Virus record (IMG/VR): IMGVR_UViG_3300026290_000001
DNA: 64,000 bases
Direction: 5' to 3' (one strand)
From: a virus
In this document: in pieces, positions 1 to 64,000 of the stretch
Layout of the letters: every line of letters begins with the position of its first letter
Numbering within the stretch: position 1 is the first letter of the stretch
Notes under the pieces: generated by a model
Database searches by the model: none
Told to the model about the DNA's origin: nothing
The model's input: the letters and a program-made list of their open reading frames with translations, nothing else
Made by a program: the position numbers and the translations under genes

Positions 1-1
1 T

Positions 2-130
2 ATAGAACATGTAATTAACGAACAAGACTTATATGATAATTGGATTAAAATATCAAGAATTAATGAAAATTATATGCTTGATGATTTAGAAGGTTGTTCA
101 TATCAACCATCAATAAAACTATTAAAATAA
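2..130 (+). CDS. 3' end of a gene truncated by the window start (hypothetical protein)
   Basis: Open frame from position 2 ending at TAA 128-130 (…QPSIKLLK*); no recognisable motif. Confidence 0.35.
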   Translation: MEHVINEQDLYDNWIKISRINENYMLDDLEGCSYQPSIKLLK

Positions 131-173
131 AATCACAGATTGGTAATGAAATTTAGAAAGGAGTAGAAATACA

Positions 174-1475
174 ATATTAGAAGTAATTTATAAAACAGAA
201 AAAGGTAGACTTGTTCATGGTGATAATATTGAAGCAATGAGAAAAATTAAAGAAAATTCAGTTGATAGTTGTATATCAGATTTTCCTTATGATTTATCAT
301 TTATGGGTAAGAAATGGGATACTACAGGAAATTTTTATGAGTGGTGTAAAGATCGAGCAGAACCATTATATAGAATAATTAAGCCGGGAGGTTATGTTTG
401 TATCTTTGGGCATCCTAAAACTAATCACAGAATGAAGTCAGCTTTTGAAGATGTAGGGTTTAATATAGTTGAAGAAATTGATTGGGTTTATGGAACTGGT
501 TTTCCTAAGAATCAAGATATAGGAAAATTGTTTGATAAGAAAGCAGGAGCAGAAAGAGAAATTGTTGGATATTTAGATAGAAATGATAGAAAATTACCTA
601 GTGGCGAAGGTGGTACTCATGGTACGGCACATCAAGATTATTGTAATAATGGTAGAGAAACTATAAATTTATCAATTACTGCACCAGCTACAAATCAAGC
701 AAAGAAATGGGATGGATGGAAAACATCAGGATTAAAACCAGCACATGAACCAATTACTGTATTTCAAAAACCATTGGAAGGTACTTATATAAATAATATA
801 AATACATATGGTGTTGGTGGAATGAATATTAATGCTTGTAGGATAGAACATAATGAACCTATTAAAACAACAAATAGAAAACCAAGAAGTGCTACATGGA
901 ATATGGACACTTGTGGATTTGATAGCACAAACAATACTGTTGCTAGTGCTGATCCAAATGGCAGATTCCCTGCTAATATGATATTTGATTCTTCTATGGG
1001 AGAAGTATTAGATAATCAGAGTGGAATTAGTAAGTCAACGGGTGGAAGTGGAGATAAGAGCAAAGGTGCTTTAGGGGATAGTGTTTATGGAAAATATAAA
1101 AATGAAGAATTATCAGCTAATGCAGGAGGATTAGGAGATTCAAGTGGTGCTAGTAGATATTTCTTAAAGATAGATGCAGAAGATTTTGTACCATTTTTAT
1201 ATTGTCCTAAAGCATCTAAAAAAGAAAAAGGCGAAGGGAATACTCATGTAACTGTTAAACCTAAAGAATTAATAAAATGGCTCATTAAATTAGTTACACC
1301 TATAAATGGAAAAACAATTGATATTACTGCTGGTTCTGGTACACATGGTTTGGCTTGTGAAGAACTTAATAAGAATGAAGGTTATAATCTAAGATGGATT
1401 GATATTGAATTATTAAATACAGAGAAAGAACCTTATTGTGAAATTGCAATGAATAGAATTAAAAATGTAATATAA
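174..1475 (+). CDS. DNA methyltransferase, beta-class amino-MTase (N6A/N4C), motif IV variant DFPY; probable ATA start
   Basis: Track ORF 237..1475; motif IV-like SVDSCISDFPYD near N-terminus, motif I-like DITAGSGT near C-terminus; N-terminal homology (ILEVIYK…GDNIEAM) runs upstream of ATG 237 to in-frame ATA 174, 10 nt after AAAGGAG. Confidence 0.7.
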   Translation: MLEVIYKTEKGRLVHGDNIEAMRKIKENSVDSCISDFPYDLSFMGKKWDTTGNFYEWCKDRAEPLYRIIKPGGYVCIFGHPKTNHRMKSAFEDVGFNIVEEIDWVYGTGFPKNQDIGKLFDKKAGAEREIVGYLDRNDRKLPSGEGGTHGTAHQDYCNNGRETINLSITAPATNQAKKWDGWKTSGLKPAHEPITVFQKPLEGTYINNINTYGVGGMNINACRIEHNEPIKTTNRKPRSATWNMDTCGFDSTNNTVASADPNGRFPANMIFDSSMGEVLDNQSGISKSTGGSGDKSKGALGDSVYGKYKNEELSANAGGLGDSSGASRYFLKIDAEDFVPFLYCPKASKKEKGEGNTHVTVKPKELIKWLIKLVTPINGKTIDITAGSGTHGLACEELNKNEGYNLRWIDIELLNTEKEPYCEIAMNRIKNVI

Positions 1476-1606
1476 AAATATACAGAAAAATACAAATATA
1501 CATACTATATATAGTGGCATTAAGCAATTCATACCACAATATATAGAAAAATATTTGAATAAAATTCGGGTTTTGTCACAAAATTATTAAATAGAAAGGA
1601 GAATAT

Positions 1607-1867
1607 ATGAAAAAAATAAAATATTACTGTGACAAATGTAATAAAGAAATCCAAAAGGAAGATATTATTAAAAAAGAAATACCTACTATAGATAAAATTG
1701 AAGCAAGAGGTGGTAAGGGTAATCCTACCCCTGTATTATTAGTATTTGAAAACTTAGTTATGGATGAATATGAGTTATGCAAAAATTGTGCAGATTCATA
1801 TGAAATATTACATAATTATTTCTTAACTTTACTTGCAAAACAATGGTCTAAAGTAAATACCAAATAA
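1607..1867 (+). CDS. small zinc-ribbon protein (hypothetical)
   Basis: RBS AAAGGAG then ATG; two CxxC pairs (CDKC…CKNC). Confidence 0.5.
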   Translation: MKKIKYYCDKCNKEIQKEDIIKKEIPTIDKIEARGGKGNPTPVLLVFENLVMDEYELCKNCADSYEILHNYFLTLLAKQWSKVNTK

Positions 1868-1905
1868 TGCTTTCATAAAAACTAAAAAATAAGGAGAATA
1901 AATAT

Positions 1906-2340
1906 ATGAAAACTTTACTATTAATCTTAGGAATTATAATTCTAATTTCAAAGAAAAAGGCTATTCCAAATATTTTTAAATCTAAAGAAGTTAAGAGAAA
2001 AATGGCAGAAAAAATGTTTGATGAATTACCAGATAAGGCAAAGGAGTTACATATTGATCTTACCACATTAAAAGGCTTGTTAATTATATTTTTAGGTCTA
2101 TTTTGCTTGTTGTATATAATTTTTTATTTATTATCAGCAATATTTATTAATACCTTCGTATTCACTGTAATATCAATTCTATTAATGTTTCTTACAGTTA
2201 AAACTTTAAGTAATTTTCTAAAAGGTTTTGATAATACCGGAAATATAAAAGTAGAAAGTGTTGCATTTAGTATATTTAATATTATTGTTGATTTAGGATA
2301 CATAGGATATGTGTTTTTCAATATATATAAGATGTGGTAA
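1906..2340 (+). CDS. hypothetical membrane protein
   Basis: RBS AAGGAG; several strongly hydrophobic segments. Confidence 0.45.
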   Translation: MKTLLLILGIIILISKKKAIPNIFKSKEVKRKMAEKMFDELPDKAKELHIDLTTLKGLLIIFLGLFCLLYIIFYLLSAIFINTFVFTVISILLMFLTVKTLSNFLKGFDNTGNIKVESVAFSIFNIIVDLGYIGYVFFNIYKMW

Positions 2341-2387
2341 AACATCATAGAATAACGGTTTGGTGCAAAGTGAGGTGAAATTATTAA

Positions 2388-2552
2388 ATGACTTTTGGAT
2401 TTACTTATTTTATCTCTAAAAGGGATAAAAGCGCAGAAAGAATAATTAATATTGAAGCAGAGTCGGAAGAACAGGCATTTGATAAATACATAAAGTTTTT
2501 AAGTGAGCATCATATGGTTATGGGTGAATCACTTGGAGAAAAGTTAAAATAA
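2388..2552 (+). CDS. small hypothetical protein (54 aa), absent from the ORF track
   Basis: ATG 2388 after GTGAGGTGA RBS-like sequence; fills the gap between flanking genes. Confidence 0.3.
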   Translation: MTFGFTYFISKRDKSAERIINIEAESEEQAFDKYIKFLSEHHMVMGESLGEKLK

Positions 2553-2607
2553 AAACAACACAAAAAATCAATTTGGTTCAAACTTTTACAAAAAACACAA
2601 TATAAAA

Positions 2608-3378
2608 ATGAAAGGAGAATTAGTATATAAGTTGCAATTATACTATAAAGATGAATACATAAGATTATTTCAAGGTGATTGTTTAGAAGTAATGGATAGG
2701 TTAATTGAGAAAGGTGTTAAATTTGATGCAATAATTACTGATCCTCCTTACGGGACTACAGCTTGTAAATGGGATAGTATCATACCATTTGATAGTATGT
2801 GGGAAAGATTAAATAAGTTAATAAAGGATAATAGTGCAATAGTTTTATTTGGTAGTGAACCATTTAGTAGTCATTTAAGAGTAAGTAATATTAAAAATTT
2901 TAAATATGATTGGATATGGAATAAAAAGAAGGGAGGAAGTCCTTTACTTTCTAAAATACAACCAATAAAAATATTTGAAATTATATCTGTTTTTGGGAAA
3001 GGGAAAATAAATTATTATCCAGTAATGGTTGATAGAGATAAACCTAAATCAAGGGGTAAGAATAGAGGAACTATTAGTGATACAACAAATAATTGTTTTT
3101 CAGAAGATAAGATTTATACGCAATATTATCCTAAAGCAATTATAGAATTTTCAAATGCTAGTCAAAAAAATAAATTTCACCCAACTCAAAAACCAGTGGA
3201 GCTAATGGAATATCTTATTAACACATATACACAAGAGAATGAAATTATATTAGATTTTACTTGCGGTTCTGGTACAACATTATTAGCATCAAGAAATCTT
3301 AAAAGAAAATGTATCGGTATTGAATTGGAAGAAAAATATTGTGAAATAACTAAACAAAGATTAGAAAAAGCAAGTTAA
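2608..3378 (+). CDS. DNA methyltransferase, beta-class (DPPY)
   Basis: Motif IV AIITDPPYG, motif I DFTCGSGTT, TQKP motif; ATG 2608 overlaps the AAAGGAGAA RBS, so in-frame TTG 2632 may be the true start. Confidence 0.8.
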   Translation: MKGELVYKLQLYYKDEYIRLFQGDCLEVMDRLIEKGVKFDAIITDPPYGTTACKWDSIIPFDSMWERLNKLIKDNSAIVLFGSEPFSSHLRVSNIKNFKYDWIWNKKKGGSPLLSKIQPIKIFEIISVFGKGKINYYPVMVDRDKPKSRGKNRGTISDTTNNCFSEDKIYTQYYPKAIIEFSNASQKNKFHPTQKPVELMEYLINTYTQENEIILDFTCGSGTTLLASRNLKRKCIGIELEEKYCEITKQRLEKAS

Positions 3379-3505
3379 ATATAAAAACAGCATAAAATTC
3401 TAGTTTGGTTCAAAAATAGACGCCTAAAGATTGGGATTCTTAGAGTATGGATTTTTCAAAATAATTATTAAAATAAAAATATAAATATTGGAGGTAAATA
3501 TATAA

Positions 3506-4345
3506 TTGATAGAATTAAATAATTTTTATATAGGGGAATCTGTTAATTTTATGCGTAAAAATATTCCTGATAATTTTGTAGATTTAACAGTTACAAGTCC
3601 ACCTTATGATGATTTAAGAAAATATAATGGATTTATTTTTGATTATGAAACAATTTTTAAAGAACTTTTTAGAATAACTAAAAATGGTGGAATTGTTGTA
3701 TGGATAATAGGAGATAAGACAGAAAAAGGAACGGAAAGTCTAACAAGTTTTAAACATGCTTTAAGTGCTAAAAATATAGGATTTAATGTTCATGATACAA
3801 TGATATGGTTAAAACCTAATCCAACACCAACTGATCCTAAATGTTTAAGATATTATAATGCTTTTGAATACATGTTCGTTTTTTCTAAAGGAAAACCAAA
3901 AACATGTAATTATATAAAAGAAAAATCTAAAAATACAGGTAAAGAATTTGGTTCAGCTCCAATGAAAAGAGTAGATGGAACTAACAGAGATGACAGAACT
4001 GAAAAGTTAAAGGGTATAAAAATAAAAGACTATAAAATTAAAAGTAATGTATGGGAATGTGCTATAGGTTCAGGGGTATCTAAAGATAAAATTGCTTTTA
4101 AACATCCAGCAATTTTCCCTGAAAAATTAGTTGAAGATCACATAATTTCTTGGACTAATAAAAATGATATTGTACTAGACCCTATGTGTGGTTCGGGTAC
4201 AACGTGCAAAATGGCATGGTTAAACAAGCGTAATTTTATTGGAATTGATATGAGTGAAGAATACATAAATAACATTTGTATACCAAGATTAAATACATAT
4301 GGTTGGGAACAGAATAAAGAAAACGTATTTCAAGATTGCCTATAA
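3506..4345 (+). CDS. DNA methyltransferase, SPPY type (N4-cytosine-like or N6-adenine)
   Basis: TTG start 9 nt after GGAGG; TVTSPPYDDLRKYNG and DPMCGSGTT; paralog of 8521..9323. Confidence 0.8.
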   Translation: MIELNNFYIGESVNFMRKNIPDNFVDLTVTSPPYDDLRKYNGFIFDYETIFKELFRITKNGGIVVWIIGDKTEKGTESLTSFKHALSAKNIGFNVHDTMIWLKPNPTPTDPKCLRYYNAFEYMFVFSKGKPKTCNYIKEKSKNTGKEFGSAPMKRVDGTNRDDRTEKLKGIKIKDYKIKSNVWECAIGSGVSKDKIAFKHPAIFPEKLVEDHIISWTNKNDIVLDPMCGSGTTCKMAWLNKRNFIGIDMSEEYINNICIPRLNTYGWEQNKENVFQDCL

Positions 4346-4419
4346 ATTGGGCTTTATAATCTATAAAATCATTACCAAATTTGAGTTTGGTTCAAAGTTA
4401 TAGAAAGGAGAAATTATAA

Positions 4420-5256
4420 ATTATCAATACATATTATAAAAATAAATATGCAAGGATATATCAATGTGACAATTTAGAATTATTAAAACAATTACCAAAT
4501 GAATACATAGATTTAATTTATTGTGATATTTTATACAACACTGGTAAGAAATTTAAGGATTATGATGATCAATTAGGCACAACACAAGAAGCAATTAAAT
4601 GGTATAAACCAAGATTAATAGAAATGAAAAGAGTATTAAAGGAAACAGGATCAATTTATTTACATATGGATTTTAGATTAATACATTATTTAAAAGTAAA
4701 AATGGATGAAATATTTCAATTAAATAATTTTAGAAATGAGATTATATGGGATAAAGGATTTAGGGGTACGGAGCAAAAAGAGTTTTATCAACATTCGCAT
4801 GATTCAATATTATTTTATACAAAAACTAATAACTACATATGGAATAAAGTTTTTTGTGAATATGCTGATAAAAATATGAGTAGGTATAATAAAACTGATG
4901 AAGATGGAAATAAATATGCTTTAATTAAAAGAAAAAGAACAGACGGAAGTGTTTATTATGGCAAAACATATCCACAATCAGAAGGAAAGAAAGCAGACGA
5001 TGTATTTAGAGATATAAAAACTTTTTCATCAACAGCTAAAGAAAGAATTGGTTATGATACTCAAAAACCAAAGGCATTATTAGAACGTATTATTAAAGCA
5101 TCTTCTAATGAAGGAGATATAGTAGCAGACTTCTTTATGGGATCAGGCACTACTGGCGAAGTGGCATTAGAATTAGGTCGTAAATTTATTGGTTGTGATA
5201 TTGGGGAAAGGGCATGTGAGATTACTAAAAATAGATTAGATAAAATTATAATATAA
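4420..5256 (+). CDS. DNA methyltransferase homolog with degenerate motif IV (DILY); start uncertain (ATT 4420) or pseudogene
   Basis: Track ORF 4624..5256 has TQKP and DFFMGSGTT; upstream in-frame sequence ([31 protein letters not shown]) is clearly MTase N-terminus; no ATG/GTG/TTG between TAA 4417-4419 and 4624; ATT 4420 lies 9 nt after AAAGGAG. Confidence 0.55.
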
Positions 5257-5308
5257 AAACATGACAAAAACTATGTTTTATTTAGATTTTAAAAGAAAGG
5301 AGAAACAT

Positions 5309-5614
5309 ATGAAATTTATTAAAGATATTTCTAATATTATAATATTGCAAAATGATCATTGTAAATTTGAAATCAGAAGTGTACAAGGATTTAATGAAGA
5401 TGAAAATAAAATAATCTTAAAATGTGCCGAAGATATATCAGAGTTTAAAAAAGGTTATGTTTGTGATATGGAATGTCATTTTCCATTAGTTGAAAATGAT
5501 GGAGTTGAAGTTGGTGAAAGAATTGATACGATTCGAGACTTGGTATTGGTTTATATCAATAAAGATATTCAAATGGAATATGCCCCTAGTTTTGAATATG
5601 TATTTTATAAATAA
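5309..5614 (+). CDS. hypothetical protein
   Basis: Track ORF 5261..5614; ATG 5309 preceded by AAAGGAGAA is the likelier start. Confidence 0.5.
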   Translation: MKFIKDISNIIILQNDHCKFEIRSVQGFNEDENKIILKCAEDISEFKKGYVCDMECHFPLVENDGVEVGERIDTIRDLVLVYINKDIQMEYAPSFEYVFYK

Positions 5615-5659
5615 TAAAACAAAATTTCGATTTTATAACGATTTTAAAAGGAGGATATT

Positions 5660-5890
5660 ATGTTTAAAAAAATTAAAGTTAGAGAATTTTTAGAAGAAGT
5701 TTGCGGAGCAAAAGTTGATTGGATTTCTGGTAATGTAATTAAAGTAAATGAACATTATATTTATTTAGATAAAAAGAAATTTATTTTAAATTATGATTGG
5801 CATTTTTATGGAACAAAAAGAGATATATTAAAAACACTAAAAGAATATGGGTTTGTGATTAAAAAGAAATTACAGTTAAATTATTATTAG
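5660..5890 (+). CDS. hypothetical protein
   Basis: RBS AAAGGAGG then ATG. Confidence 0.5.
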   Translation: MFKKIKVREFLEEVCGAKVDWISGNVIKVNEHYIYLDKKKFILNYDWHFYGTKRDILKTLKEYGFVIKKKLQLNYY

Positions 5891-5906
5891 AAACGAAAGG
5901 AGAAAT

Positions 5907-6047
5907 ATGCATACTGAACTAACAGAGGATCAACTTAAACTAATAAAAAAGTATGGGGAAATTAATCCACCACATCATACTATTGAAGAAATTGAAGAAG
6001 CATTGAAAAAATCATCTGAAATTAAAATAAAATTACAAGAAAAATAA
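5907..6047 (+). CDS. small hypothetical protein (46 aa), absent from the ORF track
   Basis: AAAGGAGAAAT then ATG 5907, stop TAA 6045-6047. Confidence 0.3.
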   Translation: MHTELTEDQLKLIKKYGEINPPHHTIEEIEEALKKSSEIKIKLQEK

Positions 6048-6165
6048 ATATCGTGATAAAATCTCTATTTGGTGCAGAAATGGATGGCTATATATTGGGA
6101 TTTGTGGGGCTATAAATTTTGAAAATAAAAACAAAAAATAAAGATAGGAGGTAAATATATAAAAT

Positions 6166-7158
6166 TTGCTTGAATTGAATAAAATATATAATGAAGATTG
6201 TATAATCGGCATGAAAAAATTATTAAAAGATGGTTACAAAAATACTTTTGATTTTATAGAAATTGATCCACCTTATAATATAGGCAAAGATAAATGGGAT
6301 AAATTTAAAAACCATCAAACATATTTAAATTTTATTAATGAAGTTATAAGTTTATCTAATGAATTAATGAGCGATAATGGAACCTTATTTTTATGGCATA
6401 ATAATATCGAGGTGTTATCAGATTTTATTAAATTAATTAATACTACAGATTTAAAATTAATGCAATTATGTATATGGAATAAATATTATAAATATAATGA
6501 TGACGGTAATTTGAATAATCAATACGGATTTTTAAATGGATTTATTCAAAGTGATTTAAATAGGAATTATCAAAAAATGTGCGAATATATTTTATATTAC
6601 ACTAAACAAAACGAAGAATTAACTGAATATAATGAAAAAGACCCATTTAAATCACTAAAGGAATATTTTTTTAATGCCCAAAAATCTTCTGGTTTATCAA
6701 GAAATAAAATTAATCAAATATTGGGGCATAGACAATCTGAGCATACTTTTTATACTAAAACTCAATGGACTTTTCCAACAGAAGAAACATATTTAGAATT
6801 ACAAAATATAATGAATCTACCTATCCCTTATAATGATTTAAAAAATACATATGAAACAATGAGATATACATATAATTCAGAGAAAAACAATTATCGAAGT
6901 TGTATTTGGAATTACCCGATAAGTAAAGAATCAAAACACAAGACAGAGAAACCGTTACAATTGTATTATGATTTATATGAAATACATACAAAAAATAATA
7001 GTAAATGTTTATTCCCGTTTGTGGGTAGTGGTAATAATATTTTAAGTTTATTTAAAATAAATAATTTTGATGGAGGGAAACGAGAGTTTGTAGGTTTTGA
7101 AACTGACAAAACATGGTTTACTTATATAAATGAAAAAATAGATTTAAGAATCCCGTAA
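6166..7158 (+). CDS. DNA methyltransferase, beta-class (DPPY)
   Basis: TTG start after AGGAGG; FIEIDPPYNIGKDKWD and FPFVGSGNN. Confidence 0.8.
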   Translation: MLELNKIYNEDCIIGMKKLLKDGYKNTFDFIEIDPPYNIGKDKWDKFKNHQTYLNFINEVISLSNELMSDNGTLFLWHNNIEVLSDFIKLINTTDLKLMQLCIWNKYYKYNDDGNLNNQYGFLNGFIQSDLNRNYQKMCEYILYYTKQNEELTEYNEKDPFKSLKEYFFNAQKSSGLSRNKINQILGHRQSEHTFYTKTQWTFPTEETYLELQNIMNLPIPYNDLKNTYETMRYTYNSEKNNYRSCIWNYPISKESKHKTEKPLQLYYDLYEIHTKNNSKCLFPFVGSGNNILSLFKINNFDGGKREFVGFETDKTWFTYINEKIDLRIP

Positions 7159-7211
7159 TATTGGGATTCTTAAACCCAAAAATCAACACCAAACTTCGGT
7201 TTGGTTCAAAG
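7149..7211 (+). promoter_or_regulatory. copy of the repeated intergenic module (GC-stem hairpin, AAAATCA…AAAC box, TTTGGTTCAAA box)
   Basis: ATCCCGTAATATTGGGAT hairpin overlapping the upstream stop, then AAAAATCAACACCAAAC, then TTTGGTTCAAA ~10 nt before the RBS. Confidence 0.35.
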
Positions 7212-7232
7212 TTATAGGAAGGAGAAAATAAT

Positions 7233-7427
7233 ATGTTTGATTGTAGATTCGCTAAAAGTATTCTATTGGATAAAAATGAAGATGATACTTATCATATGAC
7301 AATAAAAGGAGATATTTATAATCTTGATCCTGAAGCGGAAATTGATTTTTCTAGAGTGAAAATTATTAATTTTGATATTGAGGCATTAGCAACAACTGGG
7401 ACAATATGTAAAATAAAAATAATATAA
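7233..7427 (+). CDS. hypothetical protein
   Basis: GGAAGGAGAA RBS then ATG. Confidence 0.4.
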   Translation: MFDCRFAKSILLDKNEDDTYHMTIKGDIYNLDPEAEIDFSRVKIINFDIEALATTGTICKIKII

Positions 7428-7521
7428 AATTTTTGTTTGGTTAAGAAATTTATAATTATTATAGGGATTGATTTTACCATAATTTTAATATATAATAAAA
7501 ATAAAAACGGAGGTTTTATAT

Positions 7522-7692
7522 ATGGCGATTAAATTAGAATGTGATAAAATCATTCCAAAGTGTAGTGATTGTAAATATAATAAGGATTATTCTTCTTGGC
7601 AACATAAAATTCCTTGTGGAAAACAATTCTGTGTATATGGTTGTAATGTATGTAAAAATCCATGTGATGCAAAGGAGAATATGTCTTGGTAA
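7522..7692 (+). CDS. small cysteine-rich protein (56 aa, 10 Cys), absent from the ORF track
   Basis: RBS ACGGAGG then ATG 7522; stop 7690-7692. Confidence 0.35.
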   Translation: MAIKLECDKIIPKCSDCKYNKDYSSWQHKIPCGKQFCVYGCNVCKNPCDAKENMSW

Positions 7693-7720
7693 AAATTAAT
7701 ATTAATAAAGGAGTTATAGT

Positions 7721-8461
7721 TTGTATAAATCGCCTCTTAGATATCCAGGAGGTAAAAGCAGGGCGATAAAAATAATTATCGAGTATTTTCCGAAAAGTAT
7801 AAAAGTTATGAGTTCTCATTTTGTAGGAGGAGGATCAATTGAACTTTATTTATCTGAAAATAATAAAATAATTGCGTATGATAATTTCGATCTGCTTATT
7901 AACTTTTGGAATCAATTAAAATATAAAAATAAAAATTTACATAATACAATATTAAAATATTACCCGTTAACAAAAGAACAATTTTTAGATATACAAAAAA
8001 ATATTTATAATTCAGATGATGAAGTTGAAATGGCCGCTAAATTTTATGTTTTAAATAGATGTAGTTTTTCAGGTAGTACATTAAGCGGTGGAATGTCACT
8101 AAATCATCCAAGATTTAATATTAATTTAATACATAAACTTCAGGAAGTAAATTTAAAAAATATTGAGTTTATTTGTATGGATTTCAAAGAATCAATATTA
8201 TTACATCAAAATAATTTTAAGTATTTAGACCCACCCTATTATATTGAAAATAATTTATATGGAGTAAAAGGAGGGTTACATAAAAATTTCGATCATATTG
8301 GTTTGAATGGTATTTTAAAACAATCATCTAATTGGGTATTAAGTTACAATGATTGTGAATACATAAGAAAACTTTATGAAGGATGCAAAATAATACAAGT
8401 TGATTGGAAATACGGAATGAGTAAAGATAAAAAATCTAATGAAATTCTTATAATAAATTAG
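7721..8461 (+). CDS. Dam-like N6-adenine DNA methyltransferase (D12 class)
   Basis: TTG start after AAAGGAG; N-terminal LRYPGGKSR and later FKYLDPPYY, the Dam-family motif order. Confidence 0.8.
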   Translation: MYKSPLRYPGGKSRAIKIIIEYFPKSIKVMSSHFVGGGSIELYLSENNKIIAYDNFDLLINFWNQLKYKNKNLHNTILKYYPLTKEQFLDIQKNIYNSDDEVEMAAKFYVLNRCSFSGSTLSGGMSLNHPRFNINLIHKLQEVNLKNIEFICMDFKESILLHQNNFKYLDPPYYIENNLYGVKGGLHKNFDHIGLNGILKQSSNWVLSYNDCEYIRKLYEGCKIIQVDWKYGMSKDKKSNEILIIN

Positions 8462-8520
8462 TAATATAAAAACAATATAAATATTTGGTTTGGTCATGAA
8501 ATATGAAAGGAGATTATATT

Positions 8521-9323
8521 TGATAGAATTAAATAATTTTTACATAGGCGAGTCTGTTAATTTTATGCGTTACAATATTCCAGACAACTACATTGATTTA
8601 ACTATTACTTCACCACCTTATGATGATTTAAGAAAATATAATGGATTTATATTTGATTATCAAAGTATGTTTAAGGAATTATATAGAGTTACTAAAGACG
8701 GTGGAATTGTAGTTTGGGTAGTAGGAGATAAAACTGAAAATGGTAGTGAAACATTAACAAGTTTTAAACATGCTTTATATGCTAAAGAAATCGGTTTTAA
8801 TGTTCACGATACACAAATTTATTATAAGAATAATCCTATACCAACAACAGGCAATAGATATCATCAACACTTTGAATATATGTTCGTATTTAGCAAGAAT
8901 AAACCAAGGGTATTTAATCCAATCAAGGAAGATTGTAAATATAGTGGTTTGGCTAATATGAAAAATAGAGGCAAGGATGGTTCATTAAATTATACTAAAA
9001 TTGAAAGAACTAAAGATAAAAAGGTAGGTAATGTTTTCTTTTATTCTATTGGAGGGGGTATTACTACTAAAGATAAAATTGCTTATAGTCATCCTGCGTT
9101 GTTTCCAGATAAATTAGCCGAAGATCAAATAATAACTTGGAGCAATAAAGAAGATATTATTTTTGACCCAATGTGCGGTAGTGGTACTACTTGTAAAATG
9201 GCATGGTTAAATAAAAGAAATTTTATTGGAATTGATATAAGTGAAGAATATATAAATGATATTTGTATACCTAGACTAAATATATATGGTTGGCAACAAA
9301 AGCAAAATATAAAAATATCATAA
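8521..9323 (+). CDS. DNA methyltransferase, SPPY type; paralog of 3506..4345
   Basis: Track ORF 8490..9323; the ATG lies upstream of the AAAGGAGA RBS, so TTG 8521 is the probable start; TITSPPYDDLRKYNG, DPMCGSGTTCKMAWLNKRNFIGID. Confidence 0.8.
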
Positions 9324-9428
9324 AATAAAAATCCCAATTTCTAGGGATTTACAAAACTCAAAAACATGATCAAAACTTCGTTTTGTTACATCAATAAAAC
9401 AATAAAATAAATTAAGGAGGGAAATAAA

Positions 9429-9884
9429 ATAGCGGATTTTGATAACAATAGATTTGCTTCAAAAAATCAAGAGTACGCAACACCTTGGGAATTATTTAAT
9501 AAGATAAATGAAGAATTTAATTTTACCTTAGATGTGTGTGCAGATGAAAATAATCATAAAGTTGATACATATTTTACGGAAGAACAAAATGCTCTTATCC
9601 AAAATTGGAAAGGAGTATGTTGGATGAATCCACCTTATAAGGATATGAAAAAATGGGTTATAAAAGCATACGAAGAATCAGTTAAAAATGATAGTATTGT
9701 GGTTTGTTTAATTCCAGCAAGAACTAATACCAAATGGTGGCATGAGTATTGCATGAAAGGTGAAATAAGATTTATTAAAGGTAGACCAAAATTTGAAGGA
9801 TGTATTCATGGTTTACCACAACCATTAGCAATTGTTGTTTTTGGAAAAGAATATAAAAATACATATGGTTCATTAGCAATTTAG
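9429..9884 (+). CDS. phage-type N6-adenine DNA methyltransferase (NPPY); probable ATA start
   Basis: Track ORF 9534..9884 (GTG) carries VCWMNPPYK; upstream in-frame ADFDNNRFASKNQEYATPWELFNKINEEFNFTLDVCAD is the family N-terminus; frame opens at 9411; ATA 9429 is 8 nt after AAGGAGG. Confidence 0.7.
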   Translation: MADFDNNRFASKNQEYATPWELFNKINEEFNFTLDVCADENNHKVDTYFTEEQNALIQNWKGVCWMNPPYKDMKKWVIKAYEESVKNDSIVVCLIPARTNTKWWHEYCMKGEIRFIKGRPKFEGCIHGLPQPLAIVVFGKEYKNTYGSLAI

Positions 9885-9910
9885 TAAAAATATCAAGCAA
9901 ACAATGATAT

Positions 9911-9955
9911 ATAGGCATTTTCAACTTATCACAAATGCCTATATATTGGGCTTTT
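9911..9955 (+). terminator. perfect 10-bp stem hairpin followed by a short T-run, candidate intrinsic terminator
   Basis: ATAGGCATTT (9911-9920), 12-nt loop, AAATGCCTAT (9933-9942), then ATATTGGGCTTTTAC. Confidence 0.35.
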
Positions 9956-10014
9956 ACAAAAATCATTACCAAAATATCATTTTATATTAATTAGAAAGGA
10001 GAAACAAAATATAA

Positions 10015-10584
10015 TTGAGTAAAAAATATAACATTATATATGCTGACCCACCTTGGAAACCTACTGAGAGTGGTACAGGAGTTAGAGGTACGGCAGATTT
10101 AAAAAAACGATATCAAGGTGTAATGAGTATAGAAGAAATATGTGCTTTACCAGTAAAAGATATATGTGAAGATACATGCATACTGTTTTTATGGGTTACA
10201 TTTCCAAGATTACAAGAAGGAATGAAAACTATTGAAGCGTGGGGATTTCAATATTATGGGTTGGGATTTGATTGGATTAAAACTAATCTTAAAAGTGGAA
10301 CTCCATTTTGGGGAATGGGTTATTATACTAGACAAAATTCAGAAATATGCTTAATAGGAGTAAAAAAGGATAAAAATAAAAGAATTAAACCACAAGTTAA
10401 AAATATTTTATCTGTAGTTCATTCACCAAGAAGAGAACATAGTCAAAAACCTGATGAAATAAGAGATTACATAGTTAAAATTTGTGGTGATTTACCTAGA
10501 ATAGAATTATTTGCTAGACAAAAAGTTGAAGGTTGGGACGCATGGGGCAATGAAATTGAAAATGATATTATATTAAATACATAA
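10015..10584 (+). CDS. MT-A70 family N6-adenine DNA methyltransferase (DPPW)
   Basis: TTG start after AAAGGAGAA; IIYADPPWKP motif and family-typical downstream blocks. Confidence 0.75.
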   Translation: MSKKYNIIYADPPWKPTESGTGVRGTADLKKRYQGVMSIEEICALPVKDICEDTCILFLWVTFPRLQEGMKTIEAWGFQYYGLGFDWIKTNLKSGTPFWGMGYYTRQNSEICLIGVKKDKNKRIKPQVKNILSVVHSPRREHSQKPDEIRDYIVKICGDLPRIELFARQKVEGWDAWGNEIENDIILNT

Positions 10585-10667
10585 AATAAAAATTATCATA
10601 AAAGTCTGAATTGGTTTAGAGTTAATAAAAATGAAAAATAAAAATAGGGAGGTATCTAATACATAAA

Positions 10668-11438
10668 TTGATTGAATTGAATACTATTTATAATGAAGAT
10701 TGTATTAACTTTATGAAGAAACTACCTAATGAATCTATTGATTTAATAATTGCCGATCCACCTTATTTTGAAATATGCGGAGAGTTTGATTTTATATGGA
10801 AATCATTAGATGACTATTTAAATTGGTCTAAAGAATGGATTTTACAATGTTATAATATTTTAAAACCATCAGGCAGTATTTATATATGGGGTAAAATTGG
10901 ATTTGGTAAGGGGTATTCTTTATTTAAAATTGCAGATTGGATAGAGAATGAAAAACTGTTTATTATAAAAAATTGGATTACTCAACGTAATACAAGAGGG
11001 AGAGGAACAAAGAAAGGGTATATAGAGGCAAGAGAAGAACTTCTGTTTTGCGTAAAGTCTAATCAATGTACTTGGAATATTGCTTATACCGAAGAAAAAT
11101 CTAATAGAAAAGATTTAGGATTTGATGGCAAACCTAGAAAAAATGAGTTTAAAAGATGCTCTGATGTATGGATTGATATAGCTGAAGCAAGTCAATCAAG
11201 TAATGAAAGATTTAAAACATTTAATGGTAAAACTTTTCCAACAGTTAAAGCACAAAAATTATGTAATAGAATTATTTTGGCAAGTTCTAATGAAAATGAT
11301 TTAGTTTATATTCCCTTTGCTGGTTCTGGAAGTGAAATTGAATCTTGTATAAAAAATAAAAGAAATTGGATTGCGACAGAAATTAATAATCAATACATAA
11401 ATGAAATCATTGAACCTAGAATTAAACGTATAATATAA
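10668..11438 (+). CDS. DNA methyltransferase, beta-class (DPPY)
   Basis: TTG start after GGGAGG; LIIADPPYFE and IPFAGSGSE. Confidence 0.8.
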   Translation: MIELNTIYNEDCINFMKKLPNESIDLIIADPPYFEICGEFDFIWKSLDDYLNWSKEWILQCYNILKPSGSIYIWGKIGFGKGYSLFKIADWIENEKLFIIKNWITQRNTRGRGTKKGYIEAREELLFCVKSNQCTWNIAYTEEKSNRKDLGFDGKPRKNEFKRCSDVWIDIAEASQSSNERFKTFNGKTFPTVKAQKLCNRIILASSNENDLVYIPFAGSGSEIESCIKNKRNWIATEINNQYINEIIEPRIKRII

Positions 11439-11665
11439 AAAATAAAAATCATGATAAAATAAGTGTTTTATCATAATATTGCAGAAATCAGTATTTTGGT
11501 AGGTTATCAACAAATACACACAACAAAGCCCTAAATGGTGGGAATGAAAAGGTATTTTAAGTGGATTAACTCTACCAAAGTAAAAAATATTTGAACCAAA
11601 TGCGTCTTTTATTCAAAGTTTATTAAAAACATAAAATAAATATAAAGAAAAGAGGATTATATATA

Positions 11666-12370
11666 TTGAAACATATTTTAAGTTTTAGTGGCGGCAAAGA
11701 TTCAACCGCAATGTTACTCATAATGTTAGAGAGAGAATATCCAATAGATGAAATTATATTTTGCGATACTGGTAAAGAATTTCCTGCTTTATATAGACAT
11801 ATTGATAAAGTTGAAGAATACATAAACCAACCTATAACTAGGCTTAAAGGAGAAAAAACTTTTGATTATTGGATGTTCGAACATGAAAAAACCAAAGGTA
11901 AACATTTAGGTAAAAAGGGTTATGGTTGGGCAGACACCAGAGCAAGATGGTGTACAGCATATTTTAAGCGTGAAATTATGAATAAATACATAAAAGAAAA
12001 ATATAATAATGAATATAAAGAGTATGTAGGTATTGCTTATGATGAGTTTAAAAGATATGAGAAAACACAAAATGGTCATAAAAAATATCCTTTAATTGAA
12101 TGGAAAATAACTGAAGGTATGGCTCTAAAATATTGCTATGATAAAGGATTTGATTGGGAAGGAGTATACACACATTTTGAACGGGTATCTTGCTGGTGCT
12201 GCCCTTTAAAAAATCAGAGAGAATTATATATGCTTTATTCTTTCTATCCTGAATTATGGGCAGAACTCAAAGATATGGATAGTAGAGCATGGAACCAGTT
12301 TAAAAGAGATTACAGTGTTCAGGATTTAGAAGATAAATTTAGGGGATGGCAAGACATAATAAAAATATAA
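11666..12370 (+). CDS. PAPS reductase family protein (PP-loop, with C-terminal CC cluster)
   Basis: TTG start after AAGAGGA; PP-loop SFSGGKDS; C-terminal SCWCCP. Confidence 0.7.
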   Translation: MKHILSFSGGKDSTAMLLIMLEREYPIDEIIFCDTGKEFPALYRHIDKVEEYINQPITRLKGEKTFDYWMFEHEKTKGKHLGKKGYGWADTRARWCTAYFKREIMNKYIKEKYNNEYKEYVGIAYDEFKRYEKTQNGHKKYPLIEWKITEGMALKYCYDKGFDWEGVYTHFERVSCWCCPLKNQRELYMLYSFYPELWAELKDMDSRAWNQFKRDYSVQDLEDKFRGWQDIIKI

Positions 12371-12434
12371 ATATTTACTTTCTTTATAGTATGGTGTATA
12401 ATAAATATATCATATCTATATAGGAGGTTAAATT

Positions 12435-12644
12435 ATGAAAACATATAAAACTGAATCAGGAGAAGAATGGTTATATTTTGATGAATGGTTAGTAGAAAAC
12501 AGTTATTATAAATGGAAAAAACAATATGATATTTTAGCAAGTACGGGGACAGATGAAGAAGAAATAGATAGGATTAAAGACGATTTATTAAAACAATTCT
12601 ATGATTTTTGTGAAGAATATGGGTATGTTGGTCAGGAAGTATAA
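12435..12644 (+). CDS. hypothetical protein
   Basis: RBS TAGGAGG then ATG. Confidence 0.45.
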   Translation: MKTYKTESGEEWLYFDEWLVENSYYKWKKQYDILASTGTDEEEIDRIKDDLLKQFYDFCEEYGYVGQEV

Positions 12645-12668
12645 TTTATAATTTTTGTGTTTTACGAA

Positions 12669-12728
12669 CCCCTAAATAATGGGGTTTGTGAAACCAAAAA
12701 TCATGATAAAACTCATCTTTTGTGTTGA
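12669..12728 (+). promoter_or_regulatory. copy of the repeated intergenic module
   Basis: CCCCTAAATAATGGGG hairpin, AAAAATCATGATAAAAC, TTTTGTGTTGA. Confidence 0.35.
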
Positions 12729-12764
12729 TATTAAAATTTAAATATAAGGAGGTAATATTATTAA

Positions 12765-13517
12765 TTGTTTGAATTAAATAAAATATATTGTGTTGATTGT
12801 TTAGAAGGGATTAAAAATATAGAAAGTGGCAGTATTGATATGGTATTTTTTGATCCTCCTTTCAATTTAAACAAAGATTATGGAATTAAAATTAATGATA
12901 ATTTAATAAAAGAAAAATATTTAAACTGGCAGTATGAAATATTAAAAGAATCTATTAGAGTGCTATGTGATAATGGGGCAATAATTTATCATACTATCCC
13001 AAAATGGGCATTTAAAATAGCTAATTATCTTGATGAACAAGGAATGGTTTTTCAAAATTGGATTTGTTGGAATGAATCAGGATCAACACCTACCCCTTCA
13101 AGATTATATCCTAAACATTATCCTATTCTTTGGTTTTCTAAGAATAAACTCAAAACTTTTAATAAACAATATATTCCCATAGAAAGATGCAGAAAGTGCA
13201 ATACTACTATAAAAGATTATGGTGGCAAATTTAAAGATTTAAAAGAAATAGATGGTGAAAAAGTAACTGTTTTAAGTGATGTATGGGACGATATACATAG
13301 AATAAGACATAATAAAAATAAAAATAGAAAATCAAATGAACTTCCCGAAATTTTAATGGAAAGAATAATTAACTTATATTCTAAAGAAAATGATATAATT
13401 TTAGACCCATTTTCAGGTAGTGGGACAACATGTAAAATAGCAAAGAAACTAAATAGACAATATATTGGATTTGAAATTAATCCTGAATACATAAAAATCT
13501 CAAAAGAACGTATTTAA
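12765..13517 (+). CDS. DNA methyltransferase, beta-class (DPPF)
   Basis: TTG start after AAGGAGG; VFFDPPFNLNKDYG and DPFSGSGTT. Confidence 0.8.
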   Translation: MFELNKIYCVDCLEGIKNIESGSIDMVFFDPPFNLNKDYGIKINDNLIKEKYLNWQYEILKESIRVLCDNGAIIYHTIPKWAFKIANYLDEQGMVFQNWICWNESGSTPTPSRLYPKHYPILWFSKNKLKTFNKQYIPIERCRKCNTTIKDYGGKFKDLKEIDGEKVTVLSDVWDDIHRIRHNKNKNRKSNELPEILMERIINLYSKENDIILDPFSGSGTTCKIAKKLNRQYIGFEINPEYIKISKERI

Positions 13518-13598
13518 AACAACAAAATAATATTATTGACGTTGTTGACTTTGTTTGTGAAAATTGATATAATTAATAAAAATGTAGGAGGTATATTT

Positions 13599-13859
13599 AT
13601 GGCAGTACGCAGACAAAGGGCAACAACTAGTGCAGAAATAATGGATAAAGATATTAAAATAGTAATTAAAAAATCAAAAGTTCGCTATAGAAGTGTAGAA
13701 TCAAAATCTCATGGTTTTGTTAATGAATTTTGGATTGAAAAAATTGATGATTTATTTTTTTCAGGAGGTAAAATAAGTGAAGAAAGAATTTATCAACATT
13801 GGAAATTCAACTTTGATAAAAATAAGTGGGAGTGTATAGAAGACAAATCTAAAAATTAA
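13599..13859 (+). CDS. hypothetical protein
   Basis: Track ORF 13536..13859; ATG 13599 after TAGGAGG is the likelier start. Confidence 0.45.
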   Translation: MAVRRQRATTSAEIMDKDIKIVIKKSKVRYRSVESKSHGFVNEFWIEKIDDLFFSGGKISEERIYQHWKFNFDKNKWECIEDKSKN

Positions 13860-13878
13860 TTTAATAAGAAAAATACAA

Positions 13879-13940
13879 ATCCCATTATATCGGACTTCAT
13901 TTTTATAAAAATCATGATAAAACTTGTCTTTTGTCATGAT
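13879..13940 (+). promoter_or_regulatory. copy of the repeated intergenic module
   Basis: ATCCCATTATATCGGA, AAAAATCATGATAAAAC, TTTTGTCATGA. Confidence 0.35.
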
Positions 13941-13972
13941 ATTAAAACAAAAATAAATATGGAGGTTAAAAT

Positions 13973-15394
13973 ATAATTAAATTAAATAAGTTTGCATTAG
14001 TACAATTAACTCCAAAAGATATGCGAAGCCAAGATAGTATAAATTTAGGATTAGAAATTATATCTGAAATAGTTAAAAAACAAGGTTGGCAATTAGATAC
14101 ATATAAATTCGGAGATAAAATTCAAGATGTTAATTCATATGATATTATAGGGTTTAGTTTATTCTATTTTACACAAATGTTAAATTTAGTTCCATTCCTA
14201 AAGAGTAATAATATTAAACCATTAAGTAGTAAAAGAAACAATCAACCACTATTATTAGCTGGCGGTCAAGGTATTCAAAATCCTAAACCAATTAGTAAAT
14301 TTATTGATGTATTTTGTATGGGTGAGGGTGAGGGGGTTTTGGAATATATCTTAGAAAATTATAAAAATAAAAATATTTTATCAAACCATAAGTCTTTGTA
14401 TATACCAAATATAAATGATAATTTTATATTCAACTCAATAAAAGATGTTGATTCTAAACCTATAATTTATGGTAAAAATAGCATGATAGAATTAACGAGG
14501 GGATGTAAAAATAGATGTAAGTTTTGTCAGTATGGATGGACAAATGGTAAATATCGAGAAAAAAACATCGAACTAGTAAAACAACAAATATTAGAGGTTA
14601 AAGATAAAGGCATTAAAAATATTAACTTGTTAAGTTGTAATTTGGGTGGTTATTCTAAGATAAATGAAGTTCTTGATTTTTGTATAGAAGAAAATATTAG
14701 ATTAATGAATACCGATATGAGAATTGACGAATATAGTGAAGAAATAGCTATAAAATTAGACCTACTAAAAGTGAGAACTCTAAAAGTTGGAGTAGAAAGC
14801 TTTTCTGATCAAACACGAATTGGTATTAATAAGAATATTTCAAAAATACAATTAGATACTTTTATTGACAGAGCTTTGAAGCATAATATATCAAATTTAC
14901 ATTTTTATTTAATATACGGACTTCCAAACGAAGAAAACTATAATGAATGGTTTAATTATATGGAATACATAAAAAATAGAATAAAATCTGTTGATAGAAA
15001 TATAAGAATTGAATTTAGTATTACTAATTTTGAACCAGCAATATATACACCCTTTGAAAAAAGTCCTTTAATTAATTTCCAAGACAAGCATAAATTTATG
15101 AGAGAATATTTAATAAAACAAGAAGAATTGGGTTATATAAAACAACCCGCACAAACAAAAGATTATAAAAATAGTCATGGAAGATTAGGCAGAAAAGAAC
15201 GAAGTTATAATATTGGAATGTGGTTACTACATGGGGACGAAACTGTAGGGGATGTGTTATATGAATTAAACATTAAAGGAATAGGTAGGAGTATAAATGA
15301 AAAGATTTATAATCAAATTTATAAAATATGCCAATCAAAAACTGATGTTTATCAAATAAGAAACATTCAAGATTTAAATGAAAATATATGGTGA
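13973..15394 (+). CDS. B12-binding-domain radical SAM protein; probable ATA start
   Basis: CX3CX2C radical SAM motif (GCKNRCKFCQ); upstream GEGEG-containing B12-binding-like segment; frame opens at 13970; ATA 13973 is 7 nt after GGAGG; track ATG 14021 has no RBS. Confidence 0.7.
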   Translation: MIKLNKFALVQLTPKDMRSQDSINLGLEIISEIVKKQGWQLDTYKFGDKIQDVNSYDIIGFSLFYFTQMLNLVPFLKSNNIKPLSSKRNNQPLLLAGGQGIQNPKPISKFIDVFCMGEGEGVLEYILENYKNKNILSNHKSLYIPNINDNFIFNSIKDVDSKPIIYGKNSMIELTRGCKNRCKFCQYGWTNGKYREKNIELVKQQILEVKDKGIKNINLLSCNLGGYSKINEVLDFCIEENIRLMNTDMRIDEYSEEIAIKLDLLKVRTLKVGVESFSDQTRIGINKNISKIQLDTFIDRALKHNISNLHFYLIYGLPNEENYNEWFNYMEYIKNRIKSVDRNIRIEFSITNFEPAIYTPFEKSPLINFQDKHKFMREYLIKQEELGYIKQPAQTKDYKNSHGRLGRKERSYNIGMWLLHGDETVGDVLYELNIKGIGRSINEKIYNQIYKICQSKTDVYQIRNIQDLNENIW

Positions 15395-15402
15395 TGTCCA
15401 TG

Positions 15403-15460
15403 CCTATAAATTGGGATTCTCAACACTCAAAAACATGATAAAACTAGTTTTTGGTCATGA
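15403..15460 (+). promoter_or_regulatory. copy of the repeated intergenic module
   Basis: CCTATAAATTGGGATTC, AAAAACATGATAAAAC, TTTTGGTCATGA. Confidence 0.35.
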
Positions 15461-15470
15461 AATTAAATGC

Positions 15471-15499
15471 TTGACAAATATTAATTAAAATAGTAATAT
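15471..15499 (+). promoter_or_regulatory. sigma-70/sigmaA-type promoter upstream of the ligase gene
   Basis: TTGACA (15471-15476), 17-nt spacer, TAATAT (15494-15499); RBS GGGAGGAAGG; ATG 15526. Confidence 0.5.
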
Positions 15500-15525
15500 A
15501 AAGATACTGCGAAGGGAGGAAGGTT

Positions 15526-17397
15526 ATGAGTGAAATAGAAAATCTCAAACAACAATTAGATTACCATGATGATTTGTATTACAATCAAGACGATCCTGAA
15601 TTATCTGATGTGGAATATGATGCTTTAAAACAAGAATATCTTAATTCAGTTAATCAACAAGAATACAACTATATACCTGGGCAAGCACAATTTAAAAAAT
15701 TCACACACACATTCCCTATTAAATCATTGGGGAAAATAAATACTATTGAACAAGCAAGAAAAGAAATTGAAAGGTTATATCCAGTAGTTATTGAACCTAA
15801 ATATGATGGATTAACCTTAGTGTTATATGGTGAAGGGAAAGTAGTAACTAGAGGTAGTGGTCAAATCGGAGAAGATGTTACTGCAAATGCTTCTAGATTT
15901 ATGCGTACTTATAATCCATATGGTTTACCTATTCGTGGCGAAGCAATTATGCCTATATCAGTGTTCCATGAAATTAACAAACAAAGGGATGTAGAAGGTA
16001 AGGAATTATTTAAAAATCCAAGAAATGCAATAGCAGGTATTCTTAGAAATAAAGATAATAGTAATATCCCTAAAGGGTTAAGATTTATTGCTTATGAAAT
16101 CGTAGGATCAGCAGAATCCCATATTCAACAATTATTAGAACTTAAAAAATACTATGATATACCTGAAGCAGATACTATTTGGAATTATAGTGAAATTGAT
16201 GATGCAGTAAAATTCATAGAAAACTTTGATCGTTCTAAATTAGATTATGAAATTGATGGATTAGTTATTAAATCTAATAAGACAAATGCATTAGATATTT
16301 TTGGTGAAACTGAACATCATCCGAACCATAGTGTTGCCTACAAGTTTCCTTCTCAGGGAGAATGGACTGTATTAAAATCTATAACTTGGCAAACTGGTCG
16401 CACGGGCAGAATTACCCCTGTGGCAGAATTGGAACCAGTAGATATTATGGGAAGTACAATCGAACGTGCTACATTGCATAATATAGGGTATATTAGTGGT
16501 TTAGATTTACAGCTATATGATAAGGTGTTTTTAGTGAAAAGTAATGATATTATTCCCGCTGTGATTAAATGTGAGCATACTAAAAATAGTAAACCTATTG
16601 AAATTATAAACAAGTGTCCTTCATGTGGAAGTGAATTAAAAATTATCAATGATCAATTATTCTGTATTAATGATGATTGTTTGGCAAAATTATTATATAG
16701 AACTTCTCATATGGTTAGTCGAGATGCCCTTAATATAGATGGTCTTAGTGAGCAAACCATTTTAAAAATGATTGAAGCAGGATATATTAATAAACCTTGG
16801 GATATATTTGATGTTACTGAAACAGAAATATTAAAATTAGATGGTTTTGCAAAGAAATCTGCCAAAAAAATATATGAAAATATTCAAAATGCAAGAAATT
16901 GTGATTTTGATAGAGCAATTTACGCTTGTGGAATTGAACTGATAGGCAGAAAGGTTAGTAAAGATATTGCAAAAGAATTTGAGACTATTGATAATTTGTT
17001 ATATTGTTTAAGACGTGATGATGCTAGAAGTATATTAGGTATGATTGATGGTATTGGTAATACCACTATAGATAGTTTATTGAATAACGTTAATATTTTA
17101 GAAAATATGGTGGATTATTTAAGTATTAGTAGTGTTGAAAAGAAAGAAACAACTTTTAAATCTCTTGAAAATATTACATTTGTAGTTACCGGAAATGTAG
17201 AAACATTTAAAAACCGTAAAGAGTTAGAAGAATTGATCACTTCTCTTGGTGGTAAGTTAAGTGGATCAGTTTCAAGTAAAACTAATTATTTAATCAACAA
17301 CGATATTACCTCCAATTCTGGTAAGAATAAAAAGGCAAACGAATTAGGGGTAGAAATTATTAGTGAAATACGATTTAATGAAATGATAGGTAGGTAA
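15526..17397 (+). CDS. ligA: NAD-dependent DNA ligase (LigA type)
   Basis: Adenylation motif KYDG (EPKYDGLTL); Cys4 zinc finger (CPSCGSEL…C…C); C-terminal BRCT-like region; 623 aa. Confidence 0.85.
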   Translation: MSEIENLKQQLDYHDDLYYNQDDPELSDVEYDALKQEYLNSVNQQEYNYIPGQAQFKKFTHTFPIKSLGKINTIEQARKEIERLYPVVIEPKYDGLTLVLYGEGKVVTRGSGQIGEDVTANASRFMRTYNPYGLPIRGEAIMPISVFHEINKQRDVEGKELFKNPRNAIAGILRNKDNSNIPKGLRFIAYEIVGSAESHIQQLLELKKYYDIPEADTIWNYSEIDDAVKFIENFDRSKLDYEIDGLVIKSNKTNALDIFGETEHHPNHSVAYKFPSQGEWTVLKSITWQTGRTGRITPVAELEPVDIMGSTIERATLHNIGYISGLDLQLYDKVFLVKSNDIIPAVIKCEHTKNSKPIEIINKCPSCGSELKIINDQLFCINDDCLAKLLYRTSHMVSRDALNIDGLSEQTILKMIEAGYINKPWDIFDVTETEILKLDGFAKKSAKKIYENIQNARNCDFDRAIYACGIELIGRKVSKDIAKEFETIDNLLYCLRRDDARSILGMIDGIGNTTIDSLLNNVNILENMVDYLSISSVEKKETTFKSLENITFVVTGNVETFKNRKELEELITSLGGKLSGSVSSKTNYLINNDITSNSGKNKKANELGVEIISEIRFNEMIGR

Positions 17398-17400
17398 AAT

Positions 17401-17640
17401 ATGAACGATAAAATCTATATTATACCTAGAGAAGATAAACCAATAAAATTCATTATTGAAGAATTACCATGTCCTATCTGTTCACAAATTGGATATGATT
17501 TTAGATGTGAACATGCCAAAAGTAGTTTTAAAGATTTAATATATACAATATCTTGTACTAATTTTAATCATTGTGAAAATGCAGAGAATATATCATTGAA
17601 ATTCAATGAGTTAATACAAGATGAGTTGTTAACCACTTGA
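17401..17640 (+). CDS. hypothetical Cys-rich protein
   Basis: ATG immediately after the ligase stop; CPICSQ…CEH…C. Confidence 0.45.
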   Translation: MNDKIYIIPREDKPIKFIIEELPCPICSQIGYDFRCEHAKSSFKDLIYTISCTNFNHCENAENISLKFNELIQDELLTT

Positions 17641-17950
17641 CAGATTAGTAAAATAAATATATAATAAAATTACAACAAAATATCAAAAATATCAATTTTA
17701 CAAATCCCAATATATAGCCATTCTTGAAGGTGAAAATCAACACCAAATCTGCGTTTTGTCACAACTTTTATGAATGCTAATATACAGGGCTTGAGAATTG
17801 CTATTTTAAGCGAAAATACGGTAAAATCAATGGTTTTAAGTAATTACTAAAATTAGCTTTACATAAAGTCCAATATATAGGCGTTTATAATTCTAAAAAT
17901 CGTGACAAAAGTGTCATTTTGTTTAGAAATTATAGAAAGGGGAATTAAAT

Positions 17951-18136
17951 ATGGATAAAAATTTTTTATTGCTTTGTTCATATGAGAATATGGAAGGAAT
18001 GCTAGAAAGAGATTTTGAATGGTATCAAACAGAAGAAAACATGAGAGAAAGCATTGAAGATAAAAAAGAATTTATAAAAGATTTTACGGTCAATAAAGCA
18101 ATAGAAATATTACAAGTTAGAAATATAGAAATATAA
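17951..18136 (+). CDS. hypothetical protein
   Basis: RBS AAAGGGGAA then ATG. Confidence 0.4.
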   Translation: MDKNFLLLCSYENMEGMLERDFEWYQTEENMRESIEDKKEFIKDFTVNKAIEILQVRNIEI

Positions 18137-18192
18137 TTTAAATAATAAACCTTAGTAATAAAAACATTAAAAGGAGATGAATTATACATAAT

Positions 18193-18951
18193 TTGATTGA
18201 ATTGAATAAAATTTATAATGAAGATTGTATAGGTGGAAGGGGTATGTGTTTAATCCCAAATGAATCAATCGATATGATTTTATGTGATCTTCCGTATGGA
18301 ACTACGATGGCGAAATGGGATAAGATTATCAACCAAGAAGAATTGTGGACGCAGTATAGAAGGATAATTAAACCCAGAGGGGCAATTGTACTAACTTCTA
18401 GTCAGCCATTTTCAAGTGCTTTAATATATAAAAACCTAGACATTTATAGGCATTCATGGGTTTGGGAAAAGAACAATTCTGCAGATTATGCCAATGCAAA
18501 TTGTAGACCAATGAAAATACATGAGGAAGTATTGGTATTTTCATTCGCACATGATGTTGCTCCTGCTAAAGTAAAGATGATTTATAATCCACAGGGGCTA
18601 ATACCAGTTAATAAGCCCAATCGGAGAGGTAGACATAGTGAAACAACAGGTCATTTTAGAGAGAATGAGTACATACAAAAATACACAAACTATCCTACTA
18701 CAATATTGAGGTTTGCTTCAGATAAAGATAAAATTCACTCTACACAAAAACCTGTGGCGTTGTTTGAATATCTTATAGAAACATATAGTAATGAAGGTGA
18801 TTTGGTTTTAGATAATTGTATAGGCTCAGGCACAACAGCGATTGCGTGTATAAACATCAAACGTAAATTTATAGGGTTTGAAAATGACAATACATATTTT
18901 GAGTTAGCAAACAAAAGAATAGAAGAACATAAATGTAAAATAAATATTTGA
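18193..18951 (+). CDS. DNA methyltransferase, beta-class, motif IV variant DLPY
   Basis: TTG start after AAAGGAGA; MILCDLPYGTT; TQKP; DNCIGSGTT. Confidence 0.75.
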   Translation: MIELNKIYNEDCIGGRGMCLIPNESIDMILCDLPYGTTMAKWDKIINQEELWTQYRRIIKPRGAIVLTSSQPFSSALIYKNLDIYRHSWVWEKNNSADYANANCRPMKIHEEVLVFSFAHDVAPAKVKMIYNPQGLIPVNKPNRRGRHSETTGHFRENEYIQKYTNYPTTILRFASDKDKIHSTQKPVALFEYLIETYSNEGDLVLDNCIGSGTTAIACINIKRKFIGFENDNTYFELANKRIEEHKCKINI

Positions 18952-19212
18952 CATTTAACCACAAACAGTATATAATAAAATTACCAGCAATATGCATCAA
19001 AAATATTAAAAATTTGCTTTTTACAAATTCCATTATATAGGTATTTATCAATACCCACAAAGCCCGATATATTGGGATTTTTACAAAAACATTACCAAAA
19101 ACAAATTTGGTCATGATTTTAAATTTGTCTTATATAAATTCAATATATAAGAATTTATTTTAAAATAAATTGCTGAGTTGAAATACGAAAGAAAGGAGGA
19201 AATACATAAAGT

Positions 19213-19473
19213 ATGATTAATGTTTTAGAAACACCCTATAAGTCAATTCAAGTAGAAACTAAAGAGAATGGTATTCAGACTATTTCCGAAGGTAATAAAA
19301 TAAGTTTTACTACCGAAAATGGTGAATTAAAAGAAGGTACTATTACTGGATTTGTAGGATCAAAACCTGAAAAAGTTGAAATTGAAATAATTCCTAGTGG
19401 CGAAAATCATAAAGAAATTTGGAAAGTTATTGATATGATCGAAGGAAGTTTAAAGTTGGTCGAAGATGAATAA
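19213..19473 (+). CDS. hypothetical protein
   Basis: RBS AAAGGAGG then ATG. Confidence 0.45.
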   Translation: MINVLETPYKSIQVETKENGIQTISEGNKISFTTENGELKEGTITGFVGSKPEKVEIEIIPSGENHKEIWKVIDMIEGSLKLVEDE

Positions 19474-19530
19474 ATTTTTATTTATTAATAAGTAAAATAG
19501 AAAAATAAAAATGGAGGTATAGTTATACAT

Positions 19531-20589
19531 ATGGCAAAAGAAACAAAGGGGAAAAACAAAGGACTAGAATTACCCCAAACTAGAGGAAATTTCCAGATTA
19601 AAGGTATTGTAACTGGCACACAAAAAGACAATTTTTATAAGGAAACTCAAACCAAGACGCAAAAACCTTGGAGAATTCTTAATTTTGGAGTAAAAAACAA
19701 TAAAGATTCTACTATTTATGTTACTCTTTCTGATGGTGAAAAAGATAAGGTATATTTTTATAAGAGCGAAACTGTTGATGGAAAAAGAAAAACTGATGTT
19801 CAAGATGTTTCTTGGAAGGATAGGTTTAAATTTAATAAAGAAGGTTATCGTCTTATAGGTGTTAATACTGGTGTTTCTAAAATTACAGACAGTAAGGGTA
19901 ATGAAGTTAATGATAAGAAAATGCTTACCGGATATGATGCTTGTAAGGAAATCAGCGATAATTTAGTTGATGATCAAAGTGTATTTATTCGTGGTGCTAT
20001 TGATTATAGTCATTATGAAGTTAATGGTGAAACAAGAAGAGTAGTTAAATTTGTTCCCAATCAAGTATCACTTTGTAAAGATGTGGATTTTGATGAAGAA
20101 GATTATGTACCTACTGCTGATTTTACACAGATTATAGTTTTTACTGGAATTGAACCTGAAGATGAAGAAAAGAAGCGTTTTGTAGTATCTGCAAAAATAG
20201 TTAATTACAATTCTATTGAAGATGCAGAATTTATTGTTGAGAAAAAGGATTTGGCAACTACCCTTAAAAAGAATCTTAAACCTTATACTGCTATTAAAGT
20301 GTGGGGAAATATTTCTGTTTTAAAAGATGTTGAAGAAGTAGAAGTTTCCGATGCATGGGGAGAAGAAAATAAAATGGATAAAATAAATTCTCCTACTAAA
20401 AGAGAATTGATTATTACTGGTGCAGACCCCAAAACGATTGATGAAGAAACTTATGCCGAAGAAGTTATAGAAAATGCTTTGGCAAAAATCAAGGCAAGCA
20501 AGGAAGCAGAAAATGAGTTTGGTGTATCTGACGAGTGGGGTAGTGTTAGTAGTGATAGTTCTTCTGATGAAGACGATGAAGCATGGTAG
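19531..20589 (+). CDS. hypothetical protein with acidic C-terminal tail, possible ssDNA-binding protein
   Basis: RBS GGAGG; C-terminus SSDSSSDEDDEAW resembles SSB acidic tails; sits at the head of the replication module; weak call. Confidence 0.35.
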   Translation: MAKETKGKNKGLELPQTRGNFQIKGIVTGTQKDNFYKETQTKTQKPWRILNFGVKNNKDSTIYVTLSDGEKDKVYFYKSETVDGKRKTDVQDVSWKDRFKFNKEGYRLIGVNTGVSKITDSKGNEVNDKKMLTGYDACKEISDNLVDDQSVFIRGAIDYSHYEVNGETRRVVKFVPNQVSLCKDVDFDEEDYVPTADFTQIIVFTGIEPEDEEKKRFVVSAKIVNYNSIEDAEFIVEKKDLATTLKKNLKPYTAIKVWGNISVLKDVEEVEVSDAWGEENKMDKINSPTKRELIITGADPKTIDEETYAEEVIENALAKIKASKEAENEFGVSDEWGSVSSDSSSDEDDEAW

Positions 20590-20663
20590 AATTTATAAGG
20601 GAGTATTAATTTACTCCCTGTAAATTACTATCAAAATAAAAATATAGGAGGAATAAAACACAT

Positions 20664-21827
20664 ATGGCTACTGGTCGTGGAGGTAGTAAAGTTAGAACAA
20701 ATTTAGCTTTTTTACTTTATGGAGAACAGGGAACTTGGAAATCTTCTTTGTGTTTAGAATTTATGAAATTTAAAAGAGAAGATGGAAAACCTTTTAGAGT
20801 TTTATATATTGATCCAGAGCAGGGAAGTATTGATAGTTATTTAGAAAACTATGAAAACGAAGGTTATGATTTAAGAAATATTTATATTATATACACTCAA
20901 TCTATTTCAGAAGTTAAAGAATATATTAAACGTGCAAAAGATAATGAAGATTTTTATGAATTTGATGAAGATGGCAATGAAACAGATCAAGTATATTTAG
21001 ATGCAGAAGGATTACCATTTAGACCTGATGCAATAGTAGTTGACGGTGTTACCTTGCTTTATGTAGCTAAACAACAGAGTATGTTGAATTTTAGTAAAAA
21101 GAGAGCAACCGTAAGGGCAAAGAAAAATGAATTAATTGGTATGGAAAAAGAAGTTGCAATTGATGGGGCTGGTATCGAAATAAAGGATTACCAGACACTA
21201 AGATTTGAAGGACAGGATTTAATTCTTGATTTACTTGCTTGTGGAAAGCATTTTGCTGTTACTTGTCGGGAAGAAGATGAAAAAGAATCATATAGAGACA
21301 AAGATGGTTCAATTAAGGCAATGGCAACAGGTAGAAAACAACCAAGTGGATTTAAAGACGTAAGATATAATGTTAAAACAGTCCTTCGTACTTTCAAAGA
21401 TGATGATGGAATAATTAAAGCAATGGTTGAAAATAAAGACAGAACTCGTGTGCATGAACAAGATGAAGTTCTTGTTGAACCTACTCTATTAGATTGGCAA
21501 GTAATTATTGATAAAAATAAAGGTAAGAAGGATTTTACTATTGCTAATAATTTAAACGAATCTGTTGATAAAGAAATGAAAACAATTGAAAAAGAAAATG
21601 CTAAGTTTGATGAAGAATGGGATAATTCCAAATCAAACAATTCTGAAACAGAATTAAAAACTGCCGAAGATTATCATGATGCAATTAAAACTACCATTAC
21701 TAAATTATCTGCCAAGGACAAATCTTTAAAACAAGCAAAAATTGCTGAAGCAGGACTTCCAAAGGCATATCAAAAACTCAAAGATATTGAACAACTTAAA
21801 ACATATCTTAATATTGTAAGTAACTAA
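20664..21827 (+). CDS. P-loop ATPase, phage AAA_24/Sak4-like
   Basis: Walker A LLYGEQGTWKSS; Walker B-like AIVVDGVT; coiled-coil C-terminus. Confidence 0.5.
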   Translation: MATGRGGSKVRTNLAFLLYGEQGTWKSSLCLEFMKFKREDGKPFRVLYIDPEQGSIDSYLENYENEGYDLRNIYIIYTQSISEVKEYIKRAKDNEDFYEFDEDGNETDQVYLDAEGLPFRPDAIVVDGVTLLYVAKQQSMLNFSKKRATVRAKKNELIGMEKEVAIDGAGIEIKDYQTLRFEGQDLILDLLACGKHFAVTCREEDEKESYRDKDGSIKAMATGRKQPSGFKDVRYNVKTVLRTFKDDDGIIKAMVENKDRTRVHEQDEVLVEPTLLDWQVIIDKNKGKKDFTIANNLNESVDKEMKTIEKENAKFDEEWDNSKSNNSETELKTAEDYHDAIKTTITKLSAKDKSLKQAKIAEAGLPKAYQKLKDIEQLKTYLNIVSN

Positions 21828-21892
21828 ATAATTGAATAATAAGGGAGGTTTTATAACTTCCCTTATTGTATAAAAAGTAGGTGATAAATTTA

Positions 21893-22543
21893 ATGAACAA
21901 TATAAATATCACTCGCAAATGTAAACATTGCAAAGAATATCTTAATATAGAAAAAGATAATTTTATTTATTATAAAAAAAGATATTATCATTTTGATTGT
22001 GCAGTAAATGAGCAACTAATTAGAAAAAACAATAAGTTATCTATAGAACAATGTATTGATAAATTTACACAACTACAAAATGAAACTCAAGAAGAAATTA
22101 ATAATATTATTAGTAAAGAAAGATTATACAAATGGTTGCAAATTACATACAATACAGTTGTTTTACCTAGTTATTTTTATATAAAAATGGATGAAATATT
22201 TTCTGGCATATATAAAGGGTTATCTAAGGAGATATCACCTGAAGATTTGCTTGATATGTGGACACGAAAGAAAAATGAATTAGATAGAATAAATGATTCA
22301 AATAGTAGGAAGGGTAAAAATTTAATTGGAGTTGCTAGAATAAATTATGATCTGGCAATATTGTTAAATAAATATGATAGTTATTTGAAATGGAAGGAAA
22401 AACAGAGAATTATTGAACAAGAACGCCAACAAGTTAAAGATGATTTTAAAAATAAAATAGAGTTTAATAAAATAAATATCACGAATAAACCAAATACCAA
22501 TTCAAATAATTTTAATATATCAGATATAATTGATGAAATATAG
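21893..22543 (+). CDS. hypothetical protein with N-terminal zinc-finger-like motif
   Basis: Track ORF 21881..22543; ATG 21893 after AGGTGA; CKHC…HFDC. Confidence 0.45.
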   Translation: MNNINITRKCKHCKEYLNIEKDNFIYYKKRYYHFDCAVNEQLIRKNNKLSIEQCIDKFTQLQNETQEEINNIISKERLYKWLQITYNTVVLPSYFYIKMDEIFSGIYKGLSKEISPEDLLDMWTRKKNELDRINDSNSRKGKNLIGVARINYDLAILLNKYDSYLKWKEKQRIIEQERQQVKDDFKNKIEFNKINITNKPNTNSNNFNISDIIDEI

Positions 22544-22546
22544 GAG

Positions 22547-24097
22547 TTGTTTATGGCAGAAAAAATAGATAAGTCAGAAATTGTTAATATCCAAAATGAA
22601 ATTATGTTAACAGGATGTATCTATAAGAAACCAGATATATTTGTAGAATATGGTCAACATATTAAAAGTAAATATGACTTTGCAGATGATGTTACTAAAT
22701 TCTTTTATGATAATGCTGAAATTATATATCAAAAAAGAACACAAACCTTTAATCAAAATGCTATAAATGCTTATATGACTGAAGATAAAGAACGATTAGC
22801 AATATATAAAAAATATGGAGGTTGGAAAACATTACAATCATGGATAGACCTTGCGGTAGTAGATGATTTTAAAAATTATTTTGACATATTAAAAAAATAT
22901 TCGTTGTTAAGAGAATATGATCGTAATGGATTTAATGTTCAAAAAATAATAAAACATCCCAAATTTGAATTATTTAATGCTGTTGATATATATAGATTAA
23001 TTAGAAGTAAAGCGGATAGAATACATACGGTTATTTTAACTAACAATGAGAGTGAAATTTTAAATGAAAAAATGTGCATGTTGATTGATACATGTTTAGA
23101 GAAACCAGATGTTGGATTATCCCTGCCATTCCCCATTATGAATGATTTATTTAGGGGAATAAGGACTGGTACTATGATGGCAAATGGTGCTTTATCTAAC
23201 AGTGGTAAATCAAGATATTTGTTTAAAATAGTTGCTTATATAGCACTTATTTTAAAACAAAAAGTGTGTGTATTGCTAAATGAAATGTCAATTGATGATA
23301 TGAGACTAGCATTATTAACTACAGTTATAAATAATCCAGAGTTTGCTCAATTGCATGGGTTTAAAATTACAAAAAATGAACGAGAAATAGCATTGGGATT
23401 ATATAAAGATAAAGATGGTAATTTTATTTATAGAAAAATAGATGATTCAGGAAATTATCTTGAAACACTAGACGAGTATAGGAATAAATTAATTGAACAA
23501 TCAGATGAATATAAAATAATTTATCAAATAGGCAATTGGATCGAAAGGGAAATGGACGGATTAATATATGCAAAAGATGTTAGTGATGGATATGATGACA
23601 AAAGTTTGTCATATGAAATAAGAAAACATAATTTAATTTATGGAGTTAAATATTATTTTTATGACACTTTAAAAAATGAACAAAGCACTATTGGAGATTG
23701 GTCGGCACTTAAAAGAACTGTAACAAAGTTATCCGAATTAACTACTCAATTAGATGTTTTTGTTTTTGGAAGCATACAACTTACTGATGATGTAAATCAC
23801 ATTGAACCATTAATGATGAGTTCAAGTAATATTGCAGAATGTAAGGCTGTTAAACATGTTTTAGATTCATTAACTATGTTCAAACATCTAAGAAAAGATG
23901 AATATAATAAATATTATTATATTACTACATCTGATTGGGGAGAACCAGAAGAAAGAGATTTGGATTTTAATAAACGATATTGTATTTTTGTTGTGGATAA
24001 AAACAGGACGGGAAGAAAAACTACCATGTTATTTGAAATTGATCTTGATAAAAACATATGGATAGAATGTGGGGAAGTTTTTAGAAAAGAAAAATAA
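22547..24097 (+). CDS. replicative DNA helicase, DnaB-like
   Basis: Walker A-like GALSNSGKSRY followed by LLNEMSIDDMRLALL, resembling the DnaB SLEMS block. Confidence 0.55.
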   Translation: MFMAEKIDKSEIVNIQNEIMLTGCIYKKPDIFVEYGQHIKSKYDFADDVTKFFYDNAEIIYQKRTQTFNQNAINAYMTEDKERLAIYKKYGGWKTLQSWIDLAVVDDFKNYFDILKKYSLLREYDRNGFNVQKIIKHPKFELFNAVDIYRLIRSKADRIHTVILTNNESEILNEKMCMLIDTCLEKPDVGLSLPFPIMNDLFRGIRTGTMMANGALSNSGKSRYLFKIVAYIALILKQKVCVLLNEMSIDDMRLALLTTVINNPEFAQLHGFKITKNEREIALGLYKDKDGNFIYRKIDDSGNYLETLDEYRNKLIEQSDEYKIIYQIGNWIEREMDGLIYAKDVSDGYDDKSLSYEIRKHNLIYGVKYYFYDTLKNEQSTIGDWSALKRTVTKLSELTTQLDVFVFGSIQLTDDVNHIEPLMMSSSNIAECKAVKHVLDSLTMFKHLRKDEYNKYYYITTSDWGEPEERDLDFNKRYCIFVVDKNRTGRKTTMLFEIDLDKNIWIECGEVFRKEK

Positions 24098-24112
24098 AGT
24101 GAGTGAATATCT

Positions 24113-25126
24113 TTGGATATTAAATTATTAAAAGAATACATATATGAAAACAATAGAATAGAAGATATTCTCCAACAAATAGGATGCCATTCAATAAAAT
24201 ATCATTCTTCAGGTTATTATACTTGTGGTAATATTGATGGTGACAATAAACAATCTGTTACTGTTTATAAAAATGAAAATTTAAATTGTATTAACTATAC
24301 AAGAGATATTGGCAATCCTTCTGATTTAATATCTTTAGTATGTTATAATACAAAATTATCTTTTTTTGATGCGTTAAAATATTTATGTAATCTATTAGGA
24401 ATTTCATATTACCATGATTTTGAAGAAGAAATACCAGAAAGTCTTCGTATTACCAAACTAATTTATGAAATGCAACAGGGAGAATATCAAAAAGAAGAAA
24501 GACCATTAAAACCAATTTCCGAAAAAATACTTTCATATTATAAACCATATTTAAACGATATGTTTTTAAATGATGGTATTTCTTATGAAACACAGCAAGA
24601 ATTCGAGATAGGATATGACGAACTGACCAATAGAATTACCATTCCTATAAGGTCAGAGATACATGATTTAATAGGGATAAAAGGTAGGTTATTTAAAGAA
24701 CATATAGACGAATGGGAACAAAAATATATCTATTTAGAACCTTGTGCCAGATCAAAAATATTATATGGACTACATAAAACATATCCATATATAAAACAAG
24801 AAGGTAAAGTTTTTATTACAGAATCAGAAAAAGGCTGTTTGCAACTTTGGTCTATGGGATATTGTAATTCTGTTGGAATAGGTGGTAAGAAAATATCATC
24901 TCAACAAATAGAAAAACTTACTCGTTTAGGAGTAGATTTAATTTTTTGCTTTGATAAAGATGTTACAAAGAAAGAAATAGAAAATATAGCAGATAGATTT
25001 GTTGATGGTGTAAATATTTTTTACTTATTTGACGATAAAGATATTTTGGAAGAAAAAGAATCACCGTCTGATAATCAAGAAAAATTTAAATACTTACTAA
25101 ACAACTGTTTATATAAAATAAAATAA
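24113..25126 (+). CDS. DNA primase, TOPRIM domain
   Basis: N-terminal Cys/His cluster (CHS…H…C); TOPRIM-like ITESEKG … FCFDKD. Confidence 0.55.
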   Translation: MDIKLLKEYIYENNRIEDILQQIGCHSIKYHSSGYYTCGNIDGDNKQSVTVYKNENLNCINYTRDIGNPSDLISLVCYNTKLSFFDALKYLCNLLGISYYHDFEEEIPESLRITKLIYEMQQGEYQKEERPLKPISEKILSYYKPYLNDMFLNDGISYETQQEFEIGYDELTNRITIPIRSEIHDLIGIKGRLFKEHIDEWEQKYIYLEPCARSKILYGLHKTYPYIKQEGKVFITESEKGCLQLWSMGYCNSVGIGGKKISSQQIEKLTRLGVDLIFCFDKDVTKKEIENIADRFVDGVNIFYLFDDKDILEEKESPSDNQEKFKYLLNNCLYKIK

Positions 25127-25146
25127 AGGAGAAACAATAAGATATA

Positions 25147-26880
25147 ATGCAGTATAAATTAATAAACAATAGTTTAAATGATATTTATAATCCTAAAGAA
25201 ACTGTTCTTAGAAATAGAGGGATTGAAGACGTAGACGCATATTTGAATTTAGATGATAGTGTGCTAATACATTATAGTGAGTTGGACAATATAGGTAAAG
25301 CAGTTCAATGTTTGTTAAAACATTTAGAGAATGATAGTGAAATACATATTTTAGTTGATCCAGATGCTGATGGTCAGACTTCATCTGCAATAATGTATAG
25401 ATATTTAAAATTAATAAAACCAGATGTAAAGTTAACATATTCTATACATACTGGCAAGCAACATGGATTATCTAGGGATGTTGAAATGCCTGAAAATATA
25501 GATTTGTTAATAATGCCCGATAGTGGAAGTAATGATATAGAAAAATGTCAAGAACTTAAAGAAAATGATATTGATATACTTATATTGGATCACCATGAAA
25601 TTAATAACCCTAATCCTTATGCAATAGTAGTTAATCCACAAAACTGCAATTATGCCAACAAAAGCATTTCAGGAGTAGCAGTAGTTTATAAATTCCTTCA
25701 AGCACTTGATGAAGAATTGTGGAATGATTATGCTGATAACTTTCTTGATTTAGTTGCGCTTGGGTTAATAGGTGATTCTATGGATATCAAACAATTAGAA
25801 ACTAAAAGACTTATAGATAAGGGTTTATCTAAAATAAGAAGTAAACTATTCAAGGCACTTATTGATAAACAATCATATTCTATGAATAATATTATAAATA
25901 TAAATAATGTCCAATTTTATATAGTACCATTAATCAATGGTTTAATACGTGCAGGTGACTATGACGAAAAAGATTTATTGTTTAGGGGATTTATTGAAAC
26001 GGATGAAGTGTTTAAATACAAACCTAGAAGAAAATCAAAAAATGATCCAGAACCAGAAGAAATTGACGAGGATATATATACTAGGGTAGCAAGGTTATGC
26101 AGTAATGCTAGACAAAGACAAAATAATTCTAAAGATAAAGATGTTGAAAAACTGCTTGAATATATAGATGAAAAAGAATATAATAATAATAAAATAATAT
26201 TTGTTAATGTTACAGATAAATTAAATGAAAATTTAACTGGACTTGTTGCAATGAATATTGCGACAAAATACAATAAACCCTGTTTGTTATTAAGGAAAGT
26301 TAAAAATAAACCAGATTATTATGCAGGAAGTGCTAGAAATATTAATAGATCACCACTTCCAAACTTAAAGGATTATTTGGAAGAAACAAATATGTTTGAA
26401 TACTGTCAAGGTCATCAAGGTGCATTTGGTGTGGAAATACATAAAGATAATATACCAAAAGCAATTGAATTAATTAATGAGCAATTGAAAAATGTTGATT
26501 TTGCTTCATACTATGAAGTTGATTTTATTATTGATATTGATGATTTAGACATTAGTTTTATTAAAACAATGGATGAATTAAAAGATTTTTATGGACAGGG
26601 TATTGGAGAAGCATTAGTTTATATTAGTAATATAAAAGTAAGTAGAAATGATATTAATTTTATGGGTAAAGATAATAGTACTATTAAATTTGTATATAAC
26701 GATGAAATAACTTTTATAAAGTTTAGAATTGGAGAGAATGATCCAATTTATAAATGGTTAAATGATTGGGAAAATGATGATGATTTTATTGTTATTAATG
26801 TGATAGGTAAAGTAGGACTGAATAATTACAAAGGCATTTTAACACCACAGGTGATAATTGAAGATTATCAGGTAATATAA
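25147..26880 (+). CDS. DHH-family phosphoesterase, RecJ-like ssDNA exonuclease
   Basis: DHH motifs DPDADG and LDHHE. Confidence 0.7.
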   Translation: MQYKLINNSLNDIYNPKETVLRNRGIEDVDAYLNLDDSVLIHYSELDNIGKAVQCLLKHLENDSEIHILVDPDADGQTSSAIMYRYLKLIKPDVKLTYSIHTGKQHGLSRDVEMPENIDLLIMPDSGSNDIEKCQELKENDIDILILDHHEINNPNPYAIVVNPQNCNYANKSISGVAVVYKFLQALDEELWNDYADNFLDLVALGLIGDSMDIKQLETKRLIDKGLSKIRSKLFKALIDKQSYSMNNIININNVQFYIVPLINGLIRAGDYDEKDLLFRGFIETDEVFKYKPRRKSKNDPEPEEIDEDIYTRVARLCSNARQRQNNSKDKDVEKLLEYIDEKEYNNNKIIFVNVTDKLNENLTGLVAMNIATKYNKPCLLLRKVKNKPDYYAGSARNINRSPLPNLKDYLEETNMFEYCQGHQGAFGVEIHKDNIPKAIELINEQLKNVDFASYYEVDFIIDIDDLDISFIKTMDELKDFYGQGIGEALVYISNIKVSRNDINFMGKDNSTIKFVYNDEITFIKFRIGENDPIYKWLNDWENDDDFIVINVIGKVGLNNYKGILTPQVIIEDYQVI

Positions 26881-26892
26881 AGGGGAATAGAT

Positions 26893-27732
26893 ATGAGTTA
26901 TATAATAGATTTATACACCCAAGGCAATTCTGCGTTAAAAATTTCTAAACAAGAAAATATTCCTGTTCATCAAATATACAAAATATTGGAAAAAAACAAT
27001 ATTCCAAGAAGAAGCAATCGAATAAATAATAAAAAATATAGTTGCAATGAAGATTATTTTGAGAATATAAATACGTCAGAAAAAGCATATTGGTTAGGTT
27101 TTTTATACGCTGATGGCTTTGTTTCAAAAAATGAAAAATTTTATAATAGAGGATCGTTAGGAATATCTTTGGCAATAGAAGACAAAGAACATTTAGAAAC
27201 ATTAAATAAAGATTTAAATTCAAATTATCCTATAAACATATATAGTGTAGTTAATGGTTATAAAATTGGTATTCAATATGCAAGAATAATTATTAAAAGT
27301 GAAAAAATATTTAATGATTTGATTGATAAGGGTTTAAGTGAAAGAAAATCAGAGATTAAAAAACGTCCAAAAAAAATACCAGAAGAATTAATTAAATATT
27401 TTATACTTGGATATTTTGATGGGAATGGTTGTATTTCAATACATAGAAGAAAAAATAATGATAAGTTGGATTTTAAATTTAGAATTACAAGTACAGATGA
27501 TGTATTATATTTTATTACAGATTATTTATATAACAATAAATTAATATACAATAAAAGAAAATTAGACAAACGACACATATACGATATTGTCTCTAATTTA
27601 GAATACGGAGGAAATAGGCAAGTATATAAAATTATGCACCATCTGTATCAAAATACACCCAGATTTTTAAAAAGAAAACATGAAAGATATTTAATATTAA
27701 AAAATCAACTTATGAAAGAAGGGGAAATATGA
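26893..27732 (+). CDS. free-standing LAGLIDADG homing endonuclease
   Basis: Two LAGLIDADG-type motifs (LGFLYADGF, LGYFDGNGC) about 100 aa apart. Confidence 0.7.
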   Translation: MSYIIDLYTQGNSALKISKQENIPVHQIYKILEKNNIPRRSNRINNKKYSCNEDYFENINTSEKAYWLGFLYADGFVSKNEKFYNRGSLGISLAIEDKEHLETLNKDLNSNYPINIYSVVNGYKIGIQYARIIIKSEKIFNDLIDKGLSERKSEIKKRPKKIPEELIKYFILGYFDGNGCISIHRRKNNDKLDFKFRITSTDDVLYFITDYLYNNKLIYNKRKLDKRHIYDIVSNLEYGGNRQVYKIMHHLYQNTPRFLKRKHERYLILKNQLMKEGEI

Positions 27733-30700
27733 TTAATTTACATGTTCATGATGCAAAAGGTTCATTGTTGGATTCTATTGCAACAGTTGATAAAATAGTT
27801 GAATTTGCAAAAAAAAATAATCAAACTGCGATAGCATTAACCAATCATGGACTTATGACTTCATTTGTTGATTTTGTGAAAGAATGTAATAAAAATGATA
27901 TTAAACCTATCATTGGATGTGAAATTTATGAAACTGATGACATGCATGAGAAGCAAGACACTAGAGATTATCAACAACCAAGATATCATTTAATATTATT
28001 GGCAAAAAATAAGATTGGTTTGCAAAACTTATTTAAAATAGTATCTATTTCCAATACAGAAGGTTTTTATAAAAAACCAAGAGTATCCTTAGATTGGATT
28101 GAAAAAAATAATTGTGGGAAAGGAATTATATGTTTAACTGCTTGTCAAGCAGGTAGATTAAGTAAGTATTTAATTAATGATAAAGAATTAGAAGCAATAC
28201 AATTTGTTAAACAATTGCAATCTATATTTGATTATGTGTCATGTGAGATACAATCCCATAAAACGATTGATCAGCACAATGCAAATAAAAAAATATATGA
28301 ATTTTCACAAAAATATAATTTGCCTTATGTTATTACCACTGATGCTCATATGATAAATAAAAATGAAATTGACACTCATACAATTTTTGTTGAAATCGGA
28401 GAAGGAAGAGAAGTAGGAGAGAGTTATGTTGATTGTTATTTACAAACAGATTCAGATGTTTACAATATTTTAGAAAAACAATTTTCAAAAGAAATTATAA
28501 AAGAGGGTATTAATGAAACTATTTTAATTTCAAATATGATTGAAAATATTGATATTGGTTTAAATAATGGTGTTATAATGCCTAAAATACCTGTGCAAGA
28601 AGGATTTAATTCAAATAAAGAATATTTGAGACATTTAGTTTTCAAAGATTTTGAAAAAAAGTTTTCTCATTTATTAGCAGAAGATCAACAAATAAGAAAA
28701 GATAGACTTGAAATGGAATTGCCTATTTTATATGAGTTAAATTATACAGATTATTTTATTATGTTATATATGTTGGTAGAAGAAGCAAAAAAGAGGGATA
28801 TCCCAAGAGGGTATTCTAGAGGTTCAGGAGCAAATTGTTTATGTCTTTATATGTTAGGTGTAACTCAAATAGACAGCATTAGATGGGACTTAGATTTTTC
28901 AAGATTTGCTAATTTGGGTAGAAAATCAATTGCTGATTTTGATTTTGATATTTCCAAAAATAGACGAAAAGAATTTATTGAAATATCGGAAGAACTTTTT
29001 GGGAAAGAGAATGTTGCACCAATTGCTACATTTAATACTTTAAGTACAAAAGTAGCAATAAGAGACGTTGGTAAAGTATTAGATGAAAAATCAGAAGAGT
29101 ATAAAGGTAAGATACCTTATAAATTACGTGATGAAGTGGCAAAGATGATACCTACTATTAATACTATAAATGATTTAGGTGAGGAAGAAGAAAAAGAAGT
29201 ATTATTAAGAGATGTGTTGTTTAAAAACGAAAGATTAAAAGAAATATATGAGCAATATCCCTTGTGGTTTAAGTATGTTATGGAATTAGAAGGTTTGCCT
29301 AAAAGCATGGGTAGACATGCAGCAGGAACTATAATAACTCCCAATCCAGTTGTTGAATATTGTCCTATTTGTTATGATTCTGAAGATAATATTATGATTC
29401 AATTAGAAATGCATTCAGCAATGGATGATTTAGGTTTAACTAAAATGGATTATCTTGGACTTGAAACAGTAGACATTGTAGATGACACATTAAGAATGGC
29501 AGGATTAACTTGGGATGATGTAAATATAGATCACTTAAACCTTGAGGATTCAGAAGTATATGAAAAAGTTTATAAAAGTGGCAATACCATTGGAATATTT
29601 CAAATGGAATCTGCTGAGGCAAGAAGAATGTGTATAGAGGCAGAAGTTGATAATGTAGAAGATATAATAGTCATTAATGCAGCAAACCGACCAGGAACAA
29701 AAGACAATTTCCCTGATTATTGTAAAAACAAAAAATATCCCAATGAAATTGAAGTGTTGCATGAGGATTTGAAGAAAATATTTAATAAAACTCAATATGT
29801 TTTACTTTATCAGGAGCAAGCATTACAGTTATTTAGATACGCTGGTTTTCCTGAAGAAGAGGTAGATTCTGCGAGAAGAGCAATTGGGAAAAAATTGAAA
29901 GATGAAATGGAAAAATTAGAGATTAAGTTTAAAGAGGGATTGTTAAACAAAAATTGGAATGAAGATCAGATTAATGAAATATGGGGACTAATGCTTAAGC
30001 AAGCCGATTATTCGTTTAATCGAGGGCATGCCGTAGCATATGGTTTACTTAGTTATCTTACAGCATATTTAAAAACGCATTATCCTTTAGAATTTATGAC
30101 AGCATGTTTAACCGCTAAGAGTGATAATATGTCAAAATTAAGTATCTTTATTAATGAATGTCACAGGTTAAATATTCAAGTTGCACCACCAAACATTAAT
30201 TTATCAGAACGAAATTTTACTGCAATAAAAAATAAAAATAAAATATTATTTGGATTATATGCAATTAAAGGCATAGGAGATGCAGTAGTAAATACAATCA
30301 TAGAAAATAGAAGATATGAAGGGTTTGATGACTTTTTATCTAAAACAAAGGAGTCTGGAAAGATAACCAAAGGAACAATTATCAAGTTGGCAAAAAGTGG
30401 TTGTTTTCCAACAAAAAATAAAAGAAATTTTTTGCTTAGATATGCAAATAAATTATTTGAAAATGATTATAAAAATGAAATTTTTGAAGAAAGAAAAACT
30501 TTTAAATCAGTTAAGGAATTAAAAGAAGTATGGGGAATTGATACTGATACAATCAAAAATAAGCAAGAGAGACTTAAATTATTCAATCAAAAAAGAAAAG
30601 AAAAATTTGACAATGAAGAAGTAGATAGAACATTCAAAAAAGAAGATGCCCGACAAAAATATATTAAAGAATTTTCGTCAAAATATTTACAAGAAGAATT

Positions 30701-31061
30701 TATGTGGGAGTTTGAAACTTTATCAATGTTTATTACATATAACCCATTAAAAGAAGCATATAAATATGTTACTCCTTGGGACGAAGTAGACGATGGAGAA
30801 AAAGCAGTTGCTATCTGTGTAGTTGTAGACATTAAAAGAAAAAAAGATAAAAACAACAATACTTTTGCCTATTTAGACTTATATACTCCTTATGGGATAA
30901 TTGAAGCTACTTGTTGGGCAAGGCAATATAAAAACTTTAATGATTTAATTAAAAAAGGGAATAGTCTTGCAATTTTAGGACGGAAAAGAGATGGACAGTT
31001 TTTTGTTGAGTCAATGAAAACCTATCAGCAATGGTTAAAAGATAGAAATATAAACAACTAG
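27729..31061 (+). CDS. dnaE: DNA polymerase III alpha subunit, DnaE type with N-terminal PHP domain
   Basis: N-terminal PHP motif INLHVHDAKGSLLDS; 1110 aa; polymerase core and C-terminal OB-like region. Confidence 0.8.
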   Translation: MINLHVHDAKGSLLDSIATVDKIVEFAKKNNQTAIALTNHGLMTSFVDFVKECNKNDIKPIIGCEIYETDDMHEKQDTRDYQQPRYHLILLAKNKIGLQNLFKIVSISNTEGFYKKPRVSLDWIEKNNCGKGIICLTACQAGRLSKYLINDKELEAIQFVKQLQSIFDYVSCEIQSHKTIDQHNANKKIYEFSQKYNLPYVITTDAHMINKNEIDTHTIFVEIGEGREVGESYVDCYLQTDSDVYNILEKQFSKEIIKEGINETILISNMIENIDIGLNNGVIMPKIPVQEGFNSNKEYLRHLVFKDFEKKFSHLLAEDQQIRKDRLEMELPILYELNYTDYFIMLYMLVEEAKKRDIPRGYSRGSGANCLCLYMLGVTQIDSIRWDLDFSRFANLGRKSIADFDFDISKNRRKEFIEISEELFGKENVAPIATFNTLSTKVAIRDVGKVLDEKSEEYKGKIPYKLRDEVAKMIPTINTINDLGEEEEKEVLLRDVLFKNERLKEIYEQYPLWFKYVMELEGLPKSMGRHAAGTIITPNPVVEYCPICYDSEDNIMIQLEMHSAMDDLGLTKMDYLGLETVDIVDDTLRMAGLTWDDVNIDHLNLEDSEVYEKVYKSGNTIGIFQMESAEARRMCIEAEVDNVEDIIVINAANRPGTKDNFPDYCKNKKYPNEIEVLHEDLKKIFNKTQYVLLYQEQALQLFRYAGFPEEEVDSARRAIGKKLKDEMEKLEIKFKEGLLNKNWNEDQINEIWGLMLKQADYSFNRGHAVAYGLLSYLTAYLKTHYPLEFMTACLTAKSDNMSKLSIFINECHRLNIQVAPPNINLSERNFTAIKNKNKILFGLYAIKGIGDAVVNTIIENRRYEGFDDFLSKTKESGKITKGTIIKLAKSGCFPTKNKRNFLLRYANKLFENDYKNEIFEERKTFKSVKELKEVWGIDTDTIKNKQERLKLFNQKRKEKFDNEEVDRTFKKEDARQKYIKEFSSKYLQEEFMWEFETLSMFITYNPLKEAYKYVTPWDEVDDGEKAVAICVVVDIKRKKDKNNNTFAYLDLYTPYGIIEATCWARQYKNFNDLIKKGNSLAILGRKRDGQFFVESMKTYQQWLKDRNINN

Positions 31062-31072
31062 GAGATAAACAA

Positions 31073-34000
31073 ATGAATCAAACCACTAACCAAATATATG
31101 AATTTAAAGCAACACCGATATTTGAAAGGTATTATAATGACGAAACAAATTGGGGAGTATATAACTTCACCACTACAGATGATATTCCCCATTGTAATGA
31201 TTATAATGATCCTTTTCAAGAAAACTATACTGATAATATTAAACAAAGTACTTTAGTGGGTAAGTGTCAACAACTTTTTCTTGGTTCTGAATACATAGTA
31301 AATGCTAAACTTGAATACAATTCAAAATATAAAAAACACCAGTATGTACCTATTAATGTTACTGCAATTGTTCCTAAATCCGAACAATCACAAAGAGCAT
31401 TTTTAGAAGCAATAATTACCAAAAAACAAGCAGATATATTACTTGAAGTATATCCTAATATTGTTGAAGATACTATCAATGGGAATACGGACAATATTGA
31501 TTTGTCAAAAACTAAAGGTATTAAAGATTATACTTGGAATTATATTAAGGAAAGAATTATTAATAATTATGTAATATCAGATATTATTACATTGCTTCAA
31601 CCTATTGGTGTTACTTATTCAATGATTAAAAAACTATTAATGCACTATGGCAATCCTACTTTACTTAAAAATGATTTGTTAGACAATCCATATATTTTAA
31701 CTAAGATTTATGGATTGGGTTTTAAAAGAGTAGATGGATTGGCATTAAAATTAAAACCAGAATTAAAAGTATCAAATAAAAGGACTTATGCTTTTTTAAA
31801 TTATTATCTAAGAGAAATAGGAGAATCAAACGGTCATACATGGGTTACTTTTGATTTTCTTGAGAATGCAGTTCGTGACAATATTATTGAATGTGAAGAA
31901 TTGTATTATAAAATTTTAGATGTTGAAAGAGATACACAAGCATTATTATATATTGATGATGAAAAAAATAGAATTGGGTTAAAATATTATAGAGATATTG
32001 AAATTGCTATTTATGATATTTTAAAAGAATTGGATAGTTATAAGTCTGATTGGGATTTAGATGTTGAGAAGGGGATACAGCAAGCAGAAAAAGAACAAGG
32101 ATTTGAATTTTCTGATGAGCAAAAAAATATTATTAAAGAATCAGTAAAACATAATGTTGTTAGTATTTCAGGCAAGGCAGGTTGTGTTGATTGTGATACT
32201 GAATATTTTAATGGAATTGAATGGATTAAAATATCAAAATATAAAAATAAAGATAAGGTATTACAATATAATAAAGATGGGAGTGCTGAATTAGTTACCC
32301 CCTTAGAATATCATAAGTATCCGGCAGAATATTTATGGCACTTTGAAACAAAGTATGGATTAGATCAATGTTTATCAGATGAACATAATGTATATTACAT
32401 AACTTCAAAAAATAATTTATATCACAAAACATTTAAGGAAGTTAGAGAAAATCATAATACAACTGGATTTAAAGGTAGATTTATTACTACTTTTAATTAT
32501 GAAGGTAAGGGATTACCTTATAATGAATGGGAAATAAGATTAAAAGTAGCAATAAAGGCAGATGGTAGTTTTTATAGTTCAAATCCTTATACTTGTTATA
32601 TTAATGTTAAAAAACAAAGAAAAAAAGATAGAATTGAATACTTGTTAGATAAAAATAATATAAATTATGAAATAATGAAAAGTGGGGAAGGATATAATAG
32701 ATATAAGTTTACATATTTAGATAACGAAAAAACATACACTAATGAATGGTATAATTGTAATAAGGAACAATTTAAAATCATTTTTGATGAAATATTTTAT
32801 TGGGATGGAAATTTTAATGATAGAGATCAATATTATACTTCATTAAAATCGGATGCAAATTTTATTCAATTTGTAGGAACAACATTAGGTTATAAATCAA
32901 CTATTCAAATTCAAAACAGATTAAATAGAAAATATAAAACTGCTGGAAAAGAATATACTAGAAAATCAATTGGTTATATAGTTGTTTTTACAAAAAGAAA
33001 TTTAATAGGTTTATGTTCAGACTCAAGAGAGGATCATACAAAAACCCCAATTATTCAATATAAAACATTAGATGGTTTTAAATATTGTTTTACCGTTCCT
33101 TCAGGTATGTTAGTTTTACGTAGAAATAATAAAATATTTATTACCGGGAATTCAGGTAAAACCACTATTTCTAGAGCATTACTAACAATATATAAAAATG
33201 CAAATAAAACAATAGGAACCTGTGCACTTTCTGCCAAAGCTGCACAACGTATCACTGAAGCAACTGGTTTTCAAGCATCTACTATTCACCGTTTATTAGG
33301 AGCAAAAGGATTAAATGAATTTACTTTTAATTATGAAAATCCATTACCTTATGATGTGATTTTAGCAGATGAATGTAGTATGAATAATGCAAGAATTTTT
33401 TATGATTTGATCTCAGCAATTAAACCAGGATCGAAATTAATCATGTCTGGTGATTGTCGGCAGTTACCTCCTATTGGTTTTGGGAACATTTTTAGTGACG
33501 TTCTTGAATTAAAAGAGCAATTTAATATTTATGAACTTACTAAAGTACATAGGCAAGCAGAAAAATCAGGAATATTAACCGATGCTAATCTAATTAGAGA
33601 GGGTATTAATCCTATTCAACAACCTGAATTTAAAATTGTTAGTGGTGAATTGCAAGACATGTACTACATGTTTAGAGATAATAAACAAGCATTAAATGAT
33701 ATTGCAATTAAAATGTATTTAAAATCAATTGAAGAAGATGGGTTGGATGATGTTATAATTATTACTCCAAGAAAAAAAGATTGTATTAATAGTACTATTG
33801 AAATTAATAGAATAATTCAAGATAAATTAATTAGTGACAATAAACCATTTTTAAAAAAGGGTAATTTAAAATTTAAACTTGGTGCAAAGGTAATTCAAAG
33901 AGTAAATAATTATGATAAGAATATTTTTAATGGTGAAATAGGATATATTGTTGATATTTTTAAGGCAAAACCTACAGATGAATATGACAATATGTTTACA

Positions 34001-34282
34001 GTACAATATCCTAGTAAAACCATTACCTATTCAAAGAACGAATTGGATCAGATTGATTTAGCATATGCCCTTACGATCCATCTCGCACAGGGTAGCGGAT
34101 ATAAAACTACAATAGTTATTATTGATAATTCTCATTATATTTTACTTGATAGTTGTTTACTTTATACAGGTATTACTAGAGCGAAACAAAGGTGCTTATT
34201 ATTGGCTGAACCTTCAGCATTTAAAAAATGTATTGTTAATAATAAAAGTATTGAAAGGCAAACATGGTTTAAAGAATTTTAA
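31073..34282 (+). CDS. RecD-like (superfamily 1) DNA helicase with an apparent intein in the P-loop
   Basis: C-terminal AYALTIHLAQGSGYKTT and LLYTGITRAK; Walker A split as ISGKAG / SGKTT by a 323-aa insert. Confidence 0.7.
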   Translation: MNQTTNQIYEFKATPIFERYYNDETNWGVYNFTTTDDIPHCNDYNDPFQENYTDNIKQSTLVGKCQQLFLGSEYIVNAKLEYNSKYKKHQYVPINVTAIVPKSEQSQRAFLEAIITKKQADILLEVYPNIVEDTINGNTDNIDLSKTKGIKDYTWNYIKERIINNYVISDIITLLQPIGVTYSMIKKLLMHYGNPTLLKNDLLDNPYILTKIYGLGFKRVDGLALKLKPELKVSNKRTYAFLNYYLREIGESNGHTWVTFDFLENAVRDNIIECEELYYKILDVERDTQALLYIDDEKNRIGLKYYRDIEIAIYDILKELDSYKSDWDLDVEKGIQQAEKEQGFEFSDEQKNIIKESVKHNVVSISGKAGCVDCDTEYFNGIEWIKISKYKNKDKVLQYNKDGSAELVTPLEYHKYPAEYLWHFETKYGLDQCLSDEHNVYYITSKNNLYHKTFKEVRENHNTTGFKGRFITTFNYEGKGLPYNEWEIRLKVAIKADGSFYSSNPYTCYINVKKQRKKDRIEYLLDKNNINYEIMKSGEGYNRYKFTYLDNEKTYTNEWYNCNKEQFKIIFDEIFYWDGNFNDRDQYYTSLKSDANFIQFVGTTLGYKSTIQIQNRLNRKYKTAGKEYTRKSIGYIVVFTKRNLIGLCSDSREDHTKTPIIQYKTLDGFKYCFTVPSGMLVLRRNNKIFITGNSGKTTISRALLTIYKNANKTIGTCALSAKAAQRITEATGFQASTIHRLLGAKGLNEFTFNYENPLPYDVILADECSMNNARIFYDLISAIKPGSKLIMSGDCRQLPPIGFGNIFSDVLELKEQFNIYELTKVHRQAEKSGILTDANLIREGINPIQQPEFKIVSGELQDMYYMFRDNKQALNDIAIKMYLKSIEEDGLDDVIIITPRKKDCINSTIEINRIIQDKLISDNKPFLKKGNLKFKLGAKVIQRVNNYDKNIFNGEIGYIVDIFKAKPTDEYDNMFTVQYPSKTITYSKNELDQIDLAYALTIHLAQGSGYKTTIVIIDNSHYILLDSCLLYTGITRAKQRCLLLAEPSAFKKCIVNNKSIERQTWFKEF
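32183..33151 (+). other. candidate intein (Hint plus LAGLIDADG-like endonuclease domain) in the helicase Walker A motif
   Basis: Starts CVDCDT (Cys1, DT at 5-6); ends ITGN with +1 Ser; internal IKADGSF and FYWDGNF about 100 aa apart; removal restores GKAGSGKTT. Confidence 0.5.
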
Positions 34283-34392
34283 TCAAAAACATAATATAAA
34301 TATATTGACAAACAACAACATAAATAATATACTATTACTAAGGAGCGAGGCACAGAAAAACAGAATTTTGGATTGATGAGACTATAAATATT

Positions 34393-34578
34393 TTGTCAAC
34401 TAGGGAATTATCTTTAAAAGATTTTGGTGGTATAGAAAGTGTTTGTATAGGAGATTCTGGATATCCACTTTGTACAATTACTTTTAAAAACGGTATAGAA
34501 ATATATGCGGAAAATCAATCTCCACTTTGGGCAGTAGAAGAGAATGATAAAATATTAGATAGTTTAAACCAAAGGTAA
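34393..34578 (+). CDS. hypothetical protein
   Basis: 61-aa ORF in a coding-dense region; weak RBS. Confidence 0.35.
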   Translation: MSTRELSLKDFGGIESVCIGDSGYPLCTITFKNGIEIYAENQSPLWAVEENDKILDSLNQR

Positions 34579-34619
34579 ATTTCGTTCAAACTTAAAAAGA
34601 AAGGAGGATAAATTTAAAA

Positions 34620-35219
34620 ATGCCAGCACAAATACCAGACACAGAATACATGCTAGACGATTCAAAGAGACAAATTCTAGAAAACAATATAGATTTTATT
34701 CACTATATAACTAACAAACTTTTAAATACCCACGATATATCCAGGGATCAATATGATGATATTTTTCAAGATTGTACTATTGACTTTATCAAATGTTTAA
34801 AAGAATTTGACAAATCTAAGTCTAAAATCACTACTTATACAGGTAAAAAAATGATATCCGAACACAATAGAAGAATGGATAGATACTACAAAAAGAAAAA
34901 TGTTTTAGGCGAATATTTCTTTGATGACATTATCAATAGTGATTCCGAAGATACATTAGAAGTACTTAATGTTTTATCTGCTACATATGATTTTGAAGAC
35001 AATATAATTCATAATATTTTTATTCAAGATATATTAAATCAGTTAGAAAATAAATTTTCATCAAGAAATTTAGAAATTTTTAATTTACATATGAACGGAA
35101 TAAAGCAAACCAAAATAGCAAAGATGTATAATATTACTAGTCAAAGAGTAGGGCAAATTATTAGTAAATTTAGAGAAGAGGCACAAAAGTTAATGATAGA
35201 AAATGGGATATATCAATAG
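34620..35219 (+). CDS. sigma-70 family RNA polymerase sigma factor
   Basis: Region-2-like FQDCTIDFIKCLKEFD…TTYTGKKMISEHNRRM and region-4 HTH NGIKQTKIAKMYNITSQRVGQIISKFREEA. Confidence 0.6.
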   Translation: MPAQIPDTEYMLDDSKRQILENNIDFIHYITNKLLNTHDISRDQYDDIFQDCTIDFIKCLKEFDKSKSKITTYTGKKMISEHNRRMDRYYKKKNVLGEYFFDDIINSDSEDTLEVLNVLSATYDFEDNIIHNIFIQDILNQLENKFSSRNLEIFNLHMNGIKQTKIAKMYNITSQRVGQIISKFREEAQKLMIENGIYQ

Positions 35220-35343
35220 GAGGCAATATAAATGATTTGTAGATTTAAAATATGGTTTAATACTAAAGTTTTAAAAAGAAATGGGAATAAAAATAAAGTA
35301 GTTAAAATCACTAATATTAAATATTATTAAGGAGAATTGAATT

Positions 35344-35688
35344 ATGAAAATTATAAACAATCCTTTTGATACTATAATTCAAGCAGTAGAAGAATTATAT
35401 CCTAATACACATGCACTTATTCAGTTTAATCCAGAATTAAGAGGCAGAGATTATGGAGAATGTGGATGCACCACCTTCCCTACTAACCCAGACGAAGAAA
35501 TATTAATAGACATATCTACTAACATCCCTTTTATTCACATGCCTGAGATTCTTGCACATGAATTAGCACATGTAGTAGTTGGCACAAATGAAGAAAATGA
35601 TCATGGTGATAAATGGCAGGAAGTGTTTGATGCTATTCATGTAAAATATGAAGAGTTAGTAGATTTTGCTGAGAAAGAATATTCGTAA
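35344..35688 (+). CDS. small HExxH metallopeptidase-like protein
   Basis: HELAH motif with downstream acidic residues. Confidence 0.4.
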   Translation: MKIINNPFDTIIQAVEELYPNTHALIQFNPELRGRDYGECGCTTFPTNPDEEILIDISTNIPFIHMPEILAHELAHVVVGTNEENDHGDKWQEVFDAIHVKYEELVDFAEKEYS

Positions 35689-35865
35689 AGGAGGTTAACC
35701 CCATCAAACACATACAAGATATTAGAAAGTTAATCCCAACGGGAAATACATTTTTAAAAACTTACACAAAGCATTATTTAATGTGTCAAATATTAAGTAG
35801 TTTATTATTAATAATTATTACAATTTGTATTGCGGTTTATATTATAAATATAAAAGGAGGGTAAA

Positions 35866-36153
35866 ATGAAAAAAATTTACCGTAATTTTGAATTAGATGC
35901 ACATAAAGAAAAATCTTTAGCAGGTTATCTATTATTATACTTTGCCATTTATGATAAAGACGGTTATGAATGGGTTTGTGGTTTTGAAGATTCTGTTGAA
36001 AAAGTAATTGATAAAATTGACGATCTTGAAGAATGGGTGGATGAATTTTATGAAAATATTAAAAACAAAATTTGCTCAGATTGTTATGAAGAATTAAATG
36101 ATATGTTGTATTGTAAGTTTTGTGATTTAGATTATAATAAATACATAAAATAA
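35866..36153 (+). CDS. hypothetical zinc-ribbon protein
   Basis: CSDC…CKFC. Confidence 0.45.
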   Translation: MKKIYRNFELDAHKEKSLAGYLLLYFAIYDKDGYEWVCGFEDSVEKVIDKIDDLEEWVDEFYENIKNKICSDCYEELNDMLYCKFCDLDYNKYIK

Positions 36154-36171
36154 AAATAGGAGGGAAACAAA

Positions 36172-36381
36172 ATGTATAAAAATACTCGTACTGCCGAAGT
36201 ATTAGTTAATGGAGAGTGGATTCATATTGAACCAATTAACATTAAAAAGGGTATGGGGTTTAGAATGTTTGAGGAAGATGGGACTCCTGTAACTACAAAT
36301 GGAATTAATTCTTTTATAGCATCTAGTGATGCATTTATCAATAAACATGGTGTAGTTTGCATTAATACATACTCAATATAA
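36172..36381 (+). CDS. hypothetical protein
   Basis: RBS AGGAGGG then ATG. Confidence 0.45.
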   Translation: MYKNTRTAEVLVNGEWIHIEPINIKKGMGFRMFEEDGTPVTTNGINSFIASSDAFINKHGVVCINTYSI

Positions 36382-36422
36382 AAGTAACATTTGGTATTAA
36401 ATTATAAAGATATGGAGGCAAA

Positions 36423-36758
36423 ATGAACACATCTTATTTTGCAAAATACAAAGGAGAAAACGCGGTTTCAATAGCAGGTAAATGTCCAGACTGGTTTAAG
36501 GGTAGACAATATAAAAAACTTGCCCCAAAATATAATTGGTGGAAGAAATGGCATGATGAAAAATTAAGTGAAGAATGGTATATAGAGCAATATTACAAAA
36601 CAATATTAAATAAACTAGATGCTAAAAAAGTTTATGAAGAACTAGGTAAAAATGCAGTTTTACTTTGTTGGGAAAAATCGGGAAAGTTTTGTCATCGTCA
36701 TTTAGTTGCCGAATGGTTTAAAAAAGAATTAGGAATTGAAGTTGATGAATTAAAATAA
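36423..36758 (+). CDS. hypothetical protein, DUF488-like
   Basis: LLCWEKSGKFCHRHLVAEW resembles the DUF488 CxE…CHR block; recalled from memory. Confidence 0.35.
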   Translation: MNTSYFAKYKGENAVSIAGKCPDWFKGRQYKKLAPKYNWWKKWHDEKLSEEWYIEQYYKTILNKLDAKKVYEELGKNAVLLCWEKSGKFCHRHLVAEWFKKELGIEVDELK

Positions 36759-36790
36759 TTTTAAACAATAAAGTTTTAAAAGGAGGAATA

Positions 36791-37069
36791 ATGACAAAAC
36801 AATACTTTAAAATCATATCATTAAATAATACCAGAGCAATAGAATTAGAAAGATACGGAGATTTCAACGAAGAATATCATCAGAAATATATTGGTCAAAT
36901 AGGCTATATGATAGGTCACTCTATATCAGATAAAAGTATATTTAAAGATTTTAAATGTTTGATCACTAAAACAGATAATATGGGTAGGCCATTAGATGGT
37001 GATTGGTTCCATAAAGACGATTTGGAAAAAGTGAAAAGAAAGGAGGAAATATTAATATGGCAGAAATAA
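36791..37069 (+). CDS. hypothetical protein
   Basis: RBS AAAGGAGG then ATG. Confidence 0.45.
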   Translation: MTKQYFKIISLNNTRAIELERYGDFNEEYHQKYIGQIGYMIGHSISDKSIFKDFKCLITKTDNMGRPLDGDWFHKDDLEKVKRKEEILIWQK

Positions 37070-37133
37070 TTGCCATAAACCATAAACATCTAATTAAAAC
37101 AATAAAATAAATATGGAGGTAATAAATTATTGA

Positions 37134-37373
37134 ATGGATGAAATAATAGAAATGCTAGAAGAAAGGCATACACCATTAGAAATAGTTGAAATTTTGTATG
37201 GTTTAGATAAGTTTGATATTGACAATTATGCTGTCGAGCATGATATATGCCCTGTATGTTTAGGAGAATTGGTTATGCGTAGGTATAAAGAACGTAGACC
37301 TGATTTTTGGGGATTCCCCGCTTATGAGGAAATGTGTGATTTAGTTTGTAGTAGATGTGGAGAGGTATTTTAA
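37134..37373 (+). CDS. hypothetical zinc-ribbon protein
   Basis: CPVC…CSRC. Confidence 0.45.
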   Translation: MDEIIEMLEERHTPLEIVEILYGLDKFDIDNYAVEHDICPVCLGELVMRRYKERRPDFWGFPAYEEMCDLVCSRCGEVF

Positions 37374-37391
37374 AGGAGGGATTATTACATA

Positions 37392-37592
37392 TTGAATATT
37401 ACATTGTATTCTACTGATTGCCCTAAATGTAAAATATTAAAACAAAGATTGGATGAAAAAAATATTAATTATGAAATATGTAAAGATGTAAATTTTATGT
37501 TATCTAAGGGGATTAAGTCTGTGCCAATGCTAGAAGTGAATGATGAAATGATGAATTTTGACAAAGCAATATTTTTTGTTAAGGAGATATAA
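37392..37592 (+). CDS. nrdH: glutaredoxin-like protein NrdH
   Basis: CPKC redox motif in a 66-aa thioredoxin-fold-sized protein immediately upstream of nrdD; TTG start. Confidence 0.6.
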   Translation: MNITLYSTDCPKCKILKQRLDEKNINYEICKDVNFMLSKGIKSVPMLEVNDEMMNFDKAIFFVKEI

Positions 37593-39347
37593 ATGGATAG
37601 TAAATCGATTATTGACGAATATATAAAGAAAACAGATTGGAGAGTAAATGAAAATTCAAATTCACCTTATAGTTTTGGTGGATTAAATAAACATATAATT
37701 GCTGAAATATCAAAAGATTATTGGCTAAGGAATGTTTATCCCAAAAGAATAACTAATACTTATCTTAATGGGAAAATGCATATTCATGATCTTGGAGGAA
37801 TGACGTTATATTGTTGCGGATATTCTCTTAAAGATATACTAATGATGGGTGTACAAGGAGTACCTAATATTCCTACTTCTGCCCCTGCTAAACATTTTGA
37901 TGCTGTACTTAATCAATTAAGTAATTTAGTTACTGTGTTTCAAAATGAAATTATGGGTGCAGTAGCTTTTAATTCTTTTGATACATTACTTGCACCATTT
38001 GTTAAAAAAGATAATTTAACTTTTAAAGAAGTTAAGCAAAGTATGCAAAATTTTATTTTTAGTATTAACTCTAATTCTAGAGGTGGTGCGGAACCTGCTT
38101 TTTCAAATATTACATTTGATCTCACACCACCAGATGATTTATTAAATGAAAATGCAATTATTGGTGGAGATTTTGTTGGTTTTACATATAAGGATTGTCA
38201 AAAAGAAATAGATATGATAAACAAAGCATTTTATGAATTAATGCTTAAAGGAGATGCTAAGAAACGTCCGTTTGCATACCCAATACCCACATATAATATC
38301 CATTCTCGTTTTGATTGGAATAATCCTAATAATGATTTGTTATGGGAAATGGCAGGTAAATATGGTTATCCATACTTTGCAAATTTTTTAAATAGTGATA
38401 TGAACCCAAGTGATATAAGAAGTATGTGTTGCAGACTTAGTATTAATTTAAAAGAATTATCAAGAAAAAATGGTGGGTTATTTGGTGCAGGAGATTCTAC
38501 TGGCTCTATTGGTGTAGTTACAATAAATCTGCCAAGAATAGCATATTTAAATAGTAGTAATAAAAAGAAGTTCTATAAAGATTTAGAACGCACTTTAAAT
38601 ATTGCCAAAGATAGTCTTGAAATTAAACGAAAATGGTTACAAGAAAATATTGTTGATAAAAATATGATTCCTGCCTTTTGTACATATGTAGGCACTTTAA
38701 AAAATCATTTTAGTACAATTGGTGTAGTTGGTATGAATGAAATGTGTGAAAATTTTTTTGGGAAAGATATTGATATATTAACTTCGCAAGGAAAAGAATT
38801 TGCAATTGAAGTTGGTAATTTTATTCGTAATAAACTTATACAATATCAAGAAGAAACTGGCAACCTTTATAATTTTGAGGCTACCCCTGCCGAGTCTACA
38901 TGTTATAGATTAGCAAAAAAAGATTGTGAAGAATTTGATGATATTATTATTAGAGGAACAAGAGAAGCACCTTATTATACAAATTCTTGTCATATGCCAG
39001 TTAATAAAGTTAAAAATATCCATCAAGTATTTGAACATCAAAATGATTTGCAAATTCTATTTACGGGTGGAACCGTAATTCATATATTTATGAATGGTGC
39101 TATTAGCGGACAACAAGCGAAAAGCATTATTAAAACAGTTTGCGAACAATATAAAGTTCCATATGTAAGTATTTCACCATTAAATAGATATTGTCCTAAT
39201 CATAATTATATCGAAGAAAAAGTTGATTATTGTCCTATATGTAATACGCCAGTTGAAATGTATCAAAGAATTACGGGTTATCTTAGGAGAGTTGAATTTT
39301 TTAATGATGGTAAAAAATCAGAATTCAGAGATAGAGTACAATTATAA
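37593..39347 (+). CDS. nrdD: anaerobic ribonucleoside-triphosphate reductase (class III)
   Basis: C-terminal glycyl-radical motif RITGYL; zinc ribbon CPNH…CPIC; 584 aa. Confidence 0.85.
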   Translation: MDSKSIIDEYIKKTDWRVNENSNSPYSFGGLNKHIIAEISKDYWLRNVYPKRITNTYLNGKMHIHDLGGMTLYCCGYSLKDILMMGVQGVPNIPTSAPAKHFDAVLNQLSNLVTVFQNEIMGAVAFNSFDTLLAPFVKKDNLTFKEVKQSMQNFIFSINSNSRGGAEPAFSNITFDLTPPDDLLNENAIIGGDFVGFTYKDCQKEIDMINKAFYELMLKGDAKKRPFAYPIPTYNIHSRFDWNNPNNDLLWEMAGKYGYPYFANFLNSDMNPSDIRSMCCRLSINLKELSRKNGGLFGAGDSTGSIGVVTINLPRIAYLNSSNKKKFYKDLERTLNIAKDSLEIKRKWLQENIVDKNMIPAFCTYVGTLKNHFSTIGVVGMNEMCENFFGKDIDILTSQGKEFAIEVGNFIRNKLIQYQEETGNLYNFEATPAESTCYRLAKKDCEEFDDIIIRGTREAPYYTNSCHMPVNKVKNIHQVFEHQNDLQILFTGGTVIHIFMNGAISGQQAKSIIKTVCEQYKVPYVSISPLNRYCPNHNYIEEKVDYCPICNTPVEMYQRITGYLRRVEFFNDGKKSEFRDRVQL

Positions 39348-39349
39348 AT

Positions 39350-39802
39350 ATGGAAATTCTTATTAAAGGTATTTTTCATGAACGCACAGAAGATGCTCCT
39401 TTTATTGGGGCATTAATCTGTGCAAATAATTGTAAATTTAATTGCCCTAATTGCTATAATAAAGAATTAAAATTTTCACCTAGTTATTATATAAATGATA
39501 ATGAAATAATTCAAGAGGTAAAATCCAATCTATTTAATAAAGGTATTATTCTTGCAGGATTAGAATGGACTTTACAAGCAGAAGAAATGTTTAGGTTAAT
39601 TGAATTAGCATTAAATAATCAATTAGAAATTATTTTGTATACTGGAATGGATTATGATGTATTAATTAAAAAGTTTCCTGAGTTATTGAATTATCATATT
39701 TATATAAAAACAGGCAAGTATATAAAGGAATTATCAACAGATGATAATATTCAATTTGGAGTTAAATTAGCAAGTTCAAATCAAAAAATATATAAAATAT
39801 AG
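39350..39802 (+). CDS. nrdG: anaerobic RNR activating protein-like (radical SAM)
   Basis: Cys cluster CANNCKFNCPNC directly downstream of nrdD. Confidence 0.55.
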   Translation: MEILIKGIFHERTEDAPFIGALICANNCKFNCPNCYNKELKFSPSYYINDNEIIQEVKSNLFNKGIILAGLEWTLQAEEMFRLIELALNNQLEIILYTGMDYDVLIKKFPELLNYHIYIKTGKYIKELSTDDNIQFGVKLASSNQKIYKI

Positions 39803-40002
39803 AAAGGAGGGAAATAACCATACCACAATTCATTCTCTGTAAAAAAACAACTTGTCCTAACCCGAACATGAAAATCATCCTTACAATGATTTTATAAATT
39901 TATGTGATGATAATGATGAGTATAGATATTTTGTGAAGATTCGTGAAACTGACAAAGTGATTAAATTAGATGTAAATAAAAAAGAAGATGAGGAGAAAAT
40001 TG

Positions 40003-40431
40003 ATGAATATTAAAATTAAATACTTTAATGACCAACTAGAAAAAATACAAAAAATATCTCAAGGAGATTGGATTGATTTACGTTCATCTATTAATTGTGA
40101 ATTAAAACAAGGAGAATTTAAATTAATACCACTAGGTGTTGCTATGGAATTACCAAAAAATCATGAAGCACATATTGTTCCTAGGTCAAGTACTTATAAA
40201 AATTTTGGAATTATTCAAACTAATCATAAAGGCGTAGTTGACGAATCTTATTCGGGCAATAACGATCAGTGGTTTATGCCTGTTATTGCCTTTAGAGATA
40301 CAAAGATAAATATGAATGACAGAATATGTCAATTCAGGATTGTAGAAAAAATGCCAGAAGTTAATTTTATTGAAGTTGAAGAATTAGGTAATAAAGATAG
40401 GGGAGGGCATGGAAGTACAGGTATTCAATAA
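40003..40431 (+). CDS. dut: dUTP diphosphatase
   Basis: dUTPase motifs VVDESYSGN and C-terminal RGGHGSTG; track ORF starts at 39988, ATG 40003 follows GAGGAG. Confidence 0.8.
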
Positions 40432-40496
40432 ATATAGCAGAGGTTATCCCTCTGCTATCCCTTCAATAAACAATTTAATTCAAAGGAGGCAATTAT

Positions 40497-40691
40497 ATGA
40501 AATGTACCGATCCTAAATTATGCATCCACTATTTTGAATTTGATATTTCACCAACAAAAATAAAATCAGTTTGTATAAAACATGAATTTGATATTAATTT
40601 TCACAACATAAATCAAATAGAAAAATGCCAAGATCATAAAACATACGAGCAAGCTAGGGAAGAACGGAAAAACTACTTGAAAATTAATTAG
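40497..40691 (+). CDS. hypothetical protein
   Basis: RBS AAAGGAGG then ATG. Confidence 0.4.
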   Translation: MKCTDPKLCIHYFEFDISPTKIKSVCIKHEFDINFHNINQIEKCQDHKTYEQAREERKNYLKIN

Positions 40692-40742
40692 TTATGTATT
40701 AAAATAGTAATATAAAAATACATTAATTATTGGGAGGTATTT

Positions 40743-40982
40743 ATGGAATATACGAGCGTAAATAATATCGCAGACGCTACCCATTGGATATCATTGCCTG
40801 ATGCTGATAGTCCAGTCAGAGATTCAATTATTCCCCACAAAACATATAAATTACACAAAATAAAAGATGATATTGATTTTGAAGAATATTATATAATTGA
40901 TGAAAATAATAATTATGCTATGACATATATTTGTCATAAAGGAATGTTTGTAAAAGAAAGGATAATTAATGAAAATCCCTAA
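40743..40982 (+). CDS. hypothetical protein
   Basis: RBS GGGAGG then ATG. Confidence 0.4.
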   Translation: MEYTSVNNIADATHWISLPDADSPVRDSIIPHKTYKLHKIKDDIDFEEYYIIDENNNYAMTYICHKGMFVKERIINENP

Positions 40983-41274
40983 AACTATAAAAATTGGCTG
41001 GAGAATTTATGAAGTAAAATTTATTGATGAAGAAATTAGAGATAAGAATGGTGATTTACTAGATGGGCAAATCGACTTCAATAATCATATTATCTATATC
41101 GATAATGGCATGATATATGAAGATGAAAGAATAGTTACATTTTTACATGAAGTTGTGCATGGAATATTCCATAGTTACTGCAATTCAAAGTGGAATGATG
41201 ATGAAGATTTAGTGGAGTGTGTTGCAGAAGGGATATTCCAATTGATTAAAGATAATCCTAATTTATTTAAATGA
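40969..41274 (+). CDS. small HExxH metallopeptidase-like protein
   Basis: HEVVH motif. Confidence 0.4.
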   Translation: MKIPKTIKIGWRIYEVKFIDEEIRDKNGDLLDGQIDFNNHIIYIDNGMIYEDERIVTFLHEVVHGIFHSYCNSKWNDDEDLVECVAEGIFQLIKDNPNLFK

Positions 41275-41290
41275 GAAAGGAAATATAAAT

Positions 41291-41554
41291 ATGGATAATA
41301 TAATTAAACAAATACGTAAAATTATTGGAAATAATGATTCTAGTCATATACAAGTTAATATTGGTATTAATGAGATATGGTTTAATATCTATGAATCGGA
41401 AGTATTGATAACTATTGATACAAAAAAGAAAGAAATTTACGTTGACTGTGAATTATCAAACCATCATTTAACTAGCAGTATGTTATACGAATTATATATG
41501 ATTACTGAATTATTAGAAACTAAATGGGATGTGTTTGAGGAATTATTAAAATAG
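41291..41554 (+). CDS. hypothetical protein
   Basis: RBS GAAAGGAAA then ATG. Confidence 0.4.
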   Translation: MDNIIKQIRKIIGNNDSSHIQVNIGINEIWFNIYESEVLITIDTKKKEIYVDCELSNHHLTSSMLYELYMITELLETKWDVFEELLK

Positions 41555-41568
41555 AAAGGAAAGGTAAA

Positions 41569-42240
41569 TTGATTAAAGTAGAAAATATAGAAGTGTTCAA
41601 TTTTCAAGGGGCTTTAAGGGGCATGCGGAATCCTTTAGAATCTTGGGATAAATCAGATAGTTATTGGAATGACACTACTATTGAAAGTGTCAAAGATTTC
41701 ATCATTGGTGAAAAAGATATGACACTTGCTTTAAAACTTATTAAAGCAGGAAATGAACATGCAAAATTCATGCGTCAAATTTTTGTCTCAATGGATATTA
41801 CTGCGCCTTTATATTGGTGGAAGGAAGCAGACACATATAAAATTTCTACAGTAGCAAACAGTACATCCACTATGCACAAAATGGGCAGCAGACCATTAAT
41901 TTATGAAGATTTTTCTTGGGATAAATTCTTTGAAACAAATTTAGGTAATATTACTGATGAATATATCTACAACTCAATTGAAAAATACCGACAGGATACT
42001 TTATCTCACTTAAACGAATTGATAGAAATATGGCAGGAACGAAGAGATAAGAAAATATGGCTGGCAATAATTCAAAACTTACCTTCTTCGTTTAATCAAA
42101 TGAGAACTTGGACTGGTAATTATCAAGTATTAAGAAATATGTATTTTCAGAGACGTAATCACAAGTTAAAGGAGTGGAAAGATTTTTGTAAGGTGATTGA
42201 GGAGTTACCTTATAGTGAATTGATTATAGTGGAAAAATAA
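41569..42240 (+). CDS. hypothetical protein in the nucleotide-metabolism cluster
   Basis: 223-aa ORF after AAAGGAAAGG; no motif I can name. Confidence 0.45.
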   Translation: MIKVENIEVFNFQGALRGMRNPLESWDKSDSYWNDTTIESVKDFIIGEKDMTLALKLIKAGNEHAKFMRQIFVSMDITAPLYWWKEADTYKISTVANSTSTMHKMGSRPLIYEDFSWDKFFETNLGNITDEYIYNSIEKYRQDTLSHLNELIEIWQERRDKKIWLAIIQNLPSSFNQMRTWTGNYQVLRNMYFQRRNHKLKEWKDFCKVIEELPYSELIIVEK

Positions 42241-42257
42241 AAAGAAAGGAAGAATAT

Positions 42258-42788
42258 ATGAAAATAATAAATATATCGGGCAAGGCGCAACACGGGAAGG
42301 ACACAACGGCATTAATTTTAAAAAAGAAATTAGAATCAAAAAATAAAAAAGTTATAATAACTCACTATGCAGACCTACTCAAATATGAAGCAAAACAATT
42401 TTTTAATTGGGACGGAAATAAAGATGAAAAAGGTAGACAAATACTTCAGTATATGGGTACTGATGTAATAAGAAAAATAAATCCTGATTATTGGGTTAAT
42501 TTCATTAAAGAATTTATGTCAATGTTTGAAAATGAATGGGATTATGTAATAATTCCTGATTGCAGGTTCCCCAATGAGATTGAAGTGTGGGGCATTGATA
42601 ATTGGCCTAATGTATCGGTTAGAATTATTAGAGATAATTTTATTAGTAATCTCACTCCTGAACAATTAAATCATCCATCTGAAACTGCTTTAGATGATTA
42701 TGAATTTGATTATTACATATTTAATTCTGATGATATAAATTATTTAAATAAAGAAGTAGATTATTTAGTTGAATGGCTGGAGGTATAA
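42258..42788 (+). CDS. deoxynucleoside monophosphate kinase-like P-loop protein
   Basis: P-loop ISGKAQHGKDT. Confidence 0.55.
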   Translation: MKIINISGKAQHGKDTTALILKKKLESKNKKVIITHYADLLKYEAKQFFNWDGNKDEKGRQILQYMGTDVIRKINPDYWVNFIKEFMSMFENEWDYVIIPDCRFPNEIEVWGIDNWPNVSVRIIRDNFISNLTPEQLNHPSETALDDYEFDYYIFNSDDINYLNKEVDYLVEWLEV

Positions 42789-43346
42789 ATGAAAAGAAAG
42801 TTTTTTATTGATTTTGATAATACAATTATAGATACAACCAACGCTTTCTGCGCAGTTTATAATGAGCTTTATTGCGATCATCCTAATTTTAAAACAGCAG
42901 AACCAGATCAAGTTAAGGTTTACAATTTTTCTGACGAATGTCCTTTAGTTACAAATGTAGAAGAAATTTTTACTCATCCATTATTCTTTCAATTTGCAGA
43001 ATTTATAAATCACAATACATATGAAACTCTAGAAAAATTAAACAATAAATATCAACTTATAGTATGTTCAATAGGTTGGCCTAAAAACTTAGCATACAAG
43101 GCACGTTGGTTGGAAGAAAAACTACCTTTTATTAAAGACTATGTTCTAATCAGTAATCCTACATGCAAAATGAATAAGAGCATTGTAAATATGGAAGGTG
43201 CAATATTTTTGGACGATATACCGTCAAACTTATATAGTTCAAATGCTGAAAGAAAGATATTATTTGGTAAGAGATATATTTGGAATAAAGAATGGGATGG
43301 AGAATGGGTAAGAAGTTGGAGTGAAGTTGAAGGAAGGTTTTTGTAG
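42789..43346 (+). CDS. HAD-family 5'(3')-deoxyribonucleotidase-like protein
   Basis: N-terminal DxDxT motif FFIDFDNTIID. Confidence 0.55.
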   Translation: MKRKFFIDFDNTIIDTTNAFCAVYNELYCDHPNFKTAEPDQVKVYNFSDECPLVTNVEEIFTHPLFFQFAEFINHNTYETLEKLNNKYQLIVCSIGWPKNLAYKARWLEEKLPFIKDYVLISNPTCKMNKSIVNMEGAIFLDDIPSNLYSSNAERKILFGKRYIWNKEWDGEWVRSWSEVEGRFL

Positions 43347-43398
43347 AAGAATTAAAATAGTAATATAAATATATGTTTATATAATAAACATTATTTAA

Positions 43399-43734
43399 GA
43401 TTTAGTTAAATTTAGTTATAGGACAATCATAGGTGTTCATAAGTTTATATGGGAAAATGGTGAACCATATAGACCAAATTATTTAAGTGATTTATTTAAA
43501 AAGACAGTTACTGATAATAATTTACCACCAATAAGACTGCATGATTTAAGACATACATTCGCAAGTGTAGCAAATGAATTAGGAGTTGGATTATATGATA
43601 TTAGCAAAGCATTAGGTCATAGTCAAATAGGTACTACTAGCGAAATATACACACATATGTTTGATAAGACCCATAAGAAAACCATTAGTAAAGTTGCCGA
43701 TGCCTTTAAAGAAACAGAAAAAAATAAGGAATGA
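43399..43734 (+). pseudogene. C-terminal remnant of a tyrosine recombinase (integrase) lacking a start codon
   Basis: In-frame RLHDLRHTFAS … LGHSQIGTTSEIYTH (HxxR … Y catalytic region); frame opens after TAA at 43396 with no ATG/GTG/TTG for a full-length product. Confidence 0.55.
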
Positions 43735-43792
43735 TATTTCTACCATTCCTTACATTCTTTATACATTTTTTAAAGTTATCCACAGGCTACAA

Positions 43793-43853
43793 ATCCCAAT
43801 ATATAGGCATTTGTTTTTCTGAAAATCATGATAAAAACCTTATTTGGTTCAAA
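43793..43853 (+). promoter_or_regulatory. copy of the repeated module in plus orientation with no plus-strand gene downstream
   Basis: ATCCCAATATATAGG, AAAATCATGATAAAAAC, TTTGGTTCAAA; abuts the stop of minus-strand ORF 43857..44216. Confidence 0.3.
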
Positions 43854-43856
43854 TTA

Positions 43857-44216
43857 TTATCTAACTTGTTCTTTCCATGCATTTCCAAATTGCTTTTTCA
43901 ATGTTTTTAAAGACGATTCAATTAAAATTTGAATTTCACTTTCAGTTAAAGCAATACCTTTTTTATTCAACATTTCCGATAAAGCAATAAATGCTTCTCT
44001 ATATTTAGTTTGACCATCAACATCTTTAAAACTCTTTTGAACATATAAAACTGCAAGTCTAGCTAATTCTTGATTAGTCTGAATTTCATGATCAATCTTT
44101 TTAAGATTCTCTATACCTAATTTTTTCTTTAAAAGTGCAATTATAAAATATGAAAAAATCAATCCTATGATATACATAATATTTAAAAATAATTCACTAA
44201 TGATTTGATTATCCAT
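43857..44216 (-). CDS. membrane-anchored protein at the end of the lysis cassette (holin-like)
   Basis: Single N-terminal TM segment then charged domain; directly downstream of the endolysin. Confidence 0.4.
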   Translation of the reverse strand: MDNQIISELFLNIMYIIGLIFSYFIIALLKKKLGIENLKKIDHEIQTNQELARLAVLYVQKSFKDVDGQTKYREAFIALSEMLNKKGIALTESEIQILIESSLKTLKKQFGNAWKEQVR

Positions 44217-44236
44217 ATGTAACCTCCCTCTACCCT

Positions 44237-44953
44237 CTACTTCTTCAATTCTTTAAGTAAATATTCAACGGCATTATCAATTAAAACAGCACATTCTATT
44301 CGTGTAATACTACTATTAGGATCTAAAATCCCATCGCCTTTACCAGAAAGTATTTTCTTCTCATATAATCTATCTGCACTTTTTGCTCCCCAATGATCTT
44401 TAGGCAAGTCTTTAAAATACTTTGACATTTCTTCAATCACCTTACCTTTCAACAATTCCTTCTGAACTTCATTTTTAAATTTATCCCATGTCCAACCTAA
44501 ATGACCTGCTCTTATTAAACGTGGACAATTTTTTCCATTCCAATCCCAATGCTGTCTTAATGATTCTACATTTTTATTTTTAGATTTTAATAATTCTGCC
44601 ACAAGTAAAACTGCATTTTCTAATGTTTTTTGGTAATTCCCACTTTCACATATTTCAATTCCTATACTACGTCTATTACCAGCACCACTTCCTCCATCTC
44701 CTGCGTGCCAAGCATTTTCAAATAAAGGAATACATTCAATTGCTTGTTTTTCATCAATGGCAATATGATAACCTGTAGAAGATGTATTTGAAGGATTGGT
44801 TAAATAATCTCTTTCATTTCTTGCAGTAGATTTTGAATTCCCTGTGTTGTGAATAGTAATATATTCCCAATCCATTTTATATTTTGGACGTTTATTAGAA
44901 TTCATAGGAATGTGATCTATTACATAAGGAAAAGGTAAATTAAATTTACTCAT
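44237..44953 (-). CDS. endolysin: N-acetylmuramoyl-L-alanine amidase (Amidase_2/PGRP) with C-terminal SLH-like domain
   Basis: ITIHNTGN … HIAIDE … AWHAGDG … CPRL; C-terminal GKGDGILDPNSSITRIECAVL. Confidence 0.8.
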   Translation of the reverse strand: MSKFNLPFPYVIDHIPMNSNKRPKYKMDWEYITIHNTGNSKSTARNERDYLTNPSNTSSTGYHIAIDEKQAIECIPLFENAWHAGDGGSGAGNRRSIGIEICESGNYQKTLENAVLLVAELLKSKNKNVESLRQHWDWNGKNCPRLIRAGHLGWTWDKFKNEVQKELLKGKVIEEMSKYFKDLPKDHWGAKSADRLYEKKILSGKGDGILDPNSSITRIECAVLIDNAVEYLLKELKK

Positions 44954-45217
44954 TTATTTTTCACCACCTTTAACTAATCTCTCAATAAAGTCCGTTCCAG
45001 CATATCCAACGGTAATAAAAACTATCATTATCAACTTGCTTGTTTCAACACCTAGTAAGGCAATAGCAGTTATAGTCCCAATAGCACAACTTACCAATAA
45101 ACTTATAAATATTTGAGGTAAACTTTTATTGTTATTTACAACCATTCGTAAGACTTGACCTGCCATTCCTAAGATTGCACCTAGCAAAATAAATGATTGA
45201 ACTTCAAAAATATTCAA
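44954..45217 (-). CDS. holin
   Basis: 87 aa, two to three TM segments, charged C-terminus, immediately upstream of the endolysin. Confidence 0.55.
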   Translation of the reverse strand: MNIFEVQSFILLGAILGMAGQVLRMVVNNNKSLPQIFISLLVSCAIGTITAIALLGVETSKLIMIVFITVGYAGTDFIERLVKGGEK

Positions 45218-45239
45218 TTTACCACCTCAGAATTAAAAA

Positions 45240-45536
45240 TTAAATACTAGGAATATTGTCATTATCATCCAAAGTATTTATATCATTTATATTATTACTA
45301 TAATCAGGTTTATCAGGCCAAGTATTATGTTTACTTAAATTTTCAAATAATGATTTTACACAATAAATTAATGTCACTCCGATTATTTGAATGACGATTT
45401 TTTCTGAAAGATTTTCAGCAATTTGTTCTCTTCCTAGAAAGGCCAATAAATAAGAAAGATAAACCCAAATTACGCTGTTAATCATTAATAAATAAACTAT
45501 TCTTTTGCTAAATTCATCTATGTTAAATATTTTCAT
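45240..45536 (-). CDS. hypothetical membrane protein
   Basis: Hydrophobic segments. Confidence 0.4.
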   Translation of the reverse strand: MKIFNIDEFSKRIVYLLMINSVIWVYLSYLLAFLGREQIAENLSEKIVIQIIGVTLIYCVKSLFENLSKHNTWPDKPDYSNNINDINTLDDNDNIPSI

Positions 45537-45547
45537 AACTCACCTTC

Positions 45548-45772
45548 TCACAAACGTATTTGTTGATGACAACTTGGACAATGTTCAATAGGTGAAGCAG
45601 GATAAGTTATTATATAATAAATAACCCATAAAATTACTAATAACCAAAACAATGGAGAACGAATAATAGTTGATAATATATTCCAAACTAAAAACAAGAT
45701 ACCTTGAATAAAAGATGTAGTTATATCTGTTATGTTATTAAAAAATATATCTACTTTGTTTTTATATTTCAT
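45548..45772 (-). CDS. hypothetical membrane protein
   Basis: Two TM segments; C-terminal CPSCH. Confidence 0.4.
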   Translation of the reverse strand: MKYKNKVDIFFNNITDITTSFIQGILFLVWNILSTIIRSPLFWLLVILWVIYYIITYPASPIEHCPSCHQQIRL

Positions 45773-45779
45773 AATCTAC

Positions 45780-46361
45780 CTACTTTAAAACCATACTTAT
45801 CACTGCACCAAATCCCATAGACATTGCAATTATAAATAAATTCTTTAAAATATCTGATAATTTTATTTTATTATCACCACTTACTTCATCAATCTTCTTG
45901 CTTAATTTCTCCACACTAACTTCTGTACTGTTCATTCTATTGCTTAGTACGTCTAATGAATTACTGATCTTCGCTTGATTTTCACTAATTTCAGCAATCA
46001 ATTTATCTCTTTTAATTCCGTCTTCTCTCTGTAATTTTGTGAGCAATTGGAGTTCGGACAAAACACTTGTAATATCATATATTTTGTTTGTTTGGCTTTC
46101 CAAATCATCTATACGGTGATTTGCCACCTTTATTTTTTCATCAACATTCTTAAATACTTCGGCACAAATTTTTGGTTGTTCACATTCTTGATTTATGACC
46201 AATTCACAACACCATCCAATCTTTGTATTCATTCCTCCTTTGCGGTATAATGGGTACAAGGTAATTAATTTGACCGCAAAATTAATTACCATAACGAATA
46301 AGGCAGGATACCTATTTTTATCCTGCCTTATTTTTATTTTATTAAATTTAAAAAATCTCAA
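45780..46361 (-). CDS. coiled-coil protein with C-terminal membrane anchor
   Basis: Heptad-rich middle; C-terminal hydrophobic IIAMSMGFGAVISMVL. Confidence 0.45.
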   Translation of the reverse strand: MRFFKFNKIKIRQDKNRYPALFVMVINFAVKLITLYPLYRKGGMNTKIGWCCELVINQECEQPKICAEVFKNVDEKIKVANHRIDDLESQTNKIYDITSVLSELQLLTKLQREDGIKRDKLIAEISENQAKISNSLDVLSNRMNSTEVSVEKLSKKIDEVSGDNKIKLSDILKNLFIIAMSMGFGAVISMVLK

Positions 46362-46377
46362 AAAATCATTTTTAAGA

Positions 46378-46442
46378 ATCCCAATATATAGGGATTTCTA
46401 AACCCGAAAATTTGAACCAAATTAAAGATTTGTTATGATACA
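46378..46442 (-). promoter_or_regulatory. copy of the repeated module in minus orientation upstream of 45780..46361
   Basis: ATCCCAATATATAGGGAT hairpin and TTTGAACCAAA (reverse complement of TTTGGTTCAAA). Confidence 0.3.
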
Positions 46443-46456
46443 AAATAAAAACATAA

Positions 46457-47461
46457 TTATTGATAGAAATATTGAGTATAACTTTGTTGCTTGTGTTCAA
46501 ACGTTTGTTTTGCGTAAATGCCCGTAGTTTGAATATCATCATGACCTAAAAGTTCTTGTAATACCGACATTGGACAACCGTTATTTAGCATCAAGGTTGC
46601 GAAAGTATGTCTGAGCATATGGGGATGAGTTCTCTTGTCAAGCCCTGCACGTTTACCTATTGCTGCTATTTCTCGTTGAATACCTCGATTGCTTAATCTT
46701 CTATATTCCTGCCGTTCTGTTACAAATAATGCTTCACAGTCATCCTTACGACTTTCAAGATATTTTTTAAGGTAAATTGCAGCTCTAGCAGAATAGAATA
46801 CAATTCGCTCTTTGTTTCCTTTGCCTAATACCTTAATCGTCCGATTTGATTGTCCTATATCATCTTTATTTAGTGCCGATATTTCAGATAATCGACAACC
46901 TGTTGAATACATAATTTCAGTTAATGCTTTTTCTCGCAAAGTGAAACAACTTTCACGGAATAGTTCCAATTCTTCAATTGTTAATGCCTTTGCCATTGCT
47001 TTTCCCACTTTATAAGGTTTAATTCTAATCATCGGATTTTCTTCAATAATCTGTTCCTCACAAAGCCATTCAAAGAAACTGCGAAGTACTGAGCGAATTG
47101 TCTCAACAGTACTTTTAGCATTTACTGTTGGGTCGCTTTCCCGATCATCCAGATAGTTAATTATGTCCTGCTTGGTTATTTCATTTACTGGTTTTTCTTC
47201 GGTTCTATCGGTAAATATTTTAAGATGAAGTCGATAATTATCAATAGTTATTGGACTTAATCCTTGCCGTTTTTTATCCTTCAAAAACAGTTTTATGTTT
47301 TTCCGCAAATTATAATATTCTGGATCGCTGTTTTGTTTTATAACTCTGTATTCATCAAGAATGGAGGCTAATTGATTTTTAGCCTCCATCTTATTCATGC
47401 CTTTTTCTATGATTCCATCTACAATTTTAGCATATAGCTCATAATTGAGATTAGGGTGCAT
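46457..47461 (-). CDS. tyrosine site-specific recombinase (integrase), XerC/D-like
   Basis: Catalytic signature RLSE … HPHMLRHTFAT … LGHDDIQTTGIYA; 334 aa. Confidence 0.85.
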   Translation of the reverse strand: MHPNLNYELYAKIVDGIIEKGMNKMEAKNQLASILDEYRVIKQNSDPEYYNLRKNIKLFLKDKKRQGLSPITIDNYRLHLKIFTDRTEEKPVNEITKQDIINYLDDRESDPTVNAKSTVETIRSVLRSFFEWLCEEQIIEENPMIRIKPYKVGKAMAKALTIEELELFRESCFTLREKALTEIMYSTGCRLSEISALNKDDIGQSNRTIKVLGKGNKERIVFYSARAAIYLKKYLESRKDDCEALFVTERQEYRRLSNRGIQREIAAIGKRAGLDKRTHPHMLRHTFATLMLNNGCPMSVLQELLGHDDIQTTGIYAKQTFEHKQQSYTQYFYQ

Positions 47462-47729
47462 AGAATACCTCCTTTTATTTAGTTGTTACTGAAGGTTCAT
47501 AGTCTACTGCGAAGTAACTTCTTAATACACATTTGCGAAGTCAGAAAACTTTTTAACCAATATCAAACAACCCCGACAATTTCTCTAACTTTTTCCCTAT
47601 ACATATTAGGCACAAAATCAATTATAATTCGCCCACTTTCTACTGCATATACCCACATTCCTAATATAGCTTCACTCATATCATTCATCTCCTTTTAGAT
47701 TAAACAATTCGGTTCTTAACATATCGATT

Positions 47730-47962
47730 TCAGCCATCATCAAAGTGAGTAGAAGTGCTATTCCTTCTGCATCTTCGTTGAAAGCCAACTTCGATATAGT
47801 CATTCTTGTTGAACACTTGCTCATCATATTCCCAACCACTAAACCCCTTCATGGCGTCAATATCTTCTTCCTCAATTCGCACTATATTCGTCCGAACATA
47901 GACTGTATCAGCATTCACTTCAATGGGCTTAACTGTTTCCTGTGTCCCTCTTATTCTCACGC
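47730..47962 (-). CDS. small hypothetical protein
   Basis: GTG 47960 after AAAGAGGTGA; composition differs from the flanking AT-rich DNA. Confidence 0.3.
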
Positions 47963-48035
47963 TTTATCACCTCTTTATAGTATTTTCCTTGATAGGCTTC
48001 TATTCGACCCATTCGACCAATTACCACTGTTATTA

Positions 48036-49187
48036 TTAAAAATACACGAGGCGAGCGCCGATAACCGAATACTTTTCAGACTCCGAATAACCCACATGCA
48101 GCCGAAACGCCCCCGCCTTATCCGCAGCCGACCAATCACCACCGAAACGCGGCAAGCGCGAAACATTCAGAACCGCGGAATCGGGATAATGCGTGCTTTC
48201 GCTTCCGTTTGCTGTTTTGACGATAAAACCCGTTTCCGTACCACCTTGTATGTCGTCTATGTAACCGACTATATTCGTTGTCGCACCCTGTCCGTAATTT
48301 GTATATCCAGAACCAATATCGTTAAAACTTTCATTGCCGATTAGGATGTTTCGGTCTGCATCACTAAATAATCCGTCAATCCAATAGTAAATATTACCCC
48401 AAAAATCTTCTATGCCACAAAATTTTAATTGTTGTTTTCCTGTAGTTTCACCATAGAACATACCTTTAGCATTTGTAGCACCCGTATTAACTTTGGCACT
48501 ATTCCCATCGACATAACCTCTGCCTAAAGCAGTTTGCCAATCCCTACTCTTAAACATCACCGTACCTAAGACTTGCAACATTAAAAGTTGAAAATAAGCC
48601 ATTTGGTCATAACCACTGCCATTCGCCTGTGCAATAGTTCTAAATGCACCGATAGTTTCATAAGCGGTTGTTATTTTTCCGCTTAAACTTCTTAATTTAG
48701 AACCGTCAGAATATCCTAAATAAGCTGAAATGTAACACTTGGCTTTTTCGGTTGTACCCCTCATATGTGCTAAACATTTATACCCACTATCTACCTTTGC
48801 ATTAGCATATCTTACATACAAGTCAGTCCCAATGGTTTCAAATTTCCACCAAATCTTAGGAAATTCAATCATTACGTCACCATCTGCACCACTTGTAATG
48901 TCTGCATTTGTCCCGTCAATTTTTTTAGTATAATCGTTTGGATTTAGATAGTATTGCACCACTCCATTTTTAAGTAAACATGGTTTAATCTGATTAAATG
49001 GAAACTTGTCTTGCCAACTACCATAAGAAAAATTGCCATTATTTCCTTGGGCTGGAGTAAAACCTATTGCATTATCTGTATAGGCTAAAGCAGTTTCGGG
49101 GTTGCTATTTGTAGTATCAATTTTGATGCCATATATTTTAGGTGGTGATTTTACTGGTTTTCTTTTCCTAATTAATGCCTCACCCAT
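48036..49187 (-). CDS. tail fibre / receptor-binding protein with compositionally distinct (GC-rich) C-terminal domain
   Basis: 383 aa, Gly/Ser/Thr/Asn-rich; last ~100 codons (48040-48330) are 50-60% GC. Confidence 0.5.
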   Translation of the reverse strand: MGEALIRKRKPVKSPPKIYGIKIDTTNSNPETALAYTDNAIGFTPAQGNNGNFSYGSWQDKFPFNQIKPCLLKNGVVQYYLNPNDYTKKIDGTNADITSGADGDVMIEFPKIWWKFETIGTDLYVRYANAKVDSGYKCLAHMRGTTEKAKCYISAYLGYSDGSKLRSLSGKITTAYETIGAFRTIAQANGSGYDQMAYFQLLMLQVLGTVMFKSRDWQTALGRGYVDGNSAKVNTGATNAKGMFYGETTGKQQLKFCGIEDFWGNIYYWIDGLFSDADRNILIGNESFNDIGSGYTNYGQGATTNIVGYIDDIQGGTETGFIVKTANGSESTHYPDSAVLNVSRLPRFGGDWSAADKAGAFRLHVGYSESEKYSVIGARLVYF

Positions 49188-50030
49188 TTACCTCACCACC
49201 TTTAGCTGAATTGGCAAACTAACTTCAGGTTTATCCATCGCATATAATGTTATAGAATTATTAGCAGTTGTTACACGATAAATTTTACCCCACTCATTTA
49301 CTCGTTCTTTATCTGTAGCAAATGTGCCACTCATTACTACGTCAACTATAGGATTGTCATTTGACGATATTCCAGTTACCGTTTGCGTTTTCGTATATGG
49401 GGCTTCTGTACCTGTCCAAGTAGTATCAAGTGTTGTCGTAAGCGTAGCGTGATATACGTGTCCTAATTTACTTATTGTCGCACCATCTGCCAGATGGTTA
49501 GCAAACTTTTTCCCAACCCCACTAACCAAAGGTCTTTTATCGACAATTATATTTACAGTTTTATCCGCATTTGTACTAATAGTACCAATTAATAGACTTC
49601 CATCTGTAATTGTTCCATCTATACTACTAGCAAAATTTCCATCATTTTTAAGATATATAGTATAGGTTATACTGGCCGATACTGGATTAATAGTAAAAGT
49701 TGTATCAGATGTTTTAGTTATAGTATTTATTGTATTTCCACTAAATGTTTCACCAGTACCACTAGCAATAACTATACTTAATGTATCTGTACCACTCGTA
49801 TAAAATGCAGATTTTATTCTAAATGGACTATCCAATTCTAATGAATTTAATAAAAATCTCGCATCTTTCCATGTTGCTCCTAAATCTCTAGGATCAGTAC
49901 CACCTAAAGTAACATTTGCATCATCAGCAACATGGATAATATCTAAACCACTATATTTATTTCTAATTTCTGCTACTTGCTCATCTGTATGTATAGCAAA
50001 TACTTTGCTATTTTTAATTACACAAATCAT
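49188..50030 (-). CDS. tail fibre protein sharing a module with the upstream tailspike
   Basis: Thr/Ser/Asn-rich; ~110-aa segment (TLSIVIASGTGETF…ISTNADK…DKRPLVS) paralogous to 50050..51813. Confidence 0.5.
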   Translation of the reverse strand: MICVIKNSKVFAIHTDEQVAEIRNKYSGLDIIHVADDANVTLGGTDPRDLGATWKDARFLLNSLELDSPFRIKSAFYTSGTDTLSIVIASGTGETFSGNTINTITKTSDTTFTINPVSASITYTIYLKNDGNFASSIDGTITDGSLLIGTISTNADKTVNIIVDKRPLVSGVGKKFANHLADGATISKLGHVYHATLTTTLDTTWTGTEAPYTKTQTVTGISSNDNPIVDVVMSGTFATDKERVNEWGKIYRVTTANNSITLYAMDKPEVSLPIQLKVVR

Positions 50031-50049
50031 AAATTTATATCTCCCTCCT

Positions 50050-51813
50050 TTACACTATTATCCATGAACCTTTATTTCCCTCAGAATTAGGTTCAGGAGA
50101 GAAAATAGGACTGCCACTATAATTAGAACAACGTACATATCCATTGTTATATGCAAATATATCAATTAAACCTGCATCACCAACATTAGAATTTGAAGCA
50201 AATAAAGAACCTTCTTCACAACAATCTATATTGTATTCCACATTGTTTTTTGCAATAATTCCCGAACTAAATCCTTTTCCACCATTATTAACTGTTAATC
50301 CTGATTTATTTCCACAAACACATATATTTTCTGCCATCATACCCCCACCAGTAGAATCATAAGCACCTTTTTCAGAATTACCATTTGCTATACAATTATT
50401 TATATAAATCCCTGCGAAATTGGAACATTCATAACCATTTTCATTATTGGAAGATGCTGTATATGGTGCAGTAATACCTGCTCTGTTAGTTACAAAAAAA
50501 CCAGATTTAAAACCAGATACTCCAACATTTGTACCACAAGTTATGCTTGCGCCTGTTGTTGATAATATTCCATAATTAGTACTAGCATTAGAACCAATAA
50601 TTGCAACATTATTTAATAATCCTAATTCAGAACGGTCAGCAACAATACCATTACAATTTGTAAATTTTAACGTTGTAGTTAAAACAACAAAATCTCCACC
50701 CGTTAATGCAACAGCAGGGAATGGAGTACCTTGAAAAGTATTTTTAACCGTTACTACGTTTCCATTTATATTTATAATTTCATACATTCCACGTAAAACT
50801 TCATGATTACCTGTGCCTGTAGTATTTTTTATAATAGCATATTGTCCTACTTGCATACCTACTGCACTAGCAACTGTTATAGGTACAGACCAATTTCCAG
50901 CAGTATCAGAAACACTACCTACGTTTGAAACGGTTGTGGCAATAGGAGTAGCACCAATTATTCTTATATTAGAACCATTAACATGATTTATTTTAAGTTG
51001 AGAAGTATGTTCATACATTTCTGTTAATAAAGAAATAGTTACAGTAGTTGAACTAGTTATACTAGCAGTTTTTATACTATCTAAAGCATTTGGTATTGTA
51101 GTAAAATCACATCCAGTAGAGCCAACAGTTATAGTTTTATTGGCATCTATAATAGTATCTGTTAAATGTTTAATAAATTCACTACCTACAGCACTAACTA
51201 AAGGTCTTTTATCAGTAATTGTATTTATAGATTTATCTGCATTGGTACTAATTGTTCCTATTAAAATACTTCCATTTGGAATACTACCATTTGTACTTTT
51301 ATCAAAATTACCATCATTCTTTAAATAAATATTATAGGTCACGCTAGCACTTACTGGATTAATATTAAAAGTAGTATCAGATGTTTTTGTAATAGTGTTT
51401 AAAGTAGTACTATTAAAACTTTCACCTGAACCCGAAGTAATTATTATTGATAAAGTATCTGTTACTGAATTATATTCAGCAGATTTTATCTGAAACGGAT
51501 ACCCATATACATCTTCTACATTACTTTTTAAACTATCATGATCATATGCTGTAAATAATCTTCCTATTATCGTTCCATTACTCCATGTCTGTGCTGTCCC
51601 TTGAAATCCCCTAGTTACACCAACCAAACTACTACCACTTTTATCTGTATATAAAATAGTTTCTGCATTATTACCAGTTCCTATAGTAGCAAGATTAGGT
51701 GCATTGGGAAAAACTGAAATATCAGTTACGGGGATGGTAGTTGCAATACTATTTATATCAGAAGAAAGTGTTGTAAGAGGGGAGTTAATTTTAGCATTAT
51801 ACATTGTTTCCAT
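50050..51813 (-). CDS. tailspike/tail fibre with beta-helix-like Gly/Asn-rich repeats (possible depolymerase)
   Basis: 587 aa; C-terminal half rich in short N/G/S/V repeats typical of right-handed beta-helix. Confidence 0.5.
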   Translation of the reverse strand: METMYNAKINSPLTTLSSDINSIATTIPVTDISVFPNAPNLATIGTGNNAETILYTDKSGSSLVGVTRGFQGTAQTWSNGTIIGRLFTAYDHDSLKSNVEDVYGYPFQIKSAEYNSVTDTLSIIITSGSGESFNSTTLNTITKTSDTTFNINPVSASVTYNIYLKNDGNFDKSTNGSIPNGSILIGTISTNADKSINTITDKRPLVSAVGSEFIKHLTDTIIDANKTITVGSTGCDFTTIPNALDSIKTASITSSTTVTISLLTEMYEHTSQLKINHVNGSNIRIIGATPIATTVSNVGSVSDTAGNWSVPITVASAVGMQVGQYAIIKNTTGTGNHEVLRGMYEIININGNVVTVKNTFQGTPFPAVALTGGDFVVLTTTLKFTNCNGIVADRSELGLLNNVAIIGSNASTNYGILSTTGASITCGTNVGVSGFKSGFFVTNRAGITAPYTASSNNENGYECSNFAGIYINNCIANGNSEKGAYDSTGGGMMAENICVCGNKSGLTVNNGGKGFSSGIIAKNNVEYNIDCCEEGSLFASNSNVGDAGLIDIFAYNNGYVRCSNYSGSPIFSPEPNSEGNKGSWIIV

Positions 51814-53031
51814 TTACTCTATCACCCCTTCATAATTAACCTTCCAAACATCATTAACTTTGCCATAGATGCCAATGATAGGTTTCCATTTTCCATTAAT
51901 TTTTACATAAACATTATTAATATTTTTCCAATTACCATTTACTTTATAAATCAGCGCAGTATTGTAAACTGAAATATCATTAATATTTAATAATAAATTA
52001 TCATTAGCATTGGTTTCTACAAATACATTTGTAGTTTCATGTATATTTATATTTAAACTATCATTAGAATTAATATCAACATTTTTGTGAATATAACTTT
52101 CATTAATAGACAATCTAATTGAATCAGTTATATTATTAGATGCAGTTAAATTATTTACATTATCCGTTGAAGAAATATTTAATGTATCACTAACATTTGG
52201 CAAGGCAGTAACATTTGCATTGTCAGCACAATAAATATTAATAGCATCATTTTTATTAAACTCATTAATAGTTAAATCTATGCCATTAATATCTAAATTT
52301 TCAGATGTGCTAATATCTACCAATATATTTTTGGTTTCATTTACACCTATATTTAAATTATCACCAGTATTTATATTAGTAATTAATTGACTTTCTTCGG
52401 TAATATCTAAATATAAATTGTTTTCAATATCCTTGGATAATACTAATAAAGAATCTTCTTGTAGATTGATATCTAAAGAATCTTCTAGGTTTAAAGAAAT
52501 ATATGATGATTCATCTATTGTTAAATTAATATCATCTTCTACTTCAATGTTTTTATCTAAATTATTAGTTTCACTTAATGATAAATCAAGATCGTCATAA
52601 GTTTTTATATTGTAAGCATCAGGAGAATCCCATATAGATAATTCTTGTATATTTATAGACAAAGAATCATTAACATTTATATTTACATTTAATGATTGCG
52701 AATCACTTACAGTTAAGTTAAGTGCATCTTGAAGTGTATTAGTTACTTCTAAATCCGAAACATCATTTAGTGTAATTATAGGCGGGTCAGTACCTGAAGC
52801 ATTTACAAGCCTTTCACTTTCCTCTACAGATGTAATAATTAAATTGTCAGAAACACTAAAAGTCCAAATTTTATTACTTTCTTCAGTTATAGTTATTGTT
52901 AATTCATCATGTACATTTATTTCTATAACTGCTGATTCTGTAATATTTAGTGTTAATTCATCCGAAGAGGAAGATGATATATCGTTTAATGTGTTGAAAG
53001 ATGTTTGGTTAAAACGTCCTTGATTAAACAA
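51814..53031 (-). CDS. repeat-rich fibrous structural protein
   Basis: Degenerate ~12-aa repeats (e.g. DSLSINIQE, DSLDINLQE, DNLNIGVNE); acidic, Asn/Leu/Ile-rich. Confidence 0.45.
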   Translation of the reverse strand: MFNQGRFNQTSFNTLNDISSSSSDELTLNITESAVIEINVHDELTITITEESNKIWTFSVSDNLIITSVEESERLVNASGTDPPIITLNDVSDLEVTNTLQDALNLTVSDSQSLNVNINVNDSLSINIQELSIWDSPDAYNIKTYDDLDLSLSETNNLDKNIEVEDDINLTIDESSYISLNLEDSLDINLQEDSLLVLSKDIENNLYLDITEESQLITNINTGDNLNIGVNETKNILVDISTSENLDINGIDLTINEFNKNDAINIYCADNANVTALPNVSDTLNISSTDNVNNLTASNNITDSIRLSINESYIHKNVDINSNDSLNINIHETTNVFVETNANDNLLLNINDISVYNTALIYKVNGNWKNINNVYVKINGKWKPIIGIYGKVNDVWKVNYEGVIE

Positions 53032-53091
53032 TAAATATCACCTCCTCATTAATTAAAAATAGGACTATATATAATTTTTATATTAATAATA

Positions 53092-53472
53092 TTAACTAAT
53101 ATTAATTGTAAGTGTTACGGTAAGAAGCCAGTTTCCACCGGATTTTGTGCCTAAATTTTCCACCTTCCTATTCAACATAACTCCTCCACTAGAAGCATTA
53201 AAAACTCCCCATTCCTGCCATGCAAAATTAGCATCAGTAGTTCCAAAACTAGATTTAAATACTAACTGATTATTAGTTCTTGTAGGGAAAGTGGCTTCCA
53301 TGCCCTTTCTTACTTTGTTAGAACTTGCTTGTAAATCAATCTGTGAAGCTGCAAAAGCAGTAGTAGAATCACCGACTCCGATATGCGAATTTGTCGAATT
53401 AAAGAATACGGGTGAATCATCATTAATTATACAAGCTGCTATAAAATCTCTACCACTATTTGTTAATGCCAT
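53092..53472 (-). CDS. hypothetical structural protein
   Basis: 126-aa ORF collinear with the tail genes. Confidence 0.4.
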   Translation of the reverse strand: MALTNSGRDFIAACIINDDSPVFFNSTNSHIGVGDSTTAFAASQIDLQASSNKVRKGMEATFPTRTNNQLVFKSSFGTTDANFAWQEWGVFNASSGGVMLNRKVENLGTKSGGNWLLTVTLTINIS

Positions 53473-53536
53473 TTTTATAATTCCTCCTTAAATTTATATT
53501 TGTAAAATAATAAATAATTTAATAAATATTTAAATA

Positions 53537-53716
53537 TTAAATATTAAAACCCATATCTTTTAAATTATCTTCTGATGCCATAAAATCATCTTCAGATATA
53601 ATAACTTCAATGGGTTTTACCAAACCTTTATCAATTTGTTCCTGTGTTGCCCAATCAGGATATTTTTCTAATCTGAGCGTTGCTTTCATGCTAATTCCCA
53701 TTTTTTCATTATTCAT
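53537..53716 (-). CDS. small hypothetical protein (59 aa), absent from the ORF track
   Basis: Minus-strand ATG 9 nt after AAGGAGG; fills the gap between structural genes. Confidence 0.3.
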   Translation of the reverse strand: MNNEKMGISMKATLRLEKYPDWATQEQIDKGLVKPIEVIISEDDFMASEDNLKDMGFNI

Positions 53717-53779
53717 AAAATCTAATAATTACCTCCTTATTTTTCTAGTATATTTATATTAATAAAATAATTAATATCT

Positions 53780-54286
53780 TTATTCTTGATAGACGAACCA
53801 AATGTCCCCATCCTCACCGTCTTCATTACTAGGTTGTACAGTAGAAAATATAAAATGGTGTGCAGAAGTTTGTATTATATCTTCAAGTGTTTCTTTAATA
53901 TCATAAGAACCACTACCATTAGATTGAAAACTACTATAAATCCTACTTGCGGGTATATAAACTCCACCACTACCATAAAAAGAAAATTGTAATATACTTC
54001 CACTTACATCAGGATGAAAATAAACGTATCCATATACATAATCTACTTTATATGTACCAATTTTACTTTCTGTGTCTAATGTAGGAAAACCATCAACAAT
54101 TTCATACCACTGGTAAGTTTCCAATCCAAAATTACCCATGACCTGAACTTTATTTTGCCTATGCGGAATTTCTGATAATATTACTAATCCATTTATTATT
54201 TTTTTATATTCACTTAATGAAACTAAAGGTTGCTCATTATTACCTCTTCGTATTGAAATAAAAGGATCATAAAAAATTTGATTCAA
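53780..54286 (-). CDS. hypothetical structural protein
   Basis: 168-aa ORF with GGAGGTGA RBS. Confidence 0.45.
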   Translation of the reverse strand: MNQIFYDPFISIRRGNNEQPLVSLSEYKKIINGLVILSEIPHRQNKVQVMGNFGLETYQWYEIVDGFPTLDTESKIGTYKVDYVYGYVYFHPDVSGSILQFSFYGSGGVYIPASRIYSSFQSNGSGSYDIKETLEDIIQTSAHHFIFSTVQPSNEDGEDGDIWFVYQE

Positions 54287-54448
54287 AATTTATCACCTCC
54301 AACCTAATTTTTCAAAAAATAGAAAAATCAAAAATGTTCAAAAATTTATCTTCTGTTTTCTCTTGTTTTCTTCCATTTACTCTGTTTTTCAAGCACAAAA
54401 TTTGAATAAAAGGAATATTTTATTGTTGAGCCAAGAACACTCGTGACT

Positions 54449-55741
54449 TCAGTCATGAGATGAATTGGCTCTGTTCTGTTCATATATAATCCATGATTTT
54501 CTTGCATTAATTCTTTGCATGTTAGATATTTTCGGTGTCTTCATACCTCTGGGTGCATTACTAAAATCTATTTTTTCACCATCTATACCCATAAGAATGG
54601 CATAACCCGTAGACATTCTACCTTTAATAAAATATTCATTACCTATATACCTTACTTTATCAAACTTCCTAAATCCTTCTATTTTACCTGTAGGTATCTT
54701 CTGATGACTTCTTACTCCTTTTGCCTGTTGGTAATCGCCTTTAGGGATACACTTTTTTAATACAGCTTTTTCAGTTTTAAAGCTTACATCAATTAACCCT
54801 ATATCTTCAATATTATTTAAACAGGCAATAGCTACAGCATCGTAGTAATGCTCTTTTGGTAATCCCATTAGCTGTCTATGTTCTTTGGTAATAAATCCAA
54901 AGGTTTCTTTTGCATTTGGTAGCTGTCTTAATAATTGTTGTCTTATACTATTCATCTGTGTTGTGTGTTTTAATTGTCCTTTAATTTTACCATTCTTCTT
55001 TAATTTAATTCCTCCTTTGTGCAAACTATTATGACAAGTTTTACAAAGTGTAATTAAATTTTCTGCATCATCTGAGCCACCATTTTTTCTAAAAACTATA
55101 TGATGTACCTCTAATCTGCTGTCTTTACTTTTTCCTTTGCAATACTGGCAAATATATTTATCTCTACTTAATACATAAGCTTTAGTATTAGCAAATCCAT
55201 AATTAGTTCCTTTTTGATAAAGCCATTTATTACTTAATACTGCTGGATTTTTTAAAGCATGTGGGTCAAATGTTGCTGTTTCTATTATTATATTTGTAAT
55301 GGGCATTATTGATTTTGCAAAATCAATTTCTTTTAAGTGTGAATTAATTTTACTTGTCATTGTAGGAGAAAATCTATCTTTTTTAATGCTGTTTTTCCTA
55401 TTATTAAATCTAGGTTCCCTATATCTAGTTTTCCTATTCCTTCTAGTTCTCCTATATTTAGCTCTTTTGTCCATTTTGTCAGATATATCATTTCTAATTT
55501 CTACTTCTGATATATAATACACTTCATTTTCGTCATTTGCTACTGCACTTCCTATTTTACTACTACCAGTATCAATTCCTAAAGTTAAATCTTGTGTATA
55601 GTCTGTAGCATGATATAGTAATTTAATTGTAAATGGAGTTCTTCTTATGCATTTTGCTTTACCATCTTTTAACAATAATCTTGCTATTGCTGGTTTACAA
55701 GGCATTAAAGGACTCCCATCTTCATTAATTACATAAACCAT
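54449..55741 (-). CDS. iscB: IscB, OMEGA-family RNA-guided endonuclease (PLMP domain, split RuvC, HNH)
   Basis: PLMP (EDGSPLMPCKPAIARLLLKDGKAK); RuvC-I LGIDTGSSKIGSAV; RuvC-II IIIETATFD; HNH CQYCKG…HHIVFRKNGGSDDAENLITLCKTCH; RuvC-III PKEHYYDAVAIAC; 430 aa; RBS AAAGGA. Confidence 0.8.
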   Translation of the reverse strand: MVYVINEDGSPLMPCKPAIARLLLKDGKAKCIRRTPFTIKLLYHATDYTQDLTLGIDTGSSKIGSAVANDENEVYYISEVEIRNDISDKMDKRAKYRRTRRNRKTRYREPRFNNRKNSIKKDRFSPTMTSKINSHLKEIDFAKSIMPITNIIIETATFDPHALKNPAVLSNKWLYQKGTNYGFANTKAYVLSRDKYICQYCKGKSKDSRLEVHHIVFRKNGGSDDAENLITLCKTCHNSLHKGGIKLKKNGKIKGQLKHTTQMNSIRQQLLRQLPNAKETFGFITKEHRQLMGLPKEHYYDAVAIACLNNIEDIGLIDVSFKTEKAVLKKCIPKGDYQQAKGVRSHQKIPTGKIEGFRKFDKVRYIGNEYFIKGRMSTGYAILMGIDGEKIDFSNAPRGMKTPKISNMQRINARKSWIIYEQNRANSSHD

Positions 55742-56025
55742 AAAATCAAATCCTTTCGGATAAATACTCTGCTTAAAAGCAGGTTATGCGTATCTATATA
55801 CTATTACCATATATAGAATTCGTCCTCATCTCGACAATGATAAAATAGCTTATATGTATATCACACCGAGCCTTACCCTCCAACTCTACTTAGTGATATA
55901 CGATAGAGCAATGGTCTGATGCGTCAACCAAAGGTATCATAACTATTCTATCGTAGTATAAATTTCTCTATACTAAGTCTGGTGAACTTAGACTTTAGAA
56001 GCCTCCGACTTTAGTCGGGGGTAGT
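55742..56025 (-). ncRNA. candidate omegaRNA of the IscB locus
   Basis: ~280-nt non-coding stretch directly 5' of iscB; GC well above surroundings; nested inverted repeats (GTGAACT…CCGACTTTAGTCGG…AGTTCAC at 55982-56030; GTATATCAC/GTGATATAC; CTGCTTAAAAGCAG). Confidence 0.4.
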
Positions 56026-56271
56026 TCACTCTATTTCAGGATTGATAGATAAATCATCTTTGCTTGTACTATTTACATTAGATAAATTATCTTCATTGGA
56101 CAAATCATCATTAATAATTTGACTTAATTCGTCTATTTTAGAACTTAATTTGATAATCTCTATCTGATACATATTATTTTGTAAACATAAAGTGACTACA
56201 TCTAAGGGCAAATTACTATTGTTTATTAACTCTGCCAGTTTAATATTAAAATCACTTATAATAAAAATCAC
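56026..56271 (-). CDS. hypothetical protein
   Basis: 81-aa ORF; overlapping plus-strand ORF 56192..56539 is hydrophobic low-complexity and less plausible. Confidence 0.35.
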   Translation of the reverse strand: MIFIISDFNIKLAELINNSNLPLDVVTLCLQNNMYQIEIIKLSSKIDELSQIINDDLSNEDNLSNVNSTSKDDLSINPEIE

Positions 56272-56328
56272 TTCCTTTATATTATTTTTTTATCTTATTA
56301 TATTGTTATTTTTTATCTTACTATCTTG

Positions 56329-56649
56329 CTATATTGTTATCTGCGCTTTTATTTCAATCCTACAAGTGTTATTAAAAATATCTTTGTTAATATTTATTAC
56401 TTTTCCATCTAATAATCTATTTATCTCATTTTCGTATTTATCAATAAAAACCACATCGATTTTATTATCTAGATTTAATTCTAAAAAACTACAAACATCT
56501 GAACTTTTATTTGTTGGGATTTGCCCTATAAATCTGTGATAATAAATATTTTCCATTTCATGATAATAAACATCTAAAGTTCCTTGTTGAAAATCGTCTG
56601 AATAGATATGGTTGTCTAGGCAATTAAATTTTATTTTTAATTTCATCAC
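56329..56649 (-). CDS. hypothetical protein
   Basis: 106-aa ORF with balanced composition. Confidence 0.45.
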   Translation of the reverse strand: MMKLKIKFNCLDNHIYSDDFQQGTLDVYYHEMENIYYHRFIGQIPTNKSSDVCSFLELNLDNKIDVVFIDKYENEINRLLDGKVININKDIFNNTCRIEIKAQITI

Positions 56650-56679
56650 CTTCTTTCAAGTTTATTTATTTTTATATTG

Positions 56680-57606
56680 TTATTGAACTCCGTTTAATTT
56701 ATCTTCAAGTGTTATAAAATATGAACCATACACTATATCACCTGGAATCCTATCTGTAATCCCTGTTGAATTCATATTTCCTATTGCTGTTCTTGCAATA
56801 TTAAATTTCAAAGCAGTTAATGTTTTATTGCTAGATGAAACTTTTGCATTAGTTATATGATAAGATGTTCCACCTACTGTTACATATTCAGTTAAACCTT
56901 TGTAATTCCTAAACTCTACTATTTTATCAACAAACGAATTCCATCGATCCCATGTCAAAGTTGTTACTGCACCATGATTATTGAAAGCATTTCTTTCTGC
57001 TGTAGTCCAAGACCAATTAGTAGGACGAGATTTTGAAGTAGTTAAATAAGTATAACCAGACCAATCCGAAACCTCATAATTATAATTACGATCCCTTGCT
57101 CTACATCTAAATCCATATTGTGTATTTGGTTGTAAATTATTAAATGTGTCTGAAGGAGAATATGGTGAAGCAGTAATTCCATTAGTGCATTGAATATCAT
57201 AAACATTAGCATTAGATACATTAGAATAGTTTATAGTAATTGAATTAGAAGATATTGATGAACTAATATAATATGGTGTAGACAATTTTGATCTTGCTGT
57301 AGTTACATATATTGTATCTATTAAATACCAAGTTCCGTTCCATTTTCCAGATACTGAAACTTTATATTCAGTATTAGGTGTTAATTTTTGATATAAAGGA
57401 GGACTAGGCATTGAATTATAAATATCGTGCCATGTATTATAAGTAGAATTGGTTGATGTCCAATTATTCCAATATACATACTCTTGTGTACTTGACTTTA
57501 CAAGCACAATCTCAAATCCACCATAATCTTTTGCAGGATATGTTAATTCAGTAACATTGATTCGCATAGAATTGGAAGTTACATTATTGGCATATATTCT
57601 AGCCAT
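56680..57606 (-). CDS. structural protein with fibronectin type III-like repeats
   Basis: Repeated FN3-like blocks (PNTEYKVSVSG, PNTQYGFRCRARD), Trp/Tyr/Ser/Thr-rich. Confidence 0.5.
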   Translation of the reverse strand: MARIYANNVTSNSMRINVTELTYPAKDYGGFEIVLVKSSTQEYVYWNNWTSTNSTYNTWHDIYNSMPSPPLYQKLTPNTEYKVSVSGKWNGTWYLIDTIYVTTARSKLSTPYYISSSISSNSITINYSNVSNANVYDIQCTNGITASPYSPSDTFNNLQPNTQYGFRCRARDRNYNYEVSDWSGYTYLTTSKSRPTNWSWTTAERNAFNNHGAVTTLTWDRWNSFVDKIVEFRNYKGLTEYVTVGGTSYHITNAKVSSSNKTLTALKFNIARTAIGNMNSTGITDRIPGDIVYGSYFITLEDKLNGVQ

Positions 57607-57735
57607 AAAATCACCTAAATTTCTTTATAATTGAATAAATTATTTAAAAAAGAATAATAATAATTAATAAGCAAAATAGTTAAATAGTATTGTAAAAAAT
57701 TAGATAATATGATAGTATAAATATATATTATTAAA

Positions 57736-58335
57736 ATGAAAGGATGTATAATAATGAAAATTAAAAACTTATCTTATCTGTTTATTGGTTTGCTAGTTGG
57801 GTGTTTATTTCCCATTCAATCTTTATTTGCCGAACAACCTATTACATTAATTATCAATGGTAAAACAATTACTAATGCTTCACCACAAATAGTTTCAGAT
57901 AGAACGTATGTACCTTTGAGGGTAATATCCGAAGAATTAGGTGCAACAGTTGAATGGGACGGAGTAAATAGGGTAGTTAGGGTTAATAGTGGGGATGGAC
58001 AAAAAATTGAAAAGATTAATCAAAATCAAACTCAAAACAATAATGATAATAGTAATGTGGAGAGCAACCCTAGAGATAATATCAATTATATTAGTAGTGA
58101 TGATATGGAAAAATATTACGAAAGAGATACAAATAAAGGTTTTGTAAAAAATCGTTGGGTAGATGGTAAATATTTTATTGACTATGATAGAAAAATTACA
58201 CGTTTTGAAGATTATGAATATTATTATGATAGAGAAAGAGATATATTTTATTGGGCAGATTATAAGGCAATTTTAATCTTTGGAGAAACAATAAAAGATT
58301 ATCCTAAATATAAATTTAACCAAATACAGCAGTAG
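57736..58335 (+). CDS. secreted/lipoprotein with copper-amine-oxidase-N-terminal-like domain, opposite strand to the tail module (moron-like)
   Basis: Signal peptide with lipobox-like LLVGC; domain NGKTITNASPQIVSDRTYVPLRVISEELGATVEWDGVNRVVRV. Confidence 0.55.
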   Translation: MKGCIIMKIKNLSYLFIGLLVGCLFPIQSLFAEQPITLIINGKTITNASPQIVSDRTYVPLRVISEELGATVEWDGVNRVVRVNSGDGQKIEKINQNQTQNNNDNSNVESNPRDNINYISSDDMEKYYERDTNKGFVKNRWVDGKYFIDYDRKITRFEDYEYYYDRERDIFYWADYKAILIFGETIKDYPKYKFNQIQQ

Positions 58336-61189
58336 AAGAAATAGCATCTCCTTCAACTAAAACTCTTTTTGCTCCATACCAACTACTACCAACATAAACT
58401 TCATCACCTAATAAAACTTGATTAGCACTTATTTGTAAATGTGGATAAGTAGAACCACCTGCTGAAATAATAACATTATGACCAGAAGTAGTGTACATTA
58501 AAATTTCTTTATTACTACTATTTTTTCCACCTATTTGCAAAGAATTAAATGCAGTAAAATCTCCAGCAGTTATTTGATTAGCATATATTTTACCAGTAAT
58601 AACATAATCTTTTCCTAATTGTGTAGTTAAGGCAGTATTAGTAACATAGTTTGCTAAATCACCAGAATATACTAAATCTGTTGGTTTATCTATCACTTTG
58701 CCCCATGCTATATAAGCATTCGGACCCATTTGAATATTGTCACCAACAATTAACTCATTAACTTTTAGTTTATTTGCACCAACACTACCATTGGACAAAT
58801 AATTACCATTGATTTTATTTAAAGAATCCAATACATTAGTACCTGCAATTTTTAAACTCGAACAATCTATATTACCTTGAATATCTGCTGATGTTGCCAC
58901 TAAGTGACCTGAAAGGGAAACCCTGAAGGGTGCATAATTATAGTTACTACTACCTAAATATATTCCATTCGTGTCGGCTTTAAATATGGCATTACCCGAT
59001 CCTATCTGCATATGTCCTTTTAATATTAAATTACCATCAATGTCAGCATATAATTTTTTGTTCCATTGAGAACCTTCATATTTTTCAATAGTGAATCCAT
59101 CTGTTGCGTTAGATATGGAACGTACTTTATTGTCTGAACGGGTAATTGTTAGTCCATCTGTTATATCTATTTTTACACCATTATAGAGTTTATTTTCTAA
59201 GAGTACTCCTTCTGCTAATTCTGAAACTGGTAATCCACCATCCGTTATTTGTAGGGAAAGACCTGAAATTTTTACTCCCGTTTCATTGACGGTGAAGAAT
59301 TTTTTACCTTCGTTGTTTGATGCGTCTATTATGAGGTTTTGACCAATTAATAAAGTACCTAAAATTCTTTCTGCTACAATCCGATCTGGCAAAATCGCAG
59401 TATGAAATGTATTACCTCCATCTTGGGTAAGAGTAATTACACCATGCATCATACGAATAAATTTATCAGAATCGTTCGGATCTATAATACTGATGCCTCT
59501 TCTATCAGTAATTACCGTCTCATTACCACAAGCAATTACTGCTTGTTTAGTAGCATCCCATGCATTATTTATAATTTTCTGTACTTCATTATTAGCATTT
59601 TCACCCAATGACCATTTATATTTTTCCATATCAACAGTAGTAGATGTGCTCACTGCTTGATTTATTCTCTTTAAAAACAAATCATAATCACGATTAATAT
59701 TTTCAATATTACTAATTACAAGATTGACACTATTTTCTTCAAAATCAAAATCCATTTCAATAATTTTTGCCATAATGCTAATATCAAAAGTTTCATGGTC
59801 AATTCTAACCAAATCACCTAAAATCAATTTACCTTTATCTAATTGACAATCTTCATCTAAATATTGATCAATATTTATCGAATCTATCTCTATTAATATT
59901 TGTGGTGTATTTATTTTTACAAACTGTTCTTTACCCCAAGATAATAATTCTTTAGCATCAAAGATGTATTGATTTTCAACAGTTTTTACAACTATATAAT
60001 CAGTAAGTTCAAATAATTCAGATTGAGTAAAATTACTTTCCATACGCAATGTGTCACCAAGAGAAATTATATTAGATTGTACAGAATTTATTTGTGATTG
60101 TTTATTACTAATTTCAGTGTTTTTATTATTTATTTCATTTTGTTTGGCAGATTGTTGTGCTAATAAATCATAAGCACTTTGACCCTTAGATTGTGCCAAA
60201 TCTATATTGTCTTGAATTATTATTAATTCAGATTGTAGTGTAATTAATTGACTATTTAAAATTATTAGTTCTGCTTCATATGTTTCTAATTGAGATAAAT
60301 AACCTTGATATATACCATCATTATCTTGTAATTTTTTATTATAAGCCAATAAAGCATGACATAATTCATTGGACATATAATGACTACTTTGAATTACATT
60401 GCCTTGCTCATCTTCTGTATATGGATAAAGAAAATATCCAAAGTTATCTAAATAGTCAGTACCAGTTATATTGTATTCATTTATACTTAATCCCGATTTG
60501 CCATAAATTTTTAAACGAGTGCAAAAATCTGAATCATCCAAAGATTGATTTAGTGATTTCAAATAGATACCATAATTAAAATTTAAACCAGTGTAGTTTC
60601 CGATTTGGTCTAATTTATAAAAACTTATCTTTTTATTTTCAGTATCCCATTTAATAATTGCACTAAATGTTTCTGAAACTGTAAATATTGCATCTAGTAC
60701 CGTAGCAGAAGTAATTTCTAACATGCGAAATTTAGTGTCGAACTCTGAATTCACGTACCCCAAAGACCATGTAGTTTCCTTTAACAAATCGGTCATTATT
60801 TGTGATAATGTTTTGGATTCAACTTTATATCCTCTAATTAAATTATCTTTTAATTTAAAGGGGAGAGAAAAACATTCCACTTGAAACGAATCTATATCTT
60901 CACCCATATTTTGAATTGGTTTTTGTATAATAAACCATTCAATTTTATTATTATATTCAAATTTTATTAGGTATTTATAACGAATCATATTAAGATGTTT
61001 GTTATAAACTAATTCGTTCTCTATTTCAATATATAAAGGAAGATCAAACGATAATTCTGAAATATTACCAAGTTTACAGTTATATTGTATATTAAATGCC
61101 TGATTAGATAAATCTGCAATAATATTTCTATCAGGTTTTGTAAGATATAGTTTTGGTTTTTGTAGTAAGTCTATTATAAATATCACCAC
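58316..61189 (-). CDS. large tail protein (tail-associated lysin/baseplate hub-like) with coiled-coil and C-terminal fibre region
   Basis: 957 aa; central coiled-coil; Gly-rich C-terminal region; position between distal tail gene and fibre genes. Confidence 0.5.
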   Translation of the reverse strand: MVIFIIDLLQKPKLYLTKPDRNIIADLSNQAFNIQYNCKLGNISELSFDLPLYIEIENELVYNKHLNMIRYKYLIKFEYNNKIEWFIIQKPIQNMGEDIDSFQVECFSLPFKLKDNLIRGYKVESKTLSQIMTDLLKETTWSLGYVNSEFDTKFRMLEITSATVLDAIFTVSETFSAIIKWDTENKKISFYKLDQIGNYTGLNFNYGIYLKSLNQSLDDSDFCTRLKIYGKSGLSINEYNITGTDYLDNFGYFLYPYTEDEQGNVIQSSHYMSNELCHALLAYNKKLQDNDGIYQGYLSQLETYEAELIILNSQLITLQSELIIIQDNIDLAQSKGQSAYDLLAQQSAKQNEINNKNTEISNKQSQINSVQSNIISLGDTLRMESNFTQSELFELTDYIVVKTVENQYIFDAKELLSWGKEQFVKINTPQILIEIDSINIDQYLDEDCQLDKGKLILGDLVRIDHETFDISIMAKIIEMDFDFEENSVNLVISNIENINRDYDLFLKRINQAVSTSTTVDMEKYKWSLGENANNEVQKIINNAWDATKQAVIACGNETVITDRRGISIIDPNDSDKFIRMMHGVITLTQDGGNTFHTAILPDRIVAERILGTLLIGQNLIIDASNNEGKKFFTVNETGVKISGLSLQITDGGLPVSELAEGVLLENKLYNGVKIDITDGLTITRSDNKVRSISNATDGFTIEKYEGSQWNKKLYADIDGNLILKGHMQIGSGNAIFKADTNGIYLGSSNYNYAPFRVSLSGHLVATSADIQGNIDCSSLKIAGTNVLDSLNKINGNYLSNGSVGANKLKVNELIVGDNIQMGPNAYIAWGKVIDKPTDLVYSGDLANYVTNTALTTQLGKDYVITGKIYANQITAGDFTAFNSLQIGGKNSSNKEILMYTTSGHNVIISAGGSTYPHLQISANQVLLGDEVYVGSSWYGAKRVLVEGDAISSTAVFG

Positions 61190-61208
61190 CTTTCTAAATA
61201 ATTAAATA

Positions 61209-61982
61209 CTAATAAAATCTGAATTCATATTTCATGTCCAAAAAACACTTGCCATCAACCTTTAGTCTATTTTTACCATAAGGCAAACTCATATAATAAT
61301 TATTTATAAGTTTGTCATATCTATAAATAGGTGGAGGTGTGCTTTCTAACGAACTTTCTATATTTCTTCTCTTACAATCGATTTGTACAATTTCATTATC
61401 TTCTAATTCTGAAAATCCAAATTCTTTACCGTTAGATAAATTTAAAATAGATACTTTACCTTTTTCTAGTTTTTTAATTGTTATTATAGGTAAAACATCC
61501 ACATCTCCTAAATTATTAAATACAAAATGATTAGTACTTTCTTTGCTAAAATCATAAGATTCTAAATAGATATGCGAATGTGCATAAGAACTCTTACATC
61601 TAAATTGACAAGTTATATAACCTTGATTTATACCATTATGAGATATTTGTGGATCAGAAATTAAAATACAATAATAAATTTTATCAGGATTTTCCGAAAA
61701 ACGCATTTTAGCATAATATGGTTTTCTTAACCATCGTTTAACCCTTTGTAAAGATTCTTCCGTCCATCCCTTTTTAAAAGCAAAAACTAAATCCAGTATT
61801 AAAGGTTTTGGTTTAACTTCTTGAAAATAAGGTTCATTTCTACCACGTATTTCAGTTTCAATTATTTCTACTTCTGCTACAAAAGGTTCTTCTGTCATTC
61901 CAGAAGAAAGATTACAATTTATAATATCGTAATCATATGAATATTCATTATCAAATTCAAAATACGCAGAATCTTTTATCAT
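61209..61982 (-). CDS. tail component (distal tail protein-like)
   Basis: 257-aa ORF between the large coiled-coil protein and the large tail protein; assignment by synteny. Confidence 0.4.
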   Translation of the reverse strand: MIKDSAYFEFDNEYSYDYDIINCNLSSGMTEEPFVAEVEIIETEIRGRNEPYFQEVKPKPLILDLVFAFKKGWTEESLQRVKRWLRKPYYAKMRFSENPDKIYYCILISDPQISHNGINQGYITCQFRCKSSYAHSHIYLESYDFSKESTNHFVFNNLGDVDVLPIITIKKLEKGKVSILNLSNGKEFGFSELEDNEIVQIDCKRRNIESSLESTPPPIYRYDKLINNYYMSLPYGKNRLKVDGKCFLDMKYEFRFY

Positions 61983-62030
61983 TGCTGTTCACCACCTTAA
62001 AACAAAACAGAAGGGGAGTAGATACCCCTT

Positions 62031-64000
62031 CTATTTACCAAGTTTACTCATTCCATTATTTATCCGTTTAAAGAAACCATCAACACCTTTTTCTGTGTTT
62101 TCTACTTTATCTATATGAACATTCATATTATAAGTTACGTTACCTCCACCAGCAAACTGTAATTGTGGAGTTGCATTGGCAATTAATTTTTGCATATTAG
62201 GAATTAGATATCTTTCAATATTTTTTGGTGGAATTAAAATTTCATTTGTTAGTGCTTTGATTATATGTTCATTGGCACTGGTATTGAAAAATTTATTAAA
62301 TTTATCAACAAAACCAAATGATTTATCTCCGACTATACCACCTTCATGATATATCCTAATTTGTCTTTTCTTTTCATCCCATTCTACTTGATGACCTAAT
62401 GCTTCTGCAACTTCCCTGATAGAAAGATATGTTGTTCCGTCAACATTTTTAGCTGGTTTAAATCTCTTTCCACCAATTATAATTGTCTGGTTTTGTCCAT
62501 AACCTTCCCAATCAGCAGATGCTCCTAAAAGTGATGCAAGAAGTCTAGATTGCATAATTGCTCTATTATTGACAAGTTCAAAAGAACCAGAATCCAATAC
62601 TGCCATAGGTTGTCTACCAGATGTGTTAGAACTAGGATTAGTACTTTCCAAAGAGGGAATAGACATATTCGCACTATTTGCACTTTCTAATAATGCTAAT
62701 GCCTGTTCCATTTTTGTAATTAAATTAGCACTAATACTATTACCAATAAACTCTAAATTGCCATTTACAAAAGTTTTAAATTCTGCAAAAGCTGATTTAA
62801 CTTTATCAATATTACCATTTATAATATCAGAACGAATTTGGGCAAACTTTTGTTCGTCATTAATTAAATCGTCATAGTGTTTTTCGGTTTCTCTTTTAAT
62901 TCTATCCAACCTATCTTTTTCTAAGTTAAGTTTAGTATCTTCTGCTTTTTTCTTTGCATCAATATCTTTTTTATAAGCATCTAATTGGTCTTTAAGATTT
63001 TCTTTACGTAAATCAATTGAATGGTCATGTTGATATTCATTAATTTCATCCTCTTGTTCTGCCAATTGTTTTATTAATTCTGCTTTTTTTGCTTTTGCTT
63101 CAAAAGAATCATCTAATGATAAAACGTCAATATTTTTTTGAGTTTCTAATATTGCTTTTTGTTTCTTTTCCAATTCACGATTATAATCATGCTCATTTTC
63201 TTCTCTATCTAGTGCTTTGATTCGTGCATTGATGTAATCTTCAAATTGTTTTAATTCATCATCAAGATTATCAGTTGCTTGTTTATGACGTTTTTCTTCT
63301 GCTTTCATTTGTTCATCTATGGCATCTAATGCAACTTGTTTTTGTTTTTCATAGATATTTTTATAGATAGAGATGATTTCGTCTGCTATGGATGCTAGTT
63401 GTTGTTTGATAGAGAATTGGAGATTGATATATTCTTGCTTTAGTTGTTTTAAAGTATTTATCAATTCTTGTTTTTGGTCAGCATTGTATCTATCACTTGC
63501 TAATTCCTGTTGAACTAATGCTATTTTATTTCTTAAAATATTAACACTTTCAATATTAATTTGATTTTCTCGTTCTAATAATGCAATATATTCAGCAGAC
63601 CCTTTTTCTAATAAAGACATTTCATTTCTAAGGTTTTCTTTTTCTTGAGTTAAATCAGATAGTTTAATATCTTCAATTGATAAATTAATTTTAAATTCAG
63701 CAAAACTCAAATCTCTTATTTCATCATCTATACCTTGAATTTCTTTTTTAAGACCTTCTGCACTATCTTTGAGTTTTTTAAAATCTTCAATCGCTTTTGC
63801 AATTTTTTCATTCTTTATATCAACTTCAATTGTATCTGTTGAACCAGACATTATTTTGTTAAAGTCAGATTCAGACAACCCTTTTCCAATATAAGACCGT
63901 AGATTCTGTTCTGCTTGTTTTAGACTTGAATCAAAAGTGTTATTTATATCTAAAAGCAGGTTTTGTTTTTTTTGTAATAAAAGTATCATTTGGTCATATA
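62031..64000 (-). CDS. coiled-coil structural protein, probable tape measure protein; 5' end beyond the window
   Basis: Open to the window edge; extended coiled-coil; C-terminal copper-amine-oxidase-N-like domain (TYLSIREVAEALGHQVEWDEKKRQIRI). Confidence 0.45.
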   Translation of the reverse strand, partial: YDQMILLLQKKQNLLLDINNTFDSSLKQAEQNLRSYIGKGLSESDFNKIMSGSTDTIEVDIKNEKIAKAIEDFKKLKDSAEGLKKEIQGIDDEIRDLSFAEFKINLSIEDIKLSDLTQEKENLRNEMSLLEKGSAEYIALLERENQINIESVNILRNKIALVQQELASDRYNADQKQELINTLKQLKQEYINLQFSIKQQLASIADEIISIYKNIYEKQKQVALDAIDEQMKAEEKRHKQATDNLDDELKQFEDYINARIKALDREENEHDYNRELEKKQKAILETQKNIDVLSLDDSFEAKAKKAELIKQLAEQEDEINEYQHDHSIDLRKENLKDQLDAYKKDIDAKKKAEDTKLNLEKDRLDRIKRETEKHYDDLINDEQKFAQIRSDIINGNIDKVKSAFAEFKTFVNGNLEFIGNSISANLITKMEQALALLESANSANMSIPSLESTNPSSNTSGRQPMAVLDSGSFELVNNRAIMQSRLLASLLGASADWEGYGQNQTIIIGGKRFKPAKNVDGTTYLSIREVAEALGHQVEWDEKKRQIRIYHEGGIVGDKSFGFVDKFNKFFNTSANEHIIKALTNEILIPPKNIERYLIPNMQKLIANATPQLQFAGGGNVTYNMNVHIDKVENTEKGVDGFFKRINNGMSKLGK

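Follow-up and report, generated by a model that had tools for sequence, protein, structure and literature searches.

A 23-kb phage island of sixteen apparently solitary DNA methyltransferase genes, probably an anti-restriction arsenal

The window, the whole stretch of 64,000 nucleotides of viral DNA analysed here, carries 12 intact DNA methyltransferase genes, all 12 on the + strand and each preceded by a Shine-Dalgarno sequence. All 12 match DNA methyltransferase profiles of Pfam above the curated gathering scores: nine are N6_N4 (beta-class) enzymes, and D12, phage Dam and MT-A70 have one member each. The original prediction of twelve such genes on one strand, each with its own ribosome-binding site, is borne out, and its family split and motif IV calls are correct. 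The array was thought to begin at position 174; it runs 4.2 kb beyond the upstream edge of the window, where four further methyltransferases (U1-U4) are found. The sixteen genes are as follows.

174-1475, + strand: M1, PF01555 N6_N4_Mtase (81 bits), beta-class, 433 aa including a large insertion; motif I AGSGTHG, motif IV DFPY
2632-3378, + strand: M2, PF01555 (118 bits), motif IV DPPY
3506-4345, + strand: M3, PF01555 (149 bits), motif IV SPPY, TTG start
4420-5256, + strand: M4, PF01555 (186 bits), motif IV DILY
6166-7158, + strand: M5, PF01555 (73 bits), 330 aa, motif IV DPPY, TTG start
7721-8461, + strand: M6, PF02086 D12 (95 bits), Dam-family N6-adenine enzyme, motif IV DPPY, TTG start
8520-9323, + strand: M7, PF01555 (135 bits), motif IV SPPY
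9429-9884, + strand: M8, PF05869 phage Dam (112 bits), N6-adenine enzyme, motif IV NPPY
10015-10584, + strand: M9, PF05063 MT-A70 (105 bits), motif IV DPPW, TTG start behind ATA TAA
10668-11438, + strand: M10, PF01555 (117 bits), motif IV DPPY, start TTG 10668 or in-frame ATA 10659
12765-13517, + strand: M11, PF01555 (182 bits), motif IV DPPF, TTG start
18193-18951, + strand: M12, PF01555 (103 bits), motif IV DLPY, start TTG 18193 or in-frame ATA 18184
Upstream of the window: U1, phrog_799 'DNA methyltransferase' (1e-44), motifs YYVTP, DPCAGG and NPPF
Upstream of the window: U2, PF01555 (132 bits)
Upstream of the window: U3, PF01555 (147 bits)
Upstream of the window: U4, gamma-class motifs YYTPP, EPSAGAGVF and NPPYG

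The assignment of U4 is based on its motifs, as no Pfam match at E<=0.001 was found. In total there are 16 methyltransferase genes in about 23.2 kb, and they make up 54% of the island and about 9% of the 135-kb genome; the next 11 kb upstream of U1-U4 hold no further methyltransferase. All 16 reading frames are intact and contain motifs I and IV. The enzymes are all predicted to be amino-methyltransferases (N6-adenine or N4-cytosine), with no C5 enzyme among them.

Start codons set these genes apart. The 12 in the window start with TTG, ATA or ATT and never with ATG, the start codon of 44 of the remaining 62 genes (Fisher p = 4e-6), and their median Shine-Dalgarno spacer is 13 nt versus 8 nt elsewhere (p = 0.004). 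For example, M1 starts at ATA 174, 10 nt past GAAAGGAG, and its homology reaches upstream of its first ATG (237). M4 starts at ATT 4420, right behind an in-frame TAA and 8 nt past GAAAGGAG, while M8 starts at ATA 9429, 8 nt past AAGGAGG. The mechanical ORF starts of these last two (4624 and 9534) were rejected as truncated: extension raises the PF01555 score of M4 from 159 to 186 bits and its profile coverage from positions 39-220 to 1-220, and likewise increases profile coverage of M8, with the PF05869 score rising from 83 to 112 bits. TTG 2632 is the probable start of M2, where ATG 2608 falls inside the Shine-Dalgarno sequence, and M7 probably starts at TTG 8520. Weak starts with often long spacers suggest low, catalytic-level expression; alternatively, some of the genes may hardly be expressed at all.

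Most pairs of island methyltransferases are only 21-47% identical in local alignments. The one close group consists of the paralogues M3, M7 and U3 (M3 and M7 share 65% amino-acid identity). At the DNA level the ends of these three genes are 73-92% identical and the middle, which is the target-recognition region, is 40-60% identical and rich in indels. Motif IV is non-canonical in M1 (DFPY), M4 (DILY) and M12 (DLPY). These variants are kept across homologues at 36-70% identity (DFPY in five homologues, DILY in the homologue from relative L019, DLPY in homologues), which makes them family traits and not decay. Every NCBIfam equivalog scored far under its cut-off, so that no target motif was predicted; M6 reached 85 bits against TIGR00571 (cut-off 115) and M8 83.5 bits against TIGR01712 (cut-off 97). 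The nearest solved structures include M.MboIIA (for M11, 1e-30) and M.RsrI, both remote. For M9 they are MT-A70 and METTL3 proteins, and the target of this enzyme could be RNA.

No restriction-enzyme partner was found for any of the 16 methyltransferases, and no nuclease domain adjoins any of them; the ORFs interspersed in the island encode 54-144 aa and lack nuclease domains. The island enzymes thus appear to be orphans. Several other genes of the window bear on their setting.

11666-12370, + strand: PAPS-reductase-like ATP pyrophosphatase (PF01507, 44 bits; phrog_424, 1e-49)
14021-15394, + strand: radical SAM protein similar to those of the B12-binding class (PF19864 and PF04055)
15526-17397, + strand: NAD-dependent DNA ligase (PF01653, PF03120 and BRCT domains)
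46457-47461, - strand: Xer-like tyrosine recombinase (NF040815, 229.7 bits, cut-off 220; PF00589)
54449-55741: HNH endonuclease

The PAPS-reductase-like family recurs beside phage methyltransferases, and the same neighbourhood is seen in loci L256 and L332. The radical SAM protein scores under the cut-off of TIGR03960; its homologue in L004 (73% identical) lies among genes for SAM synthetase, Mom and two methyltransferases (one C5, one N6_N4). The region also holds RtcB and an RNA ligase, both associated with tRNA repair.

Many of the gaps between genes hold a repeated module with two hairpins.

4328-4420, + strand: intergenic module with hairpin 1 (AAATCCC..GGGATTT), palindrome 2 (ATCATGAyAAAA..TTTTGTCATGAT) and ribosome-binding site
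7142-7236, 9326-9417, 9928-10010, 11438-11503, 12660-12750, 13872-13966, 15392-15484, 17696-17790, 17859-17954 and 19054-19135: further full or near-full modules
17637-17665, + strand: consensus sigma-70-type promoter (12/12 matches), with two modules and M12 downstream of it
18948-18976: second consensus sigma-70-type promoter, conserved in relative L017

Module copies (repeat families D2, D4 and D12) were matched by an nhmmer profile at E 5e-7 to 8e-19, and of the window's 13 full copies 11 are concentrated in 15 kb out of 64 (binomial p = 6e-6). In eight of 11 modules the two-hairpin fold has a z-score between -2.5 and -3.8; covariation gave no support for the hairpin pairing. The module is lineage-specific: in a 3.4-Mb set of loci, copies of this phage among them, no other phage has it. 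One copy (46370-46443, nhmmer) lies directly downstream of the Xer-like tyrosine recombinase. A tie between this recombinase and the island is speculative, and the hairpin centres differ from copy to copy, which argues against site-specific exchange.

The sequence comes from a metagenome, where a chimeric assembly or a collapsed mix of strains might inflate the number of methyltransferases. This is effectively refuted, since four independent assemblies contain the island in the same gene order at 99.99-100% identity; two are JGI contigs, of 99.6 and 64.9 kb, and the others are ENA contigs, of 138.1 and 135.2 kb. The agreement of these assemblies, together with the low counts in background loci given below, rules out both chance and assembly artefact. 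One contig, of 135,245 bp, is circular, with an end overlap of 51 nt. The methyltransferase-rich stretch is best explained as most of an island of roughly 23 kb in the early region of a tailed phage of about 135 kb, and this phage likely infects a low-GC Bacillota (Gram-positive) host. An endolysin search returned only Paenibacillus-type amidase matches, at 55-59% identity.

Such a number of methyltransferases is, as had been claimed, far beyond the phage norm. In 239 other IMG/VR phage loci of up to about 20 kb there are 0-5 per locus, and this maximum of five compares with 13 in 16 kb here. A tblastn search with M11 of 50,697 phage records found 1,131 places in 1,012 records, or about 1.1 per record. 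Among 8,848 gut phages surveyed elsewhere, 34% had a methyltransferase, and 72% of those had only one (PMC10477858).

Methyltransferase content turns over rapidly among relatives. In L332 the M11 protein is identical, yet the interval from the RNA ligase to M11 has three methyltransferases versus 15 here. The M12 slot holds different cargo in L017 and L018, whose backbones are 92-96% identical: in L018 a 311-aa non-methyltransferase gene, and in L017 another N6_N4 gene, unlike M12, together with an additional cassette that has hairpin elements at its borders. In L019 (75% identical backbone) only a C5 and an M4-like methyltransferase are present. U2, U3 and M12 have a GC3 of 0.25-0.35 (M12 0.25) versus 0.12-0.17 for most others, which points to recent acquisition. 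M12 can be regarded as a recent arrival, swapped for other cargo in close relatives. A mosaic breakpoint falls at module 12660-12750, where L332 is 98.9% identical from 12661 on and 84.6% identical just upstream. This sharp step and the hairpin-bounded indel of L017 suggest that the module may take part in recombination.

The island is probably an arsenal for anti-restriction self-methylation built by cassette turnover. Replicating phage DNA would be pre-methylated at many different short motifs, and progeny DNA would then be shielded from a broad set of the Type I-III restriction systems that different host strains present. The genes would behave as cassettes, each with its own ribosome-binding site and most set apart by the two-hairpin module; recombination at or near modules would add or remove methyltransferases, and duplicated genes would be re-specified by divergence of their middle part. 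Consistent with this are the orphan status and diversity of the enzymes, the paralogues that differ in the target-recognition region, the co-located counter-defence and repair genes, and the fast turnover. The original prediction had offered broad self-methylation or an elaborate epigenetic programme; orphans, diversity and turnover fit the former, and the latter found no support in the present tests. Two points qualify the anti-restriction reading. Heavily methylated DNA is expected to be more vulnerable to methyl-dependent (Type IV) nucleases, which speaks against it. Several palindromes are still avoided in the genome (observed/expected GATC 0.52, AGCT 0.43, GGCC 0.23, CCGG 0.27, GAATTC 0.39), so that methylation is not its sole answer to restriction.

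It is unlikely that activity or expression is limited to a few of the 16 enzymes, the rest being drifting duplicates or hitch-hiking cargo of a hyperplastic region. Weak start codons with long spacers and the three non-canonical motifs IV would fit this, as would high turnover, which implies that individual genes are dispensable. However, no frame or motif has been lost, the odd motifs IV persist in distant homologues, the island is identical in all four assemblies, and the paralogues differ mainly in target recognition, a sign of diversification and not decay. GC3 is fully ameliorated in most of the genes, which indicates that they have been retained for a long time. Control of phage transcription, replication or packaging by the methyl marks, or of host expression if the phage is temperate, is highly improbable. 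Certain phages (P1 and Mu) do have packaging and transcription under the control of Dam-type enzymes, and the encoded tyrosine recombinase makes lysogeny or a plasmid state possible. A regulatory set should be conserved, though, and here content varies among relatives with 92-99% identical flanks; we know of no precedent for 16 regulators of one chemical type.

Very unlikely, too, is self/non-self marking, in which the phage's own site-specific nucleases would degrade unmethylated host or competitor DNA. The model for it is chlorovirus NY-2A, a eukaryotic algal virus predicted to encode 18 DNA methyltransferases in 369 kb, about one quarter of them with partner endonucleases that degrade host DNA (PMC7019647). 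NY-2A resembles the present phage in its double-digit set of sequence-specific enzymes, many of them orphans, and the HNH endonuclease and the roughly 55 kb of genome outside the examined part leave room for a nuclease. In contrast to NY-2A, which has both 5mC and 6mA enzymes, the genes here form one contiguous island with neither a C5 enzyme nor a detected nuclease partner. Partner genes in chloroviruses are always adjacent (PMC7019647), whereas no nuclease domain adjoins the island genes and the interspersed ORFs are below the size of typical restriction enzymes.

The anti-restriction reading has parallels in the solitary methyltransferases of other phages (T4 and P1 Dam, lactococcal and staphylococcal N6_N4), which belong to the same families (PF01555, PF02086, PF05869), have no restriction partner, lie in the early/replication region and have a presumed self-methylation role. 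The island differs from them in gene number and density, in its arrangement as cassettes with repeated modules and in its consistent use of start codons other than ATG. The Bacillus phages SPbeta, phi3T and rho11s encode multispecific C5 methyltransferases with several recognition domains in one enzyme, and new specificities arise by swaps of these domains. These too are Bacillota phages with broad self-methylation protection against several restriction systems; here, in contrast, there are many separate amino-methyltransferase genes. Integron cassette arrays and the Xer-dependent pdif modules of Acinetobacter plasmids likewise have co-oriented cassettes, imperfect palindromes between them and an Xer-like tyrosine recombinase in the same genome. 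Here, though, 27 kb separate the recombinase from the array, its score with the integron-integrase model is far too low (96 bits, cut-off 265), the attC R'/R'' consensus is absent, and hairpin centres are variable. In the promoter/stem-loop (PeSL) cassettes of T4-type hyperplastic regions (PMC2839356, PMC4122927) a repeated intergenic regulatory motif with stem-loops also flanks small variable genes, and differences between close relatives map there. However, phage lineage and motif sequence are unrelated, one functional class dominates the cargo here, and the consensus sigma-70 promoters sit outside the module. Phage self-methylation is an already known strategy, of which the 16-gene island would be an extreme variant.

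The twelve open reading frames taken in the original prediction for DNA methyltransferase genes (M1-M12, + strand, 174-18951) are real: 12/12 score above the Pfam curated cut-offs. Had the prediction been mistaken, most would fail methyltransferase profiles, and none does. The predicted spread over several families is also borne out, with nine PF01555 (beta-class) genes and one each of PF02086, PF05869 and PF05063. The PF01555 (N6_N4_Mtase) members, M1, M2, M3, M4, M5, M7, M10, M11 and M12, score 73-186 bits against a whole-protein gathering cut-off of 26.7 bits. Beta-class enzymes are circularly permuted: motif IV, (D/S)PP(Y/F), lies towards the N-terminus and AdoMet motif I, FxGxG, towards the C-terminus. 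Motif IV precedes motif I in all nine window translations. In gene order motif IV reads DFPY, DPPY, SPPY, DILY, DPPY, DPPY for M1-M6 and SPPY, NPPY, DPPW, DPPY, DPPF, DLPY for M7-M12. Six of the nine beta-class genes have canonical DPPY, SPPY or DPPF. A degenerate motif IV had been proposed for part of the set, and three unusual forms do occur (M1, DFPY; M4, DILY; M12, DLPY), but these are not decay, since they are kept in homologues. DFPY is common to five M1 homologues, DLPY to the M12 homologues, and DILY is also found in the M4 homologue (48% identical) of the related locus L019.

The remaining three genes are equally well placed at the family level. M6 scores 95 bits on PF02086 (D12; cut-off 22). 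On the Dam equivalogs it reaches 85 bits (TIGR00571, cut-off 115) and 30 bits (PRK10904, cut-off 441), and it is a D12-class family member that may or may not share the GATC specificity of the Dam equivalog. M8, with NPPY, reaches 112 bits on PF05869 (cut-off 28) and 83.5 bits on TIGR01712 (cut-off 97). M9 has the DPPW catalytic motif of MT-A70 (PF05063, 105 bits, cut-off 23.9); its substrate may be DNA or RNA. No equivalog-level specificity match was obtained, all NCBIfam equivalogs being far under their cut-offs, and the closest solved enzymes, M.MboIIA and M.RsrI, are remote.

The twelve genes do lie where the island had been drawn, but it extends upstream with four more (U1-U4), which are carried on a neighboring stretch of the same phage (L009):

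U1, upstream of the window: gamma-class motifs YYVTP, DPCAGG and NPPF; phrog_799 at 1e-44
U2, upstream of the window: PF01555 at 132 bits
U3, upstream of the window: PF01555 at 147 bits; paralogue of M3 and M7
U4, ATA start at L009 8474: gamma-class motifs YYTPP, EPSAGAGVF and NPPYG

U4 is graded only a probable methyltransferase because it has no Pfam match at E<=0.001. A PDB search with U1 and U4 gave no match. No further methyltransferase-like genes were detected in the 11 kb preceding U1 or in window 19-64 kb. The island thus has 16 methyltransferase genes in ~23.2 kb, of which the genes occupy 12.6 kb (54%), or ~9% of the ~135.2-kb genome. A C5 methyltransferase is absent among the 16, and the relatives L004 and L019 each have one. 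Three other genes lie in the same upstream stretch:

L009 61-1080 (full gene L026 5626-6855), just before the island: RtcB
L009 4182-5264, just before the island: RNA ligase with a tRNA-binding-like OB domain
Alongside U1-U4: DUF5662 protein

RtcB and the RNA ligase are likely a tRNA-repair pair countering anticodon nucleases, which would turn the whole region into a counter-defence block.

The window is carried by IMG/VR contig 3300009671_000358 (99.6 kb). Contig 3300009647_000134 is 100% identical to this phage over the 21.4 kb compared and extends 15.6 kb farther upstream. The same island is present in two ENA assemblies (ERZ27268616 and ERZ764778), of 138,134 bp (100% identity) and 135,245 bp (99.99%). 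In the latter (ERZ764778 NODE_53; end in L337, start in L331) the last 51 nt equal the first 51 nt, the join lying within the PAPS-reductase-like gene, so that the assembly closes into a ~135.2-kb circle, longer than the IMG/VR contig.

The window is phage DNA of ~28% GC, organized in two blocks:

1-43.4 kb, + strand: methyltransferase region, then a replication module (DnaB-like helicase, RecJ-like exonuclease, Pol III alpha-type polymerase, exonuclease V/Dda-like helicase, anaerobic ribonucleotide reductase)
43.8-64 kb, - strand: lysis and tail genes (Amidase_2 + SLH endolysin, tape-measure protein, tail proteins)

The closest cultured phages are large siphoviruses of Bacillota, with protein identity of 30-48%; no phage record has DNA-level similarity to the window. 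A Fusobacterium FNU1-like phage was rejected, as FNU1 lists about three methylases and has no DNA similarity. Clostridium phage Amboise, the nearest cultured phage by polymerase (48% identity), does not help to explain the island because it has just one methyltransferase, a C5. The endolysin gene (44237-44953, -) joins Amidase_2 to an S-layer-homology domain, which suggests that the host is a member of the Bacillota whose S-layer is SLH-anchored. Its genome matches, in Paenibacillus, Brevibacillus and Heliobacterium, cover the amidase domain only (33-59% identity), the best being Paenibacillus amidase domains (55-59%). Within the tail/structural block there is also a gene for a 430-aa HNH endonuclease (54449-55741, -), possibly a homing element.

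The number of methyltransferases is far above the phage norm, as had been claimed: 16 here compared with 0-5 in background loci and mostly one in a published survey. In that survey of 8,848 gut phages, 34% had methyltransferases and 72% of the carriers had only one (PMC10477858). A tblastn search with M11 in 50,697 phage records hit 1,131 places in 1,012 records, about 1.1 for each record hit. Background loci were scanned with local profiles built from island genes, using subfamily alignments because the nine-sequence N6_N4 alignment was too diverse; since local profiles miss some families, the counts are lower bounds. Among 79 RtcB-carrying phage loci (1.4 Mb), 0, 1 and 2 methyltransferases were found in 50, 27 and 2 loci. 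For 79 M3-like-centred loci, 1, 2, 3 and 4 were found in 44, 22, 10 and 3 loci, with 13 in 16 kb for the phage's own locus, and 80 M12-like-centred loci had 1 to 4. The richest other case, which may be a second methyltransferase-rich island, has five N6_N4 genes in 8.6 kb:

L011 4892-13477: array at the end of a 137-kb contig (IMGVR_UViG_3300042922_000836), cut off there

Literature searches for phages with 7-12 or 'multiple' DNA methyltransferases turned up none. Among viruses, the sole precedent they gave was the chloroviruses, NY-2A being the only double-digit count found.

The enzymes are diverse. Most pairs have local-alignment identities of 21-47%; M3, M7 and U3 form a close group (55-68%). 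In the DNA of these three, both ends are 73-92% identical and the middle is 40-60% identical and indel-rich. The target-recognition domain of beta-class enzymes sits in this middle region. Judged from this divergence and from the pair diversity, several distinct target specificities are likely. U3 joins a 3' end of M7 type to an N-terminal portion with 91%-identical homologues elsewhere. The shared 5' DNA of M5, M10, M11 and M12 (77-81%) was not counted as evidence of recombination, because a conserved N-terminal peptide and strong codon bias may suffice.

Initiation sets the twelve window genes apart. None starts with ATG, compared with 44/62 other window genes (Fisher p = 4e-6):

TTG (nine genes): 2632, 3506, 6166, 7721, 8520, 10015, 10668, 12765, 18193
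ATA: M1 at 174, M8 at 9429
ATT: M4 at 4420

The SD spacers of the nine TTG genes are 7-16 nt (median 13 compared with 8 in other genes, p = 0.004). In M1, M4 and M8, homology reaches past the first ATG/GTG/TTG to an SD-preceded ATA, ATT and ATA, respectively. This upstream extension raises M4 from 159 to 186 bits, with the full profile covered, and M8 from 83 to 112 bits. ATA-TAA lies immediately 5' of the TTG in M3, M5 and M9, and in M10 and M12 an ATA lies in frame at normal SD spacing. TTG or ATA starts also occur in M1-like and M12-like genes of other phages. The pattern suggests that translation of the methyltransferase genes may be deliberately weak. Standard gene callers truncate genes with such starts; in public assemblies this has happened to M1, M4, M8 and M12.

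A 65-95 nt intergenic module recurs between cassettes. Its parts are, in order, hairpin 1 (AAATCCC-loop-GGGATTT; T's often come after it), palindrome 2 (ATCATGAyAAAA-N5-6-TTTTGTCATGAT) and the RBS. Within 4.3-19.2 kb lie 11/13 full copies of the window (p = 6e-6):

4328-19135: 11 copies
43787-43858 and 46370-46443: one copy each
L009 5263-5330 (-), 6386-6452 (-) and 9300-9376: three copies upstream

The module is lineage-specific: in a 3.4-Mb set, which includes copies of this phage, it is absent from the loci of other phages, close relatives excepted. Most copies fold as two hairpins (z-scores -2.5 to -3.8 in 8/11). The named two-hairpin structure is 73% paired compared with 35-47% in slid controls, but column shuffles do as well. 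Covariation support for the pairing is not significant, Rfam gave no credible match to a known RNA, and RNAalifold gave no consensus structure. The module may act through its RNA structure, terminate transcription or bind a protein. Two sigma-70-type promoters match at 12/12 positions:

17637-17665: after the stop of ORF 17401-17640
18948-18976: after the M12 stop

The second is kept in the relative L017 (~185-213) behind another methyltransferase gene. The consensus promoters found sit outside and upstream of modules, so that the modules are probably transcribed.

Relatives with replication modules 92-96% identical vary in what lies between the ligase and the gene at 19213. L018 has here a 311-aa gene with no function assigned; in L017 the slot contains an extra 103-aa cassette and the 3' end of another N6_N4 methyltransferase. 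In L019 (backbone 75% identical), only a C5 and an M4-like gene lie upstream of the ligase. The M11 protein of L332 is identical to that of this phage, yet from RNA ligase to M11 the methyltransferases of L332 number just three (a D12 gene, one like M2, and M11 itself), compared with 15 here. GC3 is 0.25-0.35 in U2, U3 and M12 and 0.12-0.17 in the other thirteen, which points to recent arrival of these three. Junctions coincide with the module in two cases, few relatives spanning the island. Against the window, L332 goes from 84.6% to 98.9% identity, the change falling precisely on the 5' edge (W12661) of the module copy 12660-12750. The extra cassette of L017 is flanked by hairpin-1 elements, and the window keeps a hybrid hairpin with a complete module after it. 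As in PeSL elements, a repeated intergenic motif flanks variable ORFs and is enriched in the variable region, and the arrangement is akin to the promoter/stem-loop (PeSL) cassettes found in T4-type hyperplastic regions (PMC2839356, PMC4122927).

A Xer-like tyrosine recombinase gene (46457-47461, -) scores above the NF040815 cut-off, and a module copy adjoins its 3' end. Its presence may mean a temperate or plasmid-like phage, or the recombinase may act on the modules. An integron was rejected: the recombinase is 27 kb from the array and scores 96 bits on TIGR02249 (cut-off 265), and the modules lack the GTTRRRY/RYYYAAC ends of the attC R''/R' consensus. Hairpin centres also differ among module copies, which with the failed integron comparison leaves site-specific exchange only a minority possibility. 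It is rather improbable that the modules are more than regulatory spacers and form the sites at which a dedicated cassette-exchange platform recombines, perhaps through the Xer-like recombinase, with non-AUG starts limiting dose. On such a platform, obligatory non-AUG starts would hold every captured enzyme at low dose; if real, it would be a phage-borne integron- or pdif-like system reshuffling anti-restriction genes on ecological time-scales.

Two neighboring genes deserve mention in their own right. A radical SAM protein, B12-binding-class-like (14021-15394), has a 73% identical homologue in the unrelated phage contig L004 (10001-11377), where it is flanked by SAM synthetase, two methyltransferases (C5 and N6_N4) and a Mom homologue. 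The protein may carry out a DNA or nucleotide modification step that has yet to be described. A gene resembling PAPS reductase, and weakly DndC, directly adjoins phage N6_N4 methyltransferases in three different contexts:

Window 11666-12370
L256 10542-11342
L332 9157-9882

Taken together, the gene content suggests that the island is quite probably an anti-restriction arsenal of solitary amino-methyltransferases, assembled from cassettes. The enzymes would mark progeny DNA at numerous motifs, and the set would be built up and change in specificity as cassettes come and go at the repeated modules and as target-recognition regions diverge. The arsenal would sit in a wider counter-defence/repair region with RtcB, RNA ligase, the PAPS-reductase-like and radical SAM proteins and NAD ligase. 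Of the two roles first put forward, broad-spectrum self-methylation is the best supported and an elaborate epigenetic programme is the weaker rival. The genes appear to be solitary, in that no cognate restriction endonuclease or specificity subunit was detected beside them. ORFs between the methyltransferases are 54-144 aa, and profile searches, by which restriction enzymes are hard to detect, found no nuclease, HsdS or HsdR domains in neighboring ORFs. A complete restriction-modification system was rejected because these searches gave no adjoining endonuclease gene. Homologues of U3 occur in one phage and in one bacterial chromosome, there with a transposase alongside, and a restriction partner is absent in both contexts.

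Self-marking for phage nucleases, as in chloroviruses, is a weaker explanation; NY-2A has 18 methyltransferases in 369 kb, some paired with endonucleases (PMC7019647). An assembly artefact is weaker as well, and the identical island in separate JGI and ENA assemblies argues against it. Confidence in the anti-restriction arsenal is lowered by the weak start signals and by palindrome avoidance despite the methyltransferases, which count against it; silent paralogues would be another, weaker, account of the island. Over the whole window, palindromes are under-represented relative to Markov expectation (GATC 0.52, TGCA 0.67, AGCT 0.43, GGCC 0.23, CCGG 0.27, GAATTC 0.39). Heavy methylation is also expected to be costly against methyl-dependent nucleases.

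Self-methylation is a known strategy, of which this island is an extreme and instructive variant, set apart by its 16-gene scale, uniform non-ATG initiation and modular cassettes turning over between near-identical phages. If all 16 enzymes are active with distinct targets, ~9% of the genome would be spent on restriction escape, the extreme of the strategy. The island also supplies, in one set, compact N6A/N4C methyltransferases of low-GC Bacillota origin. Such enzymes can add specificities to enzyme catalogues and serve to pre-methylate DNA before it is transformed into genetically intractable anaerobes. Both the repeated modules and the TTG/ATA/ATT starts give testable clues to the way hyperplastic phage regions are put together and their dose is set, and relatives with three or fewer methyltransferases in the same place offer a natural series for the pace at which phages track the restriction repertoire of their hosts.

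Follow-up and report, generated by a model that had tools for sequence, protein, structure and literature searches.

A temperate phage, whose host is an anaerobic low-GC bacterium, uses ATA, ATT or ATC in place of ATG as the start codon of several genes for DNA methylases, of one radical-SAM gene and of a small gene that is zinc-ribbon-like. The window, the 64,000-nucleotide stretch analyzed here (IMGVR_UViG_3300026290_000001; 27% GC), holds four firm cases, termed genes A to D; two others lie ~1.4 and ~4.4 kb upstream of it in the same phage. All six are located in a DNA-modification island, and eight candidate isoleucine-codon starts were recovered in relatives. Given such starts, the products are probably of low abundance, and automatic gene callers clip the N-termini of the genes. 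Isoleucine-codon initiation here adds a dense new case to a strategy already known and involves no new mechanism.

Genes without a canonical start

A sequence-only reading of this DNA had claimed that the conserved N-termini of the four genes extend upstream of any canonical start codon, and stop-to-stop ORF analysis and comparison with relatives bear this out in every one of them. The test is strict for genes B and C, where it draws on the Pfam domain; for genes A and D it draws on ortholog conservation of 21 and 16 codons, respectively. All features described below lie on the plus strand. The Shine-Dalgarno (SD) sites were read directly, and the duplex energies given for them are predictions for an assumed Bacillota anti-SD, which may differ from the host's.

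Gene C (9429–9884; 151 aa) encodes a phage Dam-type N6-adenine methyltransferase (NPPY; PF05869, E = 3e-32), with model positions 8–123 covering residues 12–122. Its frame opens at 9411 and offers no canonical start until GTG 9534, codon 36, at which point the PF05869 match, starting at residue 12, has already begun. The predicted initiation codon is ATA 9429–9431, 7–8 nt after the SD AAGGAGGG (9414–9421; −12.2 kcal/mol) and in the ortholog start column. Exactly at this codon, ATG is found in four relatives (L080, at 79% identity, L081, L083 and L084); a protein from a Clostridiales MAG, of at least 90% identity, likewise has ATG. Among relatives at or above 90% identity, HAS90806.1 starts with M and P0010 with L, taken as TTG. 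Upstream of the first canonical start, 14 codons are identical, 11 differ synonymously and 9 non-synonymously.

Gene B (4420–5256; 278 aa) is a PF01555 methyltransferase (E = 9e-55, residues 30–270) whose motif IV is spelled CDILY. Its first canonical start, ATG 4624 (codon 69), falls downstream of the beginning of the domain at residue 30. The candidate initiation codons are the adjacent ATT and ATC (4420–4425), with spacers of 9 and 12 nt from the SD AGAAAGGAG (4402–4410; −13.3 kcal/mol) and with TAA 4417–4419 directly upstream. The ortholog start column corresponds to ATC 4423 and not to ATT 4420; it is occupied by ATA in L003 (90% identity) and by TTG in L179. Both the window type and the L003 type, lineages 10% apart, have the isoleucine-codon state, and between them the codons upstream of codon 69 comprise 42 identical, 18 synonymous and 7 non-synonymous ones. 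All members of the gene's 90%-identity cluster are N-terminally shortened gene calls.

Gene A (174–1475; 433 aa) encodes an N6/N4 DNA methyltransferase, with its PF01555 domain (E = 1.9e-22) beginning at residue 30. TGA 147–149 precedes the frame, which opens at 150, and from that stop to the conserved N-terminus ATA 174–176 is the sole near-cognate codon. It is the most likely initiation codon, 10 nt after the GGAG of the SD AGAAAGGAG (155–163; −13.4 kcal/mol). No canonical start occurs before ATG 237, codon 22, and the 21 codons preceding that ATG are kept in orthologs, with synonymous changes present. Alignment places TTA 177–179 in the ortholog start column, where L126 has ATG, L115 and L117 have TTG, and L116 and L127 have ATA; L117 also carries ATA at the position of gene A's ATA, directly 5′ of its TTG start.

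Gene D (13973–15394, ending in the stop TGA 15392–15394; 473 aa) encodes a radical SAM enzyme (PF19864 and PF04055). Its candidate initiation codons, ATA 13973 and ATT 13976 (13973–13978), lie 7 and 10 nt after the GGAGG of the SD GGAGGT (13961–13966; −10.5 kcal/mol), with TAA 13967–13969 upstream, and TTA 13982 occupies the ortholog start column. The 16 codons upstream of the first ATG (14021, codon 17) are kept, with synonymous changes, in L121, L129 and L130. The last two have ATG 1–3 codons further in, while L121 has ATT 7 nt after GGAG without a canonical start there. The isoleucine-codon state is common to lineages 27% apart.

The expectation that an isoleucine codon would stand where orthologs start is therefore realized exactly in gene C and, at ATC 4423, in gene B; in genes A and D the column holds TTA, and the isoleucine codon lies 1–3 codons upstream of it. 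Relatives start, in or beside the same column, with ATG, TTG or another isoleucine codon (ATA, ATT or ATC). An initial description of ATA or ATT 7–10 nt after AGGAG(G) is correct in that a strong SD precedes all four genes, but the spacers range from 7 to 12 nt and ATC occurs too.

Public gene callers have each gene start at the next canonical codon downstream, with products of 412, 210, 116 and 457 aa for genes A to D; the proteins would then be N-terminally shorter and the upstream in-frame part an untranslated leader. The Pfam domains of A and D are nominally complete from the downstream ATG, and GGTGAT lies 12 nt 5′ of ATG 237. We nevertheless regard this as very improbable for the four genes: the shortened products of B and C would lack motif IV or the initial ~28 model positions, no SD precedes ATG 4624 or ATG 14021, and the supposed leader is conserved at the protein level, carries synonymous substitutions and matches the N-termini of orthologs started by ATG or TTG. 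These substitutions show that the DNA 5′ of the first canonical start evolves in the manner of a coding region. Some N-truncated A and D protein could arise from the in-frame ATG 237 and ATG 14021.

The same substitutions bear on whether the cassettes are silenced or decaying, their starts lost by AT-biased mutation (ATG to ATA, TTG to TTA) and useful translation gone, as a first step of pseudogenization in a redundant 15-methylase island. A change from ATG to ATA does set gene C apart from relatives at least 90% identical, TTA in A and D faces TTG or ATG in relatives, GC content is 27% and cassettes turn over, as a 5′ methyltransferase remnant attests. Such decay is nonetheless decidedly unlikely. 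Every ORF and SD is intact; the signs of a start-loss pseudogene (frameshifts, stops, a decayed SD, relaxed substitution) are absent; synonymous changes far outnumber non-synonymous ones 5′ of gene B's first canonical start (18 versus 7); the isoleucine-codon state is common to the diverged lineages of B and D noted above; and isoleucine-codon starts have arisen independently in the orthologs L116 and L127.

Sequence accuracy and genetic code

Sequencing or assembly error was rejected as a source of these codons. Two other IMG/VR contigs, IMGVR_UViG_3300009671_000358 and 3300009647_000134, show no mismatch with the window over the compared overlaps, the longest of 21 kb, and are identical across the start sites, those of A and C having also been read directly. 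As many as six contigs, drawn from JGI, Logan and ENA, carry the shortened public gene calls. G-to-A errors at the start sites, a check proposed in the sequence-only reading, are excluded on these grounds. A code variant in which ATA specifies Met was likewise rejected: at 147 aligned positions, internal ATA stands opposite Ile in 108, Val in 13, Leu in 7 and Met in none, and since it aligns with Ile and never with Met, no code change is indicated.

Artefact or recoding in any form, A-to-I editing of AUA to AUI included, has a negligible chance of accounting for the pattern. A single G-to-A change separates three of the four codons from ATG, but the two metagenome assemblies are identical, the shortened calls come from three sources, and relatives carry differing isoleucine codons, among them ATT and ATC, that editing would be unable to rescue. 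The recognition motif of TadA is UACG, and it is absent from all the sites.

Start-codon use across the phage

Start codons are unevenly distributed between gene classes. ATG begins only 1 of 15 methyltransferase genes but 57 of the 77 remaining genes (p = 1.3e-6), and isoleucine-codon (AUH) starts are found in 6 of 29 island genes versus 0 of 63 elsewhere (p = 7e-4). TTG, previously described as the start of most other methyltransferases, does begin 9 of the remaining 11. The replication modules of 34 relatives contain no firm isoleucine-codon start, with one weak flag among 819 ORFs. The isoleucine-codon state arises from ATG or TTG starts via single-base changes and persists in accessory DNA-modification cassettes; the survey of replication genes did not show it.

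In DNA of 27% GC, chance alone would place ATA, ATT or ATC in frame at such spacing ~21% of the time; hence the argument is carried by the lack of a canonical start and by the relatives, and not by the isoleucine codon itself. Predicted SD duplexes of the isoleucine-codon starts span −10.5 to −13.6 kcal/mol against an ATG-gene median of −11.6, again for an anti-SD that may differ from the host's. By these duplex energies the SDs match those of ordinary genes in strength; they do not measurably exceed the average (p = 0.15), and hence give no sign of SD compensation.

Probable low-level translation and its alternatives

The explanation that we consider probable is that the genes are intact and expressed, and that translation begins at the near-cognate isoleucine-type codon AUA, AUU or AUC, keeping the DNA-modifying enzymes low. 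The SD would position the 30S subunit and initiator fMet-tRNA would pair with the codon's first two bases, so that the protein would begin with Met; output would be a few per cent of the ATG level, since IF3 would discriminate against such complexes. Isoleucine-codon starts, the TTG that begins nearly every other methylase gene and SD spacers that are often long would in this way jointly keep ~15 DNA-modifying enzymes low, and their confinement to the cassettes could follow if a trace of a catalytic enzyme suffices or more is harmful. The first codon used, the identity of Met and the expression level are what we infer from the sequence. Throttling, in turn, is extrapolated from E. coli, in which AUA, AUU and AUC initiate at ~1–2% of AUG (bioRxiv 10.1101/063800), whereas the host here belongs to the Bacillota.

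The weak starts may instead form a factor-coupled translational regulon, the isoleucine and TTG codons having been selected to make the island respond to IF3 or to a phage-encoded modulator, with the enzymes switched on at some stage of infection, induction or host physiology. A strong SD with a weak codon is the architecture of infC, the firm cases all fall within one island, and the presence of a terminator-like hairpin per cassette and of a common palindromic element suggests coordinated control; IF3-repressed non-canonical starts also have a precedent (see sigR, below). We still judge such a regulon unlikely. No initiation-factor homolog was detected among ~40 proteins scanned from the window and its flanks (few of the small proteins among them), and no tRNA gene in the window or the flanking loci read. 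Relatives at least 90% identical switch between ATG, TTG and ATA, which a regulatory requirement under conservation would not readily allow, and isoleucine-codon starts are absent from genes that are neither methyltransferases nor part of the island. The earlier interpretation, that weak starts throttle the enzymes or couple them to a phage or host factor, thus stands as regards isoleucine codons in start positions and a bias of the methyltransferases toward weak starts, but factor coupling finds no direct support. A non-adaptive reading, in which ATG and TTG became ATA and TTA by AT-biased mutation and were tolerated in enzymes needed in traces, fits equally well; the sequence alone is compatible with adaptive throttling, with factor-coupled control and with tolerated AT-biased drift.

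Comparison with known systems

NCBI translation table 11 lists ATT, ATC, ATA and CTG among its alternative starts, as rare bacterial starts. The first three of these are the codons used here, at a far higher local frequency (6/92 genes counted in the phage, 6/29 in the island), and TTG begins nearly all the remaining methylases. In model genomes, annotated starts are 81.8% ATG, 13.8% GTG and 4.35% TTG, with the rare table 11 starts occasional (10.1101/063800).

The AUU starts of E. coli infC (encoding IF3) and pcnB are the sole two confirmed non-NTG starts in that organism (10.1101/063800). As here, a near-cognate start lies behind an SD; theirs is functional, and expression is limited by IF3 discrimination. 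Those are single genes, however, for which autoregulation (infC) or limitation (pcnB) has been demonstrated, whereas the present cases comprise at least six genes in one island, plus relatives, use AUA and AUC too, show turnover of the codon between close relatives and are known from sequence alone. In Streptomyces, the GTC start of sigR is repressed by IF3 (PMC5472188). It too is a non-canonical start, and there a translational control point; codon, organism and gene class differ, and the sigR case is experimentally established.

Orphan DNA methyltransferases of other phages and prophages (PF01555, PF05869, PF02086 and PF05063) belong to the same families and have the same presumed anti-restriction role. 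In other phages, ATG begins ~70–85% of the homologs, whereas 14 of 15 are non-ATG in the low-GC clade analyzed here. Homologs of B, C and the 12765 methyltransferase in other phages mostly have ATG; for the last, ATG occupies the start column in L174, L176 and L178.

Other island genes and further candidates

Four further isoleucine-codon starts are possible within the window. A PF01555 methyltransferase (10659–11438) may start at ATA 10659, 6 nt after GGGAGG, or at TTG 10668, 15 nt after it; the block kept in its paralog starts at ATACATAA, upstream of TTG 10668. That paralog (18184–18951) offers the same choice between ATA 18184, 7 nt after GGAG, and TTG 18193, at 16 nt. A possible ATC-initiated 53-aa protein (35703–35864) follows a strong intergenic SD, AAAGGAGGT (35687–35695), with no canonical start within 16 nt of it; the candidate is without comparative support, and its hydrophobic C-terminal stretch resembles, by eye, a membrane helix. 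A possible ATA-initiated ORF of 25 codons after nrdG (39820–39897) is weakly indicated by an orphan strong SD, AGAAAGGAGGG (39801–39811).

TTG starts were assigned to PF01555 methyltransferases at 2632–3378, 3506–4345, 6166–7158, 8520–9323 and 12765–13517, to a D12-class Dam methyltransferase (7721–8461; PF02086), to an MT-A70 family methyltransferase (10015–10584; PF05063) and to a PAPS-reductase-like enzyme (11666–12370; PF01507). A gene at 4910 of L116, by eye like the 2632 methyltransferase, starts with ATC. A separate terminator-like hairpin accompanies every cassette, and a common palindromic element lies upstream; the cassettes turn over within the island, the 5′ methyltransferase remnant lying at ~6509–6553 of L114.

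Probable weak initiation codons at four island genes

The sequence-only reading had placed ATA or ATT initiation codons at 174, 4420, 9429 and 13973, and direct reading of the sequence, together with a stop-to-stop listing of open frames, confirms candidate weak start sites at all four positions. In gene A (174–1475, +; a 433-aa N6/N4 DNA methyltransferase, PF01555), an upstream TGA (147–149) is followed by the Shine–Dalgarno (SD) site AGAAAGGAG at 155–163 and by ATA 174, which stands 10 nt after GGAG; the first canonical start is ATG 237, at codon 22. Gene B (4420–5256, +; PF01555, 278 aa) carries AGAAAGGAG at 4402–4410, a TAA at 4417–4419, and two adjacent candidate codons, ATT 4420 (9 nt) and ATC 4423 (12 nt), with its first canonical start at ATG 4624, codon 69. 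The frame of gene C (9429–9884, +; phage Dam-type NPPY, PF05869, 151 aa) is open from 9411; ATA 9429 lies 7–8 nt after AAGGAGGG (9414–9421), and GTG 9534, codon 36, is the first canonical start. Gene D (13973–15394, +; radical SAM, 473 aa) has the SD GGAGGT at 13961–13966, a TAA at 13967–13969, and ATA 13973 (7 nt) directly followed by ATT 13976; its first canonical start, ATG 14021 at codon 17, has no SD. SDs are present and alternatives to the Ile codons absent at these sites. Initiation would fall on ATA 174 or TTA 177 in gene A, and on ATT 4420 or ATC 4423 in gene B, presumably with Met as the first residue.

The PF01555 domain of gene B spans residues 30–270 and the PF05869 match of gene C begins at residue 12, so that the canonical-start versions of both would be truncated enzymes; the upstream codons of genes A and D are not required by the Pfam domains on their own. 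The three Ile codons ATA, ATT and ATC account for 11% of the trinucleotides in this DNA, and the chance expectation of an in-frame Ile codon at a spacer of 5–10 nt is approximately 21%. An Ile codon alone is therefore weak evidence, and the case rests on relatives. Predicted duplex energies against an assumed Bacillota anti-SD range from −10.5 to −13.6 kcal/mol for the Ile-codon genes, vs. a median of −11.6 for ATG genes; the difference is not significant (p = 0.15), and we rejected stronger SDs as a compensation for weak codons. An upstream ATG in another frame, or frameshifting into the ORFs, was also considered; the mini-ORFs at 146–166 and 13959–13976 lack their own SDs, stop either ahead of the start or on it, and are considered chance occurrences.

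Comparison with relatives

The Ile codons are homologous to, or lie beside, the start codons of orthologs. In the gene C start column, ATA GCG GAT TTT in the window aligns with ATG GCG/GCT GAT TTT in four related loci (L080, at 79% identity, L081, L083 and L084). Gene C relatives at identities of at least 90% occur in Clostridiales MAGs as 151-aa forms beginning MADFDNNRF, and one relative in that identity range begins with L, which we take to be a TTG start. The ortholog start column of gene A holds ATG in L126, TTG in L115 and L117, and ATA in L116 and L127; the window has TTA in this column and ATA one codon upstream, and L117 likewise reads ATA-TTG. The gene B ortholog in L003 (90% identity) also lacks a canonical start, reading TAA TTT CTA ATA AAT ACA, and P0034, a homolog on locus L179 that shares the N-terminus of gene B, has TTG in the start column of L003, aligning with ATC 4423 of the window. 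For gene D, the orthologs show GGAG-7 nt-ATT in L121 (73%) and ATG in L129 (78%) and L130 (71%).

From the Ile codon to the first canonical start, gene B and its L003 ortholog share 42 identical and 18 synonymous codons against 7 non-synonymous, and the corresponding counts for gene C and L080 are 14, 11 and 9. Judged from these alignments, the segment behaves as coding sequence. Plain pseudogenisation of the Ile-codon genes is argued against by their intact SDs and by the long persistence of the Ile-codon state in genes B and D, where it is found in diverged lineages.

Two further features of these families were observed. The gene A ortholog in a Tissierellia MAG (L127 6001–7876; JAQVWY010000001.1) spans 1876 nt vs. 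1299 and comprises three overlapping ORFs, which suggests either frameshifts or the insertion of an intron, intein or mobile element. Motif IV of gene B (4507–4521) reads C-D-I-L-Y and is kept in nearly all of the aligned close homologs (P0024–P0034), with DPPF at that place in P0030; in this subfamily of putative DNA methylases it takes the place of D/N/S-P-P-Y/F.

Assemblies, genetic code and tRNA

Several further explanations of the apparent starts were considered. Sequencing error is argued against by identical contigs and recurring truncated gene calls: an IMG/VR contig of 99.6 kb (IMGVR_UViG_3300009671_000358) contains the window, reverse-complemented, at ~33.7–97.7 kb; a contig from another metagenome (3300009647_000134) matches the window base for base in all stretches compared, the longest being 21 kb; and window-identical proteins occur on up to six contigs (JGI, Logan, ENA), the longest of 138 kb. 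Reassignment of ATA to Met is ruled out by the internal ATA codons of these genes, which align with Ile in 108 of 147 cases and with Met in none. A phage-borne suppressor or initiator tRNA was likewise sought, but neither the window nor ten related loci yielded a tRNA gene. A-to-I editing was rejected: it could not rescue the ATT and ATC starts, and the TadA target motif is, by eye, absent from all the start sites. An Rfam search returned no family at the start sites and matched only a HEARO RNA at another place in the window, and a sigma-70 promoter scan of the island gave fewer matches than in shuffled sequence.

Class and location bias

The DNA has a GC content of 27%, with genes on the + strand up to ~43.7 kb and on the − strand past that, and belongs to a phage that is temperate, of siphovirus type, and infects an anaerobe. 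Integrase, tape-measure, Dit and Tal-like tail proteins were identified, as were a DnaE-type polymerase, a RecD2-like helicase, RecJ, an NAD-dependent ligase, and NrdD with NrdG. No close cultured relative was found against which annotation practice could be checked; the best is Clostridium phage Amboise, with a DnaE identity of 48%. Gene A orthologs were located in MAGs labelled Bacillota and Tissierellia.

We curated a start table of 92 genes, comprising the window and 9.8 kb upstream, and compared classes by Fisher tests. ATG starts 1 of 15 methylases vs. 57 of 77 other genes (p = 1.3e-6); Ile codons start 4 of 15 methylases vs. 2 of 77 other genes (p = 0.006). By location, Ile-codon starts account for 6 of 29 genes in the DNA-modification island and 0 of 63 elsewhere (p = 7e-4). 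The remaining methylases start with TTG (nine) or GTG (one), in keeping with the earlier observation that most of the others are TTG-started. A genome-wide property of the host is unsupported, given that no Ile-codon starts were found at 14–64 kb of the window bar two weak small-ORF candidates, and that of the 819 ORFs with 100 codons or more in the replication modules of 34 relatives, one was weakly flagged. A trait of phage methylases in general is equally unsupported, since homologs of genes B and C and of the 12765 methylase in other phages are mostly ATG-started. It follows that the bias is peculiar to the DNA-modification island in this low-GC clade.

Further probable and possible Ile-codon starts

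Two more firm cases lie in the same phage just upstream of the window, read via locus L114. One is a methylase with GGAGG-9 nt-ATA, whose first canonical codon falls within motif I; it is gamma-class by eye (YYTPP, EPSAGAG and NPPY motifs), with no Pfam match at 1e-3. The other, a small Cys-rich, zinc-ribbon-like protein (by eye) of ~70 aa, has AAGGAGG-8 nt-ATT. With at least six Ile-codon genes within ~19 kb, accompanied by orthologous canonical controls, this is an unusually dense instance. Possible sites within the window are ATA 10659 and ATA 18184, each upstream of a TTG with a spacer of 15–16 nt; ATC 35703, at the head of a 53-aa ORF whose C-terminus looks hydrophobic by eye; and ATA 39820, opening a 25-codon ORF. 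No orthologs of the ambiguous methylase at 10659 were found outside this phage.

Relatives contribute eight candidates: L116 4910 (ATC), 9464 (ATA) and 10319 (ATA), methylases by motifs read by eye; L117 1645 (ATA) and 5124 (ATC); L121 1203 (ATC), a PD-(D/E)XK nuclease; and the orthologs of gene D (L121 10001, ATT) and gene B (L003 3004, ATA). Well-supported starts behind AGGAGG also occur on unrelated phage contigs, in D12-type methylases (by motifs) with ATT (L105 2702) or ATC (L004 3355), and in a P-loop ATPase by motifs (IGVAVLILGESGSGKS...) with ATT (L088 1571, L093 1308 and L096 1316). Ile-codon starts may generally be under-annotated in Bacillota phages.

Initiation and its possible role

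Genuine near-cognate initiation is the best-supported reading of these sequences. The SD would place the 30S subunit at the start site, fMet-tRNA would pair with the AU of AUA, AUU or AUC, and output would then be held low by IF3 discrimination. The Ile-codon starts reveal no new mechanism. Translation table 11, with its rare alternative starts, is among the closest known parallels. The AUU starts of infC and pcnB, also among the closest, are the only confirmed natural cases in E. coli, where AUA, AUU and AUC yield 1–2% of AUG (10.1101/063800). A further close case is the IF3-repressed GTC start of sigR (PMC5472188). A literature search for such starts in phages or methylases returned nothing specific. 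It had been suggested that weak starts may throttle the DNA-modifying enzymes, which the data support in part; their concentration on island methylases stands, and the low expression of the Ile-codon genes we only infer.

Why the island should be affected admits several answers. Selection may keep the enzymes scarce, which might spare a lysogen toxicity or mis-methylation; the genes may form an IF3-sensed regulon; or AT-biased mutation may be tolerated where trace enzyme suffices. Turnover among ATG, TTG and ATA is rapid among relatives at identities of at least 90%, which speaks for tolerance or tuning rather than for a regulatory requirement that is fixed. We consider it improbable that start-codon strength in this clade of temperate phages (~100–160 kb, from anaerobic low-GC Bacillota) serves as an evolvable rheostat for an array of self-contained methylase cassettes, or that the AUH (ATA, ATT or ATC) and TTG starts together form an IF3-sensitive translational regulon. 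Under the rheostat reading, every cassette would combine a terminator hairpin, a palindromic operator-like element common to the cassettes, an SD and a weak start codon, and point switches among ATG, TTG and AUH would tune or park single methylases to match whatever restriction systems the current host carries. As a regulon, the AUH/TTG set would be switched on by the phage upon a drop in host initiation fidelity.

Cassette architecture and possible exchange

Many island genes are preceded by a repeated intergenic module, in which a small GC hairpin (CCYAxxxxxxTGGG) and T-run are followed by an imperfect palindrome, either AAAATCATGATAAAAC-N5-TTTTGTCATGAT or the variant TTTGAGTTTGGTTCAAA, and then by the SD. 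Copies lie at ~9330–9400, 11445–11480, 12670–12730, 13880–13950, 15400–15460 and 43822–43853, and also flank the integrase region; TTTGGTTCAAA occurs at 2572, 3404, 4386, 7200, 43843 and 46411 (−). The 16-mer has 21 matches vs. 7.6 expected. The module could be an operator, a promoter or a cassette recombination site.

Initiation regions seem to have been swapped between cassettes. Although unrelated as proteins, gene C and the gamma-class-looking methylase upstream have near-identical initiation regions (window 9416–9434; L114 8460–8480), of the form GGAGG(G/T)AAA(A)TAAAATAGC(G/A), and the 3506 and 6166 methylases have GGAGGTAAATATATAA in common. At L114 ~6490–6560 (about −3330 to −3270 relative to the window), an SD and the initial 11 codons (TTG TTA GAA TTA AAT AAT TTT TAC ATA GGT GAA) of a methylase of the 3506/8520 type run into three further codons and then a stop; immediately behind comes another PF01555 methylase, which has an SD of its own and starts with GTG or ATG. 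The arrangement looks like a cassette-replacement scar. The TTG-start methylases tend to have long SD spacers of 11–16 nt, and upstream of three of them an in-frame ATA-TAA "start-stop" pair sits 5–7 nt after the SD (3500–3505, 6157–6162 and 10009–10014), possibly by chance in AT-rich DNA. RtcB-type and Rnl-type RNA ligases adjoin the island in the same phage (L114 1–1080 and 4182–5264), which suggests a tRNA-repair counter-defence module.

Consequences for annotation

Standard gene callers take only ATG, GTG and TTG, and public data consequently truncate all four genes, to 412 aa (A), 210 or 196 aa (B), 116 or 86 aa (C) and 457 aa (D); a collection of 15 billion proteins contains neither B nor C at full length. 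The truncated calls lose catalytic motif IV of one methylase and the domain's N-terminal part in another, and surveys of methyltransferases and anti-restriction genes in low-GC Bacillota phages will under-call such genes or mis-call them defective. The AUA/AUU/AUC set is natural and comparatively well supported, and its orthologs that start with ATG or TTG, differing by a few per cent, provide a ready-made series for studying near-cognate initiation and IF3 discrimination in Bacillota, and for testing deliberate scarcity of DNA-modifying enzymes in phages.

Other elements were noted in the window. Between recJ and the gene for the DnaE-type polymerase is a LAGLIDADG homing-endonuclease-like gene (26893–27732), whose final 4 bases overlap the polymerase ATG at 27729. 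The HEARO RNA is full-length (RF02033, 121.7 bits; 55819–56029, −) and stands among phage tail genes, with a 430-aa HNH-endonuclease-like ORF (54449–55741, −) directly downstream; we take this to be the IscB and omega-RNA arrangement. Close to the junction of the two opposed gene blocks, an open frame of 111 codons (43399–43734, +) lacks an SD and has its first canonical start at codon 87, and by eye it is possibly a leftover gene fragment.

Follow-up and report, generated by a model that had tools for sequence, protein, structure and literature searches.

The closest known analogue of the repeat described here is SPBRE, a repeated element of Bacillus phage SPbeta whose binder is the master repressor MrpR (YopR), a recombinase-fold protein. 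SPbeta carries about ten copies, placed directly ahead of the Shine–Dalgarno sequence (yopV, yopM and yonX) or, at aimR, just upstream of a −35. The promoter-early stem-loop (PeSL) of T4-type phages is a composite repeat of about 60–100 bp with a stem-loop on either side of a conserved box; the box has the sigma-70 promoter consensus and the stem-loop terminates effectively. PeSLs are concentrated in a plastic region, ahead of genes that are accessory or orphan, and repeat-bounded cassettes there distinguish close relatives. The dif modules of Acinetobacter plasmids have accessory genes between their sites, and the pdif sites that bound the modules alternate in orientation. Phage P1 has one repressor, C1, with operators dispersed ahead of many early genes as asymmetric 17-mers, and restriction–modification controller proteins act at C-boxes, pseudo-symmetric operators of about 35 bp through which methyltransferase and nuclease expression is timed. 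Stoperators of cluster A mycobacteriophages, sites of L5 gp71-type repressors, are 13–14 bp long and occur in many copies in transcribed intergenic regions. They are described as short, asymmetric, read by a monomer and orientation-dependent, with the bound repressor blocking elongation as well as initiation (PMC9283540).

We compared these systems with a repeat family in an uncultivated phage of about 135 kb, for which a 64-kb stretch (IMGVR_UViG_3300026290_000001, the window) and the 11.4-kb flank upstream of it were scanned. The family has a 28-bp dyad, named P2, and a neighbouring hairpin, named P1. Like SPBRE, P2 is a short dyad-like repeat, intergenic and linked to early lytic genes, in a siphovirus of about 135 kb with SPbeta-type tail proteins (matching the SPbeta-named families YomG, YomF, YomN and XepA), and its placement is likewise ahead of Shine–Dalgarno sequences or a −35. 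However, the SPBRE sequence that we derived from SPbeta (AAATACAAAWAATATGTATATA) is unrelated to P2 and had 1 match in the window compared with 0.77 expected, no P2 site was found in the 50 kb of SPbeta that were scanned, and P2 is both longer (11-6-11) and more numerous (at least 27 copies). The module shares with PeSL its composite build, its accessory gene setting and its variable cassettes, but P2 is no sigmaA promoter and P1 is in most copies a poor terminator; the host group (Firmicutes-type) and phage lineage also differ. P2 resembles stoperators in its many transcribed intergenic copies and in its proposed action, a block of elongation and initiation, whereas it is a 28-bp symmetric dyad. 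From general knowledge, the array can also be likened to the C1 operators and to C-boxes; no C-protein-like helix-turn-helix gene was found among the proteins searched here (window and upstream flank).

Anatomy and positions of the P2 dyad

The sequence-only reading had described a tripartite module, a hairpin followed by two boxes, ahead of most early genes. All 16 of its copies were present, and the family was independently recovered by a repeat finder that aligned module copies in register over 41–90 nt (repeat families D2, D4, D5, D7, D10, D12, D13 and D17). The repetition therefore stood, while the anatomy had to be redrawn: a single dyad has "box A" as one arm and "box B" as the other, and the hairpin is optional. 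P2 is an imperfect inverted repeat of two 11-bp arms (TCATGAYMAAA-N6-TTTKRTCATGA) with A- and T-rich flanks and a spacer fixed at 6 bp that has no conserved sequence, placing the arm centres 16–17 bp apart. Simple helix-turn-helix dimers do not usually have such spacing, a point that counts against an operator.

When the window was searched with a symmetric weight matrix trained only on 30 sites of other phage contigs (threshold at least 10 bits), 22 sites were found compared with 0.2 in Markov shuffles; all 22 were intergenic and 20 lay within 1–19.2 kb. As read off the gene map and site list, P2 was present in 18 of 21 intergenic gaps that measure at least 40 nt in 1–19.5 kb. Single short degenerate patterns were weakly above chance (14 versus 7.0 and 11 versus 5.1); the signal comes from the two arms taken together and from where they are placed. 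P2 also occurred in many low-GC phage contigs that are otherwise unrelated, and a further contig with the dyad was binned with a Tissierella genome. Every confirmed site in the low-GC phage contigs had the 6-bp spacer, and hits with 5- or 7-bp spacers were confined to unrelated, GC-richer contigs. In the other phages the arm nearer the gene and the arm farther from it were equal in composition, as expected of homodimer binding. Within the window, the coding strand gave the higher score for 22 of 24 copies, and conservation was somewhat stronger in the right arm than in the left, which hints at a directional role and speaks against an operator.

P2 preceded nearly all accessory early genes, among them at least 12 orphan DNA methyltransferase (MTase) genes, either 5–40 nt ahead of the ribosome-binding site or beside separate sigmaA promoters. 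The copies that follow are on the plus strand unless marked. The first (TTTGAATAAAA-ttcggg-TTTTGTCACAA, 1554–1581) lies 25 nt ahead of the start of gene 1607. MTase genes follow the copies at 2555–2582 (gene 2608/2632), 3387–3414 (gene 3506; P1 downstream, 3418–3440), 4369–4396 (gene 4420, ATT start; P1 4334–4356), 6051–6078 (gene 6166; P1-like motif downstream, 6082–6104), 8472–8499 (gene 8520), 9364–9391 (Dam-type gene 9429, ATA start; P1 9326–9352), 9963–9990 (weak right arm; MT-A70 gene 10015; long P1 hairpin 9907–9950), 10593–10620 (degenerate; gene 10668) and 12701–12728 (gene 12765; 13-bp P1 hairpin 12660–12694). Other genes are preceded by copies at 2342–2369 (weaker; gene 2388), 5259–5286 (gene 5309), 5614–5641 (degenerate; gene 5660), 7183–7210 (gene 7233; strong 13-bp P1 hairpin 7143–7175) and 17900–17927 (gene 17951; P1 motif 17864–17888). 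The best copy (TCATGATAAAA-cttgtc-TTTTGTCATGA, 13912–13939, 38.4 bits) precedes the radical SAM gene 13973 and has a weak P1 at 13876–13900. The copy at 11449–11476, located 3′ of MTase gene 10668 and 189 nt from gene 11666, faces one at 11590–11617 that scores better on the minus strand and has no minus-strand gene after it. The copies starting at 2342, 5259, 5614, 7419, 10593, 11449, 11590 (minus) and 17737, and the weak ones at 34563 and 36373, add to those of the earlier reading, and the upstream flank holds at least five more.

P2, promoters and the phage sigma factor

Several copies lie close to sigmaA promoters. Those at 7419–7446 (weak left arm; promoter, sigmaA-like, 7468–7496; gene 7522) and 15433–15460 are upstream of one, the latter ending 10 nt before the −35 of the promoter at 15471–15499 (NAD ligase gene 15526); a site of L007 (5676–5708) is also just ahead of a −35. 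Others are within leaders, at 17737–17764 (about 70 nt past the promoter at 17637–17665; P1 motif 17701–17725) and at 19089–19116 (past the promoter at 18948–18976; gene 19213), and also in L004 and L049. The two gaps with a strong sigmaA promoter and no other element (12371–12434 and 13518–13598) were free of P2, as if P2 and promoter were alternatives, and this counts against an operator.

The latter pattern would also fit P2 being, or overlapping, a phage-specific promoter read by host RNA polymerase with the phage sigma factor or a phage activator. The hairpin and P2 would then form a terminator–promoter cassette giving each accessory gene a separate middle-phase transcript, the logic of the PeSL cassettes. 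Indeed, P2 sits between hairpin and ribosome-binding site in most genes without a sigmaA promoter, and the window copies are mostly co-oriented with the genes. The gene at 34620–35219, which had been proposed to encode such a factor, was confirmed as sigma-70-family (SigF/G/K-like); it has its own sigmaA-like promoter (34305–34333) and a weak P2-like site directly ahead of it (TTTAAACCAAA-ggtaaa-TTTCGTTCAAA, 34563–34590), a second weak site at 36373–36400 preceding gene 36423. However, the dyad is symmetric, with arms equivalent relative to the gene in other phages, and its conserved blocks are 16–17 bp apart, whereas those of sigma-70-family promoters are about 23 bp apart centre to centre. 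The right arm lies 0–8 nt from the Shine–Dalgarno sequence in several copies (0 nt in L057; 5 nt at 8499), several copies lie inside leaders of strong sigmaA promoters, and the copy at 43826–43853 has no gene downstream on its own strand. P2 was missing from the late tail genes read here, on which a phage sigma factor usually acts. The sequence-only reading was correct that the module differs from the promoter at 15471–15499, and a promoter with box A as −35 and box B as −10 is disfavoured by spacing, symmetry and Shine–Dalgarno proximity; P2 is probably no −35/−10 pair, and we regard a promoter role as unlikely.

Arm variation, the P1 hairpin and cassette turnover

We also considered whether the module acts in RNA, the arms pairing to form a processing site, 5′ stabiliser or translational operator in polycistronic early transcripts, comparable to RNase III sites in T7 or SP82. 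Many copies do lie in transcribed leaders near the ribosome-binding site, the best ones fold into 12-bp hairpins (z −2.9 to −5.6 with strong P1 included), and at one arm position there are T-G combinations that could pair, as U-G, in the sense strand only. Nevertheless, the arms of the window copies paired on average at 7.9 of 12 positions within a copy and at 8.0 of 12 between copies (permutation p 0.69). Across the 58 unique sites of all phages there was no covariation (p 0.31) and no compensatory change, and the central arm pair was mispaired (A-G or C-T) in 33 of the 58, as for independent arms. Several copies folded no better than shuffles (17695, z +0.75; 15392, z −0.76), and no Rfam family was found at the module. 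Arms that match one consensus without covarying rule against a selected RNA hairpin, and an action in RNA seems very remote. The lack of covariation, the fixed spacer and the distance between arm centres instead make P2 a predicted protein-binding dyad on duplex DNA.

The P1 motif (CCCAATATATAGGG, at most 3 mismatches) had 26 matches in comparison with 7.2 expected, a number reached in none of 100 shuffles. Its consensus is asymmetric and was found in both orientations, and it accompanied about 16 of 24 P2 copies, 12 upstream and 4 downstream of the dyad, so the module is not strictly tripartite. P1 copies were often degenerate, and the hairpins beside P2 in other phage contigs had different sequences. 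The suggestion that the hairpin is a terminator fared poorly, since simple criteria identified only 2–3 copies as terminators and terminator-like sites numbered 8 versus 4.3 expected.

Comparison of relatives revealed how cassettes differ. L014, which has 92% nucleotide identity to the window, carries an extra 406 bp with a P2, a ribosome-binding site and a gene, bounded by P1 on both sides, and at that point the window has one hybrid P1, the first of two adjoining P1 motifs (19024–19048 and 19058–19083). The other shared breakpoint lies at window 19188/19189, near the ribosome-binding site. Module pieces were 92–100% identical to L049 and L040, where the ligases are only 31–38% identical in amino acids. 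P1/P2 units thus look like marks of places of cassette gain and loss. In the orthologous pair of window 17701–17764 and L049, hairpin and spacer were better conserved than the arms, which does not favour an operator.

Another reading is that a phage Xer-type tyrosine recombinase uses P2, and possibly P1, as a dif-like target and that the genes between are mobile cassettes, comparable to Acinetobacter dif modules or integron cassettes. P2 shares with dif and pdif the 28-bp 11-6-11 format, palindromic conserved inner arm halves, and variable outer halves and centre, and close relatives differ in cassette content. Furthermore, a XerA/XerC/XerD-like recombinase gene with intact catalytic motifs (46457–47461, minus) ends about 20 bp from the P2 at 46411–46438 (minus; perfect P1 palindrome 46376–46400), which precedes a putative lysis gene block, its function guessed from position and the reading of sequences. 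An integrase 3′ fragment lies upstream of the P2 at 43826–43853, situated with a P1 (43790–43815) between convergent gene blocks. Tyrosine recombinases normally require matching centres, yet the 6-bp centres differed in nearly every copy. The well-resolved indel broke in P1 and the other breakpoint near a ribosome-binding site, so the observed breakpoints do not support recombination at P2. P2 copies are co-oriented or symmetric rather than alternating like pdif, and no inversions were seen between oppositely oriented P1 copies. The recombinase scored 95.9 bits against the 265-bit integron-integrase cutoff, and no such gene was found beside P2 sites in other contigs. We consider dif-like sites quite unlikely.

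The degeneracy of many copies, of P1 especially, would suit a decaying selfish or recombinogenic repeat that has no regulatory role and is carried along with duplicated MTase cassettes. Module subfamilies exist (D12, 76% identity over 88 nt; D13, 70% over 90 nt) and some neighbouring MTase genes are paralogues (D1 and D3). By contrast, the inner arm hexamers and 6-bp spacing were maintained in 58 sites from divergent phages, coding sequence was without sites, and distances to gene starts were narrow. Moreover, the relatives L004, L014 and L018 all keep the site at 19089–19116 in the corresponding position, so that it is found in four related phages in all, while the surroundings diverged. Such a functionless repeat is highly unlikely.

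P2 as a candidate operator array

Of the promoter, operator and terminator/antiterminator readings offered earlier, the operator is the best supported, the promoter being disfavoured and the terminator weak, and the P2 array is most likely an operator array. We give about an even chance to the joint reading that the module is at once an operator array, a two-part cis-regulatory cassette and a set of homology patches for cassettes. The dyad anatomy, the independence of the arms, the placement, the conservation among phages and one cassette indel at P1 were observed, whereas binding by a protein, repression and the identity of that protein are inferred. No helix-turn-helix repressor was found among about 65 proteins of the window and upstream flank (Pfam, PHROGs and NCBIfam; by estimate 45–50 kb of the genome lies outside those read), nor any MrpR homologue by BLASTP among the proteins searched, and these searches gave no candidate binder, which weighs against an operator. 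The phage does encode recombinase-family proteins, and MrpR has a recombinase fold; the Xer-like recombinase is a candidate P2 binder.

In the operator reading, P2 would be the duplex-DNA binding site of one dimeric phage regulator, repeated at least 27 times among accessory early genes that span about 30 kb. From a position just ahead of each ribosome-binding site or beside the few sigmaA promoters, the regulator would block initiation or read-through, and P1 may weakly insulate one cassette from the next or act as a weak attenuator between them. Being repeated, the units would double as homology patches for cassette gain and loss. The whole accessory block, with its orphan MTase genes, would thus be switched on or off together, as by MrpR on SPBRE.

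Repeated dyad and its accompanying hairpin

A symmetric weight matrix trained solely on 30 sites from other phage contigs was applied to the window at a threshold of at least 10 bits, and 22 sites of the 28-bp dyad P2 were found, compared with 0.2 in Markov shuffles. All 22 were intergenic, 20 of them within 1-19.2 kb. By our own comparison of the site list with the gene map, the first 19.5 kb contain 21 intergenic gaps that measure at least 40 nt, and 18 of these carry a P2 site. A repeat finder blind to the claim revealed that the intergenic regions form families in register over 41-90 nt. The independently trained matrix and the repeat finder decided against chance or mere AT-richness, the case that the sequence-only reading had named as fatal to its proposal of a repeated module, and every module copy listed in that reading was present. 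We consider a non-functional repeat highly improbable.

The earlier description of the module was good overall, except that its two boxes proved to be the arms of one dyad. Gapless alignment on box B demonstrated that boxes A and B form a single inverted repeat, TCATGAYMAAA-N6-TTTKRTCATGA, flanked by A-rich and T-rich sequence. Most of the information resided in the inner hexamers (AYMAAA and TTTKGT), while the outer half-arms were variable (TCATGA, TTCAAA, CAACAC, CATTAC) and the six central bases were essentially unconstrained. The spacer was always 6 bp in low-GC phage contigs; matches from the metagenome scan with a 5- or 7-bp spacer fell in GC-richer contigs carrying no other site. In other phages the gene-proximal and gene-distal arms had the same composition.

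If a hairpin were under selection, pairing between the arms of one copy should exceed pairing between arms of different copies. In the window, 7.9 of 12 positions paired within a copy versus 8.0 between copies (P = 0.69), and the same test on 58 unique sites from all phages, with G-U pairs allowed, gave P = 0.31. The mid-stem pair (12/25) was paired in 25 of the 58 sites and was A-G or C-T in the other 33, which is the frequency expected for independent arms, and mixed arm pairs such as ATAAAA opposite ACCAAA recurred across unrelated phages. Two covariation tests thus spoke against an RNA or DNA hairpin for P2. Rfam searches detected no known RNA family within the modules, and an RNA element appears a very remote explanation of the module. 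The lack of arm covariation, together with the fixed 6-bp spacer and the equivalent arms, suggests that P2 behaves as a sequence-specific, two-fold symmetric duplex-DNA site, and hence as a putative protein-binding site.

P1, the small hairpin motif that accompanies many P2 copies, had the consensus AATCCCAATATATAGGC and was enriched (26 matches versus 7.2 expected). It lay upstream of P2 in 12 copies and downstream in 4, was missing in about 7, and its asymmetric consensus was found in both orientations. PeSL, the promoter-early stem-loop cassette of T4-type phages, has a stable stem-loop beside its conserved box, in a variable position; here the P1 hairpins were strong at 7143, 9907 and 12660, where the stems reached 13-15 bp, and weak or absent elsewhere, with scarcely any folding at 15398 and 17701. 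Many copies were simply AAATCCC-loop-GGGATTT with only three G-C pairs. When an intrinsic terminator was defined as a T-run preceded by a stem of 5 bp or more that includes three or more G-C pairs, only the P1 copies at 4338 and 19063 qualified on the coding strand, and the region contained 8 terminator-like sites versus 4.3 expected (s.d. 2.5). The stems beside P2 varied by phage (CCC/GGG, GCC/GGC, CCCTT/AAGGG, GTAACA/TGTTAC), and this difference in stem sequence points to a possible structural role for P1.

Gene layout, promoters and the sigma factor

The phage genome has a GC content of 27%, and the window is one part of it. Two IMG/VR contigs were nearly identical to the window, and one of its proteins is also encoded on two contigs assembled independently, each 135.3 kb long and taken here to be the whole phage genome. 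Genes lie on the plus strand up to about 43.7 kb, with the accessory early genes followed by replication genes (DnaE, RecD2-type helicase, RecJ and primase), a sigma factor, NrdD and nucleotide-metabolism genes. Past 43.8 kb the minus strand carries a presumed lysis block, the gene for a Xer-like recombinase and the tail genes. Among isolates, Clostridium phage Amboise had the closest DnaE (48% amino-acid identity), and the tail proteins matched Pfam families named for SPbeta proteins (YomG, YomF, YomN and XepA). A free-standing LAGLIDADG-type homing endonuclease gene was observed between the RecJ and DnaE genes (26893-27732, plus strand). Amid the tail genes, a HEARO RNA (Rfam RF02033, 121.7 bits) lay directly upstream of a gene for a 430-aa RRXRR/HNH protein (54449-56029, minus strand), the two making up an IscB-type omega-RNA (OMEGA) element. 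The ORF at 62031-63989 is only the C-terminal part of a 2014-aa tape-measure gene. Past the window end, the tail module also contains, close to the tape-measure gene, a second recombinase-family gene (345 aa; contig L087, 2438-3475) with catalytic motifs apparently intact.

The first 19 kb encode 12 DNA methyltransferases (MTases), a PAPS-reductase-like protein, a radical SAM protein, an NAD-dependent ligase and many small orphan genes. The MTase genes (237-18951) belong to several families (N6_N4, D12, Dam and MT-A70), and in almost all of them a strong Shine-Dalgarno sequence is followed by TTG, ATT or ATA as the start codon, a use of weak starts that looks systematic. By our reading a similar gene array extends at least 6 kb upstream of the window and appears to include at least four further MTase genes (contig L007, which includes the upstream flank, 7203-10897). 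To our knowledge the MTase array is among the largest orphan-MTase runs in one phage.

In about 12 copies the right arm of P2 ended 5-40 nt upstream of the Shine-Dalgarno sequence, and with P1 in between it lay 65-100 nt ahead of the start codon; in one other contig (L057) it directly abutted the Shine-Dalgarno sequence. Strong sigmaA-type promoters were few in the region (12374, 13545, 15471, 17637 and 18948), and P2 kept no fixed register to them: two have it 70-260 nt further downstream, in the leader, a third has it 10 nt ahead of its -35 element, and in the upstream flank P2 lies against the -35 element of another promoter. The order promoter, leader, P1, P2 and gene was kept at the orthologue of gene 19213 in contig L004, and for a different gene in L049. 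The copy at 43826 lay between convergent gene blocks without a downstream gene on its own strand, and that at 46411 (minus strand) lay ahead of the putative lysis gene block. No copy was found among the tail genes.

Gene 34620 was correctly called a sigma factor in the sequence-only reading: its product scored above the TIGR02937 cutoff for sigma-70-family factors and was SigF/G/K-like, and the gene had a sigmaA-like promoter of its own. The bona fide sigmaA promoters of the region were likewise separate from the module, in line with the difference noted earlier from the promoter at 15471-15499. A phage-specific promoter read by this sigma factor is the main rival to an operator array, and a cascade in which the factor reads P2 is conceivable; we nevertheless regard it as unlikely, since P2 is symmetric and missing from late genes, its arm centres are just 16-17 bp apart and the leader would often be only a few nucleotides long. 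A sigma-70 promoter is asymmetric, with element centres about 23 bp apart (16-18 bp spacer) and a start 6-9 nt past the -10 element; P2, with box A taken as -35 and box B as -10, departs from this in arm spacing and dyad symmetry, and neither arm matches TTGACA or TATAAT. If P2 were a sigmaA promoter, or box B a -35 or extended -10 element, the start would fall inside or after the Shine-Dalgarno sequence. A Mor/C-type activator site, expected at -43, was rejected because of the lack of fixed register: relative to three promoters, by our own reading, the P2 positions are about -56, -59 and -80.

Several further elements were observed in these intergenic regions. A second repeat, ATTAAAATAGTAATATAAA, occurs in four copies (15481-15499, 40698-40716 and 43351-43369 in the window; 5723-5741 in L007) and looks like a distinct sigmaA-type promoter class, because TTGACA precedes two of the four at 17 nt. 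Two P2 copies point towards each other at 11449-11617. The roughly 110 nt of non-coding DNA separating them contain a further inverted repeat (TTGGTAGGTTA / TAACTCTACCAA) and, at 11529, a P1-like motif, and could represent a small RNA gene or the scar of a cassette. Just upstream of the module where the gene blocks converge is a perfect match to the DnaA box, TTATCCACA (43771-43779); a single box may be due to chance. Between the module and the first putative lysis gene (46234-46330), a strong hairpin (AAGGCAGGAT...ATCCTGCCTT) is followed by a plus-strand T-run, and a 7-bp stem, TTGCGGT/ACCGCAA, ends at the Shine-Dalgarno sequence.

Cassette turnover and distribution among phages

When close relatives were compared, the replication genes were 92-95% identical and the accessory region differed. 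Contig L014 contains an extra stretch of 406 bp, consisting of P2, a ribosome-binding site and a gene, between two P1 copies, and at this position the window has one hybrid P1 (19029-19046). The whole interval from the ligase gene to gene 19213 was replaced in L015 and missing in L016 and L004. Pieces of the module were 92-100% identical to L049 and L040, and the ligases of those contigs were just 31-38% identical to that of the window, indicating much stronger conservation, or more recent exchange, of the regulatory pieces than of the genes. The PeSL cassettes show the same pattern of turnover (PMC2839356, PMC4122927). Indels bounded by repeats between close relatives are common to both systems, here with one clear case, L014. 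In contrast, the PeSL box is a consensus host sigma-70 promoter within the repeat (PMC2839356, PMC4122927), whereas P2 matches neither -35 nor -10 and the sigmaA promoters lie elsewhere. In the upstream flank (L007, 8108-10076), an MTase gene ends after 14 codons, where a foreign segment of visibly higher GC content interrupts it. Two further MTase-like genes lie on this segment, the second of them a hybrid with a 3' end that matches 4136-4323 and 9101-9330 of the window, which may be a sign of recent recombination within the array.

Pattern scans revealed the P2 dyad in many low-GC phage-like contigs, including one binned with a Tissierella genome in which P2 lies between two hairpins. This contig gave the one plausible match among nine obtained when a strict pattern was run over 596 Gb of prokaryotic genomes, the rest being scattered chance matches, so a widespread host regulon is unlikely. 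P2 was absent from the 50 kb scanned of Clostridium phage Amboise, from a relative whose radical SAM protein is 73% identical and from more distant relatives. Three metagenome contigs with a GC content of 0.38-0.42 (L052, L070 and L074) have clusters of the repeat TTTCATGA / TCATGACAAA around a P2-like palindrome; these clusters resemble iterons from an unrelated plasmid or phage.

Comparison with phage operators and recombination sites

Phage SPbeta was examined because the structural genes of the phage are SPbeta-like. Its repeated operator, the SPbeta repeated element (SPBRE), recurs at the promoters of about ten early genes and was shown by ChAP-seq and EMSA to be bound by MrpR (YopR), the master repressor, which has a catalytically dead tyrosine-recombinase fold (PMC10516654). 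From seven SPbeta promoter regions we derived SPBRE as AAATACAAAWAATATGTATATA, an imperfect dyad located directly before the Shine-Dalgarno sequence (yopV, yopM and yonX) or just upstream of the -35 element (aimR). P2 takes the same two placements, and both elements are repeated in the promoter or leader regions of early lytic genes, while their sequences are unrelated. The window held one SPBRE match with 3 mismatches versus 0.77 expected, so SPBRE is not present, and no P2 was found in 50 kb of SPbeta scanned. By this analogy, P2 would work like SPBRE but outside the SPBRE/MrpR system. SPBRE, stoperators and PeSL were the known kinds closest to the P1/P2 module. Stoperators, however, are short and asymmetric with an orientation tied to transcription, and the 28-bp dyad symmetry of P2 and the equivalence of its arms relative to the gene in other phages argue against this class. 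None of the host regulator boxes considered (Fur, CodY, LexA, Rex, CtsR, ComK, sigma-54 and DnaA) fitted P2, and a literature search on the arm sequence returned nothing relevant.

No candidate binder emerged among about 65 proteins searched against Pfam, PHROGs and NCBIfam, or from co-occurrence of window proteins with P2-bearing contigs; it may be encoded in the remaining 45-50 kb of the genome. In the roughly two thirds of the genome covered, BLASTP related neither of the two recombinase-like proteins to YopR; YopR-type proteins diverge fast. One P2 copy lies about 20 bp from the gene for a XerA/XerC/XerD-like recombinase whose catalytic motifs are intact, and the 3' fragment of a tyrosine integrase gene (43402-43735, plus strand; 111 codons with HxxR and Tyr motifs and no start) adjoins another copy, lying between a promoter-like repeat and the P1/P2 module. 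The dif and pdif sites are 28 bp long, with two 11-bp arms, whose inner halves are conserved and palindromic and outer halves variable, around a variable 6-bp centre (PMC6449649), and P2 has the same 11-6-11 anatomy. Because P2 is dif-like and the Xer-like gene and the integrase fragment adjoin copies, the P2 binder could be a recombinase or recombinase derivative, which raises the possibility of site-specific cassette exchange at P2. In such exchange, breakpoints would fall in matching 6-bp centres. The centres differ in nearly all P2 copies, and the resolved breakpoints lie in P1 or near the ribosome-binding site rather than in P2, and we therefore judge dif-like recombination sites to be very unlikely. 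An integron was rejected, since it requires an IntI-type integrase and attC sites of 57-141 bp with R''/L''-L'/R' structure, whereas the TIGR02249 score was 95.9 bits against a cutoff of 265 and P2 is 28 bp with arms just 6 bp apart. No tRNA genes were found, which excluded a tRNA or an attP within one.

The best-supported reading, which we hold with moderate confidence, is that P2 forms a putative operator array at which one dimeric phage regulator would act, that P1 provides weak hairpins beside these operators, and that the P1/P2 units would double as recombination-prone cassette boundaries. A more far-reaching proposal, quite improbable in our estimate, makes P2 the dif-like sites of a phage Xer-family recombinase or of an SPbeta-like, recombinase-derived repressor and the MTase genes between them a phage-borne cassette system, so that one protein family would silence the array and occasionally shuffle the anti-restriction repertoire among phages of anaerobic Firmicutes. 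The dif-like architecture beside a Xer-type recombinase is the most intriguing lead, and it makes a link between recombinase and repressor directly testable. If P2 is an operator array, one regulator would control about 30 kb of accessory early genes, and the logic known from SPbeta, in which many repeats answer to a single repressor, would extend to uncultivated phages of anaerobic Firmicutes. P2 would then be a simple sequence tag by which co-regulated anti-defence genes could be recognized in metagenomes, and the cassette differences at the repeats show the reshuffling of such arsenals.
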